In this document: piece by piece, positions 1 through 64,000 of the stretch | Layout: every line of letters starts with the position of its first letter | Numbering within the stretch: the first letter of the stretch is position 1 | Assembly: GCA_036380715.1 (NCBI GenBank) | Contig: DASVEF010000299.1 | Location: 7,520-71,519, forward strand | Reading direction: 5' to 3' | Source of the DNA: Thermoanaerobaculia bacterium | GTDB lineage: Bacteria; Acidobacteriota; Thermoanaerobaculia; Multivoradales; UBA5704 | DNA length: 64,000 nt | Made by a program: the position numbers and the translations under genes | Notes under the pieces: generated by a model | Told to the model about the DNA's origin: nothing | The model's database searches: none | The model's input: only the letters and a program-made list of their open reading frames with translations

Positions 1-1
1 G

Positions 2-490
2 GCGGTCGTGGTGGTGGGGCACCGCAGCCCGGTCTACTCCACGATGGCCCTGGTGGTGACCCTGTTCTCGATGGCCGTGCTGTTCGTCGTGCTCGGCGCG
101 CCGTTCATCGGCGTCCTCCAGGTGCTGATCTACACCGGCGCCATCGTGGTGCTGTTCCTGTTCGTCATCATGCTGCTGAACGTCGGCCGCGAGGAGGTCC
201 AGCCATCGGGCCAGCGGGCGCAGGCGGTCATGGCGATCCTCGGCGCGGTGGTGTTCGGCGGCCTGGTGATGCTGGCCGTGAGCGGAGTCCAGGCCGCGGC
301 GTTCCCGCAGCTCACGCCGGAGATGGTCTCGGTCAAAGGGCTGGCCCGGGAGCTGTTCCGCGACTACCTGCTCCCCTTCGAGATCGTCGGCCTGCTGCTG
401 CTCGTGGCGGTGATCGGCGCCACGGTGGCGGCGCGCAAGCCTCCCCAGGTTGATGTCTCCTCTCCCGACCCGAAGGAGTCCGAGCCTTGA
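2..490 (+). CDS. nuoJ: NADH-quinone oxidoreductase subunit J, 5'-partial at window edge
   Basis: Polytopic hydrophobic 160-aa product with the NuoJ-like segment VLQVLIYTGAIVVLFLFVIMLL. Sits upstream of nuoK/L/M/N in conserved order. Frame is open from the window start. Confidence 0.85.
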   Translation, partial: AVVVVGHRSPVYSTMALVVTLFSMAVLFVVLGAPFIGVLQVLIYTGAIVVLFLFVIMLLNVGREEVQPSGQRAQAVMAILGAVVFGGLVMLAVSGVQAAAFPQLTPEMVSVKGLARELFRDYLLPFEIVGLLLLVAVIGATVAARKPPQVDVSSPDPKESEP

Positions 491-792
491 GCGTCCCCAT
501 CTCCTGGTATCTGCTGCTCGCCGCGGTGATGTTCGCCATCGGCACCGTCGGAGCGCTGACGCGGCGCAACGGCATCAGCATCTTCCTGTCCATCGAGCTG
601 ATGCTCAACGCCGCGAACCTGACGCTGATCGCCTACTCGCGGCAGCTCGCCGTGCACACCGGCCAGATCGTCGTCCTCTTCGTGATGGCGGTCGCCGCGG
701 CCGAGGCCGCGGTCGGGCTCGCCCTGTTCATCGCCGTCTTCCGCCAGCGGCACACGATCGACCTCAACCGCATCAACCTGATGCGCTGGTGA
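487..792 (+). CDS. nuoK: NADH-quinone oxidoreductase subunit K
   Basis: 101-aa three-TM protein with the NuoK signature FLSIELMLNAANLTLIAYSRQ. ATGA overlap with nuoJ. Confidence 0.9.
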   Translation: MSVPISWYLLLAAVMFAIGTVGALTRRNGISIFLSIELMLNAANLTLIAYSRQLAVHTGQIVVLFVMAVAAAEAAVGLALFIAVFRQRHTIDLNRINLMRW

Positions 793-799
793 TCCCGCC

Positions 800-2734
800 A
801 TGCTCGATCTGCTCTGGTTGATCCCCATCCTGCCGCTCGCCGGCGCCGCCCTCAACGGGATGCTCGGCCGCCGTCCGCCCAAGGCCCTGGTGACCGCGAT
901 CGGCGTGGGCGCTCCCCTGCTCTCGCTGCTGCTGGCCCTCGGCTGCCTGTGGCAGTACGCGCAGGGGCACTTCCCGAACGACTACCCGAACACCCTCTAC
1001 GCCTGGACCGCCGGCCCGCTGGGTTCTTCTCTAAATATTGACGTGGCTTTCCTGCTCGATCCGCTGTCCGCGGTGATGCTCTTCGTGGTCACCTTCGTGG
1101 GCTTCCTGATCCACGTCTACTCAGTCGGCTACATGGGGCACGACCCGGGCTACCGGCGCTACTTCGCCTACCTGAACCTGTTCATGGCGATGATGCTGCT
1201 GCTGGTTTTGGGCGACAACTACCTGGTCATGTTCGTAGGCTGGGAAGGGGTGGGGCTCTGCTCGTATCTGCTGATCGGCTTCTACTACGAGGAGCCGTTC
1301 CCGCCCTACGCCGGCAAGAAGGCGTTCATCGTCAACCGGGTGGGCGACGCCGCGTTCCTGATCGGGATGTTCACGCTGATCGCTCACTTCGGCTCGCTCA
1401 AGTACGCCGATCTCTTCCCGCGCATCGCGCAGACCCCGAGCCTGGTCCAGGGGGAGTACTTCGCCGGGCTCTCGCTCGCCGGGTTCATCGCGCTCTGCTT
1501 CTTCGTCGGCGCCATGGGCAAGAGCGCGCAGATCCCGCTCTACGTCTGGCTGCCGGACGCCATGGCCGGCCCGACGCCGGTCTCAGCCCTGATCCACGCC
1601 GCCACCATGGTCACCGCGGGCGTCTACATGATCGCGCGCACCAACGTCCTCTATCAGCTCGCGCCGGGGGTGTCGCAGTTCGTGGCGGTGATCGGCGCGG
1701 CGACCGCGATCTTCGCGGCGTCGATCGGCCTGGCGCAGACGGACATCAAGAAGGTGCTGGCCTACTCGACCGTGTCGCAGCTCGGCTACATGTTCCTGGC
1801 CGCCGGGCTGGGGGCGTACACGGCCGCGGTCTTCCACCTCGGCACGCACGCCTTCTTCAAGGCCCTGCTCTTCCTCGGCTCCGGCTCGGTGATCCACGCC
1901 ATGGGCTGCGAGCAGGACATGCGGCAGATGGGCGGGCTCAAGAAGGCGCTGCCGCAGACGTACTGGACGTTCCTGATCGGCTGTCTGGCGATCGCCGGCA
2001 TCTTCCCCTTCGCCGGTTTCTTCAGCAAGGACGAGATCCTGCACGCCGCAGCCGGACGAGGCCAGTGGGTGCTGTATCTCGTCGGGCTGTTCACAGCGGG
2101 GCTCACGGCCTTCTACATGTTCCGCGCGTTCTTCCTGACCTTCCACGGGAGATTCCGCGGTACGCACGAGCAGGAGCACCACCTGCACGAGTCGCCGGCC
2201 GTGATGACGATCCCGCTCTGGATTCTGGCCGTGGGGGCGATCACTTCGGGATGGGTAGGGCTCCCAGGAGATCTCAACTGGCTCCACCACTTCCTCGGGC
2301 ACGTCGTGAGGCGCCCGGCGGGGCAAGGCGAGCCTGCCGAGCACCATGTCAGCGCGTTCCTGTTGGGCCTGATCGCTCTCGCGGTCGCGGGCGCCGCCAT
2401 CTACCTGGCCTACCGGTTCTACGGCGGCGACCGGGGCCTCGAGAAAGGGCGTACGTGGGCGCAGCGCTACCCGGCGATCCACCGCCTGCTGGCCAACAAG
2501 TACTACGTGGACGAGATCTACGACCGGTTGATCGTCCGTCCCCTGGCCTTCCTCTCCGGCTTCTTCTGGAAGGGGGTGGACACGCGGGTGATCGACGGCG
2601 CGATCCACACCGGCGCCGCGGCGACCGAGATCGCCGGCGACGTGGGGCGCCTGTCCACCACCGGCAACGTCCGCAACTACGCCCTCTACTTCTTCGCGGG
2701 CGTGATCCTGCTCTTTGTCTGGCTGATCCTCTGA
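800..2734 (+). CDS. nuoL: NADH-quinone oxidoreductase subunit L
   Basis: 644 aa. Antiporter-like complex I subunit motifs (WLPDAMAGPTPVSALIHAATMVTAGVY) and a long C-terminal helix region typical of NuoL. Position after nuoK. Confidence 0.9.
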   Translation: MLDLLWLIPILPLAGAALNGMLGRRPPKALVTAIGVGAPLLSLLLALGCLWQYAQGHFPNDYPNTLYAWTAGPLGSSLNIDVAFLLDPLSAVMLFVVTFVGFLIHVYSVGYMGHDPGYRRYFAYLNLFMAMMLLLVLGDNYLVMFVGWEGVGLCSYLLIGFYYEEPFPPYAGKKAFIVNRVGDAAFLIGMFTLIAHFGSLKYADLFPRIAQTPSLVQGEYFAGLSLAGFIALCFFVGAMGKSAQIPLYVWLPDAMAGPTPVSALIHAATMVTAGVYMIARTNVLYQLAPGVSQFVAVIGAATAIFAASIGLAQTDIKKVLAYSTVSQLGYMFLAAGLGAYTAAVFHLGTHAFFKALLFLGSGSVIHAMGCEQDMRQMGGLKKALPQTYWTFLIGCLAIAGIFPFAGFFSKDEILHAAAGRGQWVLYLVGLFTAGLTAFYMFRAFFLTFHGRFRGTHEQEHHLHESPAVMTIPLWILAVGAITSGWVGLPGDLNWLHHFLGHVVRRPAGQGEPAEHHVSAFLLGLIALAVAGAAIYLAYRFYGGDRGLEKGRTWAQRYPAIHRLLANKYYVDEIYDRLIVRPLAFLSGFFWKGVDTRVIDGAIHTGAAATEIAGDVGRLSTTGNVRNYALYFFAGVILLFVWLIL

Positions 2735-2750
2735 GCCGACCGGACCGACT

Positions 2751-4406
2751 ATGGAAACGCTGCTCGACCTGCTCCTCGGCAACTCGCTCACCCGGCTGGT
2801 CTTCTTCCCCGCGGTGGCGTGCCTGCCGCTGCTCTTCTTCCCGCGCGGCTCGGACCGCCCGGTCAAGATCTACGTGCTGATCGTCTCCCTGATCGAGTGC
2901 GCGTTCGGCCTCCAGTACCTCTTGACGCACCTGGGACCGGACGGCGCGTTCCCCGTGGTCCGCGACCTCGGGCCGGGCGGGGCGAAGATCCCGTGGATCC
3001 CAGGCCTCGGCATCCATTACGACCTGGCCATGGACGGCATCTCCATGCCACTGGTCCTGCTCGGGATCTTCCTGGTGCCGATCGTGCTCCTCGGCTCGTG
3101 GGTCGGCATCGAGCGCCACTGGCGGGCGTTCGGCGCGGCCCTGCTGCTGCTCACCACGGGCGTGCTCGGAGCCCTGCTCGCCTGGGACCTCTTCCTCTTC
3201 TACATCTTCTGGGAGGTCATGCTGATCCCGATGTACCTGCTGATCGGGGTCTGGGGCGGCGAGCGGCGGATCTACGCGGCGGTCAAGTTCTTCCTCTACA
3301 CCATGGCCGGCAGCCTGCTGATGCTGATCGCCATCCTGTGGATGGCGTGGACGTTCCACAATTTGAACGGCGGCGTCTGGAGCTTCGCGTACGAGGACAT
3401 GCTGCGGCTCCAGTTCCCGGTGCAGCAGCAGATCTGGCTGTTCGCGGCCTTCGCGCTGACCTTCGCGATCAAGGTGCCGATGTTCCCCTTCCACACCTGG
3501 CTGCCGGACGCCCACGTGGAGGCGCCGACCGGCGGCTCGGTGATCCTGGCCGGCATCCTGCTGAAGCTCGGCACCTACGGCTTCCTGCGCTTCGCCCTGC
3601 CGCTCTTCCCGCAGGCGAGCGAGGTGGCGCAGCCGCTGCTGGTGACGCTGGCGGTGATCGGCATCCTGTACGGTGCCCTGGTCGCCTGGGTACAGACCGA
3701 CATGAAGAAGCTGGTGGCCTACTCGTCGATCGCCCACCTCGGCTTCGTGATGCTGGGCATCCTGTCCTTCGACCTGGTCGCCTGGCAGGGCGCGCTGCTC
3801 CAGATGGTCAACCACGGCCTGTCCACGGGCGCGCTGTTCCTCCTCGTCGGCATGCTCTACGACCGCCGGCACACCAAGAAGTTCGAGGAGTTCGGCGGCC
3901 TCGCCAAGGTGATCCCGCTGTTCGCCTTCTTCCTGGTCTTCTCCACCCTGGCCTCGGTGGGCCTGCCGATGCTCAACGGCTTCGTAGGCGAGTTCATGAT
4001 CCTGGCCGGGAGCTACCGCGCGCTGGGCTGGCCCGCGGCGCTGTCGACTCTCGGCGTGGTGCTCGCCGCGCTCTACCTGATGAAGATGCTCCAGCTCACC
4101 ATCTGGGGACCTCTGACCAAGGAAGAGAACCGCGGGCTCCGCGACCTGACGGGGCGCGAGATCGCGGCGCTGGTGCCGCTCTGCGTGCTCATGCTGTGGA
4201 TCGGCGTGGCGCCGAACCCGTTCCTCAAGCCGAGCCTGCCGGCGCTGGATGCGACGCTCGCGGAGTTCAGGCAGGGGTTGGAACGGACGGAGGTGGCGGA
4301 GGCGACGCTGGCCCCTCACCCCCCGGCCCCCTCTCCCACCCCCTCCCTGCCATCCGGGAGAGGGGGAGAAAAATCTGCAATGGCCATGACGGGGGTTGGG
4401 CGATGA
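2751..4406 (+). CDS. nuoM: NADH-quinone oxidoreductase subunit M; C-terminal ~30 aa derived from a MITE/REP-like element
   Basis: NuoM/Mrp antiporter-like motifs (WLPDAHVEAPTGGSVILAGILLKLGTYGF). The ORF stays open through the repeat element at 4312-4383, giving the tail PHPPAPSPTPSLPSGRGGEK. ATGA overlap with nuoN. Confidence 0.88.
   Translation: METLLDLLLGNSLTRLVFFPAVACLPLLFFPRGSDRPVKIYVLIVSLIECAFGLQYLLTHLGPDGAFPVVRDLGPGGAKIPWIPGLGIHYDLAMDGISMPLVLLGIFLVPIVLLGSWVGIERHWRAFGAALLLLTTGVLGALLAWDLFLFYIFWEVMLIPMYLLIGVWGGERRIYAAVKFFLYTMAGSLLMLIAILWMAWTFHNLNGGVWSFAYEDMLRLQFPVQQQIWLFAAFALTFAIKVPMFPFHTWLPDAHVEAPTGGSVILAGILLKLGTYGFLRFALPLFPQASEVAQPLLVTLAVIGILYGALVAWVQTDMKKLVAYSSIAHLGFVMLGILSFDLVAWQGALLQMVNHGLSTGALFLLVGMLYDRRHTKKFEEFGGLAKVIPLFAFFLVFSTLASVGLPMLNGFVGEFMILAGSYRALGWPAALSTLGVVLAALYLMKMLQLTIWGPLTKEENRGLRDLTGREIAALVPLCVLMLWIGVAPNPFLKPSLPALDATLAEFRQGLERTEVAEATLAPHPPAPSPTPSLPSGRGGEKSAMAMTGVGR
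4312..4383. repeat. MITE/REP-like element, copy E (half element) inside the nuoM 3' end
   Basis: cccctcaccccccggccccctctcccaccccctccctgccatccgggagagggggagaaaaatctgcaatgg. Confidence 0.7.
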
Positions 4407-5860
4407 CTCGCGGGGATCTGATCAGCCTGCTCCCGGAGATGATCCTCTGCGGCGGCGGCATCGTGGTGCTGCTGCTGGACGCCATCGCTCCGTCTCTGCG
4501 GAGAGGGTTTACAGCGCTGGCTCTCGTCACGACCGGGGCGGCGGCTTGGGGTGCCTGGTACGCCTGGTATGAGGCTCCCTCGGATCCCGCGCTGAGCTGG
4601 AACGGGTTGCTGGAGACGAGCGGGGTCACCTATGCGCTGACGCTGGTGATCCTGCTGGCGACCGGGCTCTGCCTGCTCGCGTCGCAGGGCTATCTGCGGC
4701 GGGAGGGCATCCTCTCGGGCGAATACCACGCCCTGCTCCTCTGGTGCGCCACCGGGCTGGTGCTCATGCTGCGCGCCACCGAGCTGCTGACGGTCTTCCT
4801 GTCGCTGGAGCTGCTCTCGCTCTGCCTCTACTCGCTCGCGGTCTTCCACCGGCGGATTGCGGTGGCGTCCGAGGCGGCGATCAAGTACTTCCTGATGGGC
4901 GCCTTCGTCAGCGCCTTCGTCCTCTACGGCATCGCCCTGGTCTTCGGCGGCACGGGGAGCACCCGGTTCGCGGAGATCGGACAGGCGCTGGCGGGCATGC
5001 CGGAGGTCCCAGTCACGGTCAGCTTCGGCTTCCTGCTGCTGGTCGCCGGCTTCGGCTTCAAAATGAGTGTGGTCCCCTTCCACGCCTGGTCGCCGGACAC
5101 CTACCAGGGAGCGCCGTCGCCGTTCGTGGCGTTCCTGTCCGTGGCGCCCAAGGTGGCGAGCGCGCTGGTGCTCTACCGCCTGCTCGACGCGGTCGTGCAG
5201 GCCGGCGCTCCGAACGTCCAGGTCAAATGGTCCGGCGTGGTGGCCGCCCTGGCGGTCTTCTCCATGGTGGTCGGCAACCTCCTGGCCCTGGTGCAGCGCG
5301 ATATCAAGCGCATGCTCGCCTACTCGGGCGTGGCGCACATGGGCTACCTGCTGCTGGCTCTGGTGACCCTCGACCGGTCGTCGCTCGCTCCGGTGATCGT
5401 CTACCTGCTCGCCTACGTGCTGATGAATGCTGGCGCTTTCGCGGTGGTGAGCATGCTCTACAGCCGGCCGGGCGAGCAGCACCTGATCTCCGACCTGTCC
5501 GGCTGGGGCTACCGCTATCCGCTCCTCGGCGGCTGCCTGGCGGTCTGCATGCTGTCGCTCGGCGGCATCCCGCCGACCGTCGGTTTCGTGGGCAAGTACC
5601 TGGTCTTCCTCAACGCGGTGGGCGACGGGCTGGTCGGCCTGGCGGTCCTCGGCGTGCTGGCGAGCCTCATCGGCGTCTTCTACTACCTGCGGGTGGTGTA
5701 CGTGCTCTACATGCAGCCGGAGGAGCGGCAGCCGGAAGGACTGCTCATCGACTTCTGGGGCCGTGCCGCCGCGGTGCTCGCGGCTCTGGGCACCCTGGTG
5801 CTCGGCATCTGGCCTGGCGGGATTCTGCAGTGGCTACTCGAGACGACCGCAGCCAAGTAG
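4403..5860 (+). CDS. nuoN: NADH-quinone oxidoreductase subunit N
   Basis: 485-aa polytopic protein of the NuoN family (FHAWSPDTYQGAPSPFVAFLSVAPK). Last subunit of the operon order J-K-L-M-N. ATG at 4403 inside the longer track ORF. Confidence 0.9.
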   Translation: MTRGDLISLLPEMILCGGGIVVLLLDAIAPSLRRGFTALALVTTGAAAWGAWYAWYEAPSDPALSWNGLLETSGVTYALTLVILLATGLCLLASQGYLRREGILSGEYHALLLWCATGLVLMLRATELLTVFLSLELLSLCLYSLAVFHRRIAVASEAAIKYFLMGAFVSAFVLYGIALVFGGTGSTRFAEIGQALAGMPEVPVTVSFGFLLLVAGFGFKMSVVPFHAWSPDTYQGAPSPFVAFLSVAPKVASALVLYRLLDAVVQAGAPNVQVKWSGVVAALAVFSMVVGNLLALVQRDIKRMLAYSGVAHMGYLLLALVTLDRSSLAPVIVYLLAYVLMNAGAFAVVSMLYSRPGEQHLISDLSGWGYRYPLLGGCLAVCMLSLGGIPPTVGFVGKYLVFLNAVGDGLVGLAVLGVLASLIGVFYYLRVVYVLYMQPEERQPEGLLIDFWGRAAAVLAALGTLVLGIWPGGILQWLLETTAAK

Positions 5861-6483
5861 CCGACACGGAGGAGGTCTCTCCTCTCACCCTCAACCGGCT
5901 CTCCTTCTATCTGAGGTGCCTGCGCCACCTCCAGGAGACGGGAGTCAAGCGCGTCTCCTCGCAGGAGCTGGCGAAGCGGTACCACCTCTCCGCCACCCAG
6001 ATCCGCAAGGACCTGGCGCAGTTCGGCGAGTTCGGCATCCGCGGCGTCGGCTACGAGGTCGACGAGCTCGCCGATCACCTGAACTCGCTCCTCGGCCTCG
6101 ACCGCAAGCACGCCATGCTGATCGTGGGGATGGGAAACCTGGGGAGCGCCCTCGCCCAGTATCTCGGCTTCAACTACGGCTCCTTCCAGGTGGTGGCCGG
6201 AGTGGACAACGACCCCCGGAAGATCGGCCGCAAGGTGGGGAGCTTCACCGTCCGCTCGGCCGACGATCTGGCCGCCGTGGTCCGGGACTCGGGCGCCGAG
6301 ATCGGCGTGCTGACCGTCCCCGCCGAAGCCGCGCAGCAGAACTACGACGCCCTGGCCGAAGCCGGCATCAAGGCCGTCCTCAACTTCGCCCCCGTCCGCC
6401 TCAAGCGCCGCCACGGCGTCCCTCTCAAGAACGTCGACCTGCGGATCAACCTGGAGGAGCTGGCGTTCTTCCTGCGGGGGTGA
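5830..6483 (+). CDS. rex: Redox-sensing transcriptional repressor Rex
   Basis: Winged-helix N-terminus (LSFYLRCLRHLQETGVKRVSSQELAKRYHLSATQIRKDLAQFGEFGIRGVGYEV) followed by a Rossmann fold (MLIVGMGNLGSALAQY...IGVLTVPAEAAQ). Start uncertain: GTG at 5830 overlaps the nuoN end, and no ATG lies in frame after the nuoN stop. Confidence 0.75.
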   Translation: MATRDDRSQVADTEEVSPLTLNRLSFYLRCLRHLQETGVKRVSSQELAKRYHLSATQIRKDLAQFGEFGIRGVGYEVDELADHLNSLLGLDRKHAMLIVGMGNLGSALAQYLGFNYGSFQVVAGVDNDPRKIGRKVGSFTVRSADDLAAVVRDSGAEIGVLTVPAEAAQQNYDALAEAGIKAVLNFAPVRLKRRHGVPLKNVDLRINLEELAFFLRG

Positions 6484-6510
6484 GGCCGGTTTGAGCTAAA
6501 CTGAGGGTCC

Positions 6511-6738
6511 ATGAAGAAGGCTGAGATCGAGAAGCTTTTGGAGCTCCCCGTCGCCGAGAGGATCGAGTTGGCCCAGATTCTCTGGGAGAGTGTCGAGCCC
6601 GAGGACGAAGCCCGTTTCCTGTCGATCCCCGACTGGCAGTCCAGAATCCTCGACGAACGCCTCGCCGATCTCGACCGCAATCCGGGCGACGAGCAGACCT
6701 GGGACGAAGTCAAAGCAGAGCTCTGGCCCGAGCAATGA
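6511..6738 (+). CDS. Putative addiction-module antitoxin, TIGR02574-like
   Basis: 75 aa. The pattern AEIEKLLELPVAERIELAQILWESV...DEVKAELWPE matches this antitoxin family. ATGA overlap with the downstream ParE/RelE-like ORF. Confidence 0.7.
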   Translation: MKKAEIEKLLELPVAERIELAQILWESVEPEDEARFLSIPDWQSRILDERLADLDRNPGDEQTWDEVKAELWPEQ

Positions 6739-6950
6739 GGCTGGTGCTCCGCCGTGCGGCGAAGCGCGACCTGTTCGAAGCCCGCCGCGGGTACGACGAC
6801 AGGCAGCCGGGGCTCGGCGCTTCATTTCTGACCTCCATTGAGGCAGCCTTTGTAACGATCCTGCACGTGGGCGACACCACAAGCAACGCCATCGGTCTAA
6901 TGGTCCGTCACGCGGGAACCGACACCGGCCGCGTTCCGCTCACGAATTGA
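6735..6950 (+). pseudogene. ParE/RelE-like toxin, truncated; only the N-terminal ~45 aa look toxin-like
   Basis: The N-terminus MRLVLRRAAKRDLFEARRGYDDRQPGLGASFLTSIEAAF matches the ParE/RelE toxin N-terminal pattern. The C-terminal part is unrelated and the ORF ends 3 nt after the start of the next gene. Consistent with disruption by the inserted block 6.9-8.9 kb. Confidence 0.5.
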
Positions 6951-8581
6951 AAGGTACCCCTATGACCTTACGATTATCCCGCCGCCGCGCTATGCAAACG
7001 ACACTGTCTGCCGCCGCGGTAGCCACCCTGCCCCGTGACCGCGCCGTCGCCCGTCAGTCGACACCGATCGTGGTCAACGAGGCGATGATTACTCCTGACC
7101 AGGTCGAGGCCGCCCTGCCCAAACTTGACGGCCTGCTCGAGGACGCGATGATGCGTACCGGCGTGCCCGGCGCGGCTGTCGCCGTCGTCTACGACGACGC
7201 GGTCGTCTACGAGCGGGCCTTTGGCGTCCGCGAGGTGGGCAAACCCGATGCGGTCACGCCGGAGACGGTATTTCAGCTCGCCTCGATGTCCAAGTCGATC
7301 TCCTCGACACTGGTCGCCGCGGTGGTCGGCGACGGCGCCACGACCTGGGACGCTGTGGCGGCCGACCTACTCCCCGGGTTCGCGCTATCCGATCCATGGT
7401 TGAGCGCCCAGGTCACCCTGCGCGACCTCTTCAGCCACCGCTCCGGACTGCCGGCCTATGCCGGGGACGGCCTGACCTCGACCTTCGGGTACGGGCGCGA
7501 GGAGAGCGTGCGCCGGCTGCGCTATGTGCCACCTGCAACCTCGCTTCGTACGTCCTTCGCCTACGCGAACCTGCCACTTTCCGTCGCGGCCTACGCGGTG
7601 GCCATGGCAACCGGACAGACCTGGGAGGACCTCGCCGATGAGCGGCTGTTCGCACCGCTCGGGATGGCCACCTCCAGCTACCGTCTTGCTGACTACGTGG
7701 GCCGGACAAACAAGGCCGCCCCGCACTACCGAACGCGAGACGGCGTCTGGCCCCTGGGCGAAGTCACCGACGCCGACGCCTCGTCGCCGGCAGGCGGGGT
7801 CAGCACCACCGTGCAGGACCTGACACGCTGGATGCGGCTGCAATTGGGCGGTGGAGTGTTCGAGGGGGCTGAGGTGGTGGCCAGCGCGCCGCTGCTTGAG
7901 ACCCGCAGACCGCAGATCCTCGCGGGATCGCCGCCGAATCCGGCGGATGGGCCGGCGTTGTTCTACGGGCTGGGCTGGTACCTGCAGTACGACGAGCGGG
8001 GCCGTCTCCTCATGCACCACATCGGCGATTTCAACAGCGGCTTCCGGACAGGGGTGAGTCTGCTGCCCGCCGCCGGACTTGGCATCGTGGTGCTGAGCAA
8101 TGCCTGGCCCAACTCGCTTTCGGACGCGATTCCCAAGGCGTTCTTCGAGGTCGTCGAGCGGGGCGAACCGACCGAGGACTGGATCGGCATCTTCGAGGCC
8201 CAAACCGCTGAGGCGCTGGCCGCGGTGAGCGCCGCTGCACCATTCCCTCGGGGTGACGCGCCCGCCGACGGACCGCCGCTGTCGCTTGATGCCTACACCG
8301 GTTCTTACACCAACGAGTTGTACGGCGATATTACCGTTCGGGAAGAGAACGGCGGCCTCGTGCTGGAATTCGGACCGCTACCGTCCCAGCTCGAGTTGGA
8401 ACACTGGGACCGAGACGTGTTCACGTTTCCGCTCCCGCCAAGCGGCGAAGTGCTGCTGGGCAAACTCGGCGTGCAGTTCATGATCGGGCCATCCAGGAAG
8501 GCAACGACAGCAGCGCTGGGGCTACCGACAGTAGGTCCAGACGCAAACGCGCTCTTCACCCGGATGGAGTCCGAGGGATGA
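6947..8581 (+). CDS. Beta-lactamase-family serine hydrolase with Tat signal peptide and C-terminal extension domain
   Basis: Twin-arginine signal (LSRRRAMQTTLSAAAVATLP). SxxK active-site motif (ASMSKSISS). AmpC/PBP4/esterase-like fold length plus a ~150-aa C-terminal domain. Confidence 0.8.
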   Translation: MKGTPMTLRLSRRRAMQTTLSAAAVATLPRDRAVARQSTPIVVNEAMITPDQVEAALPKLDGLLEDAMMRTGVPGAAVAVVYDDAVVYERAFGVREVGKPDAVTPETVFQLASMSKSISSTLVAAVVGDGATTWDAVAADLLPGFALSDPWLSAQVTLRDLFSHRSGLPAYAGDGLTSTFGYGREESVRRLRYVPPATSLRTSFAYANLPLSVAAYAVAMATGQTWEDLADERLFAPLGMATSSYRLADYVGRTNKAAPHYRTRDGVWPLGEVTDADASSPAGGVSTTVQDLTRWMRLQLGGGVFEGAEVVASAPLLETRRPQILAGSPPNPADGPALFYGLGWYLQYDERGRLLMHHIGDFNSGFRTGVSLLPAAGLGIVVLSNAWPNSLSDAIPKAFFEVVERGEPTEDWIGIFEAQTAEALAAVSAAAPFPRGDAPADGPPLSLDAYTGSYTNELYGDITVREENGGLVLEFGPLPSQLELEHWDRDVFTFPLPPSGEVLLGKLGVQFMIGPSRKATTAALGLPTVGPDANALFTRMESEG

Positions 8582-8685
8582 CAGGCGCAGGACCTATCCA
8601 GGGCAACAGCGCGGGGCTATCTCGTACTTGGCCATCAACAGGGAGCAAGCCCCCCAAGGCTGGAATCTCGAAACGGAGAGCATGC

Positions 8686-8946
8686 ATGCATCGGATCCTA
8701 CAGGTGACCTTCGGCATCGCCTTGGTCCTGCTGCTCATAGCCCCCACCGGTATCCTTGCCACCGCGGCGGCTCCCTCGCCAGTCGCGGCCGTCGCCGCAT
8801 CCGAGATCGCCTGGCAGCCCTGTGCGACCGACCCGCTGCCCACCCAGGAGTGCGCCGAACTCGCAGTTCCCCTGGATTACGACGAGCCGGATGGGGCGTC
8901 GATCACCTTGGCCGTGGCGCAGGTTCCCGCGACTGACTTGGGATGA
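8686..8946 (+). pseudogene. 5' fragment of a secreted TAP-like alpha/beta hydrolase (S33 family), truncated
   Basis: Signal peptide plus EIAWQPCATDPLPTQECAELAVPLDYDEPDGASITLAVAQVPA, the typical N-terminus of tripeptidyl-aminopeptidase-like hydrolases. No catalytic domain follows. Immediately followed by a duplicated antitoxin tail. Confidence 0.5.
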
Positions 8947-8980
8947 AGTGAAGGCAGAACTCTGGCCTGAGCCGTCGTAG
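8935..8980 (+). repeat. Divergent second copy (~85% identical) of the antitoxin 3' end seen at 6698-6738
   Basis: gacttgggatgaagtgaaggcagaactctggcctgag here versus acctgggacgaagtcaaagcagagctctggcccgag at 6698. Both encode WDEVKAELWPE. Confidence 0.7.
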
Positions 8981-9006
8981 GGGCGCAGCATACTGCGCGC
9001 CCCTAC
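8977..9006. terminator. GC-rich hairpin between convergent genes
   Basis: gtaggggcgc-agcatact-gcgcgcccctac, a 10-12 bp perfect stem. Lies downstream of the minus-strand S51 peptidase gene. Confidence 0.4.
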
Positions 9007-9026
9007 GATCTCTGGAGGAGACGCGA

Positions 9027-10034
9027 TCAGTACGGGTTCTGGTCGATCACGCCGTTGTTGACGCTGCGCAGGTAGTAGCCGGTGCTCGGCCGGTTCCTCA
9101 GGTCGAAAGAGCCGCCGGAGGGGACTCTCCAGATCTTGTAGTTGGAGTAGGTCAGCGGCACGCCGGACCGGCAGACCTCCGGCGCATGATCGGCCAGCAC
9201 GAAGTAGGCAGGGCCGTCTCCCATCACGGTCGCCACGCCGTTGCGGTCCACGACCACCGAGGTCACCTCGTTCACAGCCACGGCGAGAGCGTTCGCGGCT
9301 TTGCCGTCCTGGATCTGCCGGGCGAGGAAGGCCATGGTCCGGCCCATGCGGTCGCGCTGCGCGAAATGGCTGTCGGTGATCGTCCCTTCCATGTTCGCCC
9401 AGTGGAAGAAGTCGTAGGTGAAGGTGATGGTCCGGTGGTAGGGATTGGCCAGGGCGTCGCTCGACACGGCGCTCCCCCGGCAGCCATCGTAGGTGAACTC
9501 GCCCTGGATCGCCGTGCCGGCGCTGGTCCCGCCGACGCCGCCTCCCTTGGCGTAGACAGATTCGACGGCGGTCTCCACCAGGGTCCCCTTGAAATAGTTG
9601 ACGTAGTTGCACTGGTCGCCGCCGGCGAAGAAGATCACCTCGGCGTTGCGCACCGTAGCTTCGACCGCGGCGGTGTTCGAGTCGCGGGCGCTGGTGATCA
9701 CCAGGGTCTCGACCGAGTCGACCCCGTTCATGGCGTAGATGTAGTCGTTGTAGCCGTTGGAGCCCGACGAGCGGAGGATGACGACGTCGACCGTGGTCGA
9801 GCAGCTCGTGCAGCCGCGGACCTGATCGATGATCCACTGGATCGCCGCGTCCACGTCCGTGCTGCCGCCGCCGAAGTCGTGGGCCGGGCCCGCCAGGACC
9901 GGGCTCACGTCCGCCGCGTTGCCCGTCAGATACCGTGTGACTTTGGCCTGGGCGGGGATCGCCACCAGGACTGCCAGCAAGACCAGGCAAAGAGCTGCTC
10001 TCCTCATCGGTTCCTCCTCTCGGAAAGACGACAT
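9027..10034 (-). CDS. Peptidase S51 family protein (cyanophycinase / dipeptidase E-like), secreted
   Basis: Signal peptide MRRAALCLVLLAVLVAIPAQA; the likely true start is the internal Met, making the gene end 10007. GGSAG-type serine nucleophile region (GGGVGGTSAGTAIQG). Type-1 glutamine-amidotransferase-like fold length. Confidence 0.7.
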   Translation of the reverse strand: MSSFREEEPMRRAALCLVLLAVLVAIPAQAKVTRYLTGNAADVSPVLAGPAHDFGGGSTDVDAAIQWIIDQVRGCTSCSTTVDVVILRSSGSNGYNDYIYAMNGVDSVETLVITSARDSNTAAVEATVRNAEVIFFAGGDQCNYVNYFKGTLVETAVESVYAKGGGVGGTSAGTAIQGEFTYDGCRGSAVSSDALANPYHRTITFTYDFFHWANMEGTITDSHFAQRDRMGRTMAFLARQIQDGKAANALAVAVNEVTSVVVDRNGVATVMGDGPAYFVLADHAPEVCRSGVPLTYSNYKIWRVPSGGSFDLRNRPSTGYYLRSVNNGVIDQNPY

Positions 10035-10098
10035 CCATCGCGCCGGGAGCCCGACACGCTCAGGCTCGCGGCAAGGGGTCTTACCTAGATGAGGTGCC

Positions 10099-10128
10099 GG
10101 ATCAGGCCGCTTTGCGAGCCCGCTGGGC
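10099..10128. repeat. 30-bp direct repeat, copy 1 (ggatcaggccgctttgcgagcccgctgggc)
   Basis: Identical copy at 10699-10728, exactly 600 bp downstream. Copy 2 forms the 3' end of the GT-C gene. Confidence 0.8.
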
Positions 10129-10371
10129 CGGGTTGGATGACTTGGGTTGCGGGCAGGCGCGAGCCCGCGCTAGGGAGGCGGAAAAATCCTCGAGACCTTC
10201 CAGGGACGCGGCGATGAAGGCTTCCGGAGCGATTTGGAGGGCTTCCGGCCGGTTTTGAGGAGGTGGGGCGGGTTTTTTACGGCCTCGGCCCGGTTTTTTC
10301 GGCTTCCAGGCGCGATTTTCCCGGGGGGAGGACGTTTTTCGGGCTAAATCCAGAAAAAACGGCCTGTACAG

Positions 10372-10572
10372 CGCCTGTGCTCGGATGCACAGCGGCTGTG
10401 CTCGCAGCGCAGGCGCTGTGTATCCGAGCGCAGAGGCTGTGTATGGGAGCGCAGGCGCTGAGTATGCGAGCGCAGGTGCTGTGCATCCGAGCGCAGGCGC
10501 TGTGTGTCCGAGCATAGCCGCTGAGTATCCGAGCACAGGCGCTGTGCATCGGAGCGCCAGGGCTGTGCAGGG
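10372..10572. repeat. 21-bp minisatellite, ~9.5 copies (consensus tgtgyatccgagcgcaggcgc)
   Basis: Read directly. In one frame it encodes a heptad A-V-x-P-S-A-G repeat. Embedded in a T-run-containing non-coding-looking block. Confidence 0.8.
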
Positions 10573-10698
10573 ACCCGCGCTCAGGACCTTTTTCCCAGAT
10601 GACGGATCCTCTGGCGCCTGCAAGATACCGGTCCACGGAAAGAACTTCCGGCCGCCGCCGGGGAATTCCCATCTATTGAGACCTCATCCCGTGGCGTC

Positions 10699-10728
10699 GG
10701 ATCAGGCCGCTTTGCGAGCCCGCTGGGC
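10699..10728. repeat. 30-bp direct repeat, copy 2
   Basis: Identical to 10099-10128. Confidence 0.8.
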
Positions 10729-12471
10729 TGTCAGCGTGAGCGGCCCCACCTTCATCGCGCCGGAGAAGGGGACGGCGAGGACGTAGAAGTCCTCCCCCGT
10801 CCGCCGGACCTCCCCCAGAGGCAGGGCGAGCCGGTTTCCCGGGAGCCCGGAGAGGACGAAGACGATCCGGCGGGTCGCGGCGGGCAGCTCGATCGTGCCC
10901 TGGACGCGCTGGAAGGGCCGGTGCGCCTGGGTGGCTTCCGCGAATCCCTGCTCCGGAACCAGGAAGACGAGAGGGTACTCCGGCAGATACCACTGCAGAT
11001 GCCGCTGCCATGGGCAGAGAAAGCCCTCCGCGCCGGACCCGCCGGTCCCGGACAACTCGACGGCCGCCAGGACGGTGTCCGCCGGGGACCAGGACCGGAT
11101 CGCCTCCAGGGTGCGATCCAGGCCGAGCTCGTACTCCGCGATCGTGCCCTGGTTGAATTCGTGGCGGACGATCGCCCAAGGCTTGGGCTGGTCGGGGCGC
11201 CGGTCGGCGCCGAAGAGGAAGAGGCCGGCTCCAACCATGGCGGCCACCGCGGTCGCGGCGAGCGCTCTGGGCCGGCTGGCGGCGAGGGCCGGAGCCGCGG
11301 CGAGGGCGAGGGCGGTCAGCAGGGCCGGCAGGTGGATCAGGGTGTAGCCGGCCTTGGTAATGTGGAACAGGGCGAAGAAGAGGACCGGCGGCAGCGCCCA
11401 GGCGAGGAGCCAGGAGAGCCGCGAGGCCAGGAGCCGCAGCCCGGGGAGGACCTGCCGGGGCGCGGTCGCCCAAACCAGGAGGAGCGCCACGGCTCCGGGG
11501 AAGATCCCCTGGAGCGCCCACTTCGTCAGGACCTCCACGTTGTGCGCGAGCGCTCCCCAGCCCGCGCCGTAGAGGACGGAAGTCTGCGGCAGCAGGGTTC
11601 CGAAATGCGCGGTGCTGATCCGCCGGTAGGCCCCGTAGCCGCCGGCCAGCAGGCAGAGCGGCACGAACCAGGCGAGGACGAGCGCAACGCCGAGCGCGGC
11701 GCCTCCAAAGAAGAGGCTGGGCGTCAGCCTCCCCCGCCGCCAGGTCCGGAAGAGGCCGAACAGAAACAGGGGGGCCAGGAGCACCAGGGTCGACTGGCGG
11801 AGCCCGCCGGCCACGGCCATCAGGGCGCAGGCCAGAAGAAAGGCCCGCCGGCTCTCGCTCATCCGCAGCGCTCCATAAGCGACGGCGACGCTCAATCCCC
11901 CTTCGAGGGCATAGATCAGCGGCAGCTCGCCGTAGAACCAGAGGAGGGGGTTGAAGGCGTATAGGACACCGGCGAAAGCGGCGGCCGGGACCCTCACCCC
12001 CTGGCCCCCTCTCCCATCCGCACTCCCGCCGCCCGGGAGAGGGGGAAACGCTCTCCGAGAGGCTCTTCCGAGCCAAGCGAAAATCTGCCTCCCCCCTCTC
12101 CCGGGAGGGTGTGAGTGCGGATGGGAGAGGGGGGCCGGGGGGGTGAGGGTCCCGGCCCGGCCCGTCAGCAAAACGATGCAGGCGGCTCCCAGGGCTCCTC
12201 CGAGGATCGCCAGGGCCACCATGCCGTGCAGGGGGTCGAGGCCGAGGGCGGCGAGGAGCTTCAGGATTCCGATGTAGAGAGGATAGCCGGGCGGGTGCGG
12301 ATGGTGGGCCGCGAGGTCGTACCGCTCCACGCCGAGAGCGAACTGGATGGAGTCGTGGTCCCACATCCGCCGGGCGGCGAAGGGGACGCGGATCAGGAGG
12401 GCGGCGACGGCCGACCCGAGCGCGATCCAGCGCAGGCGGGGGTCGGCCGTCATCGAGGGCTCGGAGCGCAA
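10702..12471 (-). CDS. GT-C fold membrane glycosyltransferase (PMT/ArnT family 39/83-like), with a MITE/REP-like element inserted in frame
   Basis: Polytopic protein with the N-terminal loop motif WDHDSIQFALGVERYDLAAHHPHPPGYPLY (D-x-D plus the aromatic/proline loop of GT-C enzymes). Residues ~110-165 (TPPAPLSHPHSHPPGRGGRQ...GGQGVR) are encoded by the repeat element at 11991-12149. Confidence 0.65.
   Translation of the reverse strand: MRSEPSMTADPRLRWIALGSAVAALLIRVPFAARRMWDHDSIQFALGVERYDLAAHHPHPPGYPLYIGILKLLAALGLDPLHGMVALAILGGALGAACIVLLTGRAGTLTPPAPLSHPHSHPPGRGGRQIFAWLGRASRRAFPPLPGGGSADGRGGQGVRVPAAAFAGVLYAFNPLLWFYGELPLIYALEGGLSVAVAYGALRMSESRRAFLLACALMAVAGGLRQSTLVLLAPLFLFGLFRTWRRGRLTPSLFFGGAALGVALVLAWFVPLCLLAGGYGAYRRISTAHFGTLLPQTSVLYGAGWGALAHNVEVLTKWALQGIFPGAVALLLVWATAPRQVLPGLRLLASRLSWLLAWALPPVLFFALFHITKAGYTLIHLPALLTALALAAAPALAASRPRALAATAVAAMVGAGLFLFGADRRPDQPKPWAIVRHEFNQGTIAEYELGLDRTLEAIRSWSPADTVLAAVELSGTGGSGAEGFLCPWQRHLQWYLPEYPLVFLVPEQGFAEATQAHRPFQRVQGTIELPAATRRIVFVLSGLPGNRLALPLGEVRRTGEDFYVLAVPFSGAMKVGPLTLTAQRARKAA
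11991..12149. repeat. MITE/REP-like nested palindromic element, copy D (full length, variant core)
   Basis: Termini ccctcaccccctggccccctctccc ... gggagaggggggccgggggggtgaggg. Inserted in frame in the GT-C gene. Confidence 0.75.
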
Positions 12472-12475
12472 CTGG

Positions 12476-13054
12476 CTACTGGCCGCCGCCGGCGCTCCAG
12501 GGCGGAACGATGCCGCTCATGCGGGCATAGGCGATCGACTGGCCGAGGTGCTCGTGCGCGTGGGTCGCGATCAGCATGAAACCCTCGCGGACCGTGCCAT
12601 CGTGGTCGAAGATCTTTATCGTCTTGTCGAGCTCGGCCTCGGGGGCCGTTTCGATGGCCTTGCGGGCGTGGTCGAACGACTTCTTGAGTGCATCGATCAC
12701 CTTGGCCTTGTCCGTGGAGGCCTTCTCAATGTTCCGCAGGTCGAGGCCCTCGGGTGGCTTGACGCCCCACAGGGTCGGCAGGAAGTAGTTGCCGCCGGCC
12801 ACGTGCAGGAACACCTCGCCGGTCGAGCGGACCTTGTCGTTGGGCTTCCACGAGTACTTCTCGGCGGGGGTCGCCTCGGCCAGGGCGATCAGCTTCTCCT
12901 GGGCGTCGCCGATCTGCCGCAGGATCTCGGCGCGAACGCCGGACCCGGGCTTAGCCGCAGCGGGCTGCTCGTCCGCCCGGGCCGGCGACGCCAGGACGGC
13001 GGTGAGTGCCAGGACCAAGGCGCAAGTGAGGGTGAGGCTGAGGGCTCGTTTCAT
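12476..13054 (-). CDS. DinB-family protein (DinB_2 four-helix bundle), secreted
   Basis: Start at MKRALSLTLTCALVLALTAVLASPARA (signal peptide). DinB-like HxxxH/E motif region (LIATHAHEHLGQSIAY). Confidence 0.7.
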   Translation of the reverse strand: MKRALSLTLTCALVLALTAVLASPARADEQPAAAKPGSGVRAEILRQIGDAQEKLIALAEATPAEKYSWKPNDKVRSTGEVFLHVAGGNYFLPTLWGVKPPEGLDLRNIEKASTDKAKVIDALKKSFDHARKAIETAPEAELDKTIKIFDHDGTVREGFMLIATHAHEHLGQSIAYARMSGIVPPWSAGGGQ

Positions 13055-13130
13055 CGTTGATCTCCTCGACGGGGAAAAAGGAACTGATCCCGCAGATCTT
13101 AGCGCTAGAATCGCGCCGGGGGTGAACCCG

Positions 13131-14441
13131 ATGATGCAGATGACCCTCGCCCTGCTGGCGAGCGTCGGAGCCTTCGCGCTCCTCATAGCCCTGATCGCCT
13201 GGCTGCAGCGCAAGTTCTTCCTGGTGCGGCAGCTCGCGTTCCCGCTCTACGTGGCGGCCGCGGCGGCCGGTCTGGAGGTCTTCATCCTGGTGATGCCGGG
13301 CTACAGGCCGGTGGAGCTCCACCGGGCGCTCGGCTGGCTGCTGCTCTTCTGCGGCCTCGCTCTGGTCCTGCGGCTGCTCGTGCTCTACCTGTTCGACGTC
13401 CACCTGTACGCGCAGAAGGGCGTCCGCCTTCCTCCCCTGCTCTCCGCGGTCACCATGGCCGTGATCTACCTGGTCACCGCGCTGATCACTCTGCGGCTGA
13501 CCATCCCCGGTCTGGACGTGACGCCCCTGGTGGCGACCAGCGCCGTCACCTCCCTGGTGCTCGGCCTCGCCTTGCAGCCGATCCTCTCCAACTTTTTCGC
13601 CGGCCTGGTGATCAGCGTGGAGCGGCCGTTCCGGATCAACGACTGGATCCGGATCGGCGACCAGGAGGGGCGGGTGGTCGCCATCACCTGGCGCACCACC
13701 CACCTGCGGACGCGCGACAACGACAACCTGGTCATCCCCAACGGCAAGCTCGCCGACGAGCGGGTGCTCAACTTCTACTACCCGCACCCGATGCACATGG
13801 AGCGGGTCAAGGTCGGGGCGGACTACAAGGTTCCGCCCTACCGGGTGCGCCGCGCCTTGCTGGAAGCGGTGCCGGGGGTCCAGGGCATCCTCGACAAGCC
13901 GAGCCCCGACATCTTCGTGCTCTCCTTCGACGAGAACGCCATCCTTTACGAGCTGCGGGTGTGGATCGAAGACATGGTTCAGGCACACCGGATCGCGAGC
14001 GACCTCAGAGGGCGCATCTGGGAGGAATTCAAGAAGGCGGGGATCACGATCCCGTACCCGATCCGCACGATCGAGCTGCCGCCCCGCCCCCGCAGACGCC
14101 CTCAAGCCGAGACCGGAGGAGGCCCGCGGCCGGCGCGGCTCTACGTGGCGGAGGGCCCCGAGCGCGGGCAGTCGCTCGATCTCGGCGGTCTTGACGGGGA
14201 GGCCACGACAGTGGGACGCTCTCGCGGTTGCTCGCTCTCGCTGAGCGAGCCGAACGCCAGCAAAGAGCACCTGAAGATCGAATGGAAGGACGGCGCCTGG
14301 CTGCTGACCGATCTGGAGAGCAGCTTCGGCACCCGGGTCAACGGCCAGCCCACGGCTCGCAAGGAGCTCGCGCCGCTCGACCGCATCTCGATCGGCGACA
14401 CGGTTATCATCTTCGAGAGCGATGCCCACGGACCTGCCTGA
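13131..14441 (+). CDS. Mechanosensitive channel MscS-family protein fused to a C-terminal FHA domain
   Basis: N-terminal TM helices plus the MscS beta-domain (FRINDWIRIGDQEGRVVAITWRTTHLRTRDNDNLVIPNGKL). The C-terminus has an FHA-like pattern (TTVGRSRGCSLSL...SKEHLKIEWKDGAWLLTDLESSFGTRVNGQP). Confidence 0.8.
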   Translation: MMQMTLALLASVGAFALLIALIAWLQRKFFLVRQLAFPLYVAAAAAGLEVFILVMPGYRPVELHRALGWLLLFCGLALVLRLLVLYLFDVHLYAQKGVRLPPLLSAVTMAVIYLVTALITLRLTIPGLDVTPLVATSAVTSLVLGLALQPILSNFFAGLVISVERPFRINDWIRIGDQEGRVVAITWRTTHLRTRDNDNLVIPNGKLADERVLNFYYPHPMHMERVKVGADYKVPPYRVRRALLEAVPGVQGILDKPSPDIFVLSFDENAILYELRVWIEDMVQAHRIASDLRGRIWEEFKKAGITIPYPIRTIELPPRPRRRPQAETGGGPRPARLYVAEGPERGQSLDLGGLDGEATTVGRSRGCSLSLSEPNASKEHLKIEWKDGAWLLTDLESSFGTRVNGQPTARKELAPLDRISIGDTVIIFESDAHGPA

Positions 14442-15351
14442 CTCCATCGGACCCTACCGCGTCAACGAGCTGATCGGCCGGGAGGGCCCCGCACTCCTCT
14501 ACCGCGCCTCCGCTCCAGGCGACGGACGGGCCGTGATCGTCCACCTTCTCTCCGCTCGCGTGGCCGAGGAGCGGGGTCTGCTGGAGCGCTTCCGGCGGGA
14601 GGCGGGAGCCCTGGCCCGGTCGAGCCATCCCAACCTCCTCAGGGTCCTGGAGATTGGCGAGGAGGGGGCTCGCCCGTTCATGGCGACCGAGCCGTTCGAC
14701 GGCGTCCCGCTCGACGAGGTGCTGAAGGGCCGGCAGCTTTCAGCGCCCGAGGCGATCAACGTGATGAAGGGGATCTGCCGCGGCCTGGCCCACGCTCATC
14801 AGCACGGCGTGGTCCACGGTCACGTCTGGCCCCATGCCGTCCTCGTCTCCCGGGACCTCTCCCAGGTGAAGCTGACCGACTTCGGCTTCGCTCGGGCCGA
14901 CTCGCTCGGCAAGACAGGTACCCTGAACACGGGCGCGCTCTCGCTCGGAGCCTTCCACTACCTGGCTCCGGAACAGGTCGATCAGAGGACCGGAGGGACA
15001 GCCGACCACCGGGCGGATCTCTACTCCGCGGGCGCGGTCTTCCACGAGATGCTGACCGGGCGGCCCCCCGGAGGGCGCTTCGCCCTGCCGAGCCAACTCA
15101 AAGCCGAGCTCACGCCGGATGCGGACGTGGTCGTCCTGAAATGCCTGGCCCGCAACCCGGGCGAGCGCTACGCGTCGGCGATCGACCTGCTGAACGATCT
15201 CGCGAGGCTCGAAGAGGCGATGCGGGTGCGCGTCCTCTCGGAATTCCAGGGCATCACCCGCCCCGGCTCGCGCAAGCGGGCGCTCCTCCTCGCCGGGCTG
15301 ATCCTCCTCCTCGCCGCACTGGCTGTGGCCGGCTTTTTCATCGCGCGCTGA
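14422..15351 (+). CDS. Ser/Thr protein kinase-like pseudokinase with C-terminal TM anchor
   Basis: Kinase fold retained (DFG in LTDFGFA, APE in YLAPEQ). The VAIK lysine is replaced (RAVIVHLL) and the HRD catalytic loop reads HGHVWPH. C-terminal helix LLLAGLILLLAALAVAGFFIA. 20-nt overlap with the MscS-FHA gene. Confidence 0.7.
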   Translation: MPTDLPDSIGPYRVNELIGREGPALLYRASAPGDGRAVIVHLLSARVAEERGLLERFRREAGALARSSHPNLLRVLEIGEEGARPFMATEPFDGVPLDEVLKGRQLSAPEAINVMKGICRGLAHAHQHGVVHGHVWPHAVLVSRDLSQVKLTDFGFARADSLGKTGTLNTGALSLGAFHYLAPEQVDQRTGGTADHRADLYSAGAVFHEMLTGRPPGGRFALPSQLKAELTPDADVVVLKCLARNPGERYASAIDLLNDLARLEEAMRVRVLSEFQGITRPGSRKRALLLAGLILLLAALAVAGFFIAR

Positions 15352-15404
15352 GGGGCTGCAGCTCTCTCGCCGGGAGCAAGCCGCTTCTGGCGGATAATGG
15401 CGCC

Positions 15405-16403
15405 ATGAGCTACCGCAATCTCGGCCAGACCGGTCTCAAGGTGTCGCCGCTCTGCCTGGGCGCGATGATGTTCGGCAAGTGGGGCAACCCCGATCACGAC
15501 GACTGCATCCGGATCATCCACCGGGCCCTGGAGGCCGGCGTCAACTTCATCGACACGGCCAACGGCTACTCCGAGGGGGAGTCAGAGGTCATCGTCGGCA
15601 AGGCGCTCCGGGGCCGCCGCGAGAAGGCCGTGCTCGCCACCAAGGTCTGGGCTCCCGTGGGCGAGGGGCCGAACGAGCGTGGCCTGTCGCGCAAGGCCAT
15701 CCAGGAGCAGGTCGAGAACAGCCTGCGCCACCTCGGCACCGATGTCATCGACCTGTACCAGATCCACCGTCCCGACCCCACGACCCCAGTGGAAGAGACC
15801 CTCTCCACCCTCAACGACCTGGTCCGCCAGGGCAAAGTCCGCTACATCGGCTGCTCCACCAACCACTACGAGGGCCAGGGACTGTGGGAGAAGCGCTTCT
15901 CCGCCTGGGAGATCGTCGAGACCCTGTGGATCAGCGAGCGCCGCGGCTGGGAGCGCTTCGTCTCCCTCCAGCCGCCGTACAGCATTCTGCGCCGCGTCAT
16001 GGAGCTGGAGCACTTCCCCATGTGCCAGCGCTTCGGCATCGCCAATATCGTCTGGAGCCCGCTCGAGGGGGGCTGGCTCACCGGCAAGTACCGCCGCGAC
16101 GCCGAGAATCCCATGGACAGCCAGCGCGCCCAGCACTGGATCGGCGACATCGACAATCCCAAGTTCCAGCGCCGCCTCGACATCGTCGAGCAGCTCGTGC
16201 CCATGGCCGAGGCCAAGGGGGTCTCGCTCGCCCGCTTCGCCAACGCCTGGGCGCTCCGCCACCCGGCGGTCACCTCGGTCATCATCGGACCGCGGACCCT
16301 GGAACAGCTCGAAGATAGCCTGGGAGCGCTGGAGGTCCAGGTCACTCCCGAAGAAGCGGCCCGGATCGACGAGTTGGTGCCGCCGGGGACCTCGGCGCTC
16401 TGA
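15405..16403 (+). CDS. Aldo/keto reductase
   Basis: MSYRNLGQTGLKVSPLCLGAMMFG...FIDTANGY...LYQIHRPD. Canonical AKR motifs. Confidence 0.85.
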   Translation: MSYRNLGQTGLKVSPLCLGAMMFGKWGNPDHDDCIRIIHRALEAGVNFIDTANGYSEGESEVIVGKALRGRREKAVLATKVWAPVGEGPNERGLSRKAIQEQVENSLRHLGTDVIDLYQIHRPDPTTPVEETLSTLNDLVRQGKVRYIGCSTNHYEGQGLWEKRFSAWEIVETLWISERRGWERFVSLQPPYSILRRVMELEHFPMCQRFGIANIVWSPLEGGWLTGKYRRDAENPMDSQRAQHWIGDIDNPKFQRRLDIVEQLVPMAEAKGVSLARFANAWALRHPAVTSVIIGPRTLEQLEDSLGALEVQVTPEEAARIDELVPPGTSAL

Positions 16404-16422
16404 ATCTTTTCGGAGGGAGACC

Positions 16423-17244
16423 ATGACCGACCTCAGAGGCAGGACCCTGTTCATCACCGGCGCGAGCCGCGGCATCGGCAAGGCGATCGCGCTGCGCGCC
16501 GCCGCGGACGGCGCCAACGTCGTCATCGCCGCCAAGACCACGGAGCCCCATTCCAAACTGCCGGGGACGATCTACACCGCCGCCGAGGAGATCGAGCAGG
16601 CCGGCGGCAAGGCCCTGCCGCTGCCGGTGGACATCCGCGACGAGGAGCAGGTCCAGAAGGCGGTCGAGCAGGCGGTCCAGACCTTCGGCGGAATCGACGT
16701 CCTGGTCAACAACGCGAGCGCCATCAACCTGACCCCGACGCTCCAGACGCCGATGAAACGCTTCGACCTGATGTGGGGGGTCAACGCCCGCGGCACATTC
16801 GCCTGCTCGCAGGCCTGCATCCCATACCTCCGGAAGTCGCCCAACCCGCACATCCTGACCCTCTCGCCGCCGCTCAATCTCGACCCCAAGTGGTTCAAGA
16901 ACCACGTCGCCTACACGATCTCCAAGTACGGGATGAGCCTCTGCGTGCTGGGGATGGCCGAGGAATTCCGCGCCGACGGCATCGCCGTCAACGCGCTCTG
17001 GCCGCGCACGGTCATCGCTACCGCCGCGCTCGCCATGCTCGGCGGCATGGCCCCGCCGGAGCGCTGCCGCAAGCCCGAGATCGTGGCCGACGCCGCGCAC
17101 GTCCTCCTGACGCGCGACAGCCGCTGCTGCACGGGCAACTTCTACATCGACGAGGACGTGCTGCGGGAGGCCGGAGTCACCGACTTCGAGAGGTATGCGG
17201 TCCAGCCCGGGGGGCCGCTGATGCCGGACCTGTTCCTGGGTTAG
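16423..17244 (+). CDS. SDR-family oxidoreductase
   Basis: TGASRGIGKA glycine-rich motif, NNAS, YTISKYG active-site YxxxK. GGAGG-like RBS upstream. Confidence 0.85.
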   Translation: MTDLRGRTLFITGASRGIGKAIALRAAADGANVVIAAKTTEPHSKLPGTIYTAAEEIEQAGGKALPLPVDIRDEEQVQKAVEQAVQTFGGIDVLVNNASAINLTPTLQTPMKRFDLMWGVNARGTFACSQACIPYLRKSPNPHILTLSPPLNLDPKWFKNHVAYTISKYGMSLCVLGMAEEFRADGIAVNALWPRTVIATAALAMLGGMAPPERCRKPEIVADAAHVLLTRDSRCCTGNFYIDEDVLREAGVTDFERYAVQPGGPLMPDLFLG

Positions 17245-17630
17245 CGCGTCTCCTCTTCGGCGGGAGGCGAGGCCGTCTCCGCTCTCTCCTCCCGGAGCTG
17301 GTCGATCGTGTCGAAGGCGTGGCGCAGGTGCGGGATGACGATGCTGCCGCCCACCACCAGGGCGACATTGAGGGCGTCGTACAGCTCGTCGTCGCTCCAG
17401 CCGGCCTCGACGCACTGTTCGAGGTGGTAGTCGATGCAGTCGTTGCAGCGCAGCACGGCCGAGGCGACCAGGCCGAGCAGCTCCTTGGTCCTGCCGTCGA
17501 GGGCGCCGTCGCGGTAGGCCGCGGTGTCCAGGTTGAAGAAGCGCTTGATGCCGAGGTGGTCGGCCCCCTCCAGGATGCGCTCGTTCATGCGCTTGCGGTA
17601 GGCGCGGAACTCGTCGATCGATCTCGCCAT
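17241..17630 (-). CDS. Carboxymuconolactone decarboxylase (AhpD-like) family protein
   Basis: 129 aa with the AhpD-core CxxC-containing helix (AVLRCNDCIDYHLEQ). Confidence 0.8.
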   Translation of the reverse strand: MARSIDEFRAYRKRMNERILEGADHLGIKRFFNLDTAAYRDGALDGRTKELLGLVASAVLRCNDCIDYHLEQCVEAGWSDDELYDALNVALVVGGSIVIPHLRHAFDTIDQLREERAETASPPAEEETR

Positions 17631-17645
17631 CGGGTCCTCCGTCGT

Positions 17646-19820
17646 TCAATTCAGCGGGGAGCGGCCGAGCAGGTGGCGCTCGAGCCAGGAGATTTCGGTG
17701 AAGAGCCGGGTCCGCTTGTGCGAGGGCTTGCGGAAGATGTGCCCCTCGCCCGGGTAGATCAGCAGCTCGACCGGCACGCCGCGCCAAGCCAGAGTGCGGT
17801 ACATCTCCTCGGCCTGCTCCGGGCCGTCGAATTCGCCGAACGTGATCAGCGTCGGCGTCTTCACCTGGCCGGCACGGCTGCTGGGCGACTCGTCCTGGTA
17901 GCGGGCAGGGTCCTCCCAGGGTGGCCGGCTCCGGTAGAAGCCTTCGGCCCAGAAAGCGCCCCGCGGGGAGCCGGCGACCATGGAGACGTCGTTCCAGCGC
18001 CCCGCCCCGGACACGGCGGCGCGGAACAGGCCGCTCCGGCCGATCAGGCAGTTCGTCAGCCCTCCCCCGCCGCTGTACCCCGTAACCCCCACCCGTTCGC
18101 GGTCCGCCCAGCCCAGGGCCAGCAGGTGCTCCACCCCGGCGATCACGTCAGCCGACGGACGCGAGCAGCGGTGGCCCTCCAAGGCCTGCCCGAAGGCGTC
18201 TCCCCGGCCGGCGCCGCCCCGGAAGTTCGGGGAGAGCACCAGGAATCCCCGGGAGGCCAGCAGGCCGGGATAGGAGGCGAAGCTCCCGCCCACGGACACG
18301 GTCTCCACGCGCGCCACGCCGAAGGGACCGCCATGGAGATGGACCACCAGCGGCAGCCCCTTCTCACCCTTGCGGCCCGGTGGCCAGAGGAGCACGCCCT
18401 CGATCGTGTCCCCCTCACGATTCTTCCAGGAGATCGTCTCCACCTCCGGCGCGGGATGGCGGTCGAGAGCCGCGTTGAAGCTCGTCAGCGCCCGCGCCGC
18501 CGCCATGCCGTCCGGCCCGTCCGCCAGCCAGATCTCGGGGAAACGCCGGTCGTAGCGCACGAAAGCGATCCTCCGCCCGTCCCGCGACGCCGTGAGCAAC
18601 TCGGTCATGCCACGGTGGTCGGCGAGGGTCTGAACCCGTCCGCTCGCGGGCTCGATCCGGTAGATCCGCGTCCGAGTCGAGACCAGGGCCGTCGCCAGGA
18701 TGGAGCCGCCGGCGAGGGGGACCGCCTCCAGGACGCTCCCCTCCAGATCCGGCGCGACCCGCGCGATCCCGCCGCCGGGCTCCACGCGATAGAGCCGTCC
18801 TTCGGTGGTGGTGAACCGTCCATCCCGCTCCTCCCCGGAGCCTGTGATCAGGAGGTCGCGGCCCGCCCAGAGCACCCGTTCCTCATAGACCCAGTTGCGG
18901 GTGCGCACCGGAGCGACCGCCTCCGGTCCCAGGGGCAGGACGGAGACCTCCCACTCCCTGACCGGGCCGTAGGGGCTCCCCGCTCCGAAGGCGATCCGGC
19001 CCCCGTCGGGAGAGAGATGGATGCTTCCCGGATTTGGCTCGGCCGATGCGAGGGGGACGGCGGTGCCCGTGGCGAAGTCGGCCCGGGCCAGCCGGTAGAG
19101 AGTGGTCCCGGGATCGGGGAGCTCGGGAAGGCGGCGGACGTCGCCGTAGATCCGGCGCCTCTCGCGGCCGGCCTGCAGCTCCGTGCCGGTCGGCGGGGTG
19201 ACGGCCGAGAGGACGACTCCCGAGCCGTCCGGCAGCCAGTCGTGGGAGAGGATCCCGGACTCGAAACGGGCGGGATCGGTCACCCGCCGCGGCCTACCCT
19301 CCAGTGGATCGAGGACCGAGAGCTGGGGCGCCTCCGGGGTGGAGAGGAACGACAGGAGCTTCCCGTCGGACGACCACCGGAGCTCCCGGAGGGCCGCCGG
19401 CTCGACGGCGAGGCGGACGGGCTTCGGCGCTCCGGGCGCCGCGAGGTCGATCCACCAGATGGCGTGCTCCTCCACGTCGCGGGCCGGGTCGTCCCTGCGA
19501 GCGATGAAGGCGAGCCGGTTGCCGTCCGGGGAGAGCGCGACCTCGAGGAAGGCGACCTCCGCGAGCCACTCTTCGATGGAATAGCCGGAGGCCGGAGGGA
19601 CGAGAGACAAGGCGGCGAGAAGGAGGGCCGCGAAGAGGACTGTCCTCGCCCGGGCGCGGCGCGGGCCCTCACCCCCGTCCCCTCTCCCGAAGGGAGAGGG
19701 GTGAAAGCTCTGGAAAAAGCTCAGAAGACCGCGATTTTCTCTGCAATTTCCCCCTCTCCCTCCGGGAGAGGGGGCCAGGGGGTGAGGGCTCAGCGGAACG
19801 GCCTTACGCCTTTGAAACAA
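17646..19820 (-). CDS. S9 family serine peptidase (prolyl oligopeptidase/DPP-like) with N-terminal TolB-like beta-propeller; start uncertain
   Basis: Catalytic Ser in GYSGGG; C-terminal alpha/beta hydrolase; beta-propeller repeats. The first ~55 codons of the ORF are a MITE/REP-like element (LSPHPLAPSPGGRGG...). The true start is probably near the signal peptide VLFAALLLAALSLVP, but no clean start codon was found. Confidence 0.75.
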   Translation of the reverse strand: MFQRRKAVPLSPHPLAPSPGGRGGNCRENRGLLSFFQSFHPSPFGRGDGGEGPRRARARTVLFAALLLAALSLVPPASGYSIEEWLAEVAFLEVALSPDGNRLAFIARRDDPARDVEEHAIWWIDLAAPGAPKPVRLAVEPAALRELRWSSDGKLLSFLSTPEAPQLSVLDPLEGRPRRVTDPARFESGILSHDWLPDGSGVVLSAVTPPTGTELQAGRERRRIYGDVRRLPELPDPGTTLYRLARADFATGTAVPLASAEPNPGSIHLSPDGGRIAFGAGSPYGPVREWEVSVLPLGPEAVAPVRTRNWVYEERVLWAGRDLLITGSGEERDGRFTTTEGRLYRVEPGGGIARVAPDLEGSVLEAVPLAGGSILATALVSTRTRIYRIEPASGRVQTLADHRGMTELLTASRDGRRIAFVRYDRRFPEIWLADGPDGMAAARALTSFNAALDRHPAPEVETISWKNREGDTIEGVLLWPPGRKGEKGLPLVVHLHGGPFGVARVETVSVGGSFASYPGLLASRGFLVLSPNFRGGAGRGDAFGQALEGHRCSRPSADVIAGVEHLLALGWADRERVGVTGYSGGGGLTNCLIGRSGLFRAAVSGAGRWNDVSMVAGSPRGAFWAEGFYRSRPPWEDPARYQDESPSSRAGQVKTPTLITFGEFDGPEQAEEMYRTLAWRGVPVELLIYPGEGHIFRKPSHKRTRLFTEISWLERHLLGRSPLN
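19666..19789. repeat. MITE/REP-like element, copy B (full length; reverse-complement orientation of copy A)
   Basis: ccctcacccccgtcccctctcccgaagggagaggggtgaaagctctggaaaaagctcagaagacc...ccctctccctccgggagagggggccagggggtgaggg. The core is near-identical to rc(copy A). Confidence 0.8.
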
Positions 19821-19824
19821 ACTC

Positions 19825-20343
19825 TCAGCCTCGCACGAACGTCCCGCGCTCCGTATCCTTGCGGACGCCGGGGAACTTCAGGGCGCGGCCGTGCGCCACG
19901 CAGTAGACCCCCGGCGGCAGGATGCCGGTGGCGAAAATCGCCTCGGTCAGGTTCTGCAGGGCGTCGGACTGCTTCATCTCGAACGGGCGCATGGCCCCGG
20001 TCAGGACGATCGGGATGCAGGGATCGGGAATCTCGGCGAGGAGGCAGTCGCCGGTCATGGCCAGCCGGTCGGTGCCGTGCAGGACGACGATGCCGGTCAT
20101 CTCGCCCCCCTCCCCTTCCGCACCGATCGCCTTGACCATCTGGACGACCCGGGCCCGGTCCTGGTCCGTCATGTCCAGGCTGTCCTTGCTCATCAGCTCG
20201 AGGACGCTGACCTCGGTGTCCTCCAGCCGCAGCTCGGAGAGCATCCGCCGCACGATCGAGCGCCGGTTGGCCAGCTCGCCCGACAGCTCGTCATAGGTTT
20301 TCTCGATGGTTCCGCCGGTGGTGATCAGGGTGATTCTGCGCAC
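19825..20343 (-). CDS. Asparaginase-domain protein (N-terminal type-I L-asparaginase fold only)
   Basis: TGGTIEK threonine-nucleophile motif at the N-terminus. 172 aa, so short form. Confidence 0.65.
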   Translation of the reverse strand: MRRITLITTGGTIEKTYDELSGELANRRSIVRRMLSELRLEDTEVSVLELMSKDSLDMTDQDRARVVQMVKAIGAEGEGGEMTGIVVLHGTDRLAMTGDCLLAEIPDPCIPIVLTGAMRPFEMKQSDALQNLTEAIFATGILPPGVYCVAHGRALKFPGVRKDTERGTFVRG

Positions 20344-20370
20344 GGAGCGGACTCTATCGCATCACCTCTC

Positions 20371-20395
20371 CCCCGCTCGCGCCCGATCCCGATCC
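20371..20395. repeat. 18-bp direct repeat, copy 1 (cccgctcgcgcccgatcc), upstream of the DUF433/DUF5615 cassette
   Basis: Copy 2 at 21133-21150 (cccgctcccgcccgatcc; 17/18 match) lies inside the 3' end of the DUF983 gene. Confidence 0.45.
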
Positions 20396-20434
20396 AATGG
20401 CCAATCCCTGCCTGAGCTGCTGAGCTGTTATAGT

Positions 20435-20770
20435 GTGCTGGTGTCCAAGCTTGAGAAAGCCGAGCAGCTACTGACCGAGATGAACCGGGCAGAGAAGGCG
20501 CAGATTCTCCAGTGGGTGGTCCAGGACTTGGGGGATGCCTTTCCCGGAATCGAAAGCCGTCCGGACGTCTGCGGCGGCGAGCCGTGCATCGTCCGTACCC
20601 GGATTCCCGTCTGGCTGCTCGTCCAGGCGCGGCGTTTGAGCACCAGCGAATCCGACCTGCTGCGGGCCTATCCCACCCTTCGAGCCGAGGATCTGGCCAA
20701 CGCCTGGGCCTACTATCGCGCTCACCCTGAGGAGATCGAGCGCCAGATCCGGGAGAACGAGGCGGCCTGA
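20435..20770 (+). CDS. DUF433-domain protein (antitoxin-like partner of DUF5615)
   Basis: GTG start. CGGEPCIVRTRIPVWLLV...LLRAYPTLRAEDLANAWAYY is the DUF433 signature. 4-bp gap to the DUF5615 gene. Confidence 0.7.
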   Translation: MLVSKLEKAEQLLTEMNRAEKAQILQWVVQDLGDAFPGIESRPDVCGGEPCIVRTRIPVWLLVQARRLSTSESDLLRAYPTLRAEDLANAWAYYRAHPEEIERQIRENEAA

Positions 20771-20774
20771 GCGG

Positions 20775-21116
20775 ATGGCCCGGCTCTACACGAACGAGAA
20801 CTTCCCGCGTCCCACCGCCGAGGAGCTACGCCGGCTCGGGCACGACATTCTGACTGTCCAGGAAGCCGGCTATTCCGGGCAAGCGGTCCCAGACTCTCAA
20901 GTCCTCGACTTTGCCAAGGATGAGGAGCGTGCCGTCGTAACCCTGAATCGGAAACACTTCCTCCGCCTTCACCAGGAACGGCCAGACCATTCAGGAATTG
21001 TCGTCTGCACCTTCGATCCCGACTTTTCAGGCCAAGCCTACAGAATCCATGAAGCCCTGAAGGGCCAGGAGCCGCTCGCCGGTAAGCTCATTCGAGTCAA
21101 CCGGCCAGGGCCGTAA
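20775..21116 (+). CDS. DUF5615-family PIN-like protein (putative toxin partner of DUF433)
   Basis: 113 aa. The N-terminus MARLYTNENFP...LGHDILTVQEAG is typical of DUF5615. Confidence 0.7.
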   Translation: MARLYTNENFPRPTAEELRRLGHDILTVQEAGYSGQAVPDSQVLDFAKDEERAVVTLNRKHFLRLHQERPDHSGIVVCTFDPDFSGQAYRIHEALKGQEPLAGKLIRVNRPGP

Positions 21117-21122
21117 CGGCAG

Positions 21123-21485
21123 TCACGGTCCTTCCCGCTCCCGCCCGATCCAGTAGTTGAGCGCCACGGCGATCCCCTTGCGGTGCGGCAGCGACAGCCC
21201 GATCACCACGACGGCCGCGATGCCGATCACGATCTGGCCCAGCCAGACCCACTCGGGGCGGACCAGGAACATCAGGACCACGAAGGAGCCGGTCAGCCCG
21301 GCTGTGGTCATGTACATGAAGAACCAGGTGTCGCCCGGCTCGCGCTCGAAGCGGAACCCACACACGGTGCAGGCGTCGCGCAGGTGATGCCAGCCGTCGA
21401 AGAGCCGTCCCTCCCCGCAGCGGGGGCAGCGGCCCCGGAAACCCCGGAGCACGGCCTGCCGCAAGCTTTTGGGACGGTTCGTCAC
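21123..21485 (-). CDS. DUF983 zinc-ribbon membrane protein
   Basis: CPRCGEGRLF...CTVCGF (CxxC-x17-CxxC) followed by two TM helices. 4-bp overlap with the upstream TIR-STAND gene, so co-transcribed. Confidence 0.7.
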   Translation of the reverse strand: MTNRPKSLRQAVLRGFRGRCPRCGEGRLFDGWHHLRDACTVCGFRFEREPGDTWFFMYMTTAGLTGSFVVLMFLVRPEWVWLGQIVIGIAAVVVIGLSLPHRKGIAVALNYWIGREREGP

Positions 21486-24400
21486 CCGGGCAGCTTAGAA
21501 CAGGTCTTGCGGTAGGAGAGCTGATCGCCCACGTGGTGCGACCACTCCTCGAGGGTGAGGTTGCGCCCGACCGTACGGCAGGCGGCGTCGATCAGCTTGT
21601 CGAGCTGAAGCGACCAGAGGCGGGCGGTGCCGTCGCCGCTCGCGCTTGCCAGGCTCTGGCCGTCCGGGCTGAAGGCCAGGCTGTAGACGTTGTCCCCGTG
21701 GCCGTGCAAGACGAGCGGCCGGACGTCAGGTTGTTCCAGGTCCCAGAGGCGGACCGTGCGGTCGCGGCTCCCGCTCGCCAGGCGCTTGCCGTCCGAGCTG
21801 AAGACGGCCACCGTGACGCTGTCGTCGTGGCCGGAGAGGACGACCGGGGCCGGGGAGGGGGTCTCCAGGCTCCACACCCGGATGGTCCGGTCGTCGGCGG
21901 CCGTGGCCAGGCGGTGACCGTCCGGGCTGAAGGCCATGCCGTGGACGACCCCCTCGTGCCGGCCCACGTCGACCGCCGCAGTCGAAGGCTTCCCCACGTC
22001 CCACAGCCGGACGTCGCCTCGCCGGGTTCCGGTGGCCAGACGCTTGCCGTCGGGGCTGAACGCGACGGTGACGAAGCTGTCTCCCTTCCGTGAGAGCACG
22101 ACGGGAGCCGCGGTCGGAGCTTCCACGTTCCACAGGCGGACCTCCGCGTCCTCGCTGGCGGCGGCGATCCGGCGCCCGTCCGGGCTGAAGGCGAGGTCCA
22201 CGACCCTCTGTTCCCTGGGACCCTGGAGGACAAACGCCGAGCTCTCGTCCTCGAGGCTCTCGACACGGACGGTGCCCTCCCGGTTGCCGATCGCCACGCG
22301 GCGGCCGTCCGGGCTGAACGCCACGCTCTCGATCTGCCCCATCCAGAAGGAGTGATCCACCGCGGGAGTCTCCGGGTGGCGCAGGTCCCAGACGCGGGCG
22401 TGCCCGTCCCAGCTCGCGGTCGAGACGCGCCCGCCGGTCCGGTCGAAGGCGACCCGCACGACGCGTCCGCCGTGCCCTCCCAGCACGACCGGCTCGGTCT
22501 CCCGGTGCTCCAGGCTCCAGAGTCTCGCGAAGCCGTCCGAGCTCCCGGTGGCCACCCAGCGGCTGTCCGGGCTGAACGCCAGGCTCACGATCGTGTCGTC
22601 GTGGCCGCGGAGCGTGGCGGTCAGGCGGGGAGTCGAAATATCGACCTTCCACAGCCGGAGCGTGGCGTCCTCGCCACCCGTGGCCAGCCAGCGGCCGTCC
22701 GGGCTGAAGGCGAGGATCCGGATGTCGTCCTCGTGTCCCAGCAGAGGGAACGGCTCGCCTCCGCCCTCGGTCCCCAGGAGATAGACCGTGCCGTCCCAGC
22801 TCCCCGTGGCCAGACGGCGGCCGTCCGGACTGAACGCCACGGCGCGGAAGGGGTTCTCGTGCCCGGTCAGGAAGCGGCTGTCGCGCACGCCCGCGGGGTC
22901 CCACAGGCGGACCGTGCCGTCGTCGCTTCCAGACACCAGGATGCTGCCGTCCGGGCTGAACACCAGCACGCCGATGTTGCCCGTATGGCCGGCGAGGACC
23001 ACGGGGGCGGACTGCGGCTCGGCGGTCTTCCAGACCCGCACCTTGTGGTCCCGGGCGCCGGTCGCCACCAGGCTGCTGTCCGGGCTGAAGGCCAGCGCTT
23101 CGATCTCTCCTTCGTGACCCGAGAGGATGGTGGCGGCAGGCTCCGCCGTCGTGAGATTCCAGAGGCGGGCCTTGCGGTCGTCCCCGCCGGCCGCCAGCCA
23201 GCGGCCATCGGCGCTGAAGGCGACCATGCGCACGGGACGCTCGCCGGCGGCGAGGACGCGGGGATGCGCCGAGGGGTTGCGGGAATCCCAGACGCGGACC
23301 GTGCCGTCTTCCCCGCCGGAGGCGAGTTGCGAGCCGCCGGGGTTGAAGGCCAGATCCTTGACATCCCCCTTGTGACCGCCGAGCACCGCGGGCGCGCTCC
23401 CCGGCTGCGCCACGTCCCAGAGCCGCACGGTACCGTCCTCGCTCGCCGTGGCGAGGCGGCGTCCGTCCGGGCTGAAAGCGACTTTCGTGACCCCTGCCTG
23501 GTGGCCAGCCAGGGGGATCGAGCCCGCCACCTTCGCCAGAGTGTGCCGCAACGCCTCCTCGCCGAGGGCGGTCTCCAGCCCGATCTCGCGCTTCAGGGCG
23601 ATGGACTCCAGAGCCAGGAGGAGGCTGCGTTGTGGCGTGTCCTCGATGCCGGTCACCGCCTGGGCGGCGAGCTGGCGCACCAGGGCGGTACGGCCCTGCA
23701 GCTTCGCCGTCTGGCGCTGCAGGAAGGAGACGACGGCCAGGGCCGCGGCGACCAGCCCGACGGCGGCGAGCAGGATCGAGAACCGGCGCATCCGGGCGGC
23801 CGCCTGTCTCTGCGTCTCCTCGCGGGCCTTGGCCTCCTCGGTGAGGCGTTGCGCCGCAACCAGCTCGCGCTGGCGCTGCGCCTCCTTCTCCGCCGCCTCG
23901 CGGTCACGGAGCGCCACGCTCGCGGCGACGAATCCCCGCTCCAGCTCGTTCACCTCGCCGGCGCGCTTCTCCACCAGCTCCTGCGCCGCGGCGAGCTGGG
24001 CGCCGCGCAACAGGCTCCCCTCGTCCTGGCCGAGGCGCAGCCACTCCTCAGCCTGTTCGGTCAACCGGCGCTGGATGCGCAGGGCGGCCCGCCCCTCCTC
24101 GATCCAGCCGCGGAAGCGGGGCCAGTTGCGGATCAGCGCCTCGTGCGACACGTCCACCAGCTCGTCGCCGCTCGCCGCGTCGCGGCCGGTGGTGAGCAGC
24201 CGCGCCTCGGCCAGCCGGCCGACGACCGACTTCAGCTCGGCGTTCTGTCCGGGCAGCTCCTTGAAGCGGGCGCGGCGGCGCGTGTCCTCCGTGCCCTCGC
24301 CGGGCTGCACCAGGCGCAGCAGGACGCGGCGGGCCATCTCCTGCTCGCCGGGCGAGAGCTTCTCCAGCTCCTCCTCCGCCCGCCGGGCGATGGCGCCGTG

Positions 24401-25717
24401 CACGCCGCCGATCGCCGCGTAGGCCTCGTGCGTCAGGCGCCGCCCTTGCCGGCGCTCCCACAGCTCGAGCAGCGCGTGCTCCAGGAGCGGGAGAGCCCCG
24501 GGCTGGCCAGACAGGTCCTGCAGGATGGCGTCGGGCAGCCCTTCCTCCATCTCGAGCCCGACCTGGAGGGCCGGCCCTTCGATCGCCTGGCGCAGCTCGC
24601 TCTCCACCATCGGCGAAACCAGCACGTGGCTGTCCGACATGCGGTCGGCCAGTTGGGGATAGGCCGCGGCGCGGGCGTAGAAATCCGCCCGCATGGTGAC
24701 CACGACCACCGTGCGCCCCTCGGCCACGTTCGCCGCGTACAGCAGGTTGTCGAGGAAGCGCTGCCGCACCTCTTCGGACGGGCAGAGAGTGAACACCTCC
24801 TCGAACTGGTCGACCACGATCACCACCCGGCGCCGCTCGTCGCCCCCGGTCAGGGCGAGCCGCACCGCGGAGTGGAGCGCCTTGTCGCTGACGCTCAACG
24901 TCTCCTGGAGCTGCAGCAGGGTGGCGACCCGGCCGCCTTCGGGATCGAGGACCGGCGCCAGTTGGACGGCCAGCTCGTCGAGCGGCTGCGAGCCCGGCTT
25001 CATGACCAGCACGGGCCATGAGTCGCTGCCCGGCAGCGCGCCCTGACGCAGCGTCGGGACCAGGCCGGCGCGAACCACCGACGACTTGCCGCTGCCCGAC
25101 GGTCCCAGCACGGCGAGGAAGCGGCTCTGGCGCAGCCGCTCCACCAGCCACTGCGTGAGCGCCTCGCGGCCGTGGAAGAAGCGGGCGTCCTCCTCGTGGA
25201 ACGCGGCGAGACCGCGGTAGGGGCAGACGCCGATCTCCGCGACCTCCCCTTCGGAAGGGCCGGGCGGGAGGCCGCGGACGCCGCAGATCAGACGGCGGAA
25301 CGCGTCCTCGTCCGCGAAGCCGTTGCGGAAATCGACCCAGGTGACGCGGCTGAGGAAACGCGGCAGCCGTCCCCGCTCGGGCATCACGGCGCCCTGGAGC
25401 AGCACCGGGATGACCCGGTACTCGGGGGACTTCACCCGCTCGTCGAGGGCCGCCCGCATCTCCTCGTTCTCCCAGGCGCCCAGCCCGTGCGGGCCGAGGA
25501 AAACCGCGCAGGTGATGCTCTCGTCGAGCGCCCTCTCCAGAGCCTCCTGCCAGACCTCGCCGGGGACGAGGTGCCACTTGTCGAGGAACGGCTGCACCCC
25601 GGCGTCGCGCAGCCGCCGGGCCAGCTCCTCCACGAGCGGCTTGTCCGCGCTGTGGTGGCTGAGGAAGACGTCGTAGCGCTTCGCGGGGGCTGCTGCCGGA
25701 GCCGTGGCGGTGCTCAT
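21482..25717 (-). CDS. TIR domain / STAND P-loop NTPase / transmembrane helix / WD40-repeat protein (1411 aa)
   Basis: N-terminal TIR (YDVFLSHHSADKPLVEELARRLRDAGVQPFLDKWHLVPGEVW). STAND N-terminal helix motif GVCPYRGLAAFHEEDARFFHGRE plus Walker A VLGPSGSGKSSVV. Predicted TM segment FSILLAAVGLVAAALAVVSFL. At least 14 WD40 blades (recurring GH...VRLWD/VRVW). Confidence 0.85.
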   Translation of the reverse strand: MSTATAPAAAPAKRYDVFLSHHSADKPLVEELARRLRDAGVQPFLDKWHLVPGEVWQEALERALDESITCAVFLGPHGLGAWENEEMRAALDERVKSPEYRVIPVLLQGAVMPERGRLPRFLSRVTWVDFRNGFADEDAFRRLICGVRGLPPGPSEGEVAEIGVCPYRGLAAFHEEDARFFHGREALTQWLVERLRQSRFLAVLGPSGSGKSSVVRAGLVPTLRQGALPGSDSWPVLVMKPGSQPLDELAVQLAPVLDPEGGRVATLLQLQETLSVSDKALHSAVRLALTGGDERRRVVIVVDQFEEVFTLCPSEEVRQRFLDNLLYAANVAEGRTVVVVTMRADFYARAAAYPQLADRMSDSHVLVSPMVESELRQAIEGPALQVGLEMEEGLPDAILQDLSGQPGALPLLEHALLELWERRQGRRLTHEAYAAIGGVHGAIARRAEEELEKLSPGEQEMARRVLLRLVQPGEGTEDTRRRARFKELPGQNAELKSVVGRLAEARLLTTGRDAASGDELVDVSHEALIRNWPRFRGWIEEGRAALRIQRRLTEQAEEWLRLGQDEGSLLRGAQLAAAQELVEKRAGEVNELERGFVAASVALRDREAAEKEAQRQRELVAAQRLTEEAKAREETQRQAAARMRRFSILLAAVGLVAAALAVVSFLQRQTAKLQGRTALVRQLAAQAVTGIEDTPQRSLLLALESIALKREIGLETALGEEALRHTLAKVAGSIPLAGHQAGVTKVAFSPDGRRLATASEDGTVRLWDVAQPGSAPAVLGGHKGDVKDLAFNPGGSQLASGGEDGTVRVWDSRNPSAHPRVLAAGERPVRMVAFSADGRWLAAGGDDRKARLWNLTTAEPAATILSGHEGEIEALAFSPDSSLVATGARDHKVRVWKTAEPQSAPVVLAGHTGNIGVLVFSPDGSILVSGSDDGTVRLWDPAGVRDSRFLTGHENPFRAVAFSPDGRRLATGSWDGTVYLLGTEGGGEPFPLLGHEDDIRILAFSPDGRWLATGGEDATLRLWKVDISTPRLTATLRGHDDTIVSLAFSPDSRWVATGSSDGFARLWSLEHRETEPVVLGGHGGRVVRVAFDRTGGRVSTASWDGHARVWDLRHPETPAVDHSFWMGQIESVAFSPDGRRVAIGNREGTVRVESLEDESSAFVLQGPREQRVVDLAFSPDGRRIAAASEDAEVRLWNVEAPTAAPVVLSRKGDSFVTVAFSPDGKRLATGTRRGDVRLWDVGKPSTAAVDVGRHEGVVHGMAFSPDGHRLATAADDRTIRVWSLETPSPAPVVLSGHDDSVTVAVFSSDGKRLASGSRDRTVRLWDLEQPDVRPLVLHGHGDNVYSLAFSPDGQSLASASGDGTARLWSLQLDKLIDAACRTVGRNLTLEEWSHHVGDQLSYRKTCSKLPG

Positions 25718-25783
25718 GATGCCAAATCGCGGGATTTCAAGGAGATCCTACGACAAGACGCCTCTTCTGTCGACCCCTGACGG
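25718..25783. repeat. ~55-66 bp direct repeat, copy 1, bracketing the vapBC cassette
   Basis: gatgccaaatcgcgggatttcaaggagatcctacgacaagacgcctcttctgtcgacccctgacgg, compared with 26508-26561 ggtgccaaatcgcggatttcgacaaggcgcccctgttgtcgaccccggggg. Confidence 0.7.
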
Positions 25784-25870
25784 CAAGGAGCATAGAGGCG
25801 CGCTCGGTAGTTGCCCTCATCGGGCAGATCACACGTATACTATGAGTGAGGGCCGTATGCGAGGAAGCTC

Positions 25871-26092
25871 ATGAAGACAAAGCTGACTGTCACCATCGAT
25901 GAGGAGCTGATTCCCAAAGCGAAGCGCTACGCCCGGCAACGGGGAATCTCTCTCTCCCAGCTCATCGAGACGTCGCTGCGGAGCACCACGGAAGGGGAAG
26001 AAACCACCTTCTCCCAGCGCTGGAGGGGGAAGTTCGAACCGGCCAACCGCGATGACGAGCGCTACAAGGCTCTCGCGAAGCGTTACCTGTGA
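25871..26092 (+). CDS. vapB: VapB-type antitoxin (DUF6364-like)
   Basis: 73 aa. MKTKLTVTIDEELIPKAKRYARQRGISLSQLIE is the typical small antitoxin pattern. ATGA overlap with the PIN gene. Confidence 0.65.
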   Translation: MKTKLTVTIDEELIPKAKRYARQRGISLSQLIETSLRSTTEGEETTFSQRWRGKFEPANRDDERYKALAKRYL

Positions 26093-26505
26093 TCGTTCTC
26101 GTCGACACAGATGTACTGATCGACCTGGCGCTCAACCGAGCCCCGAACGCCGAGCCCGCGGCTCATCTTCTCGATCTACTTGAAAGACGGCCGGGAACAG
26201 CCTTCGTGGCTTGGCACTCCCTCGCGAACTTCTACTATGTGGTCTCTCCGATCCGGGGAAAGCAGCCGGCCCGGGATTTCCTCATCGACTTGGCGCGCTT
26301 CATCGAAGTGGCGTCCACGACAACAGAGAGCCTGCTCTACGCGGGCCAGTTGGACATGCCCGACTTCGAGGATGCGATGCAGGTCGCCGCAGCCTTGGCT
26401 TGTCGGGCCGGGCTGATCGCCACCCGGAACCTTCGCCACTATAAGCGGTCCCCGGTCCGAGCCGCGGAGCCACGCACTGTCGTGGAACAACTGCTGGGAA
26501 ACTGA
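26089..26505 (+). CDS. vapC: PIN-domain toxin VapC
   Basis: MIVLVDTDVLID with acidic residues at PIN positions (D6, D8, E..., D...). 138 aa. Confidence 0.85.
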   Translation: MIVLVDTDVLIDLALNRAPNAEPAAHLLDLLERRPGTAFVAWHSLANFYYVVSPIRGKQPARDFLIDLARFIEVASTTTESLLYAGQLDMPDFEDAMQVAAALACRAGLIATRNLRHYKRSPVRAAEPRTVVEQLLGN

Positions 26506-26507
26506 TC

Positions 26508-26561
26508 CATGGTGCCAAATCGCGGATTTCGACAAGGCGCCCCTGTTGTCGACCCCGGGGG
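26508..26561. repeat. Direct repeat, copy 2, bracketing vapBC
   Basis: See 25718-25783. Confidence 0.7.
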
Positions 26562-26584
26562 TGTGAAGGTCCGTTCGCGCGGAA

Positions 26585-26880
26585 GGGAGGATCGTACAGA
26601 CCGGGAGGATCGTCCGGTCCTGCGGTGCGAACGTCCGTTCCTGCGGGGAGACGGCTCGGGCGAGTAGGGAGGAGCGTCCGTTCCTACGGGGAGACGGGCC
26701 GGGCGAGCGGGGAGACGGGCCGTCCGAGTGGGGAGAGCGTTCCGTTCCTACGGGTGGGAAGCTCGTTCGGGCTCCCCCAAGGCCCTCCCCACTGGAACGG
26801 AGCGTCCGTTCGCGTGGGGAGAGGCCTCTCCCCGCACGAACGGAGCTTCCGGGCGCCCGCCGGCGCTTCGCCCCCGCTCG
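26585..26880. repeat. Degenerate tandem repeat array (units ~22 bp, cgtccgttccTRcggggagacgg; irregular spacing) in a ~700-bp non-coding gap
   Basis: At least four copies of the gtccgttcc-containing unit plus gggagacggg repeats. Includes the local palindrome gaacgga-gcg-tccgttc. Confidence 0.6.
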
Positions 26881-27211
26881 CCCCGGCTTTGCCACTGCCG
26901 AAACGGGCGCCGCCGGCGCGTTCCCGCACCAGCGGCGAGCACGTCCACGATCAGGCCACGTCCGTACGGCCTTCCGTCACGTGCGAATCGAGGATCGCAC
27001 CGCAGCGCTCCAGCGCCACCCCGTCGACAGCCCCCGCAGGTACAGGATCGGCAGCACCGCGGCCACCTTCGGCGACCGGCGCGTGTACGGCGGCAGGATC
27101 GAGCTCGTGAAGCGCTGCCGGCGACCCTCCTCGTCCACCCGCCGGTCATTGAGCTACAGGATTTGACCGTGCCTTCCCCAAATGGTGCCCCCTGGGCATC
27201 GCTTCGAAGCG

Positions 27212-30200
27212 TTAGGCGGACGAGTCACGTTGCCAGTCGGCCATTCGCCCAATGAGCCATATGAACGGCTCGACCTGGCCGTTCAACACGCATGCGCCCT
27301 TGATAATGCTGTCAAGCAGTCCCTGCACATCAGACAAGCACAAGGCGGAGACCGCCCGGTTGTCCGTGGGAAGCAATGAACAGAACGGCGTATCTGTTGT
27401 CTCGCGAGCTCCCAACGTGACGTCTCGCTCCTTGATCATAATCGTGATCGGTTCTCCATTGTCTGGGAGTCCGACCGACACGGCGAGATTCGGAGTCGGG
27501 CCATGGGCCCTGGCCAGCGTTTCCTTCAAGTAGGCGGAAAAGGCTTTGGCCCACTCCTCCACGCCGGATCGTCCTGGGGCCACCTCGAATTCGCTTTCGC
27601 CGGACGCGCGATCTTCCAGAGCCTGTCGCTCCTCCTCAGCTTCGCGCTCCGCGTCGATGAGGGCCTCGAGGGTCCTGTCAACGTCCTCTCGTGTATGAGA
27701 AGCCGAGCAGATGAACCTTAGGCGACCTCGTCCGATCTCCACGACCGGGTACGTTACAGCCGCCGTGAGCACGCCACGCTTATATAAGCCGTGTGCAATC
27801 GCATAGAGCTTGTCTTTATCGGAAAAATGCGGGGTGACAATGGGGCCATCTCCTGTCCCGAGGTCATATCCTGCTTCGGAGAACCGCTTCCGCATGTAGG
27901 TAGTTATATCCCAGAGTCGCTCTCGCAGTGCGTCGTCCGCGCTCAATCGGCGCAAGGCGGCGAGCGCTGCCGCGATATCGGCAGGGCTGGTCGTAGCCTG
28001 GAATATAAAAGCTCTGGCGGACGACTTCAGCAGGTCAATGTGCTCCTCTCGGGCGGCAATCACACCCCCAATGCTCCCGAGCGCCTTACTGAGCGTCGTC
28101 ATGATGAAGTCTACCTGGTCGGTGACACCTTGAGAAGCGCAAAGACCGGCTCCTCGAGGGCCATAGAAGCCAAAGGAATGCGCCTCATCCACGAGCACGA
28201 GCGCATCGTATTTCTTCGCCGTGAGCACGATGTCCGCTACCGGCGCCACCCCCTCTCCCATGCTGTAGACGCTTTCGAGAACTACAAGAGCCGTGCGGTA
28301 AGGCGACGCTTCCGTCTTGAGGACTGATTCCAAGTCCGATGGATTGTTGTGTTGAAACGTTCTTATCGTCGCACCGGACAGCCGGGCGCCGTCAACGAGG
28401 GAAGCGTGACAGAGCTGGTCCATCACGACGACATCGTTGTCGCCAAGAATGCCTGCGACAACTCCGAGATTCGCGGTGAATCCTGTGGGGAACAGGCACG
28501 CGGCAGGCTTTCCCACCAACTCGGCAAAGGCTCTCTCGAACTCCAGGTGGAGATCGGTTACGCCGGATGCCACTGCGGATGTTCCCATTCCGGCCCCGAA
28601 GCGCTCCAGGGCAGATCTGGCTTCCTCAATGACCTCCTGATCACGGTTCAGGCCGAGGTACAGGTTGGTGGTCCATATGATGGCCTCGCGTTCTTCATGG
28701 GTGTACATATCGGCGACAGTGCCTCTGTGCGCGCTTCCTGTACGCAGCAACTTGCTGTGGGGGTCTCGGCCACGACGGCCCACCAGCCGCTTGAGCTCCC
28801 GGACGAGCATACCCTTGTCGGTAGCGGACCAGGAGGGCGCCTTCGCAGCCATGAACGGCGGGTAGCTGGACTGAATCTGGGCCTGAAAGCTAGCGAGTGT
28901 ATCCGAGGCTCCACCGCGCGCCTTCTCCGGCGGCGCATGCTCCGTGGCGCTGCTCATCGACTCGAGGACGTAATCGGCCAGAGCAGCAGGAGTAAAGCGC
29001 TGGATAACAGCCGATGCCGGCAGCCTTCGACCTATGTTCGCGGCAAGCCGATTGCTCAGCTCCACCACGGTCAACGAGTCGAGGCCGAGGTCGTTCAATG
29101 AGTGATCCAGCGGCACTTGCTCGGGATCACGAAGACGAAGGAGAGGCGCGATCTCGCCTCGAATGATCGATAGCAGGGCCGCATGCCGCTCGTCCTTCGA
29201 AAGGCCCGCCAGACGGTGCACCCCGCCCCCGGCGTCGCGGGTGACGTCGGCCCCGGAGTGAGGGGCGAGGCATTGGCGCCGGTCAGGATCGCGACTCGCC
29301 TCCGGTTCCGGGAGCTGCTTGCGGTCGAGCTTGCCGTTGGGCAACCGAGGCAGCTCCTCGAGGTGCATCACGACCTGAGGCAGCATGTACTTCGGCAGCC
29401 GCTCCGCCAGGTACGCTCGCGCCGCCTCACGGGTCACCGCCTCGTCCCGGCTCACCACATACACCACGAGCATCTTCTGGCCGCCGCCCCCGTCCACGAC
29501 CGCCGCCGCTGCGCCGTCCACGCCTTCCATCGACTCCAGCGTCGACTCGATCTCTTCGAGCTCTACCCGGAAGCCTCGGATCTTTACCTGTTGGTCGATC
29601 CGGCCCAGGAACTCGATCTCGCCGTCTTCCCTCCACCGGCATAGATCTCCTGTTTTGTACAGCCGCTCTTCCGGAATCGGCCCGGTCGGATCCACCTCGA
29701 TGAACCGCTCCCTCGTAAGCTCCTCGTCGTGCAGGTATCCGCGCCCAAGCTGGTCTCCCGCCAAGTACATCTCTCCTGGAACCCCGACGGGAACCGGCTG
29801 CATGGAATCGTCCAGGATGTACGACCGAGAGCTCGACACCGGCTTGCCGATCGTGATCGACTCCGCACCTGCAGAAACCTCGGTAGCCGTCGAAAAAACC
29901 GTGTCCTCGGTCGCCCCATAGACGTTGACCACCCGCAGGCCCGGCTGCAGCGCGTGAAGCTGGTCCACCAGCGACCGCTTGAGCACTTCGCCCCCCAAGA
30001 CGAAACACCGGATCCCCTCGGGCAGCCGTCCGGTCGCGAGCAACGCCTGCATCCCCGACGGCACCATGGTGCACGTCCTCACCCGGTCCGCCGACGGCAG
30101 CTCCAGCAGGGCCAGCAGGTTCTCGGCCAGCACCACCGTCCCGCCGAGTGACAACGTACCCAGGATCTCCATGACCGAGGCGTCGAAACAGATAGAGGCA

Positions 30201-30901
30201 GCCGACAGCACACCCGACAGCTCCTCGTCATCCAGCAACTTGCGCATCGACCGGGTCATCGCGACAACGCTTCGATGTTCGACGGCGACCCCCTTCGGTC
30301 GCCCTGTCGAGCCCGACGTGTACATGACATACGCCAGGTCGCTCGCCGACGGCCCAGCCACGCCGTCCGCCGTCCACTCCCCCACCTCATCGAGCCGTAC
30401 GAGCTTTGGCACCCCCTCGCAGAGCTCTGCCATACTCTCGCGGTCCACGATGGCGGCCGCTACACGAGCGTGCTCCAGCATGTAGCGCACCCGCTCCCGC
30501 GGATACGCCGGATCCAGCGGCACGTACGTACACCCCGCTCGCAATACCCCTACGAGAGTCGCCACGAGCTCCCACGTGCGGCTCATGCACACCCCGACCA
30601 ACGACCGCGGCTCCACGCCCCGAGCCACGAGCTCGCCCGCAATCGCGCTCGCCCGTTCCGTCAGTCGCTGGTAGTCGATCGCCGTCTTGCCATCGATGAT
30701 CGCCGTCCGCTCCGGATGCGCCTGCGCCTGCTTCTCGATGAGCCCCCAGACCGTCTCCGTCCGGTCGTACGCCTCCTGCGTCCGAGCCCATTCGACGTGA
30801 ACACGTTGCGCCTGCTCCTCGTCCAGCAAGGAGACTCTCCCTCTAGGCACACTCGGATCCTGGGTAACATGCTCCAGCACACGCTTTGGGGTATTGTTCA
30901 T
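27212..30901 (-). CDS. NRPS-like tridomain: adenylation domain, PCP, PLP-dependent alpha-oxoamine synthase, plus a ~130-aa C-terminal domain of unknown function
   Basis: A domain cores A3 [13 protein letters not shown]7 YKTGD, A8 [21 protein letters not shown]10 PNGKLDR; the FDAS Asp implies an amino-acid substrate. PCP motif LGLDSL. AOS/BioF-like class-II aminotransferase ([21 protein letters not shown]-lysine TLSKALG). Confidence 0.85.
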
Positions 30902-30989
30902 CGTAGACTGCCTTTCCCGCTAAATAGTCTCGGTCTACCGGCCGCAACCGTGGAGGGCCGGTTCGCCGATCGCCCGCCGGAGGACGGTC

Positions 30990-33122
30990 CTACCGCCCAA
31001 TGTCGCGCCGCTCCGACTCGGTCCGGGCCCGGAGCGCGCTCGCCAGGAAGCGGGCGGCGAGGCTCCGGGAGAGCAGGCCCCGCTCCCGGAGCACCTCCAG
31101 GGCGCCGGCCACGCACGAGCGGTACTTCCGGCTGCCCAGCGACGGGTCCAGAGGGTCGCACGGAATCTCGGGGAAGACGATCCGCTCGCCGGCCCTGATG
31201 TCGTAGAGGCGGTTGACGGTGCCCCCGGGCCACAGGACCTCCACCGTGGCGGTCTTGGCCCGGCCCAGCCCGAAGAGCTGCGCCAGGGCGTCCTGGGAGG
31301 CGAAGCCCGATCCGCCGGCGACGGGGCGCAGCGTGGTCCGTCCCCCCTCGGGGGTCACCCGGATCACGGCGCCGATGCCGTCCCGGTTGACCCGCCCGTC
31401 GGGCAGCAGGCCCACGGTTCCCAGCGTGCGGACCTCGACCCAGCCGTTGTCGTTGCCGTCGTTGATCTCCACGGCCAGCCCCCCGTCCGGGAACTCGAGC
31501 CCGTTCCAGGTGAAGGCGCCACCTGCGGCCGGGGCGAAGACCTCCACGTATCTGGCGGTGGCATCGAAGGGACTGCCGTACTCGACGGGGTAGCGCTTCA
31601 GGGGGATCTCTTCCGGGATATCGAATGCGGAGGCGGTCACCAGATCCGGAAAGCCGTCCCGGTTCAGATCGCCGGTGGCGCCGCCATGGACGTTGCGCCG
31701 GGCGTGGTCCACGGCGAGGGCGTCCAGGTCGGCCTCGAAGCGGGCGGAGCAGCCCGGGTTGAGGAGGACGGCCCCGGGGTTGTCGGCGTTGATGGTGTGG
31801 AGGGAGCCGTCCAGGCTGCCGAAGAACACCACGTCCGGGTCGCCGTCGTTGTCCAGGTCCGGCGCCATCACAGCCCAGCCGAAGGGGGTGGCCCGGAGCG
31901 CCCCGGGCCCGGCGTCCACGAAGCCCCCTTCGGACGTTCCGAGGAAGGCCCGGGAAGAAAGCTGCCCCCGGGTGAAGGGTATGCCCACGACCGAGAAGAC
32001 GTAGTCGCCCATGTTCGTGGCGAAGAAGTCCATGTGGCCGTCGCAGTCGAAGTCGGCGAACGCGAGGCCCATCCAGGACGTGCCGGGCAGGTCCGTGCCC
32101 ACCCGATGGGTCACGGAGGTGAACCGGCCGGCGCCGTCGTTGTTCAGGACCTGGATTAGCCCGCGGCTCACTTCCGTCGGGGGGAGGCCCCCCTGGTCGT
32201 CGGCCTGGAGCAGGTCCACGTCCCCATCCTGGTCGTAGTCCACCAGGGCCAGGGCCCAGGTGATGGTGGCGGCGCCGTCCCGCGGCGGTCGGAAGCCGGT
32301 GAGGTTCCGGATGCCGGAGCTGACGCTCGCGTCCCGGAAGCGCAGGCGGCCTTCGTTCAGGAAGAGCTGGTTCGGGTGGCTGTGCTCCCAGGGCTCCACC
32401 AGGGTGGCGGTCCGGCGGCTCCAGTCGTAGGAGTTGGCCACCGCCAGGTCCAGCAGGCCGTCGCCGTCCACGTCGCCCACGGAGCAGTGGGTATGGCCCA
32501 GGTCGCTCTTGCCCAGGCCGCTCTCGGCGGTGGCGTCCCGGAAGGTGCCGTCGCCCCGGTTCTCGAACAGGCGGTTCGGCTCCGAGCGGCCCAGCACGAC
32601 CAGATCCGGGTCGCCATCGTTGTCCAGATCGCCGAAGCAGACGCCGGTGGAGTCCTGGTCGGTGGCGGCGACGCCCGCCGCCTCCGCCACGTCCTCGAAG
32701 CGCAGGGCTCCGGTCTCCTCGAGGCGGTTGGCGTACAGGCTGTTGGCGGCACCGGGACCGTTGGTCACGTAGAGGTCCAGGTCGCCGTCGCGGTCGAAGT
32801 CGAGCAGCGCCACGCCTGGTGAGCCGCGGGGCTTCTCCGGCGTGGCGACGACCAGCGGCATCGTGTAGAGGGGCTGAGCCTTGATCCGCTCGAAGACGGC
32901 GTTCGTGGCCGACGGCGCGCGCCGGTAGTCGATCCCGGAAGCCTCGTCCGCCGCCAGGTCGTGGAACGTGACGCCGGCCCCGACGTCAGCGGCGGCCGGC
33001 ACGCCCGCGCCTACGAGCACCGCACGCCGAGCGGACGCGGCTCGACCGTGCCCGCCGCAGGCGGCCAGCACGCCCGCGCCCACGAGCGCCGCGAGCAGGA
33101 TCGTGGCGGTGCGGTGGAGCAT
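30990..33122 (-). CDS. CRTAC1-family protein (FG-GAP/VCBS repeats plus ASPIC/UnbV C-terminal domain), lipoprotein-like signal
   Basis: Repeated DxDxDGxxD calcium-binding beta-propeller motifs (LDFDRDGDLDLYV, FGDLDNDGDPDLVV, GDVDGDGLLDLAV) and a C-terminal ASPIC-like region. Signal peptide LLAALVGAGVLAAC. Confidence 0.75.
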   Translation of the reverse strand: MLHRTATILLAALVGAGVLAACGGHGRAASARRAVLVGAGVPAAADVGAGVTFHDLAADEASGIDYRRAPSATNAVFERIKAQPLYTMPLVVATPEKPRGSPGVALLDFDRDGDLDLYVTNGPGAANSLYANRLEETGALRFEDVAEAAGVAATDQDSTGVCFGDLDNDGDPDLVVLGRSEPNRLFENRGDGTFRDATAESGLGKSDLGHTHCSVGDVDGDGLLDLAVANSYDWSRRTATLVEPWEHSHPNQLFLNEGRLRFRDASVSSGIRNLTGFRPPRDGAATITWALALVDYDQDGDVDLLQADDQGGLPPTEVSRGLIQVLNNDGAGRFTSVTHRVGTDLPGTSWMGLAFADFDCDGHMDFFATNMGDYVFSVVGIPFTRGQLSSRAFLGTSEGGFVDAGPGALRATPFGWAVMAPDLDNDGDPDVVFFGSLDGSLHTINADNPGAVLLNPGCSARFEADLDALAVDHARRNVHGGATGDLNRDGFPDLVTASAFDIPEEIPLKRYPVEYGSPFDATARYVEVFAPAAGGAFTWNGLEFPDGGLAVEINDGNDNGWVEVRTLGTVGLLPDGRVNRDGIGAVIRVTPEGGRTTLRPVAGGSGFASQDALAQLFGLGRAKTATVEVLWPGGTVNRLYDIRAGERIVFPEIPCDPLDPSLGSRKYRSCVAGALEVLRERGLLSRSLAARFLASALRARTESERRDIGR

Positions 33123-33269
33123 CGATCACCTTCTCTCTGATTGGTCCGACGGACAGAGAATCGCCACCTCGCTATACATTATGAGGTGCGCGCGAATGAC
33201 GGAGCGGGACAGGAGGTGGCGGCCGACACGCGCGGGACGGCGAACGGCCAGACCCTCAGCAGGATCGAG

Positions 33270-36200
33270 TCAGCGTAGCTCCCGCGTCAACCACTTCACC
33301 ACGTACTCGCGCAGCTCCGGCATCTCGGGGAACGGCTCGCCATAGCTCTTCATGGCGCGGAACGGCAGCGGCTCCATCCGCAGCGCTTCATAGGTATTGC
33401 GGTCGGCGTCCTTGTCCCAGCCCTGGCTCTGCAGGAAGACGGTGCGGGTCCATCCGTCGCGGACGGGAGGCAGGCCGGAGGCCTCGAATTCGAGGGCGAT
33501 CTCGTCGCCGGGAGCGAGGATGACCGAGCGGTCGTCCGTCTGCGCCAGCAGCTCGCGCACGTCGCCGTAGCGGGTGTAGCGGCCGGGGAACGGCAGCCAC
33601 GGCGACTCGCCCGCCACCTTCTCGTACTCGAAGCCGTGAGGACCGTTGGGCGAGTTGCGGACGAGCCGGGAGAAGCCGCGGTAGCGCAGCTCCGCCTGAC
33701 GAGGCGCCACGCGGGCGCGGACGACGGGGAGGGCGTCGGATGGCTGGCGGGTCCAGGCGATCCTGTCCCAGCCCAGCCACAGGGAGGTGACGATGCGCAG
33801 ACGGCGGGCGCCTGAGGGCAGCGGCGGCGCGTCGACCACCATGGTCTTGGTCTTGCCCGCCGGGAAGCCCATCGAGGGCATCAGGACCTCCCAACCCTTC
33901 TCCGTTTCCACTTCCAGGCGAGGCGGCAGATAGGGAAAGTCGGGACGCTGGGCCGAGGCTAAGTTCAGGCTCGCGTCGGCGGGGAAGATCCAGCCGTCGA
34001 GATGGAGCCGCACCGGGCCGCCGGGCGCCTCGCCGAGATCGAAGGTGAACGTCCACGCTCGCGCCACTCCCTGGTAGGGGCTCGGCTCGTAGCCGGAGGC
34101 GTAGACGTCGTCGCGGGCGCGGACGCGGTCCGTCACCTCGGCCCCTCCACCGTCCCAGGCGGCAGCGACCGGGCGGAGCCCTTGCGAGGCGAGCACGCGC
34201 ACCGGCTGGCGCCGGCCGGGCTCCACCTTGAGGCTGCTCGCCACCTCGACGGCGGCGGGATGGTCCACCACCCAGAGCCGAACGGCGTCGAAGAAGGCGG
34301 CTTCCCACAGCTCCTCGGTGATTCGAAGGCGATAGGCGCCGCCGGCCGGCCGGGCGCCGTCCACCCGCACCAACTCGTCGGGATCCGCGCCGGCCCAGAC
34401 GCCGGGCGCCACCGGCAGGCCGATCGGCGAATTCCACAGCAGGTCGGTGACGAAGTCGAAGCGCTCGCCGGTCCAGGCATAGAGGAACGGGCAGCTTCCC
34501 TTGAGGAGCTGCTCTTCCACCACCCGCTGGTCCACCTGCGGCTGGAGCCGGCTCTGCGGCACGCCGTTCGTCCAGGTCACCCGCAGGATGTCGGCCTGGC
34601 GCAGGCCGCCGAGACCGAAGTGGGTGACGGCGCCGGTGACCTCGCGGAGCTGGTAGGCGCTGCCGGAGCGCACCTCGACGACGGCGCCGAGCCCCTGGAG
34701 GTTGTTCTTGCCGCTGCCCTGGGTCAGCGCCCGCAGCCGCACGGCGAGCCAACGGTTCTTGTTCCCGCCCGCGTTCTCCAGCCGGTGGAGACCGGAGGCT
34801 CCGGCCGCGACGAGATCGAGGTCGCCGTCGGAGTCGAGGTCGGCGGCGATCAATGTGGCGGCTGACACCGGCGCGCCCTCGACCGGCAACGGCTCGAAGA
34901 CGGGCGCGGCGATGGTGCCCCGCTGGCCGAGCACCACCACGCCGTCCGGACCGGCAGCGGCCAGGTCGAGCCGACCGTCGTTGTCGGCGTCGAAGGCGAG
35001 CACGGAAGTGAGCCGCTTGCTGCCGGGCAGTCCCGGGAGCGGCCAGGGGACGAAGCGGCCGCCCACGTTGTGCCAGAGGCTGAGCCCGGAGCCGGCGGCG
35101 GCGAGGTCCGGCAGGCCGTCGTTGTCCAGATCGGCGCTGGCGACGGCCTCGACGGGTGCGGAAGCCGCGAGCCCGCCGGCGGCGGTGCGGTCGGCGAACC
35201 GGCCCTGACGCTGGTTGTCGATCCAGGCGATCCCCTGCGCGTGGGCCATGACCAGGTCGAGATCGCCGTCGCGGTCGAGATCGCTCGCCGCGAGGTCCCG
35301 GATCCCGGCGAACGGGAGCCGCGGCAAAGTCTGCGGTCCGACGGGCTCGAGCGGCCCTTGAAGCGCGTTGCGGAAGAGCTCGATCGCGGGCGTCTCGCCG
35401 CCGCCCACGGCAAGGTCGAGATCTCCCTCGATGTCGAAATCGAGCACGGCGGCGGCCGTTCCTCCCGCCTTGGTCAACCCGGCGCCGGAGGTCGCGTCAT
35501 CGAAGCCCCCGTCCCCCCTCCCCCGCCAGAAGACGACCCGCTTGGGTCCGAAGCCGATCAGGTCGGTCCGGCCGTCGTTGTCGAGGTCCGCGGCCAGGAG
35601 CCCTTCGATTCCCGCCGCCTCCGGCCCCGCCACGGGCTCGCCGCCGCGCCGCACCTCCAACCGCGGCGCCTCACCGCCTTGGACCCAGGCGAGGTCCGCC
35701 TTGTCGTCGCCGTCGAAGTCGGCGGCGGCCAGGGCGCGGTCGGCGGCCGGCTCGGCCGCGAGCGCGGCGGTCTGGAAGCGCACCGGCAATGGATCGCCGA
35801 AGGAGGAAGGAGGCGGCTCGGCCGCGAACCGCTCGACGGGAAGGCCCAGGACGCCGGGCAACAGCTCATTCAGGCTCTGCTGGTAAACGGCGGTGGGCTT
35901 CAGGACGTTTTCCAGGCGGATGGCCGGCACACGGGCCGCCGCCACCTCTCCAGATTCCAGTGCGGCGAGCACCGGCGCCAGGGCAGAGGAAGCCGCCGGA
36001 GACGCCGTGCCGGCCAGCTCGCGAACGCGCAGGAAGGCCCGCGTGGCTTCCGCGCGGTCGCCGGCGGCGACGGCCCGCTGACCGGCTTGGAGCAGGACGA
36101 CCAGGTTCTCCGGCCGCAGCCGCGAGAGAGCCTTCAAGGCGTCCGCGAGGGCCGCTTCGGCCTCCGGACCGGAAAGCTGCGCCGCCTGGCGGTAGAGCGA

Positions 36201-36608
36201 GTATTGGACGTCCACGCGATCCGGCGCCGCCTGCACGGCTCGGCGGTAGGCGGCGAGCGCCTCTTCGGGCTTGCCGCTCCAGTGCAGCACGTCCCCCTGA
36301 ATCGCCAGCAGGTCGGCCCGGTCCGGCGCCTTGGCGAGCGCCTGCGCGATCCAACTCTGGGCCTCCTCGTTCTTCTGCTGCCGCAGGGCGGCGATGGCGA
36401 GGTTGGCGTAGGCGAGAGGATCGGCCGGCGCCAGCTCCTGGAGCTTGCGGAAGGTTTTGGCGGCCTCGGCGGGCCGCTCGTTCTCGAGCTGGGCCAGGCC
36501 GAGGTTGCGCAGCGTCGCGGCCTGGCTGGAGACCGGCGCGGATGCAGGCTGCGGAGCGGGACCCGGCATCAAGAAAGCGAGGGCGAGGAGGAGGAGCAGA
36601 CAGATCAT
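33270..36608 (-). CDS. TPR-repeat plus FG-GAP/VCBS-repeat plus ASPIC/UnbV protein (CRTAC1-like), secreted
   Basis: Start at MICLLLLLALAFL (signal peptide). N-terminal TPR region, then many DxDxDG propeller repeats, then a C-terminal ASPIC-like domain. Confidence 0.75.
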   Translation of the reverse strand: MICLLLLLALAFLMPGPAPQPASAPVSSQAATLRNLGLAQLENERPAEAAKTFRKLQELAPADPLAYANLAIAALRQQKNEEAQSWIAQALAKAPDRADLLAIQGDVLHWSGKPEEALAAYRRAVQAAPDRVDVQYSLYRQAAQLSGPEAEAALADALKALSRLRPENLVVLLQAGQRAVAAGDRAEATRAFLRVRELAGTASPAASSALAPVLAALESGEVAAARVPAIRLENVLKPTAVYQQSLNELLPGVLGLPVERFAAEPPPSSFGDPLPVRFQTAALAAEPAADRALAAADFDGDDKADLAWVQGGEAPRLEVRRGGEPVAGPEAAGIEGLLAADLDNDGRTDLIGFGPKRVVFWRGRGDGGFDDATSGAGLTKAGGTAAAVLDFDIEGDLDLAVGGGETPAIELFRNALQGPLEPVGPQTLPRLPFAGIRDLAASDLDRDGDLDLVMAHAQGIAWIDNQRQGRFADRTAAGGLAASAPVEAVASADLDNDGLPDLAAAGSGLSLWHNVGGRFVPWPLPGLPGSKRLTSVLAFDADNDGRLDLAAAGPDGVVVLGQRGTIAAPVFEPLPVEGAPVSAATLIAADLDSDGDLDLVAAGASGLHRLENAGGNKNRWLAVRLRALTQGSGKNNLQGLGAVVEVRSGSAYQLREVTGAVTHFGLGGLRQADILRVTWTNGVPQSRLQPQVDQRVVEEQLLKGSCPFLYAWTGERFDFVTDLLWNSPIGLPVAPGVWAGADPDELVRVDGARPAGGAYRLRITEELWEAAFFDAVRLWVVDHPAAVEVASSLKVEPGRRQPVRVLASQGLRPVAAAWDGGGAEVTDRVRARDDVYASGYEPSPYQGVARAWTFTFDLGEAPGGPVRLHLDGWIFPADASLNLASAQRPDFPYLPPRLEVETEKGWEVLMPSMGFPAGKTKTMVVDAPPLPSGARRLRIVTSLWLGWDRIAWTRQPSDALPVVRARVAPRQAELRYRGFSRLVRNSPNGPHGFEYEKVAGESPWLPFPGRYTRYGDVRELLAQTDDRSVILAPGDEIALEFEASGLPPVRDGWTRTVFLQSQGWDKDADRNTYEALRMEPLPFRAMKSYGEPFPEMPELREYVVKWLTRELR

Positions 36609-37199
36609 GCGAACCGCATTGTATCGTCCGCGCGGGCCCCTCACCTCCCCGGCCCTCCTCTCCCCGAGGGTCTGTGAATATATCGAGGGTCACTGCTGTC
36701 CAAGAACGGTCTGCCAGGCTGATGAGAAGCCAGTCGCGAGGCGGGTTTCTGTGGTCCAGAGCGGCACTTTGGCGGTCCAGGTCTGGGGGGTCATGAAGGG
36801 AGCTGTCCAAGAGACCCAGCAAGGAGAGGCTGAGCTGTTCAGGAGGTGGCAGCCGGGGCGGAGTATCAAAGGACTTGTTCAACTACTCATTCAGATCGCG
36901 GTAGGTAAACAGGTTCCAGACGCAGGAGCGAGGCTAGGTGGAGGGCCTTGAAGAACAGCTCGATCGGGGCCTAGCAGGTGTCAGCCTCCGCCTCGTCGAG
37001 CGGCTCAAGGAGCGCTTCGACCCACTCCGCGCGCCACTCCTGCGGGTCGTCTTCAACCTCGACCGCCGGGTCGACCTGCCGGCGATGGAGGGGCTCTCGG
37101 TCCGGCTCCGGCCGACGCCGATCACCCACACGCAGCTCGACTTGAGCGTCAACGTCCTCGAAGAGGGAGGCCGCCTCGGGCGGAGACGGCGGGCCGCCC

Positions 37200-37328
37200 G
37201 GCTACGCCCCGGAGCCGGTGGCGGTCGGCGAGGGGGGAGTGATTGCAAATAAATAAAATGGTATACCCAAAGGAAAAAGGGGTCGTCACCGGCTCTCGCT
37301 TCCTGGACAAGAGGATAAACTCCGCACC
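37200..37328 (+). promoter_or_regulatory. AT-rich putative promoter/leader upstream of pabA
   Basis: gattgcaaataaataaaatggtatacccaaaggaaaaagggg is strongly AT-rich against the ~70% GC background. Confidence 0.35.
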
Positions 37329-37907
37329 ATGCGCGTCCTCGTTCTGGAGAATCGGGACGCCTTCACCCCGGATCTGGTGAAGGCTCTGGAGGCGCTCGAC
37401 GCGGAGTGCCTGGTCCACCGCGCGGGCAATCTCGACCTGGAAGCCGTCCAGGCGCTCAGGCCGAAGCGGATACTGCTCTCGCCCGGATCGCTCGGGCCGA
37501 AGAAGATCAAGGTCTGTGGAGAGGTGGTCGAGAAGCTGGCGGGAGAGATCCCGATCCTCGGCATCTGCCAGGGCGTGCAGGTGATCGCCTCGGTCGCGGG
37601 AGCGCGCATCCTGTCCACAAAGAAGAAGGTGGAGGGCAAGACCTCGATGGTCCGCCACGACGGCAAGGGGCTCTATCGGGCTCTGCCGAACCCGTTCACG
37701 GCGGCCTGCTCTCCCCTCGTGGTGATCGATCCCACCCACGAGCCCCACTTCGTCGAGCTCAGCGCCTGGAACGAGGACGGCGCGGTCCTGGGGCTCCGCA
37801 TCGGAGGGCTCGGCGTCGAGGGGGTGCAGCTCCACCCGGAGGCGTTCCTCACCGAATCGGGGACCGATCTGCTGTTCAACTTCCTCTACCGCTCCCAGAC
37901 CTGGTAG
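37329..37907 (+). CDS. pabA: Aminodeoxychorismate/anthranilate synthase component II (class-I glutamine amidotransferase)
   Basis: GATase motifs (ILGICQG catalytic Cys; LHPE His/Glu). Sits upstream of a chorismate-binding component I gene and a class-IV aminotransferase. Confidence 0.8.
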   Translation: MRVLVLENRDAFTPDLVKALEALDAECLVHRAGNLDLEAVQALRPKRILLSPGSLGPKKIKVCGEVVEKLAGEIPILGICQGVQVIASVAGARILSTKKKVEGKTSMVRHDGKGLYRALPNPFTAACSPLVVIDPTHEPHFVELSAWNEDGAVLGLRIGGLGVEGVQLHPEAFLTESGTDLLFNFLYRSQTW

Positions 37908-37910
37908 GCC

Positions 37911-39380
37911 ATGTGGTCCGACCGGTTGCCCGAAACGAGGCGGCGCCGGCTCATGGAGCGGTTGCGGGGGGTCCTCCCCGCTCCCCTCCCTCACTCTCGC
38001 GGCGCCACGACCCCGCTCCGGAGCCCCGGCGCACCCGCCCGGCCGGAGCAGGTCGCCGAGGAGCTGCGCCACCTCCCCGGCTTCGCCTGGCTCGACGGCG
38101 GCGGGGAGAGGGATCACCGGTTTTTCGTTCAGCCGTTGGCTGTGCTGACCGCGCGCAAGGGACGGGCGGCCGTCGTAGGGCCGGCCGGCCGGATTACGTT
38201 CTCGGCGGGAGGGTTCGGCCTGCTGGAGGCAGCCTTCGCCGCCTGGGGCGGTCCGGCCAAGGCTTTTCTGACCGGTTATCTCGGCTATGAGCTGTGCGCC
38301 GAGCTCGAACGCTTCGCTCCGGTCTCCCCCGCCGATCTGGAGGACGATCTGAAGACGCCCGACCTCCACCTGGCGCTCTACGTCTCGTGCCTGCGCTGGG
38401 ACGGCCGGAGTTGGACCCTGGAGAGCACCGACGCCTGGCCGGGGATGGGCGATCCGGTCCGCGAGGCCGAGCGCGTGCTCGCCGCCGCCCGGAGGCGCGA
38501 GATCCCGGCTCCCCCAGAGAGTCGCCTGACCTCGGGACCGGTGGTCAGCCGGCCCTCGCGCCCCGGCTTCGAGGCGGGCGTCGAGCGGATCGTGGAGCGC
38601 ATCCGCACCGGCGAGGTCTATCAGGTGAACCTCTGCCGCCGGCTGGAAGCCCCGCTCTCTCCGGAGGATGTCTGGCCTCTCTATCAGAGGCTGCGCGCCG
38701 CGAGCCCCGCCACCCATGGCGCGTTCCTGGACCTCGGGCGCAGTGATTCTCATCGGGCCCTGCTCTCCGTCAGCCCGGAGCTGTTCCTTTCGGTCCGCGA
38801 TGGAGTGGTCGAGACCCGCCCAATCAAGGGGACCCGGCCGCGCGGAGCCACGCCGCGCGAGGATCGGGCCCTGGCCCGCGAGCTCCAGGAGAGCGTCAAG
38901 GACCAGGCGGAGCTGACCATGATCGTCGACGTGGCGCGCAACGATCTGGGGAGGGTCTGCGAGACCGGCACCGTGGAGGTGGTCCGCCACGCCGAGCTGG
39001 TGACGCTGCCGACCCTGCACCACACGGTCTCCACGATCCGCGGCAAGCTGCGCGCGGACGAGAGCCTGGTCGCGCTCTTGCGCGCCGCCTTTCCGCCGGC
39101 CTCGATCACCGGCGCGCCGAAGATCCAGGCGATCGTGGTGGCCGCGGCCGAGGAGGAACGCCGGCGCGGTCCGGCCATGGGGGCCGTGGGCTGGCTCTCG
39201 CTCGGCGGCGACCTGGAGCTGTCGGTGGCGATCCGCACGGCGGTCGCGGCCCGCGGGCGAGTCACCTACCACGCCGGCTGCGGCATCGTCGTCGATTCCG
39301 ATCCGGAGCTCGAATTTGCTGAAAGCACGGTCAAGGCGCGGGCCTTTCTCTCCGCCCTCGGCGTCCCGGAGGTGACGTGA
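37911..39380 (+). CDS. pabB: Aminodeoxychorismate synthase component I (chorismate-binding enzyme)
   Basis: C-terminal chorismate-binding motifs (SITGAPKIQA...GAVGWLSLGGDLELSVAIRT). Confidence 0.8.
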   Translation: MWSDRLPETRRRRLMERLRGVLPAPLPHSRGATTPLRSPGAPARPEQVAEELRHLPGFAWLDGGGERDHRFFVQPLAVLTARKGRAAVVGPAGRITFSAGGFGLLEAAFAAWGGPAKAFLTGYLGYELCAELERFAPVSPADLEDDLKTPDLHLALYVSCLRWDGRSWTLESTDAWPGMGDPVREAERVLAAARRREIPAPPESRLTSGPVVSRPSRPGFEAGVERIVERIRTGEVYQVNLCRRLEAPLSPEDVWPLYQRLRAASPATHGAFLDLGRSDSHRALLSVSPELFLSVRDGVVETRPIKGTRPRGATPREDRALARELQESVKDQAELTMIVDVARNDLGRVCETGTVEVVRHAELVTLPTLHHTVSTIRGKLRADESLVALLRAAFPPASITGAPKIQAIVVAAAEEERRRGPAMGAVGWLSLGGDLELSVAIRTAVAARGRVTYHAGCGIVVDSDPELEFAESTVKARAFLSALGVPEVT

Positions 39381-40108
39381 TCCTCGCTTGGTGGAACGGC
39401 CTCACTCTGCCGGATAACATTGTCCGGATCGATCCCGACGACGCCGGCTTCCTCTACGGCGACGGCCTGTTCGAGACCCTGCGCGTCGACCACGGCCAGG
39501 CCCTGGACGTCGAAGCCCACCTGGACCGCCTCTTCGCCGGCTTCCCCCGGATCGGGATCGACATCCCCGAGGACCGGGAGATGCTGGAGCGCGGCATCGC
39601 CGCGGTCGCCGAGCAGGCCCCCCGTCCGGTGTCACGCTTGCGGATTACGGTCACCCACGGCGCCGGCGCCGAGCCCACTCGGCTGATCCGGGCGGTCCCC
39701 TATTCACCCCCCGGCGAAGGGATGTACCGGAACGGCGTGCCGGTGATCCTCCTTCCCGACTTCCGGGTCGATTCGCAGAGTCCCCTCGCCGGGCTCAAGA
39801 GCCTCTGCTATCAGATGAATCGCCTGGCACTCCTCCGTGCGGAGGCTGCGGGGGCTTTCGATGCCCTGCTGCTCAACGAGCGCGGGCTCCTGGCAGGTGG
39901 ATCGAGGAGCAATGTAATCCTGACCCTCCCCGACGGCGTCTTCACCCCTCCGTTGGCGGATGGCTGCCTTCCGGGGACCGTGCGGCGGCGCCTCTTAGAA
40001 AAGGGAAAGGTTGTTGAGCGGTCGCTGACGCCCGAGGATCTGGAGAACGCGAGGGAGGTTTTTTTAACGAACAGTCTGATCGGGGTGCTGCGGGCCCTCA
40101 CCCCCTGA
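39377..40108 (+). CDS. pabC: Aminodeoxychorismate lyase (class-IV aminotransferase fold)
   Basis: GTG start overlapping pabB. DGLFETLRV...SNVILTL motifs of the PabC/IlvE fold. Confidence 0.75.
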   Translation: MILAWWNGLTLPDNIVRIDPDDAGFLYGDGLFETLRVDHGQALDVEAHLDRLFAGFPRIGIDIPEDREMLERGIAAVAEQAPRPVSRLRITVTHGAGAEPTRLIRAVPYSPPGEGMYRNGVPVILLPDFRVDSQSPLAGLKSLCYQMNRLALLRAEAAGAFDALLLNERGLLAGGSRSNVILTLPDGVFTPPLADGCLPGTVRRRLLEKGKVVERSLTPEDLENAREVFLTNSLIGVLRALTP

Positions 40109-40140
40109 CCCCCTCTCCCGTCACCGGGAGAGGGGGAATC
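40095..40140. repeat. MITE/REP-like element, copy F (solo terminus)
   Basis: ccctcaccccctgaccccctctcccgtcaccgggagagggggaa, overlapping the pabC stop. Confidence 0.7.
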
Positions 40141-40155
40141 TGGTTAGCCAGGCGG

Positions 40156-41622
40156 TTACGACGGCAGCTCGCCGACCACCCGCTTGACCTCGGTCCCGGC
40201 GGGGAACCGGGTGTTCGTGTTCGCGTGGTTGATGATGGCGAGCGTCTCGAGGTCGACGTCCGACGGGTAGCGGCGGGCGAACTCCTCCAGCGTCATGGCG
40301 CTGGGCAGCGACACGATGTCGATCCGCTGCGGCTGGACGTCGAGGAGCCTGCGGTCTCTCACCCGCTCGAAGCTGGCGAGCGAGGAGGAGAGGAGGTCGT
40401 CGTAGCCGTTCCAGCGGTTGGCCATCGTGTAGCCGAGCACCTGGTAGACGCGGTTGTTGTCCTCCACGAAGGCCGCGACGCCCTGGAGGTCGCCGGCCTG
40501 GCCGCGCTGCACGCCGAAGACCCGGGCGACGGCCGGCAGGCCACCGAGGTCCGCCCGCAGCGCCTGCCCCTGCACGATGCCCTGCTGCGAGAAGAACTCG
40601 CGGGCCGCTTCCTCCGGCGAGGTGCGGCCGGAGAGGGTCAGCACCACCACCGCGTCCTCCCGCGGGCTGATGGCGCCCACCGCCTGCTTCTGGTTGCTCG
40701 TCTTCCAGCCCCGCGGGAAGGTGATCTGGAACCCGAGGTCAGGCTGGATGAACGTGTTGCCCCGGAAGTATCCCTCGCGCGGGTTCTGCCCAAAGACGAC
40801 GTTGTCGATCTGCTGCAGGAAGCGCTCGCGGCCCACCGTGGCCTGCGAGAAGTTCTGGTTGAGTCCGGCCACCTGCGACTCGATCCGCTGGATGCGGTTC
40901 TCGGGCGCGGGGTGCGTCGACAGCCAGTTGGGGATCCGGGCGCCCTTCATTTCCCGCTGGCTCACCCGGGCCAGGGTCTCGAACACCCCGCTCATCTCGC
41001 GCGGGTCGTAGTTCTCCCGCACCATGTAGCGCAGGCCCAGGTCGTCGGCCTCGCGCTCGTCGTCGCGGCCGTACTTGAGGAACATGAGCTGGAGACCGGT
41101 GTTCGCGATGTCGCCGTAGTTGGCCAGCTCGGGCTTGAGGATCATGCCGGCGATCAGGCCGATCTGCGCGAGCTGCGCCTTGCTCATCTGCTCGACGCTG
41201 TGGCGTCCGGTCACGTGGCCGATCTCGTGCCCCAGGACCGAGACCAGCTCGGCCTCCGAGCTCATGTGCGAGAGCAGCCCGCGGGTCACGTAGATGAAGC
41301 CTCCGGGCAGGGCGAAGGCGTTGACCACCGGGTCGTCCACCACCCGGAACGTCCAGGGCAGATTCGGCCGCTCCGACTCCGCGGCCAGCCTCTTGCCGAG
41401 GCGTTCGACGTAGGCCTGCAGATCCTGATCAGGATAGAGGCCCAACTGCTGCACCACCTGCTGGTCGGCTTCGCGGCCCATCGCGATCTCTTGCTCTTCA
41501 CCGATGAAGGCAATCTGCTTCTTTCCCGTCGCCGGGTTGGTCGAGCAGCTGGACAGGATGAGCGCACAGGCCACCAGTGCGGTGAGTCTCTCTCTCCAAT
41601 GCTGTGTATTCCACCGAACCAT
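40156..41622 (-). CDS. M48-family zinc metallopeptidase, lipoprotein
   Basis: Start at MVRWNTQHW. Lipobox LILSSCS. HEIGHV zinc-binding motif plus a downstream Glu. The longer track ORF extends upstream spuriously. Confidence 0.85.
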   Translation of the reverse strand: MVRWNTQHWRERLTALVACALILSSCSTNPATGKKQIAFIGEEQEIAMGREADQQVVQQLGLYPDQDLQAYVERLGKRLAAESERPNLPWTFRVVDDPVVNAFALPGGFIYVTRGLLSHMSSEAELVSVLGHEIGHVTGRHSVEQMSKAQLAQIGLIAGMILKPELANYGDIANTGLQLMFLKYGRDDEREADDLGLRYMVRENYDPREMSGVFETLARVSQREMKGARIPNWLSTHPAPENRIQRIESQVAGLNQNFSQATVGRERFLQQIDNVVFGQNPREGYFRGNTFIQPDLGFQITFPRGWKTSNQKQAVGAISPREDAVVVLTLSGRTSPEEAAREFFSQQGIVQGQALRADLGGLPAVARVFGVQRGQAGDLQGVAAFVEDNNRVYQVLGYTMANRWNGYDDLLSSSLASFERVRDRRLLDVQPQRIDIVSLPSAMTLEEFARRYPSDVDLETLAIINHANTNTRFPAGTEVKRVVGELPS

Positions 41623-41769
41623 GGCTCGTCTCCTTGTGAGTCTGCGGCGGGGACCGCGGGCGATCCGTGCCGACACAGAAGGTGGTTGCAAGGACGATGC
41701 CCTCTTTTCAGCCGCGGCGCGGCGATTGCATAGGCGCTGGCGCGGATAGACGGGAGGAAGGAGCAGCTC

Positions 41770-42774
41770 ATGAACATTACAGTCCTGACAGGGCTCGATA
41801 AGAAGGATGGTCCGCACGACGTGGTCGTCGACCAGATCGCTGACGCGCTGCGGCAGAACGGTCACGAAGTGTCCCTGCTGGAGGTCTACAACGACGTCCG
41901 GCAGGTCGTCGACGGGCTCGGCGAACACAAGCCCGACCTGGTCTTCAACCTGCTGGAGAGCTTCGGGGAGGACACCGGCGCCGATGTCGCGGTGGCCGGC
42001 CTGCTCAACCTGCTCGGTGTGCGCTACACCGGCGGCGGCCCCGGGGAGCTCTACCTGCGCCAGGACAAGGGGCTCGCCAAGAAGGTCTTCGCCTTCGACG
42101 GGATCCTCTACCCCCACTTCGCGGTCTTCTCCAGGGATTCCGACCTGGAGACCGGCGGCAAGCTGCGCATGCCGCTGTTCGTCAAGCCGCTGAGCGCCGA
42201 CGCCTCGATCGGCATCGAAGGCGATTCCCTGGTGCGCGACGCGACGTCCCTGATGAAACGGGTCGTCGACATTCACGAAAAGGTGAACGATTCGGCTCTG
42301 GTCGAGGAGTACATCGAGGGGCGCGAGCTCTACGTCGGCGTCCTCGGCAACCGCGAGCCCACGGCCCTGCCGCCGATCGAGGTGGATTTCTCAGGCCTGC
42401 CGGAGGGGGCGCCGCGCGTGCTCGGCTCGAAGGCGAAATGGAACCCCGACAGCGTCGAGTACAAGGGCACGAAGTCGGTGCTGGCCGATGACCTCCCCGA
42501 CGAGCTGCGGGCGCGCCTTCAGAAGACGGCCATCGAGGCCGCCCGCGCCGTGCGGGTGCGCGACTACGGCCGCGTGGACCTGCGGCTGACCGATACAGGT
42601 GACATCTACGTCATCGAGGTCAACGCCAACTGCTACCTGGAGAAAGGGAGCGAGTTCGCCGTCGCCGCAGCCGCCTCGGGGCTGGAGTTTTCCGCCCTGA
42701 TCCAGCGGATCGTGGAGCTGGCGATGGAGCGGTACGAGGCCATCGCCCCCTCCCAGGTCCTCCAGAATGCCTAA
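41770..42774 (+). CDS. D-alanine--D-alanine ligase-family ATP-grasp protein
   Basis: ATP-grasp fold with Ddl-like N- and C-terminal segments (LFVKPLSADASIGI...YIEGRELYVGVLGN...VIEVNANC). Confidence 0.7.
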   Translation: MNITVLTGLDKKDGPHDVVVDQIADALRQNGHEVSLLEVYNDVRQVVDGLGEHKPDLVFNLLESFGEDTGADVAVAGLLNLLGVRYTGGGPGELYLRQDKGLAKKVFAFDGILYPHFAVFSRDSDLETGGKLRMPLFVKPLSADASIGIEGDSLVRDATSLMKRVVDIHEKVNDSALVEEYIEGRELYVGVLGNREPTALPPIEVDFSGLPEGAPRVLGSKAKWNPDSVEYKGTKSVLADDLPDELRARLQKTAIEAARAVRVRDYGRVDLRLTDTGDIYVIEVNANCYLEKGSEFAVAAAASGLEFSALIQRIVELAMERYEAIAPSQVLQNA

Positions 42775-42801
42775 GGCCACAGCACCCATCGCGGGAAGGG
42801 G

Positions 42802-43836
42802 TTACGGCATGTAGCTCCCTCGATGCACGTGGTTCATCGCCAGTGCCGTGACGAGGGTGGTCAGGGCGATGACCGCGGGCACCTCCCGGTCTTCGGGATA
42901 GACCTGCTCCAGGGCTTCGGCACGCTCGGCGAGGTGGTCGAGCAGGCGGCGGGTGCGCTCCGGAAAGTGGCCGGTCCAGCGGTAGACGTCCGCCGGCAGG
43001 TCCCGGCGCAGGCGGCGGATCAGGACGGCCGCGGGACGGCGGGGCGCGTCGGTCGAGAGGTCCTCCGGCCGGCCCAGATCCTCGAAGATGGCGCGCATCG
43101 CGCCGTCCAGCCCTGGAGGGAATTCGCCGCCGGTCCCGCTCATATCGTCGTAATACTGGTCCAGCGTATACGCGATCTCCCCCACGTCCTCGTCGAGCTC
43201 CTCGTCGGTGACGAGCGGCTCGCGGTCGCTCAGCTCGGCCATGACCGCGTCGCAGTAGCTGAGCTTGGCGAGCGCCTCGGGCCAGGCGGCGTACTCCGAT
43301 GACCAGTCGAGCCCGGGGGTCATCCAGACGGCGAACGTCTCCGCCCAGTCCTCGTCCGGATGCTTCTGGGCATACCAGCCCGGGAGGTGGCGGACGTAGC
43401 GCCGGCTGAAGGGCTCCGGCCGGTACTCCTCCCGGTACGGCTGGGTGATCGAGCCGAAGCGCTCGACCCACTCCTCCGAGTCGTAGAGCTCGTAGGCGTA
43501 ATTGACGACGTGCCCCATCTCGTGCCGCAGATAGCGCAGGATGTCGGCGCGCCCCATCCCCTCGACATGCCCGGTGCGCTCGGCGTGGATGCGCGTCAGC
43601 TCCGGATGCGCCAGGTAGAAGGGAATGGCGATGGCGATCGTCTTGAAAGGCACTCCCCACTCGCTGGAGAGGTAGAACCGCGGGCGCACCTTGCGGATGC
43701 CGGCCTGCTCCAGCTCCCGCTCGAATTCCCGCAGGATCGGCTCCAGCGGCGTGCCCTCGATCCGCAGACCGAGGTCCCGGATCGGACGCGACGACAGATT
43801 GGCTTCCTGGAACACGGGCTCCATGGCAGGCTCCAT
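42802..43836 (-). CDS. Putative zinc-dependent metallopeptidase (HExxH)
   Basis: Start at MEPAMEPVFQ. HEMGHVVNY zinc motif. Convergent with the ATP-grasp gene. Confidence 0.55.
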   Translation of the reverse strand: MEPAMEPVFQEANLSSRPIRDLGLRIEGTPLEPILREFERELEQAGIRKVRPRFYLSSEWGVPFKTIAIAIPFYLAHPELTRIHAERTGHVEGMGRADILRYLRHEMGHVVNYAYELYDSEEWVERFGSITQPYREEYRPEPFSRRYVRHLPGWYAQKHPDEDWAETFAVWMTPGLDWSSEYAAWPEALAKLSYCDAVMAELSDREPLVTDEELDEDVGEIAYTLDQYYDDMSGTGGEFPPGLDGAMRAIFEDLGRPEDLSTDAPRRPAAVLIRRLRRDLPADVYRWTGHFPERTRRLLDHLAERAEALEQVYPEDREVPAVIALTTLVTALAMNHVHRGSYMP

Positions 43837-43893
43837 CCTCCCACTAGAGGAAGGCAAGATCGGTGCCGCGCCTCCCATGCTAATCTGTGCTGC

Positions 43894-44190
43894 ATGTCGA
43901 CCGAATACGTCGAGCAACGCGACGGCGGCTACTGGATCGCCGAAACCCGCGTCTCGTTGGACTCGATCGTCCACGCCTTTCTGAACGGGCAGACCGCCGA
44001 GAGCATCGCCCAGTCCTTCCCGGTCCTCCGCCTCGAGCAGGTCTACGGAGCGATTACCTACTATCTCGGTCACCGCGCGGAGGTCGACGCTTACCTGGAG
44101 AAGGTCCGGTCGGAATTCGAAGCCCTGCGCCGGTCAGCCCGCGAGGCGGACCCCATGTTCTACCAGAAGCTCGCGGACGTCAGTTTGTAA
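43894..44190 (+). CDS. DUF433-domain protein (second paralog, no adjacent DUF5615)
   Basis: DGGYWIAETRVSLDSIVHAFLNGQTAESIAQSFPVLRLEQVYGAITYY is the DUF433 signature. Confidence 0.7.
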   Translation: MSTEYVEQRDGGYWIAETRVSLDSIVHAFLNGQTAESIAQSFPVLRLEQVYGAITYYLGHRAEVDAYLEKVRSEFEALRRSAREADPMFYQKLADVSL

Positions 44191-44261
44191 CCTATCCGCC
44201 CTACCCCTCGTACTGTAGACAGCAACCCCGGAGAGGTTGCTTCAACAGGAGGGATAGCCAG

Positions 44262-44900
44262 ATGAAAAAGCTTGTGTCGACCCTTGCCGTCGCGCTGCTG
44301 TGGACGATTCCGGCCAGCGCGGACGAGACCGTGCGGCACTTGAGCAAGCAGATCCCGACGGCCGACGTCGAGCGGGTCAGCCTCGACTTCCCGGTCGGAC
44401 AGCTCCTCGTGGACGGCTGGGACAGCCAGCAGGTCGATCTCGACGTCCGGCTGGAGTGCGAGCGGGACACGCGTTCCTGCCGCGAGGCGGCCCAGAAGGT
44501 GCGGCTCGTCTACAGCACGGATGACGGCCAGCTCCATGTGGAGATGAAGGACTGGCCCAAGATGGGAGGCAAGGGCCTGGAAGCGCACATCCAGATCAAG
44601 GTGCCCCGCCGCCTGGCGCTCAACGCCGACCTCGGCGTCGGCGAGATGCGGATCGCCGGGATCGAGGGCCACCTGAACGCCGATCTCGGCGTGGGCGAGC
44701 TGTCGGTGACGATGCCCGAGTCCGCGGTGGCCTCCGTGAACGCCGACACCGGTGTCGGAGAGGCCAACCTCACCGTGAACGGTAAGCACTACGAGAGCTC
44801 CGGATTCATCGCGAAGGAGATCCGCTGGAAGGACGGGAACGGCAACGCCCGCGTCCAGGTGGACTGCGGGGTCGGCGAGATCGACGTTCGGCTGCAGTAG
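44262..44900 (+). CDS. DUF4097-like putative adhesin/beta-helix protein, secreted
   Basis: Signal peptide MKKLVSTLAVALLWTIPASA. Repeated ADLGVGE(M/L) beta-strand units. RBS AGGAGGG upstream. Confidence 0.6.
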   Translation: MKKLVSTLAVALLWTIPASADETVRHLSKQIPTADVERVSLDFPVGQLLVDGWDSQQVDLDVRLECERDTRSCREAAQKVRLVYSTDDGQLHVEMKDWPKMGGKGLEAHIQIKVPRRLALNADLGVGEMRIAGIEGHLNADLGVGELSVTMPESAVASVNADTGVGEANLTVNGKHYESSGFIAKEIRWKDGNGNARVQVDCGVGEIDVRLQ

Positions 44901-45395
44901 GTGACCGATCTCCACGTCGTCCTCGTCGAGCCGGAGATCCACTGGAACACCGGCAACGCCGGCCGGAGCTGCCTGGCGGCCGGCGCGCAGCTCCACCTGG
45001 TGGAGCCGCTGGGCTTCTCCCTCGACGAGCGGGAGGTGCGCCGCGCCGGGCTCGATTACTGGCCGCGCGTCGATCCGCGGATCTGGCCCTCCTGGGAGAC
45101 CCTGGAGGCGAGGCTCCCCGAGCTCGGGGAGCCTTTCTTCTTCAGCGCGGAGGCGCCGCGGGACTACTGGAGCGTCCGGTATCCCGAGCGCGCCGTGCTG
45201 GTCTTCGGCAGGGAGAGCGTGGGGTTGCCGCCGGAGATCCGGGAGAGGTGGCGGGACCGGCTGGTCGGCATCCCGATCCTGGACCCGGAGATCCGGTCGC
45301 TCAATCTCTCGACTTCGGTGGCTCTGGCGCTGTATGAGGTGATGCGGCAGAGGGGACCGATCCCCATCCTCCCCCGCCCGGGGTCTCCAGAATGA
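44901..45395 (+). CDS. trmL: tRNA (cytidine/uridine-2'-O)-methyltransferase TrmL (SpoU-TrmD class)
   Basis: GTG start. VVLVEPEIHWNTGNAGRSCLAAGAQLHLV...VLVFGRESVGLP...[13 protein letters not shown]. Confidence 0.8.
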   Translation: MTDLHVVLVEPEIHWNTGNAGRSCLAAGAQLHLVEPLGFSLDEREVRRAGLDYWPRVDPRIWPSWETLEARLPELGEPFFFSAEAPRDYWSVRYPERAVLVFGRESVGLPPEIRERWRDRLVGIPILDPEIRSLNLSTSVALALYEVMRQRGPIPILPRPGSPE

Positions 45396-46905
45396 GCCGG
45401 TCTCCGGGCTCCGCCTCGCACCCGTCCACGGAAGCCAGCTCCACCACCTCCCCGGACGCGCGCACCAGCCGCTGACGTCCGGGGAGCCCCGGCTCTCCCC
45501 CGTCCATGCCATAGGGGCGCTCCACCCGGTGCTGGGTGAGGAGCGACAGTGATACGGGCTGGAGGAACGTCAGCTCGCGCACGGCGCCGTCCCCTCCGCG
45601 CCATCGCCCCGCGCCTCCTGAGCCGGCGCGGATGGCGAAACGCTCCAGGCGCACGGGATAGCGGTGCTCGAGCACCTCGGGGTCGGTGATCCGGGTGTTC
45701 GTCATGTGCGTGTGGACCGCGCTCGCTCCGCGGGCTCCGGGAACGGCTCCCGAGCCGCCGCAGACGGTCTCGTAATAGCCGAACCGCGCGTTCCCGAAAA
45801 GCACGTTGTTCATCGTCCCCTGGCTGCAGGCGGCGAGCTTCAGGGCCTTGAGCAGAGTGTCGACGAGGCGCTGGCTGGTCTCGACGTTACCGCCCACGAC
45901 TGCGGGAGCCTCGGCAGGATCCTCCGGAAAGGGCGGGTTCAGCAGGCCCGGCGGAATGCGGATTTCGACCGGGCGGAGGATGCCTTCGTTCAGGGGGAGC
46001 GGCTCGGCGATCAGCAGGCGGAGGACGTACAGCACGGCGCTCCGCACCACCGCCGGCGGCGCGTTCAAATTGCCGGGATGGACGCCGGCCGATCCCGCGA
46101 AGTCGACCACGGCTCCCGAAGGGGAGATGTCGATCCGGACGGCGATCGGCGAGCCGTCGTCCAGCCGTTCCGCGGCCTCGTACCTCGCCTCGGGCAGATG
46201 GGCCAGGGCGGAGCGGAGCCGCTCTTCCGCCCGCGCTTTCAGGGCCGCCATGTAGTGCTCCACCATGGCGCGGCCGTGCTCGCGCGCCAAGCTCCGGAGG
46301 GCTTCCGCGCCGCGATGGTTGGCGGCGGCCGCGGCGCGCAGATCGGCGAGGTTCTCCTCCACCGCCCGGGTGGGGAACGGCGCCTCCAGGAGCAACCGGC
46401 GCATCGCGTCCCATCGGGGCTCGCCGCCGCGGGCCAGATACGCCGGAGGGATCACCACCCCTTCCTCGATCAGACGCCGGGCTCCCGGCGGCATCGACCC
46501 TGGCCGGACGCCGCCGATCTCCGCGTGGTGGGCGCGGCTCCCAACATAGCCCAGCAGCTCCTCGCCTTCCGAGAACACCGGCGTCACGACCGTCACGTCC
46601 GGCAGGTGAGAGCCCCCGAAGCCGGGATGGTTGGTGACCACCACGTCTCCGGGCTCCATGGGGAGGACCTCGCGCAGCCGGCGCACGCAGAGCCCCAGCG
46701 CCCCCAGGTGGACCGGGATGTGCGGCGCGTTGACCACCAGCTCGCCCGCCGAGTCCAGGAGGGCGCACGAGAAGTCCAGACGCTCTTTGACATTCGTCGA
46801 AACGGCGGTGCGCCGCAGCATTTCTCCCATCTGGAGGGCCACGGCCGCGAAGCGATGGGTGAACAGCTCGAGCTGGACGGCCTCGGGGCGGAGGTGAGAG
46901 GTCAT
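45301..46905 (-). CDS. hyuB: Hydantoinase B / oxoprolinase family protein
   Basis: Start at [19 protein letters not shown]; the rest of the long track ORF upstream is spurious. HyuB-family motifs through to the [10 protein letters not shown]-terminus. Its 3' end overlaps convergent trmL by ~95 nt. Confidence 0.8.
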
Positions 46906-46935
46906 GGGCGGAATTATAGGAGTTGGGAGAATAGG

Positions 46936-48858
46936 ATGGCTCGCGGTTTGCACCTCGGCGGCGGGAGAATGCCGAGAACGACAAAAACGCGGAAGACCGC
47001 CCCCGCCCCCCTCAATCCGGAGCACGGCTATCCAAGACCGCAGCTCCAGCGCGACGAGTGGATCTCCCTCAATGGCCCCTGGGAGTTCAAGCTGGACCCG
47101 GAGGGCAGGTGGCAGATCCCGGGCGAGTTCGTCTGGGATTCCACCATCCTGGTCCCCTACTCGCCCGAGACCCCGTTGAGCGGGATCCACGACACCGGCT
47201 TCTACCGGCGCTGCTGGTACCGGCGCACCTTCCGGTCCCCGGCCCTCCGGCAGGGCGAGCGGCTGCTCCTCCACTTCGGGGCGGTCGACTACGCGGCGAC
47301 GGTATGGGTGAACGGATCTCTTGCGGTCTTTCACGAGGGGGGCTACACGCCGTTCACGGCGGACATCACGAACCTGCTCCTCCCCGCCGGCGAGCAGGGT
47401 GTGGTCGTGCGGGCCGACGACGATCCCCACGACCTCTCCAAGCCGCGCGGCAAGCAGGACTGGCAGCTCGAGCCGCACTCGATCTGGTATCCGCGCACCA
47501 CCGGCATCTGGCAGACGGTCTGGCTGGAGCGCGTCCCCTCCACCTGGATCGGCAGCATCCGCTGGACGCCCAGCCTGGAGCGCTGGGAGCTCGGGTTCGA
47601 GGCCTTGATGGAAGGCGAGTACCGCGAGCGGCTGCGCCTGGGCGTCAAGCTGCGGGTTGGCGACCAGCTCGTCGCGGACGACACCTACACCGTGGTCTCC
47701 GGCGAGGTCCACCGACGGATCGCCCTGTCGGACCCGGGCATCGACGATTTCCGCAACGAGCTGCTGTGGAGCCCGGCGACGCCGACACTGATCGAGGCCC
47801 ACCTCCAGCTCTGGGCGGAGCGCGGCGAGCTGCTCGACGAGGCCCGCAGCTACACGGCGCTGCGCACCATCGCCATCGAGGGGAACCGGATCGTGCTGAA
47901 CGGCCGCCCCTATCCTCTGCGCCTGGTGCTCGACCAGGGCTACTGGTCGGAGAGCGGCCTGACCGCTCCGGGCGACGAGGCTCTGAAACGCGATGTCGAG
48001 CTGGCCAAGGCCATGGGTTTCAACGGCGTGCGGAAGCACCAGAAGATCGAGGACCCGCGCTACCTCTACTGGGCGGACCGGCTCGGCCTGCTGGTCTGGG
48101 CAGAAATGCCGAGCGCCTACCGCTTCAACAAGCGTTCCATCCAGCGCCTGACCCGCGAGTGGATGGAGGCGATCCGCCGCGACTACAGCCACCCCTCGAT
48201 CATCGCCTGGGTGCCATTCAACGAGTCCTGGGGCGTGCCGAACCTGCCGAACAACGAGCCCGAGCGGCACCTGGTCCGCTCGCTCTACCACCTCACCAAG
48301 ACCCTGGATCCGACCCGCCCGGTGATCGGCAACGACGGCTGGGAGAGCGTCGCCACAGATATCGTCGGCATTCACGATTACGACGCCGACCCGCGGCGGA
48401 TCGCCAGGCGATACCACGCCGAGGACGTGCTGCCGCGGCTGTTCAAGCGGGAGCGCCCGGGCGGGAGGCTCCTCGTGCTGGAAGAGAACGCCTACTACGA
48501 CCAGCCGGTCATGCTGACCGAATTCGGCGGCATCTGCGCCTCCGACGACGAGAGGACCTGGGGATACTCGCGGGCTGCGAGCGGCAACGATCTCGCCGAG
48601 CGCTACCGGGAGCTCCTGGAGGTGGTGAATTCCCTCGACGTCCTCTCCGGGTTCTGCTACACCCAGTTCGCCGATACCTACCAGGAAGCCAACGGGCTGC
48701 TCCGCGCCGACCGCACCCCGAAGTTCCCGCTGGAGGAGATGGCGTCCGCCACGCGCGGCGAGGTAGAGCGGCGCCAGAGGAAGAAGAGGATGCTCAGCGG
48801 AGTGGGCGCGGCCGGCACCCGGCATGAGCCGGAGGCTCCACCGTTCGACGACGATTGA
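46936..48858 (+). CDS. Glycoside hydrolase family 2-like protein (beta-galactosidase/glucuronidase-type)
   Basis: Sugar-binding N-domain (WISLNGPWEF), TIM-barrel with NE acid/base (WVPFNESWG). Directly upstream of galT-galK. Confidence 0.7.
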   Translation: MARGLHLGGGRMPRTTKTRKTAPAPLNPEHGYPRPQLQRDEWISLNGPWEFKLDPEGRWQIPGEFVWDSTILVPYSPETPLSGIHDTGFYRRCWYRRTFRSPALRQGERLLLHFGAVDYAATVWVNGSLAVFHEGGYTPFTADITNLLLPAGEQGVVVRADDDPHDLSKPRGKQDWQLEPHSIWYPRTTGIWQTVWLERVPSTWIGSIRWTPSLERWELGFEALMEGEYRERLRLGVKLRVGDQLVADDTYTVVSGEVHRRIALSDPGIDDFRNELLWSPATPTLIEAHLQLWAERGELLDEARSYTALRTIAIEGNRIVLNGRPYPLRLVLDQGYWSESGLTAPGDEALKRDVELAKAMGFNGVRKHQKIEDPRYLYWADRLGLLVWAEMPSAYRFNKRSIQRLTREWMEAIRRDYSHPSIIAWVPFNESWGVPNLPNNEPERHLVRSLYHLTKTLDPTRPVIGNDGWESVATDIVGIHDYDADPRRIARRYHAEDVLPRLFKRERPGGRLLVLEENAYYDQPVMLTEFGGICASDDERTWGYSRAASGNDLAERYRELLEVVNSLDVLSGFCYTQFADTYQEANGLLRADRTPKFPLEEMASATRGEVERRQRKKRMLSGVGAAGTRHEPEAPPFDDD

Positions 48859-49952
48859 TCGCCATGCACAAGCGTTCGCTGACCAAGCCCGACGGCCGCG
48901 CCCTGATCCTTTATGCGCGGCAGCCGATCCCCGAGGGGATCGAGGCGGTCAGCCCGGACGCCAACCCGCCCGGCCGCAAGACCCATCTGCGCTGGCACCC
49001 CCTGCGCGGCGAGTGGGTGGCCTACGCCAGCCATCGCCAGAACCGCACTTTCCTGCCGCCGCCCGAGTACAACCCGCTCGCGCCGACCACCGATCCCGCG
49101 CACCCGACCGAGGTTCCGGCCGGCGACTGGGAGGTGGCGGTGTTCGAGAACCGCTTCCCCACCTTGTCCGAGCACGCCGAGGAGCCGCCGCCGCCCGCGA
49201 TCGTGCCCACGCGGCCTGGCAAGGGAGCCTGCGAGGTCGTGGTCTTCACGCAGGACCCATCGACCTCGCTGGGCGCGCTCCCCCTCGCACGCCTGGAGCT
49301 GATCGTGGAGGTCTGGGCCGACCGCCACCGCGAGCTCGGCGCGCGGCCTGACGTCGACTACGTGTTTCCGTTCGAGAACCGCGGCGTGGAGGTAGGGGTC
49401 ACTCTCCACCATCCGCACGGGCAGATCTACGCCTACCCCTTCGTGCCGCCGATCCCCGCGCGAGAGCTGGCGCAGCAGCAGGCCTACTTCGAGACTCATG
49501 GCCGCGGCCTGCTGGAAGATCTGATCCGCGACGAGCTGGAGGACGGCCGGCGCACGCTCTACGTGGGCGACCGGGCGCTCGCCTGGATGCCGGTCTGCGC
49601 CCGCTACTCTTACGAGGTCTGGATCGCGCCGCGGCGGCCGGCCCCTTCCATCGCCGATCTGGACGGCGACGAGCGGTCCGACTTCGCGCGCGCCCTCAAG
49701 ACGGTGCTGCTGAAATACGACGGCCTGTGGTCGAAGCCGTTCCCCTATATCCTGGTCTTCCATCAGGCGCCGACGGATGGCAATCTCCACCCCGAGGCGC
49801 ATCTGCACGTCGAAATCTATCCGGCCTACCGTATGCCGGGACGGCTCAAGTATCTGGCGGGCAGCGAGATCGGCGCCGGAGTCTTCACCGCCGACACTCT
49901 TCCCGAGGAGAAAGTGGCCGAGCTGAGAGCGGTGGAGGTGAGCCTTGACTGA
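48855..49952 (+). CDS. galT: Galactose-1-phosphate uridylyltransferase
   Basis: HIT-like active site HHPHGQIYAY. Overlaps the GH2 stop and the galK start. Confidence 0.85.
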   Translation: MIAMHKRSLTKPDGRALILYARQPIPEGIEAVSPDANPPGRKTHLRWHPLRGEWVAYASHRQNRTFLPPPEYNPLAPTTDPAHPTEVPAGDWEVAVFENRFPTLSEHAEEPPPPAIVPTRPGKGACEVVVFTQDPSTSLGALPLARLELIVEVWADRHRELGARPDVDYVFPFENRGVEVGVTLHHPHGQIYAYPFVPPIPARELAQQQAYFETHGRGLLEDLIRDELEDGRRTLYVGDRALAWMPVCARYSYEVWIAPRRPAPSIADLDGDERSDFARALKTVLLKYDGLWSKPFPYILVFHQAPTDGNLHPEAHLHVEIYPAYRMPGRLKYLAGSEIGAGVFTADTLPEEKVAELRAVEVSLD

Positions 49953-51084
49953 GCCCGTCGTCTCCGCGACCACGACCGAGACACAGACCCAACCCGCGTT
50001 CGTCGAGCTGTTCGGCCGGCCGCCGCTCGTCACCACCGACGCGCCCGGCCGGGTGAACCTGATCGGCGAGCATACGGACTACAACGGCGGCTTCGTGCTT
50101 CCCATGGCGATCCCGCAGCGCACCCGGGTGGAGTTGGCGCCCCGCGACGACTCTCTGGTCCGCGCATGGAGCGCCGACGTGCGCCGCCCGGAGGTTCTGG
50201 AGTACCGGATCGGCGAGGAGACGCCCGGCCGCGGCTGGCTCGACTACGTACAGGGAGTGACCCAGGTGCTGCGCCTCGCCGGCCACCGGCTCGGAGGGTT
50301 CGATCTGCGGATCGATTCCGACGTCCCGCTCGGCAGCGGGCTCTCGTCGAGCGCCGCTCTGGAGGTGTCCCTGCTGCGGGCGCTCCGGGAGGCTTTCGGG
50401 CTGCAGATCGACGACGTCGCGCTCGCGCTCCTCGGACAGAAGGCGGAGAACGACTTCGTGGGCGCGCCGGTCGGAGTCATGGACCAGATGGCGGCCAGCC
50501 TGGCCGACGAGCGGCAGGCGCTGTTCCTCGACACCCGGAACCTCCATTTTGAAAGAGTGCCGTTGCCGGAGGGGGTCGACCTCGTGGTGATCGACTCGGG
50601 GATATCGCACCATCACGCCAGTGGCGAGTACCGGATCCGCCGGCAGGAGTGCGAGCGGGCCGCGGAGCTCCTGGGCTTCCCGCAGCTCCGCGACCTGGAC
50701 AACCACGACCTGTGGCGGCTGTCGGCTCTCCCCGAGCCGCTCGACCGCCGCGCCCGGCACGTCATCACTGAAAACGCCCGCGTCCGCGCCGCCGTCGCGG
50801 CGATGCGCGAGAGGGACCTGGAGCGCTTGGGCAAGCTCCTCAACCTCTCCCACCAGTCTCTCCGCGACGACTACGAGGTCTCGATCCCCGCGATCGATCT
50901 CCTCGTCGCGCTGGCCCAGAAGGAGCCCGGCGTCTACGGCGCCCGCATCACCGGAGGCGGCTTCGGAGGCTCGGTCGTGATCCTCACCCACGCCGGCCAA
51001 GGGCGCGAGATCGGAGAGAGGCTCGTCCAGGAGTACAACCGGCGGACCGAGCGGAAGGGGGCCCTGCTGGTGCCGGAGAAGTGA
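49945..51084 (+). CDS. galK: Galactokinase (GHMP kinase)
   Basis: APGRVNLIGEHTDYNGGFVLPMAI and PLGSGLSSSAALEVS GHMP motifs. TTG start overlapping the galT stop. Confidence 0.85.
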   Translation: MTEPVVSATTTETQTQPAFVELFGRPPLVTTDAPGRVNLIGEHTDYNGGFVLPMAIPQRTRVELAPRDDSLVRAWSADVRRPEVLEYRIGEETPGRGWLDYVQGVTQVLRLAGHRLGGFDLRIDSDVPLGSGLSSSAALEVSLLRALREAFGLQIDDVALALLGQKAENDFVGAPVGVMDQMAASLADERQALFLDTRNLHFERVPLPEGVDLVVIDSGISHHHASGEYRIRRQECERAAELLGFPQLRDLDNHDLWRLSALPEPLDRRARHVITENARVRAAVAAMRERDLERLGKLLNLSHQSLRDDYEVSIPAIDLLVALAQKEPGVYGARITGGGFGGSVVILTHAGQGREIGERLVQEYNRRTERKGALLVPEK

Positions 51085-51109
51085 CCCGCCCCGGCGAATC
51101 GCCGTTTAC

Positions 51110-51129
51110 GGTCGCCGATTACGGCGACC
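51110..51129. terminator. Hairpin between convergent galK and the small membrane protein gene
   Basis: ggtcgccg-atta-cggcgacc. 8-bp stem. Confidence 0.4.
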
Positions 51130-51610
51130 TGAGGCCCCGCGAGATCCGGTCGGCGTCGACCAGGCGGGGCCAGCGGGTGAACATGGCGAAGGCGGCGGCG
51201 ATGCAGAGGAAGATGCCGTAGAAGGCGATCCCGGACAGCAGGGCGATCAGCAGGCCGAGGAGTGACGCGGCCACGAGCGTCGCGAAGCTCGCCAGGGTGG
51301 CCTTCCGGTATGCCCGGAGGACTTTTTCAACGTCGATGGGGATGGCCGGGTTCCGCGGGATCGATCCTCGCAGAATGGTCGTCCGCAGGCGCGAGGAGAG
51401 GAGGATGAGCACCATGGCGACGGCCGTGAGGACGATCGGCACGGCGTCGGGCACCCCCTGATTGAACCGGATACCGAGCCCCTCCACCAGGAGCCAGGAG
51501 AGCACCACGCAAAGTCCCACGGCTCCGGCCAGGACGGCGCAGGCGGTACGCAGCGGCCGGAGATGCGCGGTGATCCGCTGTTCGTGCTCGGAAGGTCCGC
51601 GGAGAAACAT
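51119..51610 (-). CDS. Small membrane protein of unknown function (163 aa, ~4 TM)
   Basis: Start at MFLRGPSEH; this is the C-terminal part of a spurious 914-aa track ORF. Hydrophobic helices. Lies 6 bp downstream of hyuA on the same strand. Confidence 0.45.
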   Translation of the reverse strand: MFLRGPSEHEQRITAHLRPLRTACAVLAGAVGLCVVLSWLLVEGLGIRFNQGVPDAVPIVLTAVAMVLILLSSRLRTTILRGSIPRNPAIPIDVEKVLRAYRKATLASFATLVAASLLGLLIALLSGIAFYGIFLCIAAAFAMFTRWPRLVDADRISRGLRSP

Positions 51611-51615
51611 GTTCC

Positions 51616-53841
51616 TCAGTCTAGCGCCAGAACCAGCGCCCCGGCCCCGTCCACCTGGCCGCGCCACGAAGCTCCCACGACGGTCGCGCTGTGGCTCTCG
51701 AAGACCAGTGCCGGCCCCTGGAAGGCGGCGCCCGGACGCAGGGCGTCGCGGTCGAAGACCGGGGCCTCGATCCAGCTCTCCCCGATCCAGCAGCGCCGTG
51801 TCCCTGAAGGCACGGCCGGGTGCGGCTCCACGAAGATGGTTTCCAGGGGAAGCTCCGCGGGCAGCGACGAGGCGACGACGCGGATCGACTCCAGCTCGAT
51901 CGCCCGTCCTTCGGGGGCATAGCCGTAGATCTCCCGGTAGGCCGCGGCAAAGGAGGCCTCGGGCGGCTCGCCTTCGCGGTGCTCCACCGTCAGCGCCTCG
52001 TCCTGGCCGGCGAAGCGGAGGTTGAGGAGACGGCGGCGGATCCGGATCTCCCCTTCCGGCGCCCCCTCGGCCGCCACGGCGGACGCGGCCTCCTTTCCGA
52101 GCTCCTCGATCCGCTCCTTCAGGCTCTCTTTCACCCGCTCCAGAGGCTCCAGGACCTGCCGGTGGGCGAATCGCTCGACGACCGCGGCGCCCAGCCCGAG
52201 CGCGGAGAGCAGGCCGGCGTCCCGCGGCACGATCGCGCGGGCGATCCCCAGCAGCTCCGCGAGCGCGCAGGCGTGCTGGGCGCCGGCGCCGCCGAAGGCG
52301 ATCAGGGCATAGTCCGCGGGATCGTAGCCGCGGCGCAGCGAGATGCTCCGGATCGCCTCGGCCATCCGCTCGTTGGCGATGTCGAGGAAGCCGCCGAGCA
52401 CCGCCTCCCGGGCGGGAGCCGCGCCCTCCCGCTCCGCCATGCGGGAGAGGATGCCGTCCAGCGCCCGCTCCGCCGCCGCGGGATCGAGCGGGATCTCGAA
52501 GCGCGCGGGGTCGAGCCGGCCGAGGATCAGGTTGACGTCCGTCAAGGTGAGCGGACCACCGGCGCCATAGCAGGTGGGGCCCGGCCAGGCGCCCGCGCTC
52601 TCCGGCCCCACGCGGAGCTGGATGCCGTCGAAGGAGCAGATCGAGCCTCCGCCCGCCGCCACGCTTTCGATGGCGAGCGCCGGAGCGACCAGGTGGGCGT
52701 CGCCAACCCGGTGCTCGAACAGGTACTCGAAGTCGCCGTCGTAGCGCGCCACGTCCGTGCTGGTGCCGCCCATGTCGAAGGCGATCACCTTTGCGAAGCC
52801 GGACCGCCGGCCGGAGAGGGCGGCCCCCACCACTCCGCCGGCGGGGCCGGAGAGCAGGGCGTCCTTGGCGCGGAAGGAATCCGCCCGCACCAGCCCGCCC
52901 GCGCTGGTCATCACGTGCAGGGAGCCCGCGGGCAGCGCGCCGGCCACGCCCTTCAGATAGCGCTCCAGGACCGGCGAGAGGCAGGCGTCGACCACCGCGG
53001 TCTCGGCGCGCGGGAGCAGCTTGATGAGCGGTGCGAGGCATGAGGAGAGGGAGACGTAGCGGAAGCCGCAGGCGCGCAGGAGCTCTCCCAGCTCCTCCTC
53101 GTGGCGAGGGTTGCGGAAGCTGTGCATCAGGGCCACCGCCGCGGCCTCCGCTCCTTCGGCGAGCAGCCGGCCGGCTGTTTCCCGCAGGGCCTCCGCGTCG
53201 AGGCGGACGAGGACCGAGCCGTCGGCGGCCAGGCGCTCCGGGACCTCCACCACCTCCTGGTAGAGCGGCTCGGGCTTTTCGACGGCCAGCGCGAAGAGGT
53301 CGGGGCGCTGCTGGGTGCCGATGCGGAGGAGGTCGGCGAAGCCTCGCGTGATGAAGAGCGCCGTCTTCGCCCCCTTGCGCTCCAGCAGGGCGTTCGTCCC
53401 GCGCGTGGTGGCGACCCGCATGGCCATCTCCGGCAAGGGACGGTCGAGCGGCGTGCCGGTGACGAGGCGGGCGGCGAGCACCGGCGCCTCCTCGGGCGAG
53501 AGCAGCTCGAAGGCGGCGCCGGCCAGATCCCCCTCCAAAGCCCCCTTCAGAGGACCGTCGAGCTCCAGGACCGCCTCCGCAGGGTCGTAGCCGATGACCG
53601 TCCGCGCCGGCCCGTCCCCGCGCAGCAGCCGGAAGGAGAACCCGCGGAAGAAGCCCGGGGGGAGGCTCCAGCCGGAGGCGAGCCGCAAGGCTCTCTCCCC
53701 CGCCCGCTCGGCGATCCGGCCGCGCAGGGCGCTCGTCGAGAGGACCTTGGCGCGGTGGAGGCCCCCCTCCGGGTCCACCGCCAGACAGTCGGTGAACGTG
53801 CCTCCGGTGTCGGCCCAGACGCGCCAAGGACCGGCCGTCAA
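51616..53841 (-). CDS. hyuA: Hydantoinase A / oxoprolinase family protein
   Basis: 741 aa. WRVWADTGGTFTDC N-terminus and AFDMGGTSTDV actin-like ATPase motifs of the HyuA family. Confidence 0.85.
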   Translation of the reverse strand: MTAGPWRVWADTGGTFTDCLAVDPEGGLHRAKVLSTSALRGRIAERAGERALRLASGWSLPPGFFRGFSFRLLRGDGPARTVIGYDPAEAVLELDGPLKGALEGDLAGAAFELLSPEEAPVLAARLVTGTPLDRPLPEMAMRVATTRGTNALLERKGAKTALFITRGFADLLRIGTQQRPDLFALAVEKPEPLYQEVVEVPERLAADGSVLVRLDAEALRETAGRLLAEGAEAAAVALMHSFRNPRHEEELGELLRACGFRYVSLSSCLAPLIKLLPRAETAVVDACLSPVLERYLKGVAGALPAGSLHVMTSAGGLVRADSFRAKDALLSGPAGGVVGAALSGRRSGFAKVIAFDMGGTSTDVARYDGDFEYLFEHRVGDAHLVAPALAIESVAAGGGSICSFDGIQLRVGPESAGAWPGPTCYGAGGPLTLTDVNLILGRLDPARFEIPLDPAAAERALDGILSRMAEREGAAPAREAVLGGFLDIANERMAEAIRSISLRRGYDPADYALIAFGGAGAQHACALAELLGIARAIVPRDAGLLSALGLGAAVVERFAHRQVLEPLERVKESLKERIEELGKEAASAVAAEGAPEGEIRIRRRLLNLRFAGQDEALTVEHREGEPPEASFAAAYREIYGYAPEGRAIELESIRVVASSLPAELPLETIFVEPHPAVPSGTRRCWIGESWIEAPVFDRDALRPGAAFQGPALVFESHSATVVGASWRGQVDGAGALVLALD

Positions 53842-53849
53842 GACAGCCC

Positions 53850-53915
53850 CTCAAGGACAACAAGGACTTCGAGGACGAGCGTCCTTGGCATCCTTGTTGT
53901 CCTTGTTGTCCTTGA
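53850..53915. terminator. Inverted-repeat / short tandem (tccttgttg x3) hairpin region between the TGase-like gene and hyuA
   Basis: caaggacaacaaggac...gtccttgg...tccttgttgtccttgttgtccttg. Confidence 0.4.
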
Positions 53916-53980
53916 TTCCACCGCCGCTCGCCGCAAAGTTCGCGCCTATGCCGCGGCCGGCCACTCGACCTTCAGCGACC

Positions 53981-55102
53981 TCATCCCTGTCCCGCCAGCT
54001 TGCCCGCGAGCTGCTTGACCCGCCGGTTCTCGCGGTCGATCGCCGTGGCCTTGCGCAGCCACTTCCGCGCGTCCCCCGTGTCGCCCTTGGAGAGCGACAG
54101 GAGGCCCATGGCCGCGTAGGGTTCGGCGCTCTTGCCGACGAGACGCATGGCCTTGCGGTAGAAGCGGCGCGCCTCCTCGGTCCGGCCGTGGACGAAGCTC
54201 AGGTCTCCCAGGGAGATGTAGAGGAACGGGTTGCGGCTGCCCAGCCGGCTGGAGATCGCCAGCAGATCCTCCGCCTCTTTCTCCTGGCCCCGGAGGCGCA
54301 GCAGCGCGGCCAGGTTCTGGTAGGCGGACAGCGCGGCCGGATCGGCCTCCAGCGCCCTGCGGTAGGCGGCTTCGGCCTCCGCGGTGTCGCCGGCACGGCG
54401 GAGGGCCACGCCGTAGTTGATCCAGGCGCGGCCGAGCTCCGGGTCGATCGCCACGGCCTTGCGGAGCCAGTCGAGCGCCTCCCGGTTCTTGCCCGCGCGC
54501 AGCAGCTCGGCGCCGCGGTTGGAGTGGAAGAGGGCGATCGCGGTCAGGTCGGACATCGGGGAGACTTTCCGGTACTCGGCCGGCGGCGCGGCGGAGAAAT
54601 CGAGGATCCGCATCGCGGCGCCGGAGTCATAGCCGGCGCTGACGTGGCCGGAGACCACCACGAGGTCCCCCTCCTTCTCGAACTTTTCGATGTCGTCCAC
54701 GTCCAGATAGAGGACGGGCAGGCCGATCTCGCGCGCCAGGCCCACGAACAGGCTGGTGAACGCCAGGCAGTTGGCCTTCCGTTTCTTGAAGACCTCCTGC
54801 GCGGTGCCGGTATAGCGCGCCTCGTACTGGATCCCGAGAGAGGGTCCGACGATGGCGTTCAGGAGGCGGTCCAGGCGCTTCTCCGTCTGGACCTCGGCCG
54901 GGACGGCCCGGTGGACCCACTCCCGCATCTCCTCGCTGATCTCGTAGGGGATGACGACCGAGGAAGGATCGAGCCCCCGGGCGCGCAGAGCCCGCGCGAC
55001 GTCGGAGCTTCCCGGCCCCGACGTCGCGCAACCGGTCAGCGCGACGAGCGCGATCCCCAGGAACAGGACGGAGCGCCGTTTGTCTTCGAACATGGCCCAC
55101 AC
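53981..55102 (-). CDS. Lipoprotein with transglutaminase-like cysteine-protease domain and C-terminal TPR repeats
   Basis: Lipobox LTGCAT. Cys-His-Asp core (ANCLAFTSLFVGLAREIG...VSGHVSAGYD). Four or more TPR units in the C-terminal half. Confidence 0.7.
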   Translation of the reverse strand: MWAMFEDKRRSVLFLGIALVALTGCATSGPGSSDVARALRARGLDPSSVVIPYEISEEMREWVHRAVPAEVQTEKRLDRLLNAIVGPSLGIQYEARYTGTAQEVFKKRKANCLAFTSLFVGLAREIGLPVLYLDVDDIEKFEKEGDLVVVSGHVSAGYDSGAAMRILDFSAAPPAEYRKVSPMSDLTAIALFHSNRGAELLRAGKNREALDWLRKAVAIDPELGRAWINYGVALRRAGDTAEAEAAYRRALEADPAALSAYQNLAALLRLRGQEKEAEDLLAISSRLGSRNPFLYISLGDLSFVHGRTEEARRFYRKAMRLVGKSAEPYAAMGLLSLSKGDTGDARKWLRKATAIDRENRRVKQLAGKLAGQG

Positions 55103-55123
55103 CCCTCGCGGCCGGCGCCGGCT

Positions 55124-55693
55124 TCAAGTCGCCTGGGCCGGCCGCCGGAAGAGCAGACGTTTCGCACCGAAGAACAGCAACCCGATCACCACCAGGATCG
55201 CCAGGATCGGGAGGGTGATCGCGAGGACGGAGAGGAACGCCGACATCGCCGCCTCGATCGTGGACACGACCGGATTGCCGAGCCCGCCGGTGGTGAACGA
55301 GGAGATCTGCCGTACGGTCGCCGTGATGCCCTGGAACATCGCCGACGTGCCGCCGCCCGCCAGGATCGCGAGCGTCCACTTGAGGAACGGGCTCACGTCG
55401 GTCACCGACGAAGCGGTCACCACGACGCCGGCGACGATGGCGATCGGCGTCGCCGCCGCGTCGAGCAGGTTGTCGATCCACGGGATGTAGTAGCCGCCGA
55501 TCTCCAGGGCGGTGGCGACCGCGAACGTGATCAGCGCCGCGTCCGACCCGATCCAGGCGAAGTTGTCCCCGAGCGCCAGGTGGCCGATCTCGGAGCGCGA
55601 GGCGAGGCTCATGACCAGAAGGGGGACGAAGACCCGGAACCCGCAGGCAGCCGCCAGGCCCAGGCCGATCAGAACGCTCAGCAAAGTGTCCAA
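55124..55693 (-). CDS. DUF4126-family membrane protein
   Basis: 189 aa, 4-5 TM, with the conserved IPWIDNLLD segment. Confidence 0.6.
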   Translation of the reverse strand: MDTLLSVLIGLGLAAACGFRVFVPLLVMSLASRSEIGHLALGDNFAWIGSDAALITFAVATALEIGGYYIPWIDNLLDAAATPIAIVAGVVVTASSVTDVSPFLKWTLAILAGGGTSAMFQGITATVRQISSFTTGGLGNPVVSTIEAAMSAFLSVLAITLPILAILVVIGLLFFGAKRLLFRRPAQAT

Positions 55694-55837
55694 CGTCTAC
55701 TCCTTTCCGGATGACCCGCCTCGGGGAGGGGGCGCCCGTCACCACCTATAACAATACACCCGGGCTAAATTTTCCCCTCCGCCCAAATAGACGAAAAAAC
55801 TCCGGGAAGGTTCCGGAGGCGAGGCACCGGCAGCCTG

Positions 55838-55925
55838 GGGTTGAAACCCCAGGCTGGATTGTTTCGCTCCTGCGGAGCGCCTCCCCCGCCCGGAGGGCGA
55901 TACAGCCCAGCCTGGGGTTTCAACC
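55838..55925. other. Two near-identical tandem stem-loops (agcctggggttKaaaccccaggc), ~60 bp apart
   Basis: cagcctggggttgaaaccccaggctgg and cagcctggggtttcaaccccaggcct. Downstream of the minus-strand ATPase gene, upstream of the DUF4126 gene. Confidence 0.5.
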
Positions 55926-55931
55926 CCAGGC

Positions 55932-58367
55932 CTACCAAGCCGGCTCCCCTGCCCGTTTCGGCGCCCAGGCGAGAGTGAGGAAGCGGATCTCGACGTCCTT
56001 GCGGCGGGGCTTGAGGGCCAGAGTCTCCAGCTCCTCCTTCTCGGGGTCCAGGCGCTCCTCCAGCCGGTCGATCTCGGCCTGCAGCTCGGCGTCGAGGTCC
56101 GCCAGCCGCTTCTTCAGGGTCTCCAGGTTCTCCTCGGCGCGCGACACGTCCTGCCGCTCCTGGTAGGTCCGGCCGACGCCGCGCATGGCGCTGGTCGCGC
56201 GCCCGAGGTTCGCCGCGCTGAAGGTCTTGCGGCCGAAGAGGGCGCCGAGGACCGTCGTGCCCGCGGTCATGACCGTGCTCCAGGTCTGGTGCCGTGCCTG
56301 CTCCTCCTGCTTCTGGCGGTTGTGCTCGGCGCGGCGCATCCGCTCCTCGATCTGGGCCACCTTGGGGCCGTGCTTCTTGCGCAGCGCCTCGACCTGCTCG
56401 TCGCGCCGCTGGCGCGCGAGGTCGCCGAGGCGGATGCGGAAGTCGCGCTCGGTCTCCCCCGGCTGTGACAGCTCGCCGAAGCCCGGGCTGCGGAAGACCT
56501 CGCAGCGCCGGGTGCGAAAGAGGCACTCCTCGAGCTGCCGGCGCCAGCCGTCGTAGCTCCTGGCGCGCACCGCCTCGTCGGGCAGGGAGGCGAAGCGGGC
56601 TCCGGCGACCGGCTCGCTCTCCAGGTCCTCCCGGGCGGCGTCCACGGCCTCGGCCGCGTACCAGTCCACCTCCTCCCCGCCCAGCGGCGCGAGCAGGGAC
56701 ACCTCCTCCGCGTGGTCGATCCCCTTCTTCTCCTCCACGTAGTGGACCGTCGCGGCGGCGAACAGGGACGGCTCATAGACGATCTCGTCCGGCCGGGTCC
56801 GCACGGCGAGGAAGCGCTGGGAGACCTCCGGCGGCAGCACGGGCGCCGCTCCCGCCAGGTCCGTGGCGCCGGACGCGGAGGGAGCCGCGGCGGGGACCGC
56901 AGGCGACGGCGCGGCCGCGGCCTGCCCCGGCGCTCCCGATGAGGACCTCTGGCCACCCATCAGCCGCTTGATCTCGGGACGGGTGAGCGGGCCGCGCAGG
57001 TAGGACATCACCCAGCGGGTCTGGAAGACGACCGGCGCGTCCTCGTGCACGTTGTGCAGCAGGAAGACCCGGTTGCCGAGCCCTGCCAGGACCTGCTCCA
57101 TGCGCGCGCGGTCGAACGACCCGCCCGCGGCGGCCCCTTCCAGCCCGTCCATCAGCCGCTGCTTGTCGCGCTCGGTCTGCAGGCGCCCGAGGAACCAGGT
57201 GCCCACGTTGCTCAGCCCCTTATAGTCGAGATCCACCGGGTTCTGGGTGGCGAGCACCAGCCCCAGGCCGAAGGCGCGCGCCTGTTTGAGCAGGGTGAGG
57301 AGCGGACGCTTCGACGGCGGCTCCGCGACCGGCGGCATGTAGCCGAACACCTCGTCCATGCAGAGGATCGCCCGCAGGCTGCTCGTGCCCGGCTTGCCCC
57401 GCATCCAGCCGAGCGTCTGGTTGAGCAGCAGGGAGACGAAAAACATCCGCTCGCGGTCCGAGAGGTGGGCGATGGACAGCACGGCCACGCGCGGCTTGCC
57501 GGACGCGGTGTAGAGCAGCCGGTCGACGTCGAGCGGCTCGCCCTGGAGCCACGCCGCGAAGCCCGGCGAGCCGAGCAGGCTGTTCAGCGCCATGGCCAGC
57601 TCGAAGCGCTCCTTGGCGGGATAGAAGGACTCCAGGTCCAGCACCCCGACCCGCTCGACCGGCGGCTTCTGGATCTGCTGGATCAGGCCGCCGAGGTCGA
57701 GGCTCTTCCCCGCCCGCCACGACGCGTCGAGGATGTTCGACAGGAGGATGTGCTCGCGCCCGCGCATGGGGTCCGAGTCGACGCCGAGGAGCGACAGCAG
57801 GCTGGAGACCAGGGTCTGCACCCGCTCGCGTATCAGGTCGCCGTCGGCGAGCGCCTCGGGAGAGGGCGCCGCCAGGGACGACAGGATGGAGATCGGCAGC
57901 CCCGCTTCGCTGCCCGGCGTGTAGACCACGAAATCGGCGGCCTCGCGCAGGCGCGCGATGCGCTCGCCGCTCTGCCCCCAGCGCTCCAGCCCGCCGCGCC
58001 AGGTGTCGGCCTCCTTGGCGGCGAACGCCTCGGGCGTGAGCCCGGCGCGGGCCGCGGCGTCGGGGTCGACCCAGGGAGCGAAATCCGCGGGCGCCAGACC
58101 CGGGAAGGTGAGCAGCAGATTCGCCAGGTCCCCTTTGGGATCGATCACCAGCGCCGGGATCTTGTCGATGGCCGCCTCTTCGAGCAGCGCGATCAGCAGG
58201 CCGGTCTTGCCGCTCCCGGTCATGCCCACGCAGACCGCGTGGGTCAGGAGGTCGCGGGAGTCGTAGAGAAGGGGCTCGGGAAGAGCCTCCCCGCGCGTGA
58301 GGTCGTAAGGGCGTCCGAGATAGAAGACGCCGAGCTTTTCGTAGGCCGAGGTGGTGTCGCTGTCCAT
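55932..58367 (-). CDS. HerA/FtsK-like P-loop ATPase (DUF87/DUF853-type) with C-terminal coiled coil
   Basis: Start at MDSDTTSAYEKLGVFYLGRPYD; the upstream 28 codons of the track ORF are repeat-element-derived. Walker A VCVGMTGSGKTGLL. Walker B-like ILCMDEVFGY. Long charged coiled-coil C-terminus. Confidence 0.55.
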   Translation of the reverse strand: MDSDTTSAYEKLGVFYLGRPYDLTRGEALPEPLLYDSRDLLTHAVCVGMTGSGKTGLLIALLEEAAIDKIPALVIDPKGDLANLLLTFPGLAPADFAPWVDPDAAARAGLTPEAFAAKEADTWRGGLERWGQSGERIARLREAADFVVYTPGSEAGLPISILSSLAAPSPEALADGDLIRERVQTLVSSLLSLLGVDSDPMRGREHILLSNILDASWRAGKSLDLGGLIQQIQKPPVERVGVLDLESFYPAKERFELAMALNSLLGSPGFAAWLQGEPLDVDRLLYTASGKPRVAVLSIAHLSDRERMFFVSLLLNQTLGWMRGKPGTSSLRAILCMDEVFGYMPPVAEPPSKRPLLTLLKQARAFGLGLVLATQNPVDLDYKGLSNVGTWFLGRLQTERDKQRLMDGLEGAAAGGSFDRARMEQVLAGLGNRVFLLHNVHEDAPVVFQTRWVMSYLRGPLTRPEIKRLMGGQRSSSGAPGQAAAAPSPAVPAAAPSASGATDLAGAAPVLPPEVSQRFLAVRTRPDEIVYEPSLFAAATVHYVEEKKGIDHAEEVSLLAPLGGEEVDWYAAEAVDAAREDLESEPVAGARFASLPDEAVRARSYDGWRRQLEECLFRTRRCEVFRSPGFGELSQPGETERDFRIRLGDLARQRRDEQVEALRKKHGPKVAQIEERMRRAEHNRQKQEEQARHQTWSTVMTAGTTVLGALFGRKTFSAANLGRATSAMRGVGRTYQERQDVSRAEENLETLKKRLADLDAELQAEIDRLEERLDPEKEELETLALKPRRKDVEIRFLTLAWAPKRAGEPAW

Positions 58368-58410
58368 GGTTTCCGTCTCCAGGTACGGAATCGTACAACG
58401 GCGGCCGGGG

Positions 58411-58568
58411 CCCCTCACCCCCCGGCCCCCTCTCCCATCCCCTCCCCCCAACCGGGAGAGGGGGAGAAAGACGGGATAAAAGCTCGGTAGATCGCCGTCT
58501 TTATAGGAGTTCCCCCTCTCCCGGAAGGATGGGAGGGGGTGGGAGAGGGGGCTAGGGGGTGAGGGGCC
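58411..58568. repeat. MITE/REP-like element, copy C (full length, variant core)
   Basis: cccctcaccccccggccccctctccc...gggagagggggctagggggtgagggg. Spans the M24 gene 3' end and the region upstream of the ATPase. Confidence 0.75.
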
Positions 58569-59796
58569 AGGCCCGCGGATCGAGCTCGTACGGCAGCGGC
58601 GTCAGCGTCTCCAGCCCGTCCGCCGTCAAGTGGACCAGGTCCTCCAGCCGCACGCCGTAGCCGCCTTTCGGGTCGGGATCGTAGAGGCCGGGCTCCAGGG
58701 TGAAGACGTCTCCTTCGCGGAGCACCCCTTCCGCGCCGGAGGCCTTCTTGAAGATCGGCTGCTCGTGGAGGTCGAAGCCGACGCCGTGGCCGAGGTTGTG
58801 GACGTAGCCGCGGGTCGTGCCGGGCGAGGAGATCGGGGTGAGGTAGCCCTCGGCGGTGAGGAGCGCGCAGACGGACTCCTGGAGGTCCCAGCCCCGCGCT
58901 CCCGGAACGGCTCGCGAGCGCGCCCGCTCCAGCGCCTCGCGGACCGCGGCGTGGGCGCGGGCCAGAGCCGGCGAGGGCGATTGACCTGGAAGGGGGACGC
59001 AGAAGGTGCGGGTACAGTCGGCGAAGAGGGCGCCGCGCGGGAAGACGTCTACGACCAGCGACTCGCCGGCGCGGAGGACCCGCTCCTGGGTGCCCGTCGA
59101 ATGGGGCACGCCCCCCTCCTCGCCCGGCGCCACGAGGTTCCCCTTCGGCTGCTCCAGGCCGTGGCGGCCGAGGACCTGCGCCACCTCGGCGCGCAGGCGC
59201 GCGATCCGCAGCGGCTCCCCTTCCAGCCAGAGCTCTCCAGAACGGACAGTGGCAGCAGCCAGCAGCCGGGCCACGGCGCGGAGGGCCTCGCAGGTCCCCT
59301 CGGCCGCGGCGCGGATGCCGGCCACCTCCCGGGGGGTCTTACGCTTGCGCACGGCGAGGAGCAGCGCGTTGCCCGGCACCCAGGTCCACCCCTGGCGGGC
59401 GAGACGGGAGCAGGCGGCCTGGATCACCCCGGCCTGCCCGTGACCGGCCAGGGCGACGCGCCCGGGGCGGACCCCCGAAGCTTCCAGGGCCTTGGCCGCC
59501 ACCCAGGCCATCTGCTCCTCGGGCTCGATGGCCTCGCTGGACCGCCGGGCCAGGCCGAGCGCTTCCGGAGTGATCAGCTCGAGGCCGGTGGCCGCGGCCT
59601 CGTCGCGCTCCATGGGAGTGTGATAGGCGAGATGCGCAGATCCATCCCGGGGAGCCACGAGCTGGCACTCCCCGAGGTGGACGGAGCCGACGAACGCGGC
59701 GAGGTCGGGGTCCTGCGAGGACCGGGCGAGCACGAGCAGGGCTTCACAGCCCATCTCCGCGAGCCCGGCGGAGAGATCGGCGAGGCGGCCCGCCAT
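58552..59796 (-). CDS. M24-family Xaa-Pro aminopeptidase/creatinase-like peptidase
   Basis: Creatinase-type N-domain plus pita-bread domain with YVHNLGHGVGFDLHEQP metal-ligand motif. The last ~5 codons come from the repeat element. Confidence 0.8.
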   Translation of the reverse strand: MAGRLADLSAGLAEMGCEALLVLARSSQDPDLAAFVGSVHLGECQLVAPRDGSAHLAYHTPMERDEAAATGLELITPEALGLARRSSEAIEPEEQMAWVAAKALEASGVRPGRVALAGHGQAGVIQAACSRLARQGWTWVPGNALLLAVRKRKTPREVAGIRAAAEGTCEALRAVARLLAAATVRSGELWLEGEPLRIARLRAEVAQVLGRHGLEQPKGNLVAPGEEGGVPHSTGTQERVLRAGESLVVDVFPRGALFADCTRTFCVPLPGQSPSPALARAHAAVREALERARSRAVPGARGWDLQESVCALLTAEGYLTPISSPGTTRGYVHNLGHGVGFDLHEQPIFKKASGAEGVLREGDVFTLEPGLYDPDPKGGYGVRLEDLVHLTADGLETLTPLPYELDPRAWPLTP

Positions 59797-59803
59797 GCCG
59801 CCT

Positions 59804-60133
59804 TTACAGGTTCCGGTTGATGAAGTTCTCGAAGGCCGACTTGGGCATGGCGCCCATCATGCGGTCGGCCATCTGCCCGTTCTTGAACAGGATGAACGTG
59901 GGGATGCTCGACACCTGGAACTGATAGGCGATCTGCTGATTCTCGTCCACGTTCAGCTTGGCGATGCGCACTTTGCCGTCCATCTCGTCGGCGATCTGGT
60001 CGAGCAGCGGCGCCACCATGCGGCAGGGACCGCACCACGACGCCCAGAAATCCACGAGGACCGGCTTGTCCGACTTCAGAACCTCGCTCTCGAAGTTCTG
60101 GTCGCTGATCGTCAGAATCTTGTCGTTGGCCAT
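59804..60133 (-). CDS. trxA: Thioredoxin
   Basis: 109 aa with WCGPC active site. Confidence 0.9.
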   Translation of the reverse strand: MANDKILTISDQNFESEVLKSDKPVLVDFWASWCGPCRMVAPLLDQIADEMDGKVRIAKLNVDENQQIAYQFQVSSIPTFILFKNGQMADRMMGAMPKSAFENFINRNL

Positions 60134-60181
60134 TGGTATCTCCCTCTCTGGCAGGACCGGCCGGTCCGCCTGTTCCGTGCT

Positions 60182-61150
60182 TTACAACTCCGCGGAGGAC
60201 CCATCTTGTTCCAACCGGCGCCGCGCGAAGTATTCGCGAGTGGTCTCAACATCCCGCGCGATCTGGGCAGACAGGTCCATGACCGTGGGGAAGATCCGCT
60301 CCTCGCGCAGCCGTTTGTGGAACGATAGCTCCACCCGTTGTCCATAGACGTTGGACTTGAAGTCCAGGATATGGCTCTCCACCACCCGCTGATAATTCTC
60401 GTACACGGTCGGCCGCGTGCCGATGTTGGTCACGCAGTCGAAGGTCGCGGGATAGCTCGGGAAGAAGACCCGCCCCGCGTACACCCCGTCGGCCGGCAGC
60501 AGCTTGTGGTCCGGGACCACGTTGATCGTCGGCCAGCCGAGGCGCTGCCCCATGCGGTCGCCGCGCGCGATCGGGCCGGAGATCGAATAGGGCCGGCCCA
60601 GCATGGCCGCGGCCTCCTCCACTTGGCCTTCGGACAGGAGGCGGCGGATGCGGGTGCTGGAGATCCGCTCGCCGCCGAGGAAGACCTCCTCGACGCCGAA
60701 GGCCCGGAGCCCGAGCTCCCCTCCCATCTCCTGCAACAGATCCAGATTCCCTTCCCGCCCGTTGCCGAACACGAAAGTCGAGCCGACGTAGATCTCCTGG
60801 AGCCCCAGCCGGCCGTGCAGGAAGTCGCGCACGAACTGGCGCGCCGGCAGGCGCGCGAAGTCCGGGGTGAAGCGCAGGACCAGCAGCACGGAGACCCCCG
60901 TCTCCGCGAGCAGCTTCTCCTTCTGCGCCGGCGTGGTCAGGGGGACGGGCGCCTGCTCCGGGCGTAGCACCGCGAGCGGATGGGGATCGAAGGTCAGGAC
61001 CACCGACGGGACCGACAGCTCCTCGGCCCGGCGCACCACGCGGTCGAGGATGGCCCGCTGGCCGCGATGGACGCCGTCGAAGTTGCCGATGGTGGCAACG
61101 CCGCCATGCGGCAGATCGGTGCTGTTGTAAGCGTCTTGGACGATGAGCAT
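60182..61150 (-). CDS. ribF: Bifunctional riboflavin kinase / FMN adenylyltransferase
   Basis: N-terminal FAD synthetase (GNFDGVHRGH-like GNFDGVHRGQ) and C-terminal riboflavin kinase (PTINV...GxY) motifs. Confidence 0.9.
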   Translation of the reverse strand: MLIVQDAYNSTDLPHGGVATIGNFDGVHRGQRAILDRVVRRAEELSVPSVVLTFDPHPLAVLRPEQAPVPLTTPAQKEKLLAETGVSVLLVLRFTPDFARLPARQFVRDFLHGRLGLQEIYVGSTFVFGNGREGNLDLLQEMGGELGLRAFGVEEVFLGGERISSTRIRRLLSEGQVEEAAAMLGRPYSISGPIARGDRMGQRLGWPTINVVPDHKLLPADGVYAGRVFFPSYPATFDCVTNIGTRPTVYENYQRVVESHILDFKSNVYGQRVELSFHKRLREERIFPTVMDLSAQIARDVETTREYFARRRLEQDGSSAEL

Positions 61151-61267
61151 GGACGAGGAGCAGGCCTAGAGGACGGGCGGGGCCGCGGCGGGGGAGTCTA
61201 GCAGATTGCCCCGGCCGGATGCGCCGGGCTCAGACGGTGTTTCGAAGTGGGGACGCGCTCCGCTGAG

Positions 61268-61393
61268 CCCTCACCCCCTGACCCCCTCTCCCGGAGGGAG
61301 AGGGGGAAAATGCATAGAAAACAGTAGTCTTCTGAGCTTTTTCCAGAGCTTTCACCCCTCTCCCTCCGGGAGAGGGGCCGGGGGTGAGGGCCC
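61268..61393. repeat. MITE/REP-like element, copy A (full length)
   Basis: ccctcaccccctgaccccctctcccggagggagagggggaaaatgcatagaaaacagtagtcttctgagctttttccagagctttcacccctctccctccgggagaggggccgggggtgaggg. Provides the last ~14 codons of rimO. Confidence 0.8.
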
Positions 61394-62719
61394 CACGATG
61401 TGGCCCACCAGGTCGTCGGCGTACGCTTCGGTGATCTCGACCTCGACGAGCGCGCCCGCCGGCGCGGAGCCGTTGTTGATCAGCAGCCGGCCGTCGATCT
61501 CCGGGGCCATGCCGTGATGCCGGCCCTGGAGCAGGTGCTCGGACTCCTCGCAGGTCCCCTCGACCAGCACCTGGAGCCGCTCCCCCACCAGCCGGCGCCG
61601 CCGCTCCAGGGCGATCGGCTTCTGCGCCTCCAGGAGCTGCCGCAGCCGGCGCCGCGCCACGTGCTTCGGCACCCGGTCCGGCAGCCCGGCCCCGGGCGTG
61701 TCCTCCTCGGGGCTGTAGGCGAAGCCGCCCAGGTGGTCCAGACGGGCCTCGCGCACGAACGCCAGCAGGTCCTGGAAATGCTCCTCGGTCTCGCCCGGGA
61801 AGCCGACGATGAACGTCGAGCGCAGGAAGACGTCGGGCGCCAGCTCCCGCGCCCGCTCCAGCAGCCGCAGGTAGCGTTTGGCGTCGCCGCCCCGCCGCAT
61901 GGCCGACAGGATGTCGCCGTGGCTGTGCTGGAGCGGCATGTCGAGGTAGGAGCAGAAGCGCGGCTCCGTGCCCATCAGGCGCAGCAGGTCCTCGTCGAGG
62001 GTGGTCGGATAGGCGTAGAGGAAACGGATCCAGGGGATCGACGTCTCCGCCAGCAGCGCCTCGACGAGCCGCAGCAGGCCGTGGCGGCGCAGGCCGAGGT
62101 CCTCGCCGTAGCGGGTGGTGTCCTGGGCGATCAGGTTGAGCTCGGCGATGCCCGACTCTTCGAGCTGCTTCGCCTCCGCGACCAGGTCCTCGATCGTGCG
62201 GCTGCGGAACCGGCCGCGCCAGATCGGGATCGCGCAGAACGTGCACGGGTTGTTGCACCCTTCGGCGACCTTGAGATAGGCGTGGCCGCGGGTGGTGAGC
62301 AGGCGCGGCGCCGTGTGGTCGAAGACCATGTGAGACGGCGCCGGCAGCGGCGGCCCGCCGCCGAGCTGGACCACCTGGCCGATGTCGCGGAGCTGGTCGA
62401 GACCGACGAAGCCGTCGATCTCCGGGATCTCCCTGGCGAGCTGGTCGCCGAACCGGTTGACCATGCACCCGGCCACCAGGACCCGCTCGACGCCCTGCCC
62501 CTTGCGGCCGACGACCTCCAGGATGGTGTCGATCGACTCCTGCTGGGCCTCTTCGATGAAGGCGCAGGTGTTGACCACCACCGTGTCGGCGCTCTCCAGG
62601 TCGTTGACGACCTCGTAGCCGCGGCGCGCCAGCTCGCCGAGCATGATTTCGCTGTCGACGAGGTTTTTCGGGCAGCCGAGGCTGATCATTCCGACACGCG
62701 GGCGCACGGGTTTCGTCAT
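61352..62719 (-). CDS. rimO: Ribosomal protein S12 methylthiotransferase (radical SAM MTTase)
   Basis: MTTase N-domain ISLGCPKNLVDSE (RimO-type rather than MiaB GCQMN). Radical SAM CNNPCTFC. TRAM domain. The C-terminal tail GPSPPAPLPEGEG is repeat-derived. Confidence 0.85.
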   Translation of the reverse strand: MTKPVRPRVGMISLGCPKNLVDSEIMLGELARRGYEVVNDLESADTVVVNTCAFIEEAQQESIDTILEVVGRKGQGVERVLVAGCMVNRFGDQLAREIPEIDGFVGLDQLRDIGQVVQLGGGPPLPAPSHMVFDHTAPRLLTTRGHAYLKVAEGCNNPCTFCAIPIWRGRFRSRTIEDLVAEAKQLEESGIAELNLIAQDTTRYGEDLGLRRHGLLRLVEALLAETSIPWIRFLYAYPTTLDEDLLRLMGTEPRFCSYLDMPLQHSHGDILSAMRRGGDAKRYLRLLERARELAPDVFLRSTFIVGFPGETEEHFQDLLAFVREARLDHLGGFAYSPEEDTPGAGLPDRVPKHVARRRLRQLLEAQKPIALERRRRLVGERLQVLVEGTCEESEHLLQGRHHGMAPEIDGRLLINNGSAPAGALVEVEITEAYADDLVGHIVGPSPPAPLPEGEG

Positions 62720-62789
62720 AGGCGGGAGAGTCTAACAGAGGGAGGAGACCGGAGAATTCCTGCGCCACCGTGGGGTCGTGCGCGGCTCA

Positions 62790-63085
62790 CGAGCCGCCGT
62801 GCGCTCCCGCCGTCGGCTCGCACGCGGCTGCCGTGACCTCGTGGGCATCGCCGTCGGCTCGTGCGCTGCTGCCGTGGCCTCGTGGGTACCCGCCATCGGC
62901 TCGTGCGCCGCTGCCGTGACCTCGTGAGGACCCGCCGTCGGCTCGCGTGCGGCTGCCGTGCCTCGTGCGCGGCTGCCGTGACCTCGTGGGTACCCGCCGT
63001 CGATTCGTGCGCGGCTGCCGTGCCTCGTGCGCGATCGCCGCCTCCTCGTGGGTCGCTTCCGTCGACTCGGCGGCCGGCGCCGTGA
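62790..63085. repeat. ~42-bp tandem repeat, ~6 copies (ccgccgtcggctcgtgcgcggctgccgtgacctcgtgggtac)
   Basis: Read directly. Intergenic between rimO and the HupE-like gene. Units show internal sub-duplications. Confidence 0.75.
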
Positions 63086-63158
63086 GCTCGGCTGCGGCGC
63101 ACGAGCTCGCGGCGGCGCCTCCCGAGAGTCTGCCGATGGCTCACCCCGCCAGGAGCGT

Positions 63159-63794
63159 CTACGACATCAGCCAGTAGCCGCCGACGAGGATCGACGCCGC
63201 GGAGAACCCGTACAGGAGGGCCTGGTAGGCTCGGCTCCCCCGCACCGTGGTCAGACGGACCGCCAGGAGTCCCAGGGCGGACGAGAATGCCACCATCGCC
63301 GCGATCGAGCCGACGCCGAAGCCGGCGACGTAGGCGACGGAACCCTCCACGGAGGGGAGAGCCAGGGCCGGGAGCACGCCGAGGATGTGGGAGCTGCCCG
63401 CCAGGCCGTGGAGGGTGCCGATCCACAGCGCCGCCAGGGAGGGCCTGCCCGGCAGATGGGAGTGGCCGGCCTCCCGGATCGAAGGGCAGCGCGCCAGCCA
63501 GGCCCTGCGCATCCCCCAGAGCCCCACGGCGATCAGCGCTGCGCCGACCATCCGCTCGCTCCAGGAGGAGATCCGGCCCACCGGCAGGAAGCCGCGCAGC
63601 GCCAGCGCCAGCAGCCCGACGCCCCAGACGCCCACGCTGTGCCCCATCCCCCAGAGCAGCCCCGTGCTCCACCCCCTCCGCCGCTCGTTCACCACCAGAG
63701 GCGCGACCGCCGACAGGTGGTCCGGCCCCGCCAGGGCATGGGTGAAACCCGCGAGCAGGCCCGCGAGGGCGGCGATCAGAACTTCGGCGCTCAT
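63159..63794 (-). CDS. HupE/UreJ-like (or NicO-like) metal transporter membrane protein
   Basis: 211 aa, 6 TM. His-rich helix motifs FTHALAGPDHLSAV and GMGHSVG and GHSHLPG. Confidence 0.5.
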   Translation of the reverse strand: MSAEVLIAALAGLLAGFTHALAGPDHLSAVAPLVVNERRRGWSTGLLWGMGHSVGVWGVGLLALALRGFLPVGRISSWSERMVGAALIAVGLWGMRRAWLARCPSIREAGHSHLPGRPSLAALWIGTLHGLAGSSHILGVLPALALPSVEGSVAYVAGFGVGSIAAMVAFSSALGLLAVRLTTVRGSRAYQALLYGFSAASILVGGYWLMS

Positions 63795-63877
63795 CGAGGG
63801 GGAACTTTACCATTCCTCCGTTGACACTCCTTCAGGGTTGGCCTAAGTTTCAAGGCCAATCGATGAGAGGAGCTTCG

Positions 63878-64000
63878 ATGCCCAGACATGGACGTTTCGC
63901 CCTGGCTCTCGGACTTTGCGCGCTCGGCCTCCTGAGCGCCGCGCCGGCGCGGCCGGCCGGGTTCTCCGGTCCGCCTCCGGGGATCAAGGCCATGGGCATG
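63878..64000 (+). CDS. Secreted protein, 5' part only (runs off window)
   Basis: ATG preceded by GAGAGGAG RBS. Signal-peptide-like MPRHGRFALALGLCALGLLSAAPARPA. Confidence 0.3.
   Translation, partial: MPRHGRFALALGLCALGLLSAAPARPAGFSGPPPGIKAMGM

Follow-up and report, generated by a model that had tools for sequence, protein, structure and literature searches.

Short palindromic repeats that recur inside protein-coding genes of one genome raise the question of what kind of element they are and how they have come to lie there. The window analyzed here, 64 kb of a Thermoanaerobaculia (Acidobacteriota) MAG, carries several such copies, which an earlier note had read as an active or recently active family. 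We consider it probable that the repeats belong, as a high-GC variant, to the BoxC / PIT / TM_ECO ("intrastrand triplex motif") family, and that they are non-autonomous and spread in a structure-dependent manner. A long-known bacterial repeat would thus be encountered here as a longer variant, in an acidobacterial host and inside protein-coding genes.

Architecture and copies of the module

The six repeat loci listed in the earlier note were all recovered, with structure and coordinates as it gave them, and a degenerate relic adds a seventh (Table 1); the apparent copy density in the window is about 1 per 10 kb. The terminus pattern CCCTCACCCCC-N4-CCCCTCTCCC matches nine times in the window, against 0.02 matches expected by chance, and the hairpin pattern CCCCTCTCCC-N3-25-GGGAGAGGGG ten times, against 0 expected. 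The basic unit is a module of ~35-55 nt, in which a C-rich third arm, CCCTCACCCCC, is separated by a spacer of 2-4 nt from a hairpin of the form CCCCCTCTCCC - loop - GGGAGAGGGGG. The third arm mirrors one of the hairpin arms, and therefore a single-stranded DNA module could, judging by its sequence, fold either as a hairpin or as a hairpin with a third strand; the mirror symmetry required for a purine-motif triplex is seen in GGGAGAGGGGG / GGGGGTGAGGG. When folded with tools that model Watson-Crick pairs only, the full copies each form one long hairpin, with z-scores of -7 to -12.

Table 1. Repeat copies, flanks and relic in the 64-kb window
Feature	Position	Strand	Parts	Context
Copy 1, solo module	4313..4366	+	third arm CCCTCACCCCC 4313-4323; spacer CGG(C); left arm 4327-4337; loop, C-rich, 18 nt, 4338-4355; right arm GGGAGAGGGGG 4356-4366	within 3' end of nuoM (2751-4406)
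Copy 2, arms-out doublet, 159 nt (53 codons)	11991..12149		left module ~11991-12045; core 12046-12091; right module 12092-12149	in GT-C/DUF2723 gene 10702-12471(-)
Copy 3, arms-out doublet	19666..19789		modules 19666-19701 and 19751-19788; core 19702-19750	
Copy 3 flank, 40 nt	19790..19829			~68% identical to copy 6 flank 61228-61267
Degenerate truncated module relic	36638..36664	+	CCCCTCACCTCCCCGGCCCTCCTCTCCCC	5' end of FG-GAP/ASPIC gene
Copy 4, solo module	40095..40136	+	6-nt loop; spacer TGAC	
Copy 5, arms-out doublet	58411..58568		modules 58412-58464 and 58513-58565; core 58465-58512	
Copy 6, arms-out doublet	61268..61393		modules 61268-61306 and 61355-61390; core 61307-61354	
Copy 6 flank, 40 nt	61228..61267			homologous to 19790-19829

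Modules are found solo or paired, the pairs being palindromic arms-out doublets with a core of 45-50 nt between the two modules. The halves of a doublet are inverted copies of one another, loops included, in agreement with the earlier description of the termini as hairpins inverted to each other; the cores, also as described, differ between copies, being unrelated to each other and not conserved between families. Solo modules outnumber doublets by 198 to 24 among the module-bearing loci counted, with the doublets spread over several phyla. Modules also stand in mosaic clusters, occur in both orientations relative to transcription, and form lineage-specific subfamilies. Doublets can also be copied whole: copy 3 is close to the reverse complement of copy 6 (~93% identity), as had been noticed before, and in an Oscillochloris MAG a doublet whose core is conserved is present in multiple copies. 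The 40-nt flanks of copies 3 and 6 are homologous, and the duplicated unit therefore reaches past the doublet on one side.

Insertion into genes and fate among orthologs

That the repeats are read in frame into coding sequence is borne out by the NuoM tail, the GT-C insert, and the stop codons of pabC, M24, and rimO, which lie within elements. NuoM has 551 residues, solved homologues ending near residue 518, and its 31-aa tail is mostly encoded by copy 1; nuoN starts at 4403, in an ATGA overlap with nuoM. The loop insertion in the GT-C protein is real and in frame, at roughly aa 108-160, although its length is the 53 codons of Table 1 rather than the 55 aa first estimated. The NCBI annotation gives this gene as one protein with the insert included (P0121), and in a structure model the insert, with pLDDT of 43-54 and flanked by two confident helices, sits in a predicted disordered loop. 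The element-derived tails reported for RimO and the M24 peptidase were likewise confirmed: copy 6 contains the TGA stop (61352-61354) of rimO (61352-62719, -) along with the ~13 codons before it, and the TAG stop of the peptidase gene (58552-59796, -) lies in the right-module spacer of copy 5. A fifth affected gene, missed earlier, encodes a pabC-like class IV aminotransferase (39377-40108), the TGA stop of which falls in the TGAC spacer of copy 4. At four of the six copies, the repeat is in contact with the upstream gene's stop codon.

Gene starts are a different matter. The N terminus of the HerA-like protein had been placed inside copy 5, but a normal RBS and ATG are found at 58367, 43 nt downstream of that copy, and the element-encoded "N-terminus" is therefore a spurious ORF extension. 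The start of the S9 peptidase (17646-, -) is indeed ambiguous, being obscured by copy 3; no in-frame ATG, GTG, or TTG occurs between copy 3 and the signal peptide. Copy 3 itself has a truncated asparaginase ORF (19825-20343, -) on one side and this peptidase on the other, in what looks like a rearrangement junction.

Most reading frames through the modules (44 of 60) contain no stop codon. Modules that lie inside an ORF always have a length divisible by three, and they occupy variable tails or a disordered loop. Together, these properties suggest that in-gene copies are passively translated as Pro/Ser/Gly/Arg-rich linkers, with stop codons displaced.

If these segments were ancient, conserved parts of the proteins, orthologs would be expected to share them. 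Many orthologs are without the inserts, which are therefore insertions or deletions and not conserved protein segments. Alignments of orthologs reveal empty, half, and full states of the GT-C site. Approximately 110 of 120 NuoM orthologs have no module; the tail module is present in one clade, mixed with empty and partly deleted sites, and another clade carries a different doublet at the same site. Modules have been acquired independently in nuoM at least twice. Orthologous sites have thus both acquired and lost modules, and no target-site duplication was seen at GT-C or in two filled-versus-empty pairs of nuoM, where junctions are blurred by divergence and a 2-nt duplication could escape. It is from presence and absence, together with the duplicated copies, that we infer mobility.

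The description of the element as active or recently active fared less well. No case of recent insertion came to light; the inserts in nuoM and GT-C are common to species with orthologs only 69-83% identical and are old. A 27-nt module segment is identical in the window and the P0122 contig. Among nuoM orthologs from four species, chosen for a still-recognisable module, 32 of 32 arm positions are invariant, compared with 59% of flanking coding columns and 39% of third codon positions (P about 5e-8). In copies that persist, none of the three arms has changed, not even the one left without a Watson-Crick partner when the module is solo; the module sequence is therefore not simply decaying but is being maintained as DNA or RNA, by selection or homogenisation. 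Hot-spot reinsertion or gene conversion could also produce this invariance of the arms.

Identity of the motif and its mode of spread

The literature on BoxC/PIT elements is said to run from Bachellier in the 1990s to Hoyne and Maher in 2000 and 2002. The terminus is no new MITE end but has already been described as the BoxC / PIT / TM_ECO motif, CCCTCNCCC-N3-6-GGGNGAGGG-N3-GGGNGAGGG, with E. coli copies such as CCCTCTCCCTGTGGGAGAGGGCCGGGGTGAGGGC (PMC4666352), and is known from E. coli, other Proteobacteria, and cyanobacteria (Holder et al. 2015, PMC4666352). With loops relaxed to 3-22 and 3-7 nt, the block order of C-arm, loop, G-arm, loop, and mirror G-arm is found in nine of nine window modules, with 0 expected. 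Under the strict published limits (first loop 3-6 nt, second 3 nt, 9-nt arms) there is one incidental nested match only, and we therefore class the repeats as a variant rather than as TM_ECO proper. If the arms are taken as 11 nt, second loops measure 2-3 nt, but first loops measure 17-19 nt in five of the nine modules. A blastn query with copy 6 (61255-61405) matched 1284 of 5426 E. coli genomes through its left module, at 82-84% identity over ~47-50 nt.

Uniqueness to the window, which the earlier note had held would count against a dispersed family, is not what was found, as the motif recurs almost unchanged in at least 10 phyla. The exact 21-base pattern occurs in at least 116 stretches, and the matches listed include Chloroflexota, Gemmatimonadota, Acidobacteriota, Planctomycetota, Cyanobacteria, Armatimonadota, Proteobacteria, Spirochaetota, Bacteroidota, and Latescibacterota. 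The complementary arm, not specified in the search, is present in 117 of the 128 matches listed. The same 32 arm bases are kept over this range of phyla.

A cognate transposase, suggested earlier as the thing to look for, was found neither in the window nor in the sampled loci nor between inverted pairs. Pfam detected no transposase among the ORFs scanned (most large ORFs of the window), and a search for HUH/Y1 motifs came up empty for the window and for 116 genome loci and gave, in 42 viral loci, a single loose match that did not convince. Between inverted module pairs spaced 0.4-6 kb apart, no transposase could be recognised, and the longest ORFs there looked by eye like ordinary genes. No parent IS with the same termini was present in the window, in ~1.2 Mb of module-bearing loci, or between distant inverted pairs, and no RAYT gene was found; we know of no mobilising enzyme for this motif in the literature. 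We envisage the modules as non-autonomous structured repeats of the REP/REPIN kind, the copying of which would probably proceed via a single-stranded, structure-dependent step, with a copying factor acting in trans.

The classical MITE of the earlier note would be a deletion derivative of a DDE-transposase IS, mobilized by cut-and-paste via terminal inverted repeats. Such elements are small, non-coding, and multi-copy, as are the full copies here (124-159 bp, with 35-55-nt inverted ends) and the Oscillochloris doublet family with its conserved core. However, the filled-versus-empty comparisons at GT-C and nuoM lack target-site duplications, cores are unrelated between copies, solo half-units predominate, and neither a transposase nor an autonomous partner accompanies the repeats in any of the sequence searched. 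Furthermore, sharing of the arm bases between phyla is unlike the behavior of IS terminal inverted repeats, and no transposon link was found for TM sites in E. coli (Holder 2015, PMC4666352). The MITE label is accordingly abandoned, and we regard this origin as very improbable. REP/REPIN-type repeats, hairpins with a single-stranded tag that are copied by a domesticated HUH tyrosine transposase (RAYT/TIRYT) encoded by one gene elsewhere per genome, resemble the modules in several respects: both are short, dense hairpin repeats with a conserved unpaired 5' extension, unit-like inverted doublets, mosaic clusters, lineage-specific subfamilies, and no target-site duplication. The outer arm GGGGGTGAGGG includes GGGGTGAG, consistent with the GGGGWSAS motif known for the inverted repeats of TIRYTs (PMC3733652; PMC6006769), the TIR that we derived for subclass 2.1 genes is GGGGTCAGGTC, and there is precedent for in-frame REP insertions in subclass 2.4 (PMC6006769). 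This reading is nevertheless unlikely, given that the module does not have the GTAG (or CGTC) tetranucleotide that defines a REP at the hairpin foot (PMC3733652; PMC6006769), its arms are reversed relative to TIRYT ends, and it is absent from 80 of 80 subclass 2.1 RAYT loci, where the ends are GGGGTCAGGTCTTG. The window contains no Y1 gene, and none convincing was seen in 158 module-bearing loci; also, REP families are usually genome- or genus-specific, whereas the module sequence crosses phyla. To our knowledge, E. coli, which carries BoxC, has no RAYT other than the REP-specific one.

A further alternative is a host-selected, cis-acting DNA or RNA element, kept by function and not mobility, with possible roles in mRNA 3'-end protection or intercistronic control, or as a replication/recombination signal or a site for a universal factor. 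The invariance of the nuoM arms, unpaired third arm included, the sameness of the sequence across phyla, the frequent contact with upstream stop codons, and the position of copy 3 are in its favor, as is the link drawn between TM sites and local genome variability (Holder 2015, PMC4666352). Its patchiness among close orthologs, illustrated by NuoM, and its occurrence in both orientations make it improbable; a terminator role is disfavored by the location of copies within an operon and within an ORF, and earlier work in E. coli detected neither promoter nor terminator activity, nor a triplex in vivo (PMC4666352).

Comparison with known repeat families

Palindromic repeats that lie in frame in loops or ends of conserved proteins, are translated, and are present or absent among orthologs have a parallel in the Rickettsia palindromic elements. 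These were reportedly described by Ogata et al. in 2000 as in-frame within genes, AT-rich, 100-150 bp long, and restricted to Rickettsia. Alignments place the GT-C and NuoM inserts in the same category, in frame in a conserved protein and absent from orthologs, but the window repeats are unrelated in sequence, and units of only ~51 nt can be inserted.

The closest likeness is to BoxC/TM_ECO, the family to which we would assign the repeats. Both have three blocks in the same order and of nearly the same bases (CCCTCTCCC / GGGAGAGGG / GGGTGAGGG), a single T in the third arm, variable loops, and dispersed copies, solo and in inverted pairs, patchy among relatives and with no associated transposase. 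The window arms are 10-11 nt, compared with 9 nt in E. coli, and the 17-19-nt loops noted above are C-rich and typical of Acidobacteriota loci. In doublets of the window, the third arms lie outside and enclose the 45-50-nt core, whereas in E. coli pairs, as direct inspection of the MG1655 hrpB-mrcB BoxC sequence confirmed, they are central, with a spacer of ~17 nt. Copies in E. coli K-12 are reported as exclusively intergenic (PMC4666352), whereas copies 1 and 2 of the window are inside ORFs and copies 4, 5, and 6 overlap stops. The acidobacterial host and the breadth of at least 10 phyla go beyond what Holder et al. 2015 (PMC4666352) described.

Elements in the window and their reading into genes

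The six copies recorded in the earlier note were confirmed by direct reading of the window sequence and are listed in the table below, in which a module is a C-rich third arm, a 2-4-nt spacer and a hairpin (left arm, loop, right arm; about 35-55 nt in all) and a doublet is two inverted modules around a core. The terminus pattern CCCTCACCCCC-N4-CCCCTCTCCC has 9 matches in the window against 0.02 expected from shuffles, and the hairpin pattern CCCCTCTCCC-N3-25-GGGAGAGGGG has 10 against 0 expected. A blastn search of the window with the copies as queries found no additional full copy, and one degenerate relic. The reverse complement of copy 3 is about 93% identical to copy 6, and each of the four full copies, taken as a single strand, folds into one long hairpin (-46 to -71 kcal/mol; z-scores -7 to -12). 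Because the right half of each doublet repeats the left half in inverted orientation, long loops included, the description of these elements as nested palindromes is accurate.

Copies of the element and other features in the window
Feature	Coordinates	Strand	Remarks
nuoM	2751-4406		stop-free up to the solo module of copy 1
Copy 1	4313-4366		solo; nuoM
GT-C/DUF2723 gene	10702-12471	-	159-nt doublet (copy 2) forms 53 in-frame codons
Copy 2	11991-12149		doublet; GT-C gene
Copy 3	19666-19789		doublet
nSTAND1/WD40 protein	21482-25717	-	1411 aa; nSTAND1 NTPase domain and many WD40 repeats
Low-GC stretch	26000-30900		GC 0.63-0.64, about 0.69 elsewhere in the window
PIN-domain gene	26089-26505		in the low-GC stretch
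1229-aa protein	27212-30901	-	in the low-GC stretch; AMP-binding, carrier and aminotransferase domains
Module relic	36638-36664		degenerate
Copy 4	40095-40136		solo; stop (TGA) of the pabC-like gene in its spacer
Acido-Lenti-1 RNA (RF01687)	55834-55879	+	42.5 bits, gathering score 37; with the DUF4126 gene on one side and the HerA-like gene's 3' end on the other
HerA-like gene start	58367		ATG with GGAGA ribosome-binding site
Copy 5	58411-58568		doublet; stop (TAG) of the M24 peptidase gene in its spacer
Copy 6	61268-61393		doublet; stop (TGA) of rimO at its hairpin/core junction

The window, which belongs to a MAG of the Thermoanaerobaculia (Acidobacteriota), has a G+C content of about 69%; its low-GC stretch is a possible acquired island. 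By Pfam and NCBIfam, the ORFs scanned, which are most of the large ORFs of the window, are ordinary chromosomal genes, and two NCBI proteins from the same 93.8-kb contig (P0121 and P0241) are 100% identical to its GT-C and NuoM ORFs. No Rfam family exceeded its gathering threshold on the copies, and the sub-threshold matches in the region of copies 5 and 6 were nearly all generic miRNA-hairpin models, together with one flavivirus stem-loop. Together with a common flank of 40 nt (approximately 68% identical), copies 3 (19666-19829) and 6 (61228-61393) form inverted repeats of about 165 nt that bracket 41.4 kb, and recombination between the pair would invert this segment.

That the elements are read in frame into genes, as had been claimed, is borne out by the NuoM tail, the GT-C insert and the stop codons that lie within elements. 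There is no stop in nuoM ahead of the module and solved NuoM homologues reach only to about residue 518 of 551; the tail, ending ...ATLAPHPPAPSPTPSLPSGRGGEKSAMAMTGVGR before the stop, is therefore encoded by the element and spacer, and the nuoM stop codon retains its overlap with the nuoN start (ATGA). The GT-C doublet occupies a segment that is variable among orthologs (alignment A2), and in the AlphaFold model, which has a mean pLDDT of 77, the score falls to 43-54 at residues 107-156, flanked by confident helices at 80-106 and 157-172. The two ORF-internal copies measure 72 and 159 nt, each divisible by three. Of 60 module reading frames, 44 are open; the sequence contains few stops and encodes linkers rich in Pro, Ser, Gly and Arg that are placed in tails and loops. 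Translation of the ORF-internal copies looks passive.

The difficulties for annotation that had been foreseen are also real. Besides the stop codons inside elements, a TTG within copy 5 opens an apparent HerA-like ORF, a spurious extension given the ATG and ribosome-binding site downstream, and the start of the S9 peptidase is obscured, with no canonical in-frame start between copy 3 and the signal peptide. In two other GT-C orthologs, P0141 and P0146, an annotated N or C terminus holds peptide sequence that a module encodes (for example, PLPSPARGRGAGGEG and SPHPRPLSRERERGAG); gene ends mis-set by the repeat are therefore common in annotations of Thermoanaerobaculia MAGs. Annotators of high-GC MAGs have to reckon with a repeat that can lie in frame inside essential genes and that shifts stop codons. 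The region of copy 3 (19666-20343) is an apparent rearrangement junction: the 172 aa of the asparaginase ORF upstream account for no more than positions 1-152 of the type I asparaginase model, which has 337, and the S9 peptidase downstream has lost every canonical start codon ahead of its signal peptide.

Gain, loss and conservation at orthologous sites

The elements inside the GT-C and nuoM genes are insertions, and old ones, so that the recent activity suggested in the earlier note finds no support. GT-C orthologs of 57-74% identity include some that are empty (e.g. P0124, P0127 and P0152) and others in which half a module occupies the corresponding position (P0122, P0123, P0126 and P0134). 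At the DNA level (alignment A3), the site on the P0124 contig is empty, and in the half module on the P0122 contig 27 consecutive nt, GATGGGAGAGGGGGCCAGGGGGTGAGG, are the same as in the right module of the window doublet. Among the 120 closest NuoM orthologs, 5 have a solo module at the same site, 3 retain partial remains, 2 carry a different, short-loop doublet and 110 have nothing. Neighbour-joining groups the solo carriers in a single clade, with empty sites scattered among them, and puts the doublet carriers elsewhere, beside an empty relative; the history of the nuoM site must therefore comprise at least two gains and several losses.

Where the module has been retained in nuoM, its arms have not changed. 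In a comparison of four nuoM genes, encoding proteins 75-83% identical and picked for a still-recognisable module, all 10 columns of the third arm and all 11 of both the left and right arms are invariant, as are 10 of the 18 loop columns, 31% of those in the downstream spacer, 59% of flanking coding columns and 39% of third codon positions. Given the flanks, the probability of such invariance across four genes with the module recognisable in each is about 5e-8. In a solo module the third arm has no Watson-Crick partner, and hairpin maintenance alone is therefore insufficient to explain its conservation. Recurrent insertion at a hot spot could also leave the arms identical, as could gene conversion. 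The importance of the comparison is that retained copies keep every arm base while the adjoining codons drift, and the question of what recognises a three-arm fold becomes testable.

Family identity, spread and mobility

BoxC, PIT and triplex motif (TM) repeats have been known since the 1990s, and to our knowledge neither a function nor a means of spread has been found for them. The element belongs to this described family. The link was made through the occurrence in the literature of the 10-mer GGGGTGAGGG, which led to Holder et al. 2015 (PMC4666352), and the module is the BoxC repeat of Escherichia coli, which was later described anew under the names PIT element (Hoyne & Maher) and, after that, intrastrand triplex motif TM_ECO, with the pattern 5'-CCCTCNCCC-N3-6-GGGNGAGGG-N3-GGGNGAGGG (PMC4666352). 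E. coli genomes match a copy-6 query at 82-84% identity over the left module. Strain MG1655 has 23 TM_ECO copies, five as inverted pairs, and 262 proteobacterial genomes hold 3610, with abundant G/C-rich relatives in cyanobacteria; the isolated strand forms a stable triplex in vitro, with no evidence in vivo, no promoter or terminator activity and no link to transposons, and local variability between strains is raised (PMC4666352). The G strand of the module also meets the G3+N1-7 rule for a quadruplex, a structure that NMR excluded for the E. coli oligonucleotide only (Holder 2015).

An exact 21-base search of one genome per GTDB species matched at least 116 stretches. Those listed fall in Chloroflexota (about 50), Gemmatimonadota, Acidobacteriota, Cyanobacteria, Armatimonadota, Proteobacteria, Planctomycetota, Spirochaetota, Bacteroidota and Latescibacterota, so that the same arms are found far beyond Proteobacteria and Cyanobacteria. 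A complementary arm, absent from the query, lies within 60 nt downstream in 117 of the 128 exact matches listed, and these are therefore true homologues and not low-complexity noise; the spacer consensus among them is YRRC. No match came from 50,697 phage records, and plasmid records gave just 18. The search also matched 42 IMG/VR stretches, several with many copies, that may be host DNA. Two viral-labelled contigs of 27.9 and 35.7 kb (L207 and L203/L206/L210/L212) have at least 7 modules each; they could be host sequence wrongly classed as viral, or else phages carrying the repeat.

The label of MITE given in the earlier note is not sustained. No target-site duplication is visible at the GT-C site (A3) or in two filled-versus-empty nuoM pairs (A6, A7), and there is no transposase, integrase or HUH protein in the ORFs scanned with Pfam and NCBIfam. 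An autonomous element was considered for inverted module pairs 0.4-6 kb apart, and these enclose no recognisable transposase; their longest ORFs, identified by eye, are aconitase-, aminotransferase- and phage tape-measure-like and similar. When the 2340 ORFs of the 116 listed loci were clustered all against all, no family proved to be tied to the module. A RAYT/TIRYT partner was sought among more than 8000 Y1 proteins, retrieved with a subclass-2.1 consensus, from which 80 metagenome loci (L117-L196) were taken. In these, the gene is flanked by inverted repeats that begin GGGGTCAGGTCTTG, approximately 45-55 nt upstream and 20-45 nt downstream of it; the derived end, GGGGTCAGGTC, gives a concrete consensus to the GGGGWSAS motif of TIRYT ends (PMC3733652, PMC6006769). 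The resemblance of the module to GGGGWSAS is a lead only, since none of the 80 loci has the module.

As regards mechanism, the comparisons show that modules come and go at orthologous sites, that a doublet is copied as a unit and that all three arms are conserved. The module would be a repeat of the REP/REPIN kind, non-autonomous and dependent on its structure, which a trans-acting factor probably handles as single-stranded DNA. It is conceivable, albeit improbable in our estimation, that the module is a pan-bacterial structured element whose three arms, the unpaired one included, are kept by selection. If so, the hairpin-plus-third-strand fold would either have a function in vivo or be recognised by a conserved partner, which could be a universal host molecule or a single-stranded DNA enzyme family common to at least ten phyla, and gene-internal copies would be maintained, not merely tolerated. 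The arm CCCUCACCCCC would seem to resemble the 3' end of 16S rRNA, UCACCUCC, and its complement, GGGGGUGA, might likewise recall an extended Shine-Dalgarno sequence.

The window variant among BoxC repeats

The arms-out doublet is the common composite across phyla: the module-bearing loci listed contain 24 of these, 1 arms-in doublet, 5 long hairpins, 11 tandem pairs and 198 solo modules. Oscillochloris MAGs (L030, L048, L074, L099 and L109) have a multi-copy arms-out doublet of about 108 nt with a conserved core, GAGTCGGATGCGTCCTGNTGCGGAATCT, nested within further inverted repeats, with mosaic, BIME-like flanks. The window doublet cores are mutually unrelated, copies 3 and 6 excepted, and have no matches beyond chance in other loci. 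Loops of 17-19 nt, rich in C, occur in five window modules, and this loop type is also found in seven other Acidobacteriota loci (L043, L044, L047, L053, L090, L092 and L098).

Compared with TM_ECO, the window arms are longer (10-11 nt, against 9 in E. coli), and the strict published pattern fails on the window, whereas a relaxed one takes in all nine modules. The window doublets place their third arms outside a core of 45-50 nt; the arrangement in E. coli is the opposite, as in the hrpB-mrcB BoxC of MG1655, CCCTCTCCC-tgt-GGGAGAGGG-ccgg-GGTGAGGG ... CCCTCACCC-taa-CCCTCTCCC-tcaa-GGGAGAGGG. Copies in the window lie inside genes, whereas those of E. coli are always intergenic (PMC4666352). What is new here is the acidobacterial variant with long arms and long loops, the arms-out doublet as the general composite, insertion into ORFs, occurrence in at least ten phyla and conservation of the arms in place.

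Follow-up and report, generated by a model that had tools for sequence, protein, structure and literature searches.

Bacterial MscS-like channels are regarded as safety valves that open under membrane tension. FHA domains, phosphorylation and kinases go unmentioned in a 2026 review of their gating mechanisms, and no literature description of an MscS channel fused to an FHA domain (MscS-FHA) was found. Among other membrane proteins, the M. tuberculosis ABC transporter Rv1747 carries two FHA domains, shares an operon with its regulator PknF (PMC3138270), the interaction between FHA and phosphothreonine (pThr) regulating transporter function (PMC3138270; PMC8339232). Additionally, the mycobacterial MviN (MurJ) pseudokinase, a member of the ActPs3 family, is described in PMC12599244 as being phosphorylated by PknB and then recruiting the FHA domain of FhaA. 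In the PknB-GarA complex (PDB 6I2P), as described in PMC8339232, the activation-loop pThr of PknB docks in the FHA pocket of GarA. The bacterial pseudokinase families described are ActPs1-3, GLW, CP1, DYD and DLHK, of which DYD, known from Actinobacteria and Firmicutes, has a DYD motif and an Arg at beta3 but lacks the alphaC Glu, the cytosolic CP1 and DLHK carry COG3899 or helicase domains, and ActPs3 is fused to MviN (PMC12599244).

The locus described here lies in a 64-kb window (the whole stretch of DNA analysed) of an acidobacterial genome and comprises two genes on the plus strand, to which all coordinates below refer. The MscS-FHA gene (ORF A, 13131..14441) runs from the ATG at 13131 to the TGA at 14439-14441 and encodes 436 aa plus stop, and the gene of a tail-anchored pseudokinase (ORF B, 14422..15351) starts at the ATG at 14422 and encodes 309 aa plus stop. 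The 3' end of the former and the 5' end of the latter share the 20 nt ATGCCCACGGACCTGCCTGA (14422..14441), an overlap of stop and start indicative of translational coupling; ORF translation and the sequence itself reproduced the overlap, coordinates and frames given in the initial annotation. The ATG at 14422 is the true pseudokinase start, since orthologues keep the N-terminal MPxDxPxxIGPY with M1, P6 and G10 invariant. Conservation of the pair suggests that stretch-gated channels of bacteria can be connected to Ser/Thr phospho-signalling, a link previously undescribed.

The first product had been annotated as an MscS-family channel with a C-terminal FHA fusion, and Pfam agreed, returning MS_channel_2nd (PF00924, E 2.4e-22, residues 151-215), MS_channel_3rd (PF21082, E 5.3e-09, residues 226-307) and FHA (PF00498). 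The membrane part (residues 2-164, 13134..13622) features five helices predicted by AF2 (2-28, 36-54, 60-96, 102-124 and 131-164), and PF00924 and PF21082 delimit the cytoplasmic beta-domain and alpha/beta domain (residues 151-307, 13581..14051). The fifth helix is a TM3-type pore helix with its gate leucines in 'TSLVLGLALQ', a segment nearly invariant in channel orthologues, which phmmer aligned with 'AGLAVGLALQ' so that both gate leucines of E. coli MscS (L105 and L109) are present. Residues 7-313 aligned to YnaI/MscS chimeras (phmmer, E 7.7e-25) and residues 103-314 to E. coli MscS, with MscS/YnaI structure matches spanning E 1e-21 to 1e-25. ORF A thus combines TM3, PF00924, PF21082 and the gate leucines that define the MscS family, and the channel is of the YnaI/MscS type and presumably assembles as a heptamer.

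The channel is joined to its FHA domain by a flexible Pro/Arg/Gly-rich linker (residues 311-329, 14061..14117) with AF2 pLDDT <50, whose sequence is not conserved in orthologues; no phospho-acceptor Thr in the style of Rv1747 or GarA is conserved in this linker among the orthologues. The FHA domain (residues 335-430, 14133..14420) scored 51.5 bits against PF00498 (E 1.4e-13, residues 359-422), well above the cut-off of 20.7, so that profile detection, on which the earlier assignment depended, did not fail; PF16697 matched as well (E 6.5e-13). AF2 modelled residues 335-430 as a beta-sandwich of 11 strands with pLDDT of about 87-90, and the phosphothreonine pocket is intact, consisting of G362-R363, S377-x-x-H380, G400-T401 and N404-G405, i.e. 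the G-R, S-x-x-H and (S/T)-x-N-G residues expected of an FHA domain. Comparison of 14 sequences, which spanned clades 34-78% identical and included all pseudokinase-bearing lineages, found G362, R363, S377, H380, G400 and T401 invariant down to 34% identity, and N404 and G405 at least 90% conserved. The domain is therefore predicted from its sequence to be able to bind phosphothreonine.

The second product contains a kinase-like domain (residues 12-266, 14455..15219; AF2 mean pLDDT 83.4, pTM 0.79) that matched Pkinase PF00069 with E 3.9e-28 (99 bits vs cut-off 31.7). Its best PDB match by sequence is PknB (E 1.4e-35), and the top Foldseek matches of the model are PknB, PknI and PknA, with PknB 6I2P_A first (E 1.1e-18, TM 0.73 normalised to target). 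Residue-by-residue alignment to M. tuberculosis PknB confirmed that, as annotated, the kinase fold has lost the VAIK Lys and the HRD Asp and has kept DFG (D153) and APE (182-184). The VAVK of PknB corresponds to the beta3 segment 'VIVH' (residues 38-41, 14533..14544), with H41 in place of the ATP-binding Lys; the Gly-loop GFGGMS corresponds to GREGPA, with Glu replacing the second Gly; and HRDVKPAN corresponds to the degenerate catalytic loop 'HGHVWPHA' (residues 132-139, 14815..14838), in which Asp, Lys and Asn are replaced by H134, W136 and A139, respectively. RFRREA is kept, which assigns the alphaC Glu to E60. Of the features of an active Hanks kinase, the fold, alphaC Glu, DFG and APE are present, and the beta3 Lys, GxGxxG and HRDxKxxN are missing. 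A mere shift of the catalytic residues is ruled out, as the N-lobe contains no Lys (the first is K102) and the catalytic loop contains no Asp or Asn.

In the 121 close orthologues (query included), the beta3 Lys column reads R in 65, Q in 37, H in 17, Y in 1 and K in 1, the HRD Asp column is H in 117 and never D, and the catalytic-loop Asn column is A in 115. In the wider family, the Asp position varies among S, H, N, G, A, R and E, the beta3 position among K, R, E, Q and H, and the DFG-Asp position among D, E, G and N. Intact pseudokinase ORFs are found in >120 protein clusters, at 56-94% identity to the query, and the rough dN/dS of 0.33-0.48, although below 1, is only indicative, dS being probably saturated and GC3-biased. 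On the structure model and these sequence comparisons, the pseudokinase retains its fold and the gene evolves under constraint.

The kinase-like gene lies directly downstream of the channel gene on the same strand in 77 of the 78 informative Thermoanaerobaculia/Holophagales genomes among the 80 best genome loci. Stop and start overlap at 53 of these 77 junctions, and 23 have 1-40 nt of spacing; the recurrent junction lengths in orthologous loci are -11 nt (23 loci), -20 nt (14), -4 nt (5) and -14 nt (4). A metagenome scan with the pseudokinase alignment, whose back-translated motifs are generic kinase motifs and hit orthologues at 6/80 loci only, showed MscS-FHA directly upstream of the orthologous pseudokinase in all six. 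The co-occurrence that the initial annotation had proposed to examine thus recurs in both genome and metagenome data, and the gene pair is not a chance neighbourhood.

More distant MscS-FHA clades are paired with canonical kinases. In locus L084 (P0248 clade), the downstream kinase overlaps the channel gene by 11 nt and features canonical GxGxxG, VAIK, HRDLKxxN and DFG together with a C-terminal TM helix, and in loci L081 and L082 (Glassbacteria-type) a canonical receptor kinase with a TM helix and a TPR ectodomain is encoded immediately upstream of MscS-FHA. The family-specific segment 'TGRxPxGRF' is common to the L081, L082 and L084 kinases and the window pseudokinase. On a neighbour-joining tree of MscS-FHA annotated with the catalytic residues of the partners, these residues are lost stepwise toward the clade of the window. 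Given these canonical partners in distant clades, the ancestor of the pseudokinase was a cognate active kinase, and the proposal that the channel is coupled to a scaffold rather than to an active kinase holds for the lineage of the window but not for the distant clades, whose kinases are fully canonical.

The activation segment from DFG to APE (residues 153-184, 14878..14973) contains T165, T167 and T170 in 'TGTLNTGAL' and is a candidate FHA-docking phospho-site by orthologue alignment. T167 and T170 are invariant in 121/121 close orthologues, the T170 column is T in 77/77 genome loci, and the residue at +3 from T170 is L, I or V in the pseudokinase orthologues; this hydrophobic +3 is absent from the active-kinase outgroups, in which the sequence is T-R-D-K (L081) or T-T-T-H-A-S (L084). 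Residues 160-174 have AF2 pLDDT <50, so the loop is predicted to be disordered. An activation-loop Thr is common in Hanks kinases for structural reasons, and conservation of T170 is therefore not specific proof of docking. The loop Thr and the FHA pocket stay invariant while the catalytic residues of the partner decay. The domain is followed by a C-terminal transmembrane anchor (residues 284-308, 15271..15345), which the initial annotation had also recognised and which appears as an AF2 helix at 284-308; the hydrophobic C-terminus is conserved in orthologues of ~300-340 aa. Only one residue follows the helix, so there is no ectodomain.

Elsewhere in the 64-kb window there was neither an active kinase nor a further FHA or MscS protein, and no signalling protein was detected by Pfam among the eight nearest neighbour genes; the enzyme that would phosphorylate the pseudokinase is hypothetical, since no active kinase is encoded in the window. 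A third conserved component of the module was sought by all-vs-all ORF clustering of the 80 loci, which was contaminated by alternative-frame ORFs from the GC-rich genomes, and then by targeted tblastn, which returned only class-wide synteny and a GGDEF-EAL gene in 25 loci. The synteny includes a DinB-like gene upstream and an aldo-keto reductase gene downstream, found in many genomes. The GGDEF-EAL gene, which encodes a signalling protein, comes after the pair in these 25 related genomes and is absent from the window.

The pair is comparable to Rv1747-PknF in that an FHA-fused membrane transport protein and a membrane-anchored Hanks-type kinase form a two-gene operon (PMC3138270; PMC8339232), co-transcription being inferred here from the overlap and the 77/78 conservation. 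The window pair is not of the Rv1747/PknF type in the stricter sense, as it has neither an ABC core nor a catalytically active partner: Rv1747 is an ABC exporter with N-terminal FHA domains whose own linker is phosphorylated by active PknF, whereas the window pair consists of an MscS-type channel with a single C-terminal FHA, a linker without a conserved Thr and a partner without catalysis. MviN-FhaA follows the same logic as proposed here, in that a membrane-associated pseudokinase is phosphorylated in trans, an FHA domain is recruited and a membrane protein is regulated, although the fusion is the other way round: MviN joins its pseudokinase to the transporter and has a separate FHA protein, while the window pair joins its FHA domain to the channel and has a separate pseudokinase; moreover, ActPs3 proteins lack the DFG-Asp and many lack the activation loop, both of which the window pseudokinase has. 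The docking seen in PknB-GarA is the interaction proposed for the window pair, whose pseudokinase matches PknB best in both sequence and fold, but in that complex the kinase is catalytically active and its FHA partner GarA is a soluble metabolic regulator. Compared with ActPs1-3, GLW, CP1, DYD and DLHK, the window pseudokinase is set apart by published descriptions as acidobacterial, tail-anchored and free-standing with DFG and alphaC Glu kept.

Control of an MscS-family channel by Ser/Thr phosphorylation has a parallel in plant MSL10, an MscS-like channel that work by Veley et al. in 2014 reportedly found to be regulated by N-terminal phosphorylation. MSL10 is different from the window pair in being eukaryotic, in carrying the phospho-sites on the channel itself and in lacking both an FHA domain and a dedicated pseudokinase. 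Outside the FHA clades, the MscS proteins most closely related to the window channel are the bCNG channels, proteins of ~500 aa that align with query residues 1-320 at 30-42% identity and likewise carry a regulatory ligand-binding domain at the same C-terminal position; this domain is cNMP_binding (PF00027) instead of FHA, and they have no kinase partner. PF00027 gave no match in MscS-FHA by Pfam, which is thus not a bCNG channel. As bCNG channels gave E. coli no protection against hypo-osmotic shock (PMC13591265), the physiological role of MscS-FHA may not be classical osmoprotection.

On balance, the pseudokinase is probably a membrane-tethered phospho-acceptor or adaptor that is bound by the FHA domains of the channel and tunes its gating or clustering. 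In such a translationally coupled two-gene module, the cage of each channel subunit would be extended by the ~20-residue flexible linker and the FHA domain, and the partner would present invariant threonines on the exposed activation loop of a kinase fold deprived of catalysis. T170 and/or T167, in the motif T-x-x-T-G-x-[L/I/V], would be phosphorylated by an active Hanks kinase whose gene lies elsewhere in the genome. The FHA domains would bind the resulting phosphothreonine and tether pseudokinases to the cytoplasmic cage, which may alter the threshold at which the channel gates, its inactivation or its clustering. A phosphatase would reverse the phosphorylated state, and osmolyte release would come under Ser/Thr phospho-signalling control. 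That FHA physically binds pThr, which kinase phosphorylates the partner and how the channel responds are all inferred from sequence features and by analogy with the described systems.

It can be advanced tentatively, and with somewhat less assurance, that this is the first bacterial mechanosensitive channel under, or feeding into, Ser/Thr phospho-control, with a co-translated pseudokinase as pThr adaptor for seven FHA domains and with a natural series from active receptor kinase through tail-anchored kinase to pseudokinase in which FHA docking has outlived catalysis. If true, phosphorylation would be added as a regulatory input to the MscS superfamily beside the cyclic nucleotides of bCNG channels, and the pseudokinase would represent a family outside the seven described, as set apart by published descriptions. 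It is unusual among bacterial pseudokinases in having a clear predicted partner and a testable role. Since the partners of MscS-FHA span fully active to fully degenerate, the family would provide a natural experiment of a kinase becoming a scaffold with docking retained.

That the two genes are functionally unrelated neighbours is extremely improbable: the DinB-like and aldo-keto reductase genes are syntenic in many genomes as well, so general gene order is conserved in this class, but the stop/start overlap at 53/77 loci, the persistence of the association in distant clades with the kinase upstream instead, the reciprocal metagenome check (6/6) and the established functional partnership of FHA domains and Hanks kinases all speak for a link. 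The tight translational coupling suggests stoichiometric co-assembly, which would also suit a pseudokinase that serves as a constitutive, phosphorylation-independent auxiliary subunit of the channel, with the FHA domain binding it or another ligand without phosphothreonine. Phospho-independent FHA interactions are known, and the search revealed no active kinase in the 64-kb window and no phosphatase or other signalling protein among the eight nearest neighbours; the pThr-contacting G-R and S-x-x-H, however, are invariant and N-G is at least 90% conserved in clades with as little as 34% identity, a pattern that would hardly be expected without selection for pThr binding and that makes a phosphorylation-independent subunit improbable.

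Retention of D153 and E60, together with a His that occupies the HRD-Asp position in 117/121 close orthologues without drift, could point to non-canonical catalysis, in which the DFG-Asp, alphaC-Glu and His134 would support atypical phosphotransfer or some other nucleotide-dependent chemistry, with the channel or the pseudokinase itself as substrate, and several 'pseudokinases' have proved active or ATP-binding (PMC12599244; bioRxiv 10.1101/2025.01.12.632604). Such activity is nevertheless quite improbable, because the Asp, beta3 and DFG-Asp positions vary freely across the wider family, indicating relaxed selection and not a new active site, and because the N-lobe has no Lys, the Gly-loop has a Glu and the metal-binding Asn is lost. 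The signal might also flow in reverse, with the channel as sensor and the pseudokinase as output: a cage and FHA domain altered by tension would release or present the pseudokinase, which would allosterically activate or inhibit an active Hanks kinase, e.g. by dimerising, and convert mechanical stress into a phospho-signal. Pseudokinases commonly are allosteric partners of active kinases. This role is discussed in PMC12599244, and the ancestral partners, being receptor-type kinases with TPR ectodomains, imply that the module began as a signalling unit, to which the GGDEF-EAL gene after the pair in 25 related genomes may be added. Reverse flow is still rather unlikely, as the module has no active kinase linked to it within the 64-kb window and the conserved FHA pocket and loop Thr fit channel regulation equally well, although no computational result distinguishes the signalling direction.

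An anti-phage function of the pseudokinase (PD-T4-6, MADS or BREX PglW) was considered and rejected, as the PADLOC and NCBIfam matches cover the generic kinase domain only, with 112 bits vs a cut-off of 460 for NCBIfam MAD6 and 60 bits vs 990 for NCBIfam PglW; PADLOC returned no match for the channel, and no defence genes were found nearby. A scan of 12900-15600 identified no sigma-70-like promoter, and terminator-like hairpins only within the 3' end of the pseudokinase ORF. The database protein P0001, which is 100% identical to MscS-FHA, is entitled 'mechanosensitive ion channel domain-containing protein [Thermoanaerobaculia bacterium]'.

In the window, whose GC content is ~68%, ORF A (13131-14441, + strand) encodes a 436-aa protein that is 100% identical to P0001, a database entry from a Thermoanaerobaculia (Acidobacteriota) MAG. 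Pfam profiles detected the MscS beta-domain (PF00924, residues 151-215, E 2.4e-22), the MscS C-terminal domain (PF21082, residues 226-307, E 5.3e-09) and an FHA domain (PF00498, residues 359-422, E 1.4e-13), which, together with the AF2 model, bear out the initial annotation of an MscS channel ending in an FHA domain. Comparison with solved structures matched residues 7-313 to YnaI/MscS chimeras (E 7.7e-25) and aligned residues 103-314 with E. coli MscS, both gate leucines being retained ('SLVLGLALQ' vs 'GLAVGLALQ' in E. coli MscS). The AF2 model (pLDDT 78) predicts, in order, five membrane helices, the cytoplasmic domains of MscS, a disordered linker (residues 311-329) and, at the C-terminal end, a confidently modelled FHA beta-sandwich (residues 335-430).

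The ATG of ORF B (14422-15351, + strand; 309 aa) lies 20 nt ahead of the ORF A stop. Its product matches the Pkinase profile (Pfam, E 3.9e-28), with M. tuberculosis PknB as both the top sequence match (E 1.4e-35) and, for the AF2 model (pLDDT 83.4), the top predicted fold match in Foldseek (6I2P_A). Alignment to PknB placed H41 at the beta3 Lys, G-R-E-G-P-A at the Gly-loop and HGHVWPHA at HRDVKPAN. The last replacement removes the catalytic Asp, the Lys of the catalytic loop and the metal-binding Asn; the alphaC Glu (E60), DFG (D153) and APE are retained. The same alignment ruled out catalytic residues that are shifted rather than missing, and no Lys occurs ahead of residue 102; judged from its sequence, the catalytic site is dead. 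The protein terminates in a transmembrane helix (residues 284-308 in the AF2 model) with one residue after it and is thus tail-anchored without an ectodomain. With the domains, the loss of the VAIK Lys and HRD Asp, the 20-nt overlap and the helix all as noted, the observation of the initial annotation was fully confirmed.

Among 121 close orthologues, including the query (matches 56-94% identical to ORF B), the HRD Asp column holds H in 117 and D in none, the metal-binding Asn column A in 115, and the beta3 Lys column R, Q or H, with K once. The HRD His, DFG Gly, APE, alphaF Asp and subdomain XI Arg are structural residues fixed in the kinase-like partners. Rough dN/dS values were 0.33-0.48 for the pseudokinase vs 0.24-0.37 for the channel. 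The exact ORF B sequence was not among the protein-collection matches (best 94% identical) and the adjoining channel protein was present at 100%; the annotation of the source MAG may lack a gene call for the overlapping ORF B, or have a different one.

The MscS-FHA and pseudokinase genes form a conserved unit, and chance adjacency is all but excluded. Scanning a single genome for each GTDB species uncovered 451 loci encoding a relative, the best 80 of which, all acidobacterial (Thermoanaerobaculia, Holophagales or other Acidobacteriota), were studied, with matches spanning the whole protein including the FHA domain. Two of these stop right past the channel gene; of the 78 informative loci, 77 have a kinase-like gene directly 3' on the same strand. 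Stop and start overlap in 53/77 loci, most commonly by 11 nt (23 loci) or 20 nt (14 loci), and are spaced by 1-40 nt in a further 23. Reciprocally, MscS-FHA was directly upstream in all six metagenome loci with an orthologous pseudokinase. The sole exception, L002, bears a 2.9-kb insertion (7296-10180) between the two genes, containing a 548-aa ORF (7315-8961), alpha/beta hydrolase-like by eye, and a small ORF (9151-9585, - strand); a remnant copy of the FHA 3' end ('LAPLDRVPVGDTV') stands just before the pseudokinase start.

The upstream DinB_2 gene and the downstream aldo-keto reductase gene are syntenic only within general gene-order conservation, neither is a signalling gene, and the 64-kb window holds no further kinase, FHA protein or MscS. 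In 25/80 related genomes a GGDEF-EAL (c-di-GMP) gene (e.g. locus L038, 8328-10394) separates the pseudokinase gene from that of the aldo-keto reductase; the window lacks it, the reductase gene (15405-16403) coming next after the pseudokinase.

Searching 1.84 billion representative proteins exhaustively turned up the full MscS-FHA architecture in no more than about a dozen clusters at 50% identity, the next-nearest MscS relatives being bCNG-type channels of ~500 aa with a cNMP-binding domain at the same C-terminal position. Two distant MscS-FHA clades are paired with canonical kinases. Locus L084, of the P0248 clade, carries a downstream kinase gene with an 11-nt overlap (GAGGMG, VAIK, HRDLKLSN, DFG and a C-terminal TM helix), and in the Glassbacteria-type loci L081 and L082 the gene immediately upstream encodes a canonical receptor kinase with a TM helix and a TPR ectodomain. 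The Glassbacteria-type loci L082 and L083 also have a second, plain 270-aa MscS gene (3133-3945), transcribed divergently from the kinase and MscS-FHA genes. The canonical kinases of the two clades have two family-specific features in common with the window pseudokinase, an N-terminal 'xxIPxxIGxY' and a shortened 'TGRxPxGRF(x)LPSQ' segment.

On a neighbour-joining tree of the channel proteins, with each tip labelled by its partner's catalytic residues, the outgroup partners read KE-HRD-K-N-DFG; the only loss on the basal Thermoanaerobaculia branches is that of the catalytic-loop Lys (L077 is otherwise near-canonical), though the Gly-loop is gone too in L052, L062, L066, L067, L072 and L073, the HRD Asp is replaced by S, N, H, G, A or R in crown groups, and the window's clade reads HE-HGH-W-A-DFG. 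Read from these residues, the tree shows progressive catalytic decay toward the window's clade, and the diversity of residues at the HRD Asp position speaks for relaxed selection on catalysis. The basal Thermoanaerobaculia partner ORFs of L075-L080 (545-704 aa) have a long extension past the TM helix, the C-terminal end of which resembles, by eye, that of the Glassbacteria-type TPR ectodomain, suggesting that a receptor kinase was truncated to give the tail-anchored form.

The partner activation loop has the core motif T-x-T-[LIV]-x-T-G-x-[LIV], in which T167 is invariant among the 121 close orthologues and T170 is Thr in 121/121 of them and in 77/77 genome loci. FHA domains commonly prefer pT-x-x-(I/L/V), which the L, I or V at T170+3 fits. 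Loop residues 160-174 are predicted to be disordered (AF2, pLDDT <50). The FHA residues that contact pThr (G362-R363, S377-x-x-H380, G400-T401, N404-G405) are invariant or nearly so in clades down to 34% identity; this constancy of pocket and loop Thr points to a mechanism. Since the channel linker has no conserved Thr among orthologues, a ligand in trans is likelier than GarA/Rv1747-type self-binding. Docking of the PknB activation-loop pThr onto the GarA FHA domain (PDB 6I2P; PMC8339232) is a direct structural precedent.

By their anatomy, the channel and pseudokinase are co-produced and share one membrane, and the latter is unable to phosphorylate any substrate. We infer that an active Hanks kinase encoded elsewhere would phosphorylate the activation loop, the FHA domains beneath the channel cage would bind the phosphothreonine, and the tethered pseudokinase may alter gating, inactivation or clustering until a phosphatase resets the system. 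A reversed direction of signalling, with the channel as sensor and the pseudokinase as output, is unlikely; a phospho-independent auxiliary channel subunit is more doubtful still, and residual non-canonical catalysis by the pseudokinase is the least probable of the three.

The module is similar in logic to Rv1747-PknF, where an ABC transporter fused to FHA shares a two-gene operon with its kinase (PMC3138270), but has an MscS core, and to MviN-FhaA, where phosphorylation of a pseudokinase in trans leads it to recruit an FHA domain (PMC12599244), but its own pseudokinase is free-standing and retains both DFG and the activation loop. bCNG channels (PMC13591265) are its sister by channel lineage, whereas the module lacks the cNMP domain; it belongs to none of the three. 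Judged by published descriptions, the pseudokinase fits none of the seven bacterial pseudokinase families described so far (ActPs1-3, GLW, CP1, DYD, DLHK; PMC12599244; bioRxiv 10.1101/2025.01.12.632604). Full-text literature searches returned no paper on the MscS-FHA architecture, and neither FHA nor kinases come up in a 2026 review of MscS-like gating. The module is real and conserved, apparently undescribed so far, and a new combination of known kinds, with its anatomy and evolutionary history well supported and its regulatory mechanism inferred.

Elsewhere in the window, two 36-nt direct repeats (10093-10128 and 10693-10728, 94% identical) flank a 600-nt unit comprising a 21-nt tandem array (10406-10567, ~7.7 copies) and an inverted half (10363-10404), the right-hand repeat overlapping the 3' end of a TMEM260-like gene (10702-12471, - strand); 10093-10728 looks like an inserted repeat element with a duplicated target. 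GC-rich palindromic elements of ~150 nt at 11983-12157, within the TMEM260-like ORF, and 19656-19803, at the 5' end of an S9 peptidase ORF, have 25-nt arms that are 100% complementary between the sites and resemble REP or MITE repeats.

Follow-up and report, generated by a model that had tools for sequence, protein, structure and literature searches.

The 64,000-nucleotide stretch of DNA analysed here (the window) carries on its minus strand a gene for a protein of 1411 amino acids (21482..25717). On balance we favour the explanation that this is a self-contained, single-gene system encoding a bitopic membrane receptor of the nSTAND1 clade, in which binding of an extracytoplasmic ligand would lead to NTP-dependent oligomerisation and then to NAD+ cleavage by a TIR domain. 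The gene was recognised from its open reading frame and domain profiles, and an identical gene is found on a public Logan contig. In order, the protein consists of a TIR_2 domain, an nSTAND1 NTPase, one transmembrane (TM) helix, 14 WD40 repeats and a tail with a cysteine pair. The features listed in a preliminary description of this DNA (domains, motifs, GTGA overlap, flanking gene pairs) were all recovered in their places, and its effector, NTP switch and repeat sensor layout is correct, the TIR domain retaining the catalytic glutamate E86. With a GC content of 72.7%, the giant gene does not look foreign. A sigma-70-like promoter match (TCGACA-17-TAGGAT; 25745..25773, minus strand) precedes the STAND start codon by 28 bp, and two promoter-like sites were found in the upstream region against 0.3 expected, as consensus matches only.

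Family assignment and genomic context of the giant gene

The NTPase module (aa 166-566; 24020..25222, minus strand) aligns with positions 1-378 of the 379 in the Pfam model nSTAND1 (PF20703), with E values of 7e-134 in the whole protein and 3e-135 when the region is scanned alone, and a score of 452 bits against a cutoff of 27.1. NACHT (PF05729) gave 20.4 bits over the same region, under its cutoff of 26.7, and was rejected as the identity of the NTPase on this comparison; nSTAND3, nSTAND6 and AAA_16 also each scored under their own cutoffs. The N-terminal STAND motif CPYRGLAAFHEEDARFFHGRE occupies aa 165-185, as described earlier, and the P-loop is intact: the Walker A sequence GPSGSGKSS (aa 205-213; 25079-25105, minus strand) conforms to the GxxGxGKS pattern of the clade and the Walker B sequence VIVVDQFEE (aa 299-307; within 24788-24823, minus strand) to its hhhhD pattern followed by acidic residues. 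G205, S207, G208, G210, K211, S212, D303, Q304, F305, E306 and E307 do not vary among 26 homologues. The tripartite build of the clade is present as well, with TIR_2 as N-terminal effector and the 14 WD40 repeats as C-terminal sensor, and Pfam models matched the TIR, NTPase and WD40 regions alike. The preliminary description held that the protein could not be assigned to a named system; this has to be revised, because its NTPase belongs to nSTAND1 of Pfam, a clade that Kaur et al. 2021 (PMC8195603) defined and for which they list TIR among the N-terminal effectors. That paper defines the clade as predicted counter-invader STAND proteins with TIR and other N-terminal effectors and variable sensors, drawing on their association with conflict-system effectors. 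nSTAND1 is also counted among the DGR-diversified sensors (PMC10907252). The family comprises more than 4783 proteins and is found at no fewer than 580 loci of species-representative genomes and on 175 plasmids; an experimentally characterised member of the clade was not found in the literature searched. The giant gene belongs to this already described family of TIR/NTPase conflict receptors.

The TIR domain (TIR_2, E 2e-28; aa 17-144; 25286..25669, minus strand) contains the predicted catalytic E86 (codon 25460-25462) inside the motif W82-E-N-E-E86. By alignment to solved bacterial TIR structures, this residue corresponds to the glutamate of the W-x-x-x-E motif in PdTIR (3h16), TcpB (4lzp, 4c7m) and AbTIR (7uxr, 8g83), and both W82 and E86 are invariant across 26 homologues, so that the glutamate of TIR NADases, which the preliminary description had singled out as a point to check, is indeed present. 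The domain shares its fold and this glutamate with the NAD+-cleaving TIR domains of the bacterial, plant and SARM1 types and, by analogy, would be an NAD+-cleaving effector. The AlphaFold model has a pLDDT of 85, with values mostly above 90 in the NTPase module. Among PDB structures, the plant TIR-NLR RPP1 matches the modelled TIR and NTPase part best, over 577 columns, and ORC/Cdc6, Apaf-1 and EfAvs5 come next; the best fold matches of the NTPase module are again RPP1, ORC/Cdc6 and Apaf-1.

The receptor appears to be encoded by a single gene, since the TIR-nSTAND1 core is 50-64% identical among proteins with swapped C-termini and no conserved downstream gene was found in 78 family loci or at eight close homologues. 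Six of these eight adjoin BREX, Dnd-like genes (DndB/C-like), TA pairs, integrases, transposases or plasmid genes (RepA), with positions directly beside BREX and beside a TIR-CHAT gene among them; one of the eight lies among metabolic genes. Together with the plasmid-borne members, these neighbourhoods agree with the proposed association with conflict and mobile contexts, and a missing catalytic glutamate combined with core synteny was not seen. PADLOC recognised no defence system at the locus, and no known defence system was found elsewhere in the window around the gene. The PADLOC-DB scan (E <= 0.01) yielded no Avs model, only weak TIR-domain and WD40/HEAT-type matches. Thoeris was considered and rejected: the ThsB profile matches are marginal (E 0.002-0.005) and no ThsA-like gene (SIR2/Macro-SLOG) is present among the neighbours, so that a ThsB TIR beside a ThsA effector was not found.

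Some relatives are fused to histidine-kinase, GGDEF/EAL or PBP modules, and this suggests that the nSTAND1 core may serve general signalling, not only immunity. The 1411-aa protein might accordingly be a non-immune transmembrane signalling receptor for envelope stress, development or cell-cell recognition, with the TIR product as a regulatory signal instead of an abortive-infection or death effector. We rate this as unlikely, given that the catalytic glutamate of NAD+-cleaving TIRs is kept and that the family is frequent on plasmids. The GAF-histidine kinase, PAS-GGDEF-EAL, Ser/Thr kinase or PBP modules of close core relatives are typical of signal transduction, and Streptomyces relatives carry the annotation "helix-turn-helix domain-containing protein"; against these stands a clade which was defined via its association with conflict-system effectors (PMC8195603). 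Similarly, the homologue in a metabolic neighbourhood and the absence of a recognised defence system in the window are to be set against the six of eight close homologues in defence, mobile or TA contexts, BREX and TIR-CHAT included. A further point in favour of a non-immune role is that an outward-facing sensor would be blind to cytoplasmic phage proteins.

Membrane topology and the WD40 sensor

The TM segment FSILLAAVGLVAAALAVVSFL (aa 646-666; 23720..23782, minus strand) is the sole predicted span of the protein, a stretch of 21 strongly hydrophobic, apolar residues (Kyte-Doolittle 2.77) predicted to act as a signal-anchor with the N-terminus in and the C-terminus out. According to DSSP of the AlphaFold model, it is part of a continuous predicted helix (aa 591-689; 23651..23947, minus strand) composed of a charged coiled-coil-like stalk, the TM segment and a juxtamembrane helix. 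Of the top 120 homologues, about two thirds have a TM segment at the same position, right after nSTAND1, as do most of 80 genome loci and most family members regardless of the N-terminal effector; the segment is conserved in position, not in sequence. Judged from these predictions, the membrane helix is a hallmark of the nSTAND1 family.

Downstream of the helix lies the predicted extracytoplasmic sensor (21587..23521, minus strand), where PF00400 matches 14 stretches (E 1.6e-147), in agreement with the earlier count of at least 14 blades; these probably form two seven-bladed propellers. The region was modelled with a pLDDT of 80 and about 56 β-strands, and its best structural match is the Nostoc 14-blade propeller 2ymu (34% identity, E 1.5e-41), with Apaf-1 next; the coding DNA shows a periodicity of 129 nt. 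The C-terminal tail AACRTVGRNLTLEEWSHHVGDQLSYRKTCSKLPG (21485..21586, minus strand) contains C1380 and C1406, the only cysteines in the 745-aa region after the TM and a candidate disulfide staple. In homologues, the tail motif has both cysteines in 19 cases, neither in three and a single one in none.

The positive-inside bias of the family, natural fusions and this co-varying cysteine pair indicate that the WD40 sensor probably lies outside the cytoplasmic membrane, with TIR and NTPase in the cytoplasm, where NAD+ and NTP are available. The K+R flanking the TM number 5.24 on the N side versus 2.54 on the C side, a bias of 147:7 among 160 related proteins, which are not independent observations; D+E are equal on both sides across the family. 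In the 1411-aa protein itself the charge bias is weak, with five K/R on the N side and four on the C side. Among reporter-like fusions, P0058 carries PBP_dimer and Transpeptidase domains downstream of the TM, P0046 has an FGE-sulfatase between two TMs and then a cytoplasmic-type FHA domain, and in P0004 a kinase precedes the TM. The variants with GAF-HK or PAS-GGDEF-EAL lack the TM (14 of 14), and cytoplasmic-type kinase, GAF-HK and GGDEF modules were found only in proteins without a TM or before it. As the host is a diderm acidobacterium, the extracytoplasmic compartment would be the periplasm.

It is improbable, in our assessment, that the protein is instead a cytoplasmic Avs-like sensor, with a hydrophobic segment that is no true span or a mere tether and with WD40 repeats that recognise a phage protein intracellularly, as in Avs and Apaf-1-like STANDs. 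A protein with one span must have its N-terminal part on one side of the membrane and its C-terminal part on the other, and the apolar character of the 21 residues, kept in position and not in sequence, argues for a true span. Published treatments of STAND sensors, the WD40 and FGE types included, assume intracellular recognition of invaders (PMC13581612; PMC8195603) and the WD40 region resembles that of Apaf-1; against this, a strictly periplasmic-type module (PBP transpeptidase) occurs after the TM and a cytoplasmic-type one never does, the tail cysteines co-vary, and PADLOC gave no Avs match. The weak charge bias of the protein itself, which would suit a cytoplasmic sensor, is opposed by the bias of its relatives. 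Hence the Avs-like character proposed in the preliminary description stands for the tripartite logic; it does not extend to an Avs model in PADLOC, and sensing is probably not Avs-like, because the conserved TM puts the WD40 sensor across the membrane from TIR and NTPase.

For the family, we regard it as a serious possibility, at slightly under even chances, that the TM-bearing majority of nSTAND1 proteins, including the one described here, are immune receptors of the STAND/NLR type whose surveillance is directed at the periplasm or cell surface instead of the cytoplasm, a Toll-like-receptor logic reached independently. Such outward-facing receptors could sense the machinery of phage entry, toxins on their way in or foreign cells ahead of an invasion of the cytoplasm, or where none takes place. 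No discussion of a TM between nSTAND1 and its sensor was found in the literature searched, which treats nSTAND1, WD40 and FGE sensors as binders of invader molecules; for TM-type NACHTs, periplasmic sensing is suggested in one line, the only such suggestion found there. The system itself is of a known kind, and moderate novelty attaches only to the outward-facing topology of its sensor.

Neighbouring genes at the locus

The DUF983 gene (21123..21485, minus strand; PF06170, E 2e-9) encodes a 120-aa protein with a CxxC...CxxC zinc ribbon and hydrophobic segments. Its GTG start, which gives an N-terminal length equal to that of its homologues, overlaps the STAND stop TGA as GTGA; the 4-bp overlap reported earlier is thereby confirmed, and because of it the two genes are probably co-transcribed. 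An HMM built from 120 DUF983 homologues and applied at E values up to 50 within ±10 kb of nSTAND1 genes found DUF983 at none of 80 family loci. Nor was it among the Pfam-annotated neighbours of the eight close homologues, the first four of which were also negative with the HMM, so that the co-occurrence in other genomes proposed for checking was not seen. The closest DUF983 relatives belong to Thermoanaerobaculia and lie in unrelated contexts. Three homologues of DUF983 were located at four places (contigs of 0.6-3.5 Mb), where they adjoin pabB/aminotransferase, HSP20 or MFS genes and have no TIR or STAND neighbour. The GC content of the gene equals the window mean, and DUF983 belongs to the COX operon in alphaproteobacteria (PMC10411912). 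The view of DUF983 as part of a combined system is thus not borne out by either set of homologues or by its own closest relatives, and we judge it to be an incidental neighbour, a predicted lineage-typical small membrane protein outside the receptor system.

Both flanking TA pairs of the preliminary description are present. The DUF433 and DUF5615 (PIN-like) genes (20435..21116, plus strand: 20435-20770 and 20775-21116; Pfam E 3e-19 and 1e-22) are convergent with the operon and, lying 4 bp apart, resemble a TA pair. The likely DUF433 start is the GTG at 20435 (111 aa), according to the gene call on the identical public contig; starts at 20306 (longest ORF) and 20371 (preliminary description) are probably too early. 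On the other side, divergent from the STAND gene, a predicted VapBC-like cassette (25871..26505, plus strand) consists of DUF6364 (25871-26092, 73 aa, E 9e-18), with weak RHH/CcdA-like (CcdA/RHH_3) similarity, and a PIN_3 toxin (26089-26505, 138 aa, E 3e-17), the small antitoxin gene overlapping the downstream PIN gene by 4 bp, as in VapBC-type modules. Their GC contents of 62.6% (DUF433/DUF5615) and 61.4% (VapBC-like) are 6-8 points below the 68.9% of the window. A direct repeat, whose left copy (25714..25777) spans the STAND start codon, its 5' leader and a -35-like hexamer, aligns with a right copy at 26507-26556; each repeat half occurs exactly twice in the 64 kb, where chance would give 0.14 and 0.00 matches. 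The VapBC-like cassette was probably inserted secondarily and is bracketed by the duplicated STAND leader. Relatives of the TA proteins were not detected next to further members of the family, a single weak DUF433 match excepted, and the pairs are not conserved partners. They are separate, compositionally foreign bystander cassettes which, with DUF983, mark a variable region and not a multi-gene system.

A two-gene operon with DUF983 as a dedicated partner (e.g. membrane co-receptor, anchor or effector) and the flanking TA pairs in one defence island is very unlikely: the GTGA overlap with its homologue-backed start, the predicted membrane nature of both proteins, the TA pairs on either side, the DUF433/DUF5615 pair that also adjoins homologue P0120 and the room which co-transcription here leaves for a lineage-specific functional link are outweighed by the DUF983-free family loci and close homologues, the four places without TIR or STAND, the average GC content, the COX-operon setting and the general lack of relatives of the TA proteins at other family loci.

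Proposed mechanism and related systems

In the single-gene receptor that we favour, and by analogy with characterised STAND/NLR and TIR proteins, a ligand would bind to the outward-facing propellers, candidates being a phage component that crosses the envelope, a toxin or surface molecule of foreign origin, or a product of envelope damage. Binding would signal through the stalk and TM helix and release autoinhibition, after which the NTPase would exchange nucleotide and oligomerise at the inner membrane face. The clustered TIR domains could then form composite active sites and cleave NAD+, with growth arrest or cell death, or a nucleotide signal, as the outcome.

The closest known relatives are the nSTAND1 proteins (PMC8195603), which share the NTPase (E 3e-135), TIR effector, C-terminal repeat sensor, standalone gene and variable context. 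In its accessible part, the paper discusses mainly FGS/lectin sensors binding invader molecules and mentions no TM between NTPase and sensor, whereas in the 1411-aa protein and most relatives sampled a TM separates the two, and the sensor here consists of 14 WD40 repeats. Avs1-5 and newer Avs families (PMC13581612) likewise combine effector, STAND NTPase and C-terminal repeat sensor in a single gene, often in defence islands, but their sensors are cytoplasmic and bind phage proteins; the protein described here has an NTPase of a different clade, a TM helix and a sensor that probably lies outside the cytoplasm. Plant TIR-NLRs (RPP1 and ROQ1 resistosomes) provide the best structural match (7crc_B, E 3.7e-9, 577 aligned columns) and pair a TIR NADase with an oligomerising STAND switch as well; they differ in sequence (14% identity), NB-ARC NTPase and cytosolic LRR and C-JID sensors, and lack a TM. 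Apaf-1, bacterial Apaf-1-like STANDs and 2ymu resemble it in a STAND followed by tandem WD40 propellers, but in Apaf-1 the module is an AP-ATPase, the effector a CARD and the sensor a cytosolic one for cytochrome c, and there is neither TM nor TIR. Toll-like receptors are similar only in how they work, with an extracellular repeat sensor, a single TM and a cytoplasmic TIR acting on clustering; their chain order is the opposite (sensor N-terminal, TIR C-terminal), they use LRR, lack an NTPase and employ TIR as a scaffold, and no homology is implied beyond the TIR fold. The layout of extracytoplasmic sensor and cytoplasmic output is also found in TM-bearing bacterial NACHT proteins (Kibby et al., bioRxiv 10.1101/2022.07.19.500537) and in sensor-TM-effector receptors such as BlaR1 or PknD. 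The NACHT types are described with multiple TM regions and differ in NTPase clade, and none of these proteins is a TIR-nSTAND1-TM-WD40 protein.

For the locus, the outcome is mainly a clean-up: the supposedly unnamed system is a member of nSTAND1, and neither the DUF983 link nor the TA pairs should define a new multi-gene defence system. The value at the level of the family lies in the sequence evidence, which consistently points to a position outside the cytoplasmic membrane for the sensor modules of most nSTAND1 proteins. If this is true, bacterial STAND/NLR-type immunity would no longer be confined to sensing within the cell but would also cover the envelope, and screens for ligands would shift from cytoplasmic phage proteins to phage, toxin or cell-wall molecules exposed to the periplasm.

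Domain architecture of the large TIR protein

Calling of open reading frames in the region returned six genes, in agreement with the preliminary description, whose account of the domains, the gene overlap and the flanking gene pairs was confirmed by the ORFs, the Pfam matches and the structural models. The large gene (21482..25717, minus strand) encodes a 1411-aa protein with a TIR_2 domain at residues 17-144 (E 2e-28), a full-length nSTAND1 NTPase (PF20703) at residues 166-566 (E 7e-134 for the whole protein; E 3e-135, 452 bits, when the region was scanned alone), a single apolar segment of 21 residues at 646-666 (Kyte-Doolittle 2.77) and 14 WD40 repeats (E 1.6e-147). The NTPase carries the motifs CPYRGLAAFHEEDARFFHGRE, Walker A GPSGSGKSS and Walker B VIVVDQFEE, and NACHT and other P-loop models matched this region below their own cutoffs. 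Since a sequence search against PDB chains gave no significant match to the NTPase, a fold search was needed, for which AlphaFold models of two segments (residues 1-720 and 667-1411) were used. The N-terminal model (mean pLDDT 85) comprises the TIR domain and a compact NTPase with most values above 90, and places residues 591-689 in one unbroken helix enclosing the apolar segment; its top fold match was the plant TIR-NLR RPP1, followed by ORC/Cdc6, Apaf-1 and EfAvs5. The C-terminal model (pLDDT 80) consists of three short helices, about 56 beta-strands and two short C-terminal helices, with the 14-blade Nostoc WD40 propeller 2ymu (34% identity) as top match and Apaf-1 next. In phmmer alignments with solved bacterial TIR domains, E86 (motif W82-E-N-E-E86) aligns to the conserved W-x-x-x-E glutamate of PdTIR, TcpB and AbTIR. 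Furthermore, W82 and E86 are invariant across an alignment of 26 family members, and the TIR domain of the window protein looks catalytically competent.

Family spread and conflict context

PF20703 models the nSTAND1 clade named by Kaur et al. (eLife 2021, PMC8195603), who present nSTAND1 as the NTPase at the centre of predicted counter-invader systems, with N-terminal EADs/effectors including TIR and variable C-terminal sensors. The clade is also included among the DGR-diversified “antigen sensors” (PMC10907252) and in a 2026 STAND phylogeny, there with WD40 and FGE-sulfatase sensors (PMC13581612). The PADLOC scan returned no named defence system and only weak TIR-domain and WD40 matches, the NCBIfam scan returned nothing specific, and membership of Avs, Thoeris or NACHT was rejected on the PADLOC result and the NTPase profile scores. 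Given the nSTAND1 match and the lack of any such membership, the window protein is a member of a known, computationally defined clade. The search with residues 1-720 gave more than 4783 related proteins at E <= 1e-10, which show 50-64% identity to the query in the TIR-nSTAND1 core and have swapped C-termini, among them WD40, TPR, FGE-sulfatase, BNR/sortilin, PBP transpeptidase, Ser/Thr kinase, GAF-histidine kinase, PAS-GGDEF-EAL and CHAT modules. Species-representative genomes of Chloroflexota, Acidobacteriota, Planctomycetota, Actinomycetota, Cyanobacteria and Proteobacteria gave at least 580 confirmed nSTAND1 loci, and relatives were found on 175 plasmids and three phage-labelled metagenomic contigs.

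Unexpected fusions of the TIR-nSTAND1 core were seen in the homologues P0058, P0046, P0001, P0089 and P0004, with PBP_dimer plus transpeptidase, FGE-sulfatase-TM-FHA, GAF-histidine kinase, PAS-GGDEF-EAL, and Ser/Thr kinase plus multi-TM modules; such diversity suggests that the core works as an all-purpose switch, connected to many different inputs or outputs. In Streptomyces, plasmid-borne relatives of the nSTAND1 module (H9, H12-H14) are annotated as helix-turn-helix domain-containing, and chromosomal ORFs (L053, L064, L083) consist of an N-terminal part of about 115-165 aa, nSTAND1, a TM helix and about 765 further residues. By this annotation and layout, a DNA-binding domain may take the place of TIR in a membrane-anchored Streptomyces protein.

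Scanning of the window found no tRNA genes, no Rfam families in 19-28 kb, no sign of foreign GC in the STAND gene (72.7%) and no other recognised defence system, and the neighbours scanned included neither an integrase nor a transposase. TA modules (unrelated to those of the window), integrases, transposases and defence genes often lie around the homologues. For this reason the “conflict/variable region” part of the earlier interpretation is right, borne out by the BREX, DndB/C-like, TIR-CHAT, TA, integrase and transposase genes near homologues; its leaning towards DUF983 as a partner was not supported. One close homologue is directly followed by a TIR_2-CHAT gene (L092, 9709-11208), and another (L086, 1061-5744) lies immediately downstream of BREX genes (PglZ, BrxL, MmeI-type methyltransferase), with a PIN/PhdYeFM pair likewise upstream. 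A receptor for signalling other than immunity, favoured by the kinase and GGDEF-EAL fusions but not by these neighbourhoods, appears unlikely.

Membrane helix and location of the sensor

The TM helix, which had seemed unassignable from the sequence of the window, proved to be typical of the named nSTAND1 family. A strongly hydrophobic segment follows nSTAND1 after 25-70 residues in about two thirds of the best 120 homologues, and it occupies the same position in nearly all full-length family ORFs of 80 genome loci, with any N-terminal domain; on sequence evidence, the helix is a hallmark of the family. The literature searched does not mention it in descriptions of nSTAND1. Across 160 related proteins, in which the apolar core averages 22 residues, the 15 residues flanking the helix contain a mean of 5.24 K+R on the N side versus 2.54 on the C side, and D+E is equal (1.75 versus 1.73). 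The direction of the charge bias is uniform in this set, K+R being higher on the N side in 147 proteins and on the C side in 7, a count that overstates their independence; the bias of the window protein itself is weak (5 versus 4). None of the 14 relatives that end in GAF-HisKA-HATPase or PAS-GGDEF-EAL modules has the helix; among the best 120 homologues, it stands just before the module in all but one WD40 relative and in each of those with a TPR, FGE-sulfatase, BNR or PBP module. P0058 thus reads TIR-nSTAND1-TM-PBP_dimer-Transpeptidase and P0046 reads TIR-nSTAND1-TM-FGE-sulfatase-TM-FHA, and in P0004 the kinase lies ahead of the TM. So distributed, the modules behave like natural topology reporters. 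In addition, the only cysteines in the 745 residues after the TM of the window protein are C1380 and C1406, both within a C-terminal motif (AC-x12-W-x13-16-C) found again in other phyla. Inspection of tails by eye found both cysteines in 19, neither in 3 and a single one in 0. A disulfide should leave such a both-or-neither pattern, and the cysteines therefore point to an oxidising compartment. Given one membrane span, and 645 N-terminal residues that require NTP and NAD+, the WD40 part would be extracytoplasmic, and we consider it quite probable that the sensor lies outside the cytoplasmic membrane.

STAND sensors have been discussed as binding invader molecules, with recognition inside cells in the 2026 survey (PMC13581612). 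Periplasmic sensing appears as a one-line suggestion for TM-type NACHT proteins (Kibby et al., bioRxiv 10.1101/2022.07.19.500537), and a periplasmic localisation was predicted for one NACHT target in the DGR paper (PMC10907252). With intracellular recognition in that survey on one side and the conserved span, the charge bias and the cysteine pattern on the other, a cytoplasmic Avs-like sensor is improbable.

The domain order, the intact P-loop motifs, the conserved catalytic glutamate and the conserved TM are established, and we infer that the window protein is a signal-anchored receptor. In such a receptor, a ligand would bind the periplasmic propellers, the continuous stalk/TM helix would relay the signal, and nSTAND1 would exchange nucleotide and oligomerise under the membrane. 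The TIR domains would thereby be brought together to cleave NAD+, so that the cell would stop growing or die, or a nucleotide signal would be made. The ligand may be a phage part crossing the envelope, an imported toxin, a foreign surface molecule or a cell-wall fragment, and the PBP-fused relative hints at envelope chemistry.

DUF983 and the flanking toxin-antitoxin pairs

The DUF983 gene (PF06170; 21123..21485, minus strand) begins with a GTG codon overlapping the TGA that ends the large gene (GTGA), and from this start its N-terminal length equals that of its homologues. Its GC content of 68.9% is the window average, and DUF983 is known as a COX-operon gene in alphaproteobacteria (PMC10411912). 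Because of the 4-bp overlap, the two genes are likely co-transcribed in this genome. The nearest homologues are single small genes of 60-72% identity, with one of 90% on a 795-bp contig, and their named sources are Thermoanaerobaculia, which also points to the lineage of the window. On contigs of 0.6-3.5 Mb the homologues adjoin pabB/aminotransferase, HSP20, MFS or unrelated genes, and none has a TIR or STAND neighbour. In the opposite direction, an HMM of 120 DUF983 homologues was searched against six-frame ORFs of 80 nSTAND1 loci with 10-kb flanks on either side and found no DUF983, even at E up to 50; its only matches were the window, a duplicate contig and loci fetched through DUF983 itself. 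Nor did the HMM match at the first four close-homologue loci, and the Pfam-annotated neighbours included no DUF983 in any of the eight closest TIR-nSTAND1-TM-propeller homologues with usable contigs. Same-strand ORFs starting -25 to +80 bp from the STAND stop in 78 loci yielded no recurrent downstream protein. DUF983 was thus rejected as a dedicated partner for want of co-occurrence in either search direction; its association with the STAND gene is idiosyncratic and the link incidental, and a two-gene system depending on DUF983 is very improbable. In the Anaerolineae loci L030, L047, L071 and L076, the STAND stop is overlapped or directly followed by a gene whose product, of 300-480 aa, resembles a signal-peptide protein or a lipoprotein at its N-terminus; this product may be a lineage-specific extracytoplasmic partner.

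The left DUF433/DUF5615 pair lies on the plus strand, probably at 20435..21116, the DUF433 start being the one called on a public contig of identical sequence. The right pair (25871..26505, plus strand) consists of DUF6364, with weak RHH/CcdA-like matches, and PIN_3, both Pfam-supported. The GC content of the pairs is 61-63%, versus 68.9% in the window and 72.7% in the STAND gene. A phmmer search for relatives of the four proteins across all loci gave one weak DUF433 match only, by which the pairs were rejected as conserved partners; they are best read as separate cassettes. A direct repeat of about 50-64 bp, with the consensus CCATG(A/G)TGCCAAATCGCGG...CGACAAG.CGCC.CT..TGTCGACCCC, flanks the right pair, the vapBC cassette. 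The left copy (25714-25777) has a 14-nt insertion and consists of the STAND start codon, the leader and a -35-like hexamer, and the right copy (26507-26556) aligns with it. Each repeat half occurs exactly twice in 64 kb, versus at most 0.14 expected by chance. The identity of the left copy with the STAND start and leader suggests that the cassette was inserted into the leader with duplication.

Other repeats were noted nearby. A degenerate tandem array (26565-26860) with units of 64, 43 and 21 nt, a consensus like GAGCGTCCGTTCCTACGGGGAGACGGGCCGGGCGAGCGGGGAG and internal inverted repeats lies in the 700 bp that separate vapC from the NRPS-like gene, with no Rfam match and no convincing ORF. This gene (27212-30901, minus strand), directly beyond vapBC and of lower GC (60-65%), encodes a protein of 1229 aa that joins AMP-binding (adenylation) and PP-binding domains to a class I/II aminotransferase domain in an 8-amino-7-oxononanoate-synthase-like layout. 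In the spacer that separates the S9 peptidase from the asparaginase-like gene, a GGGAGAGGGG/CCCCTCTCCC pair of palindromic elements (19672-19780) with 30-nt arms, 87% complementary, resembles REP-type intergenic hairpins and inflates the apparent N-terminus of the S9 peptidase ORF.

It is plausible, at somewhat less than even odds, that the nSTAND1 family represents STAND/TIR receptors that survey the cell envelope. If this is true, such receptors would be of clear interest for the field of bacterial immunity.
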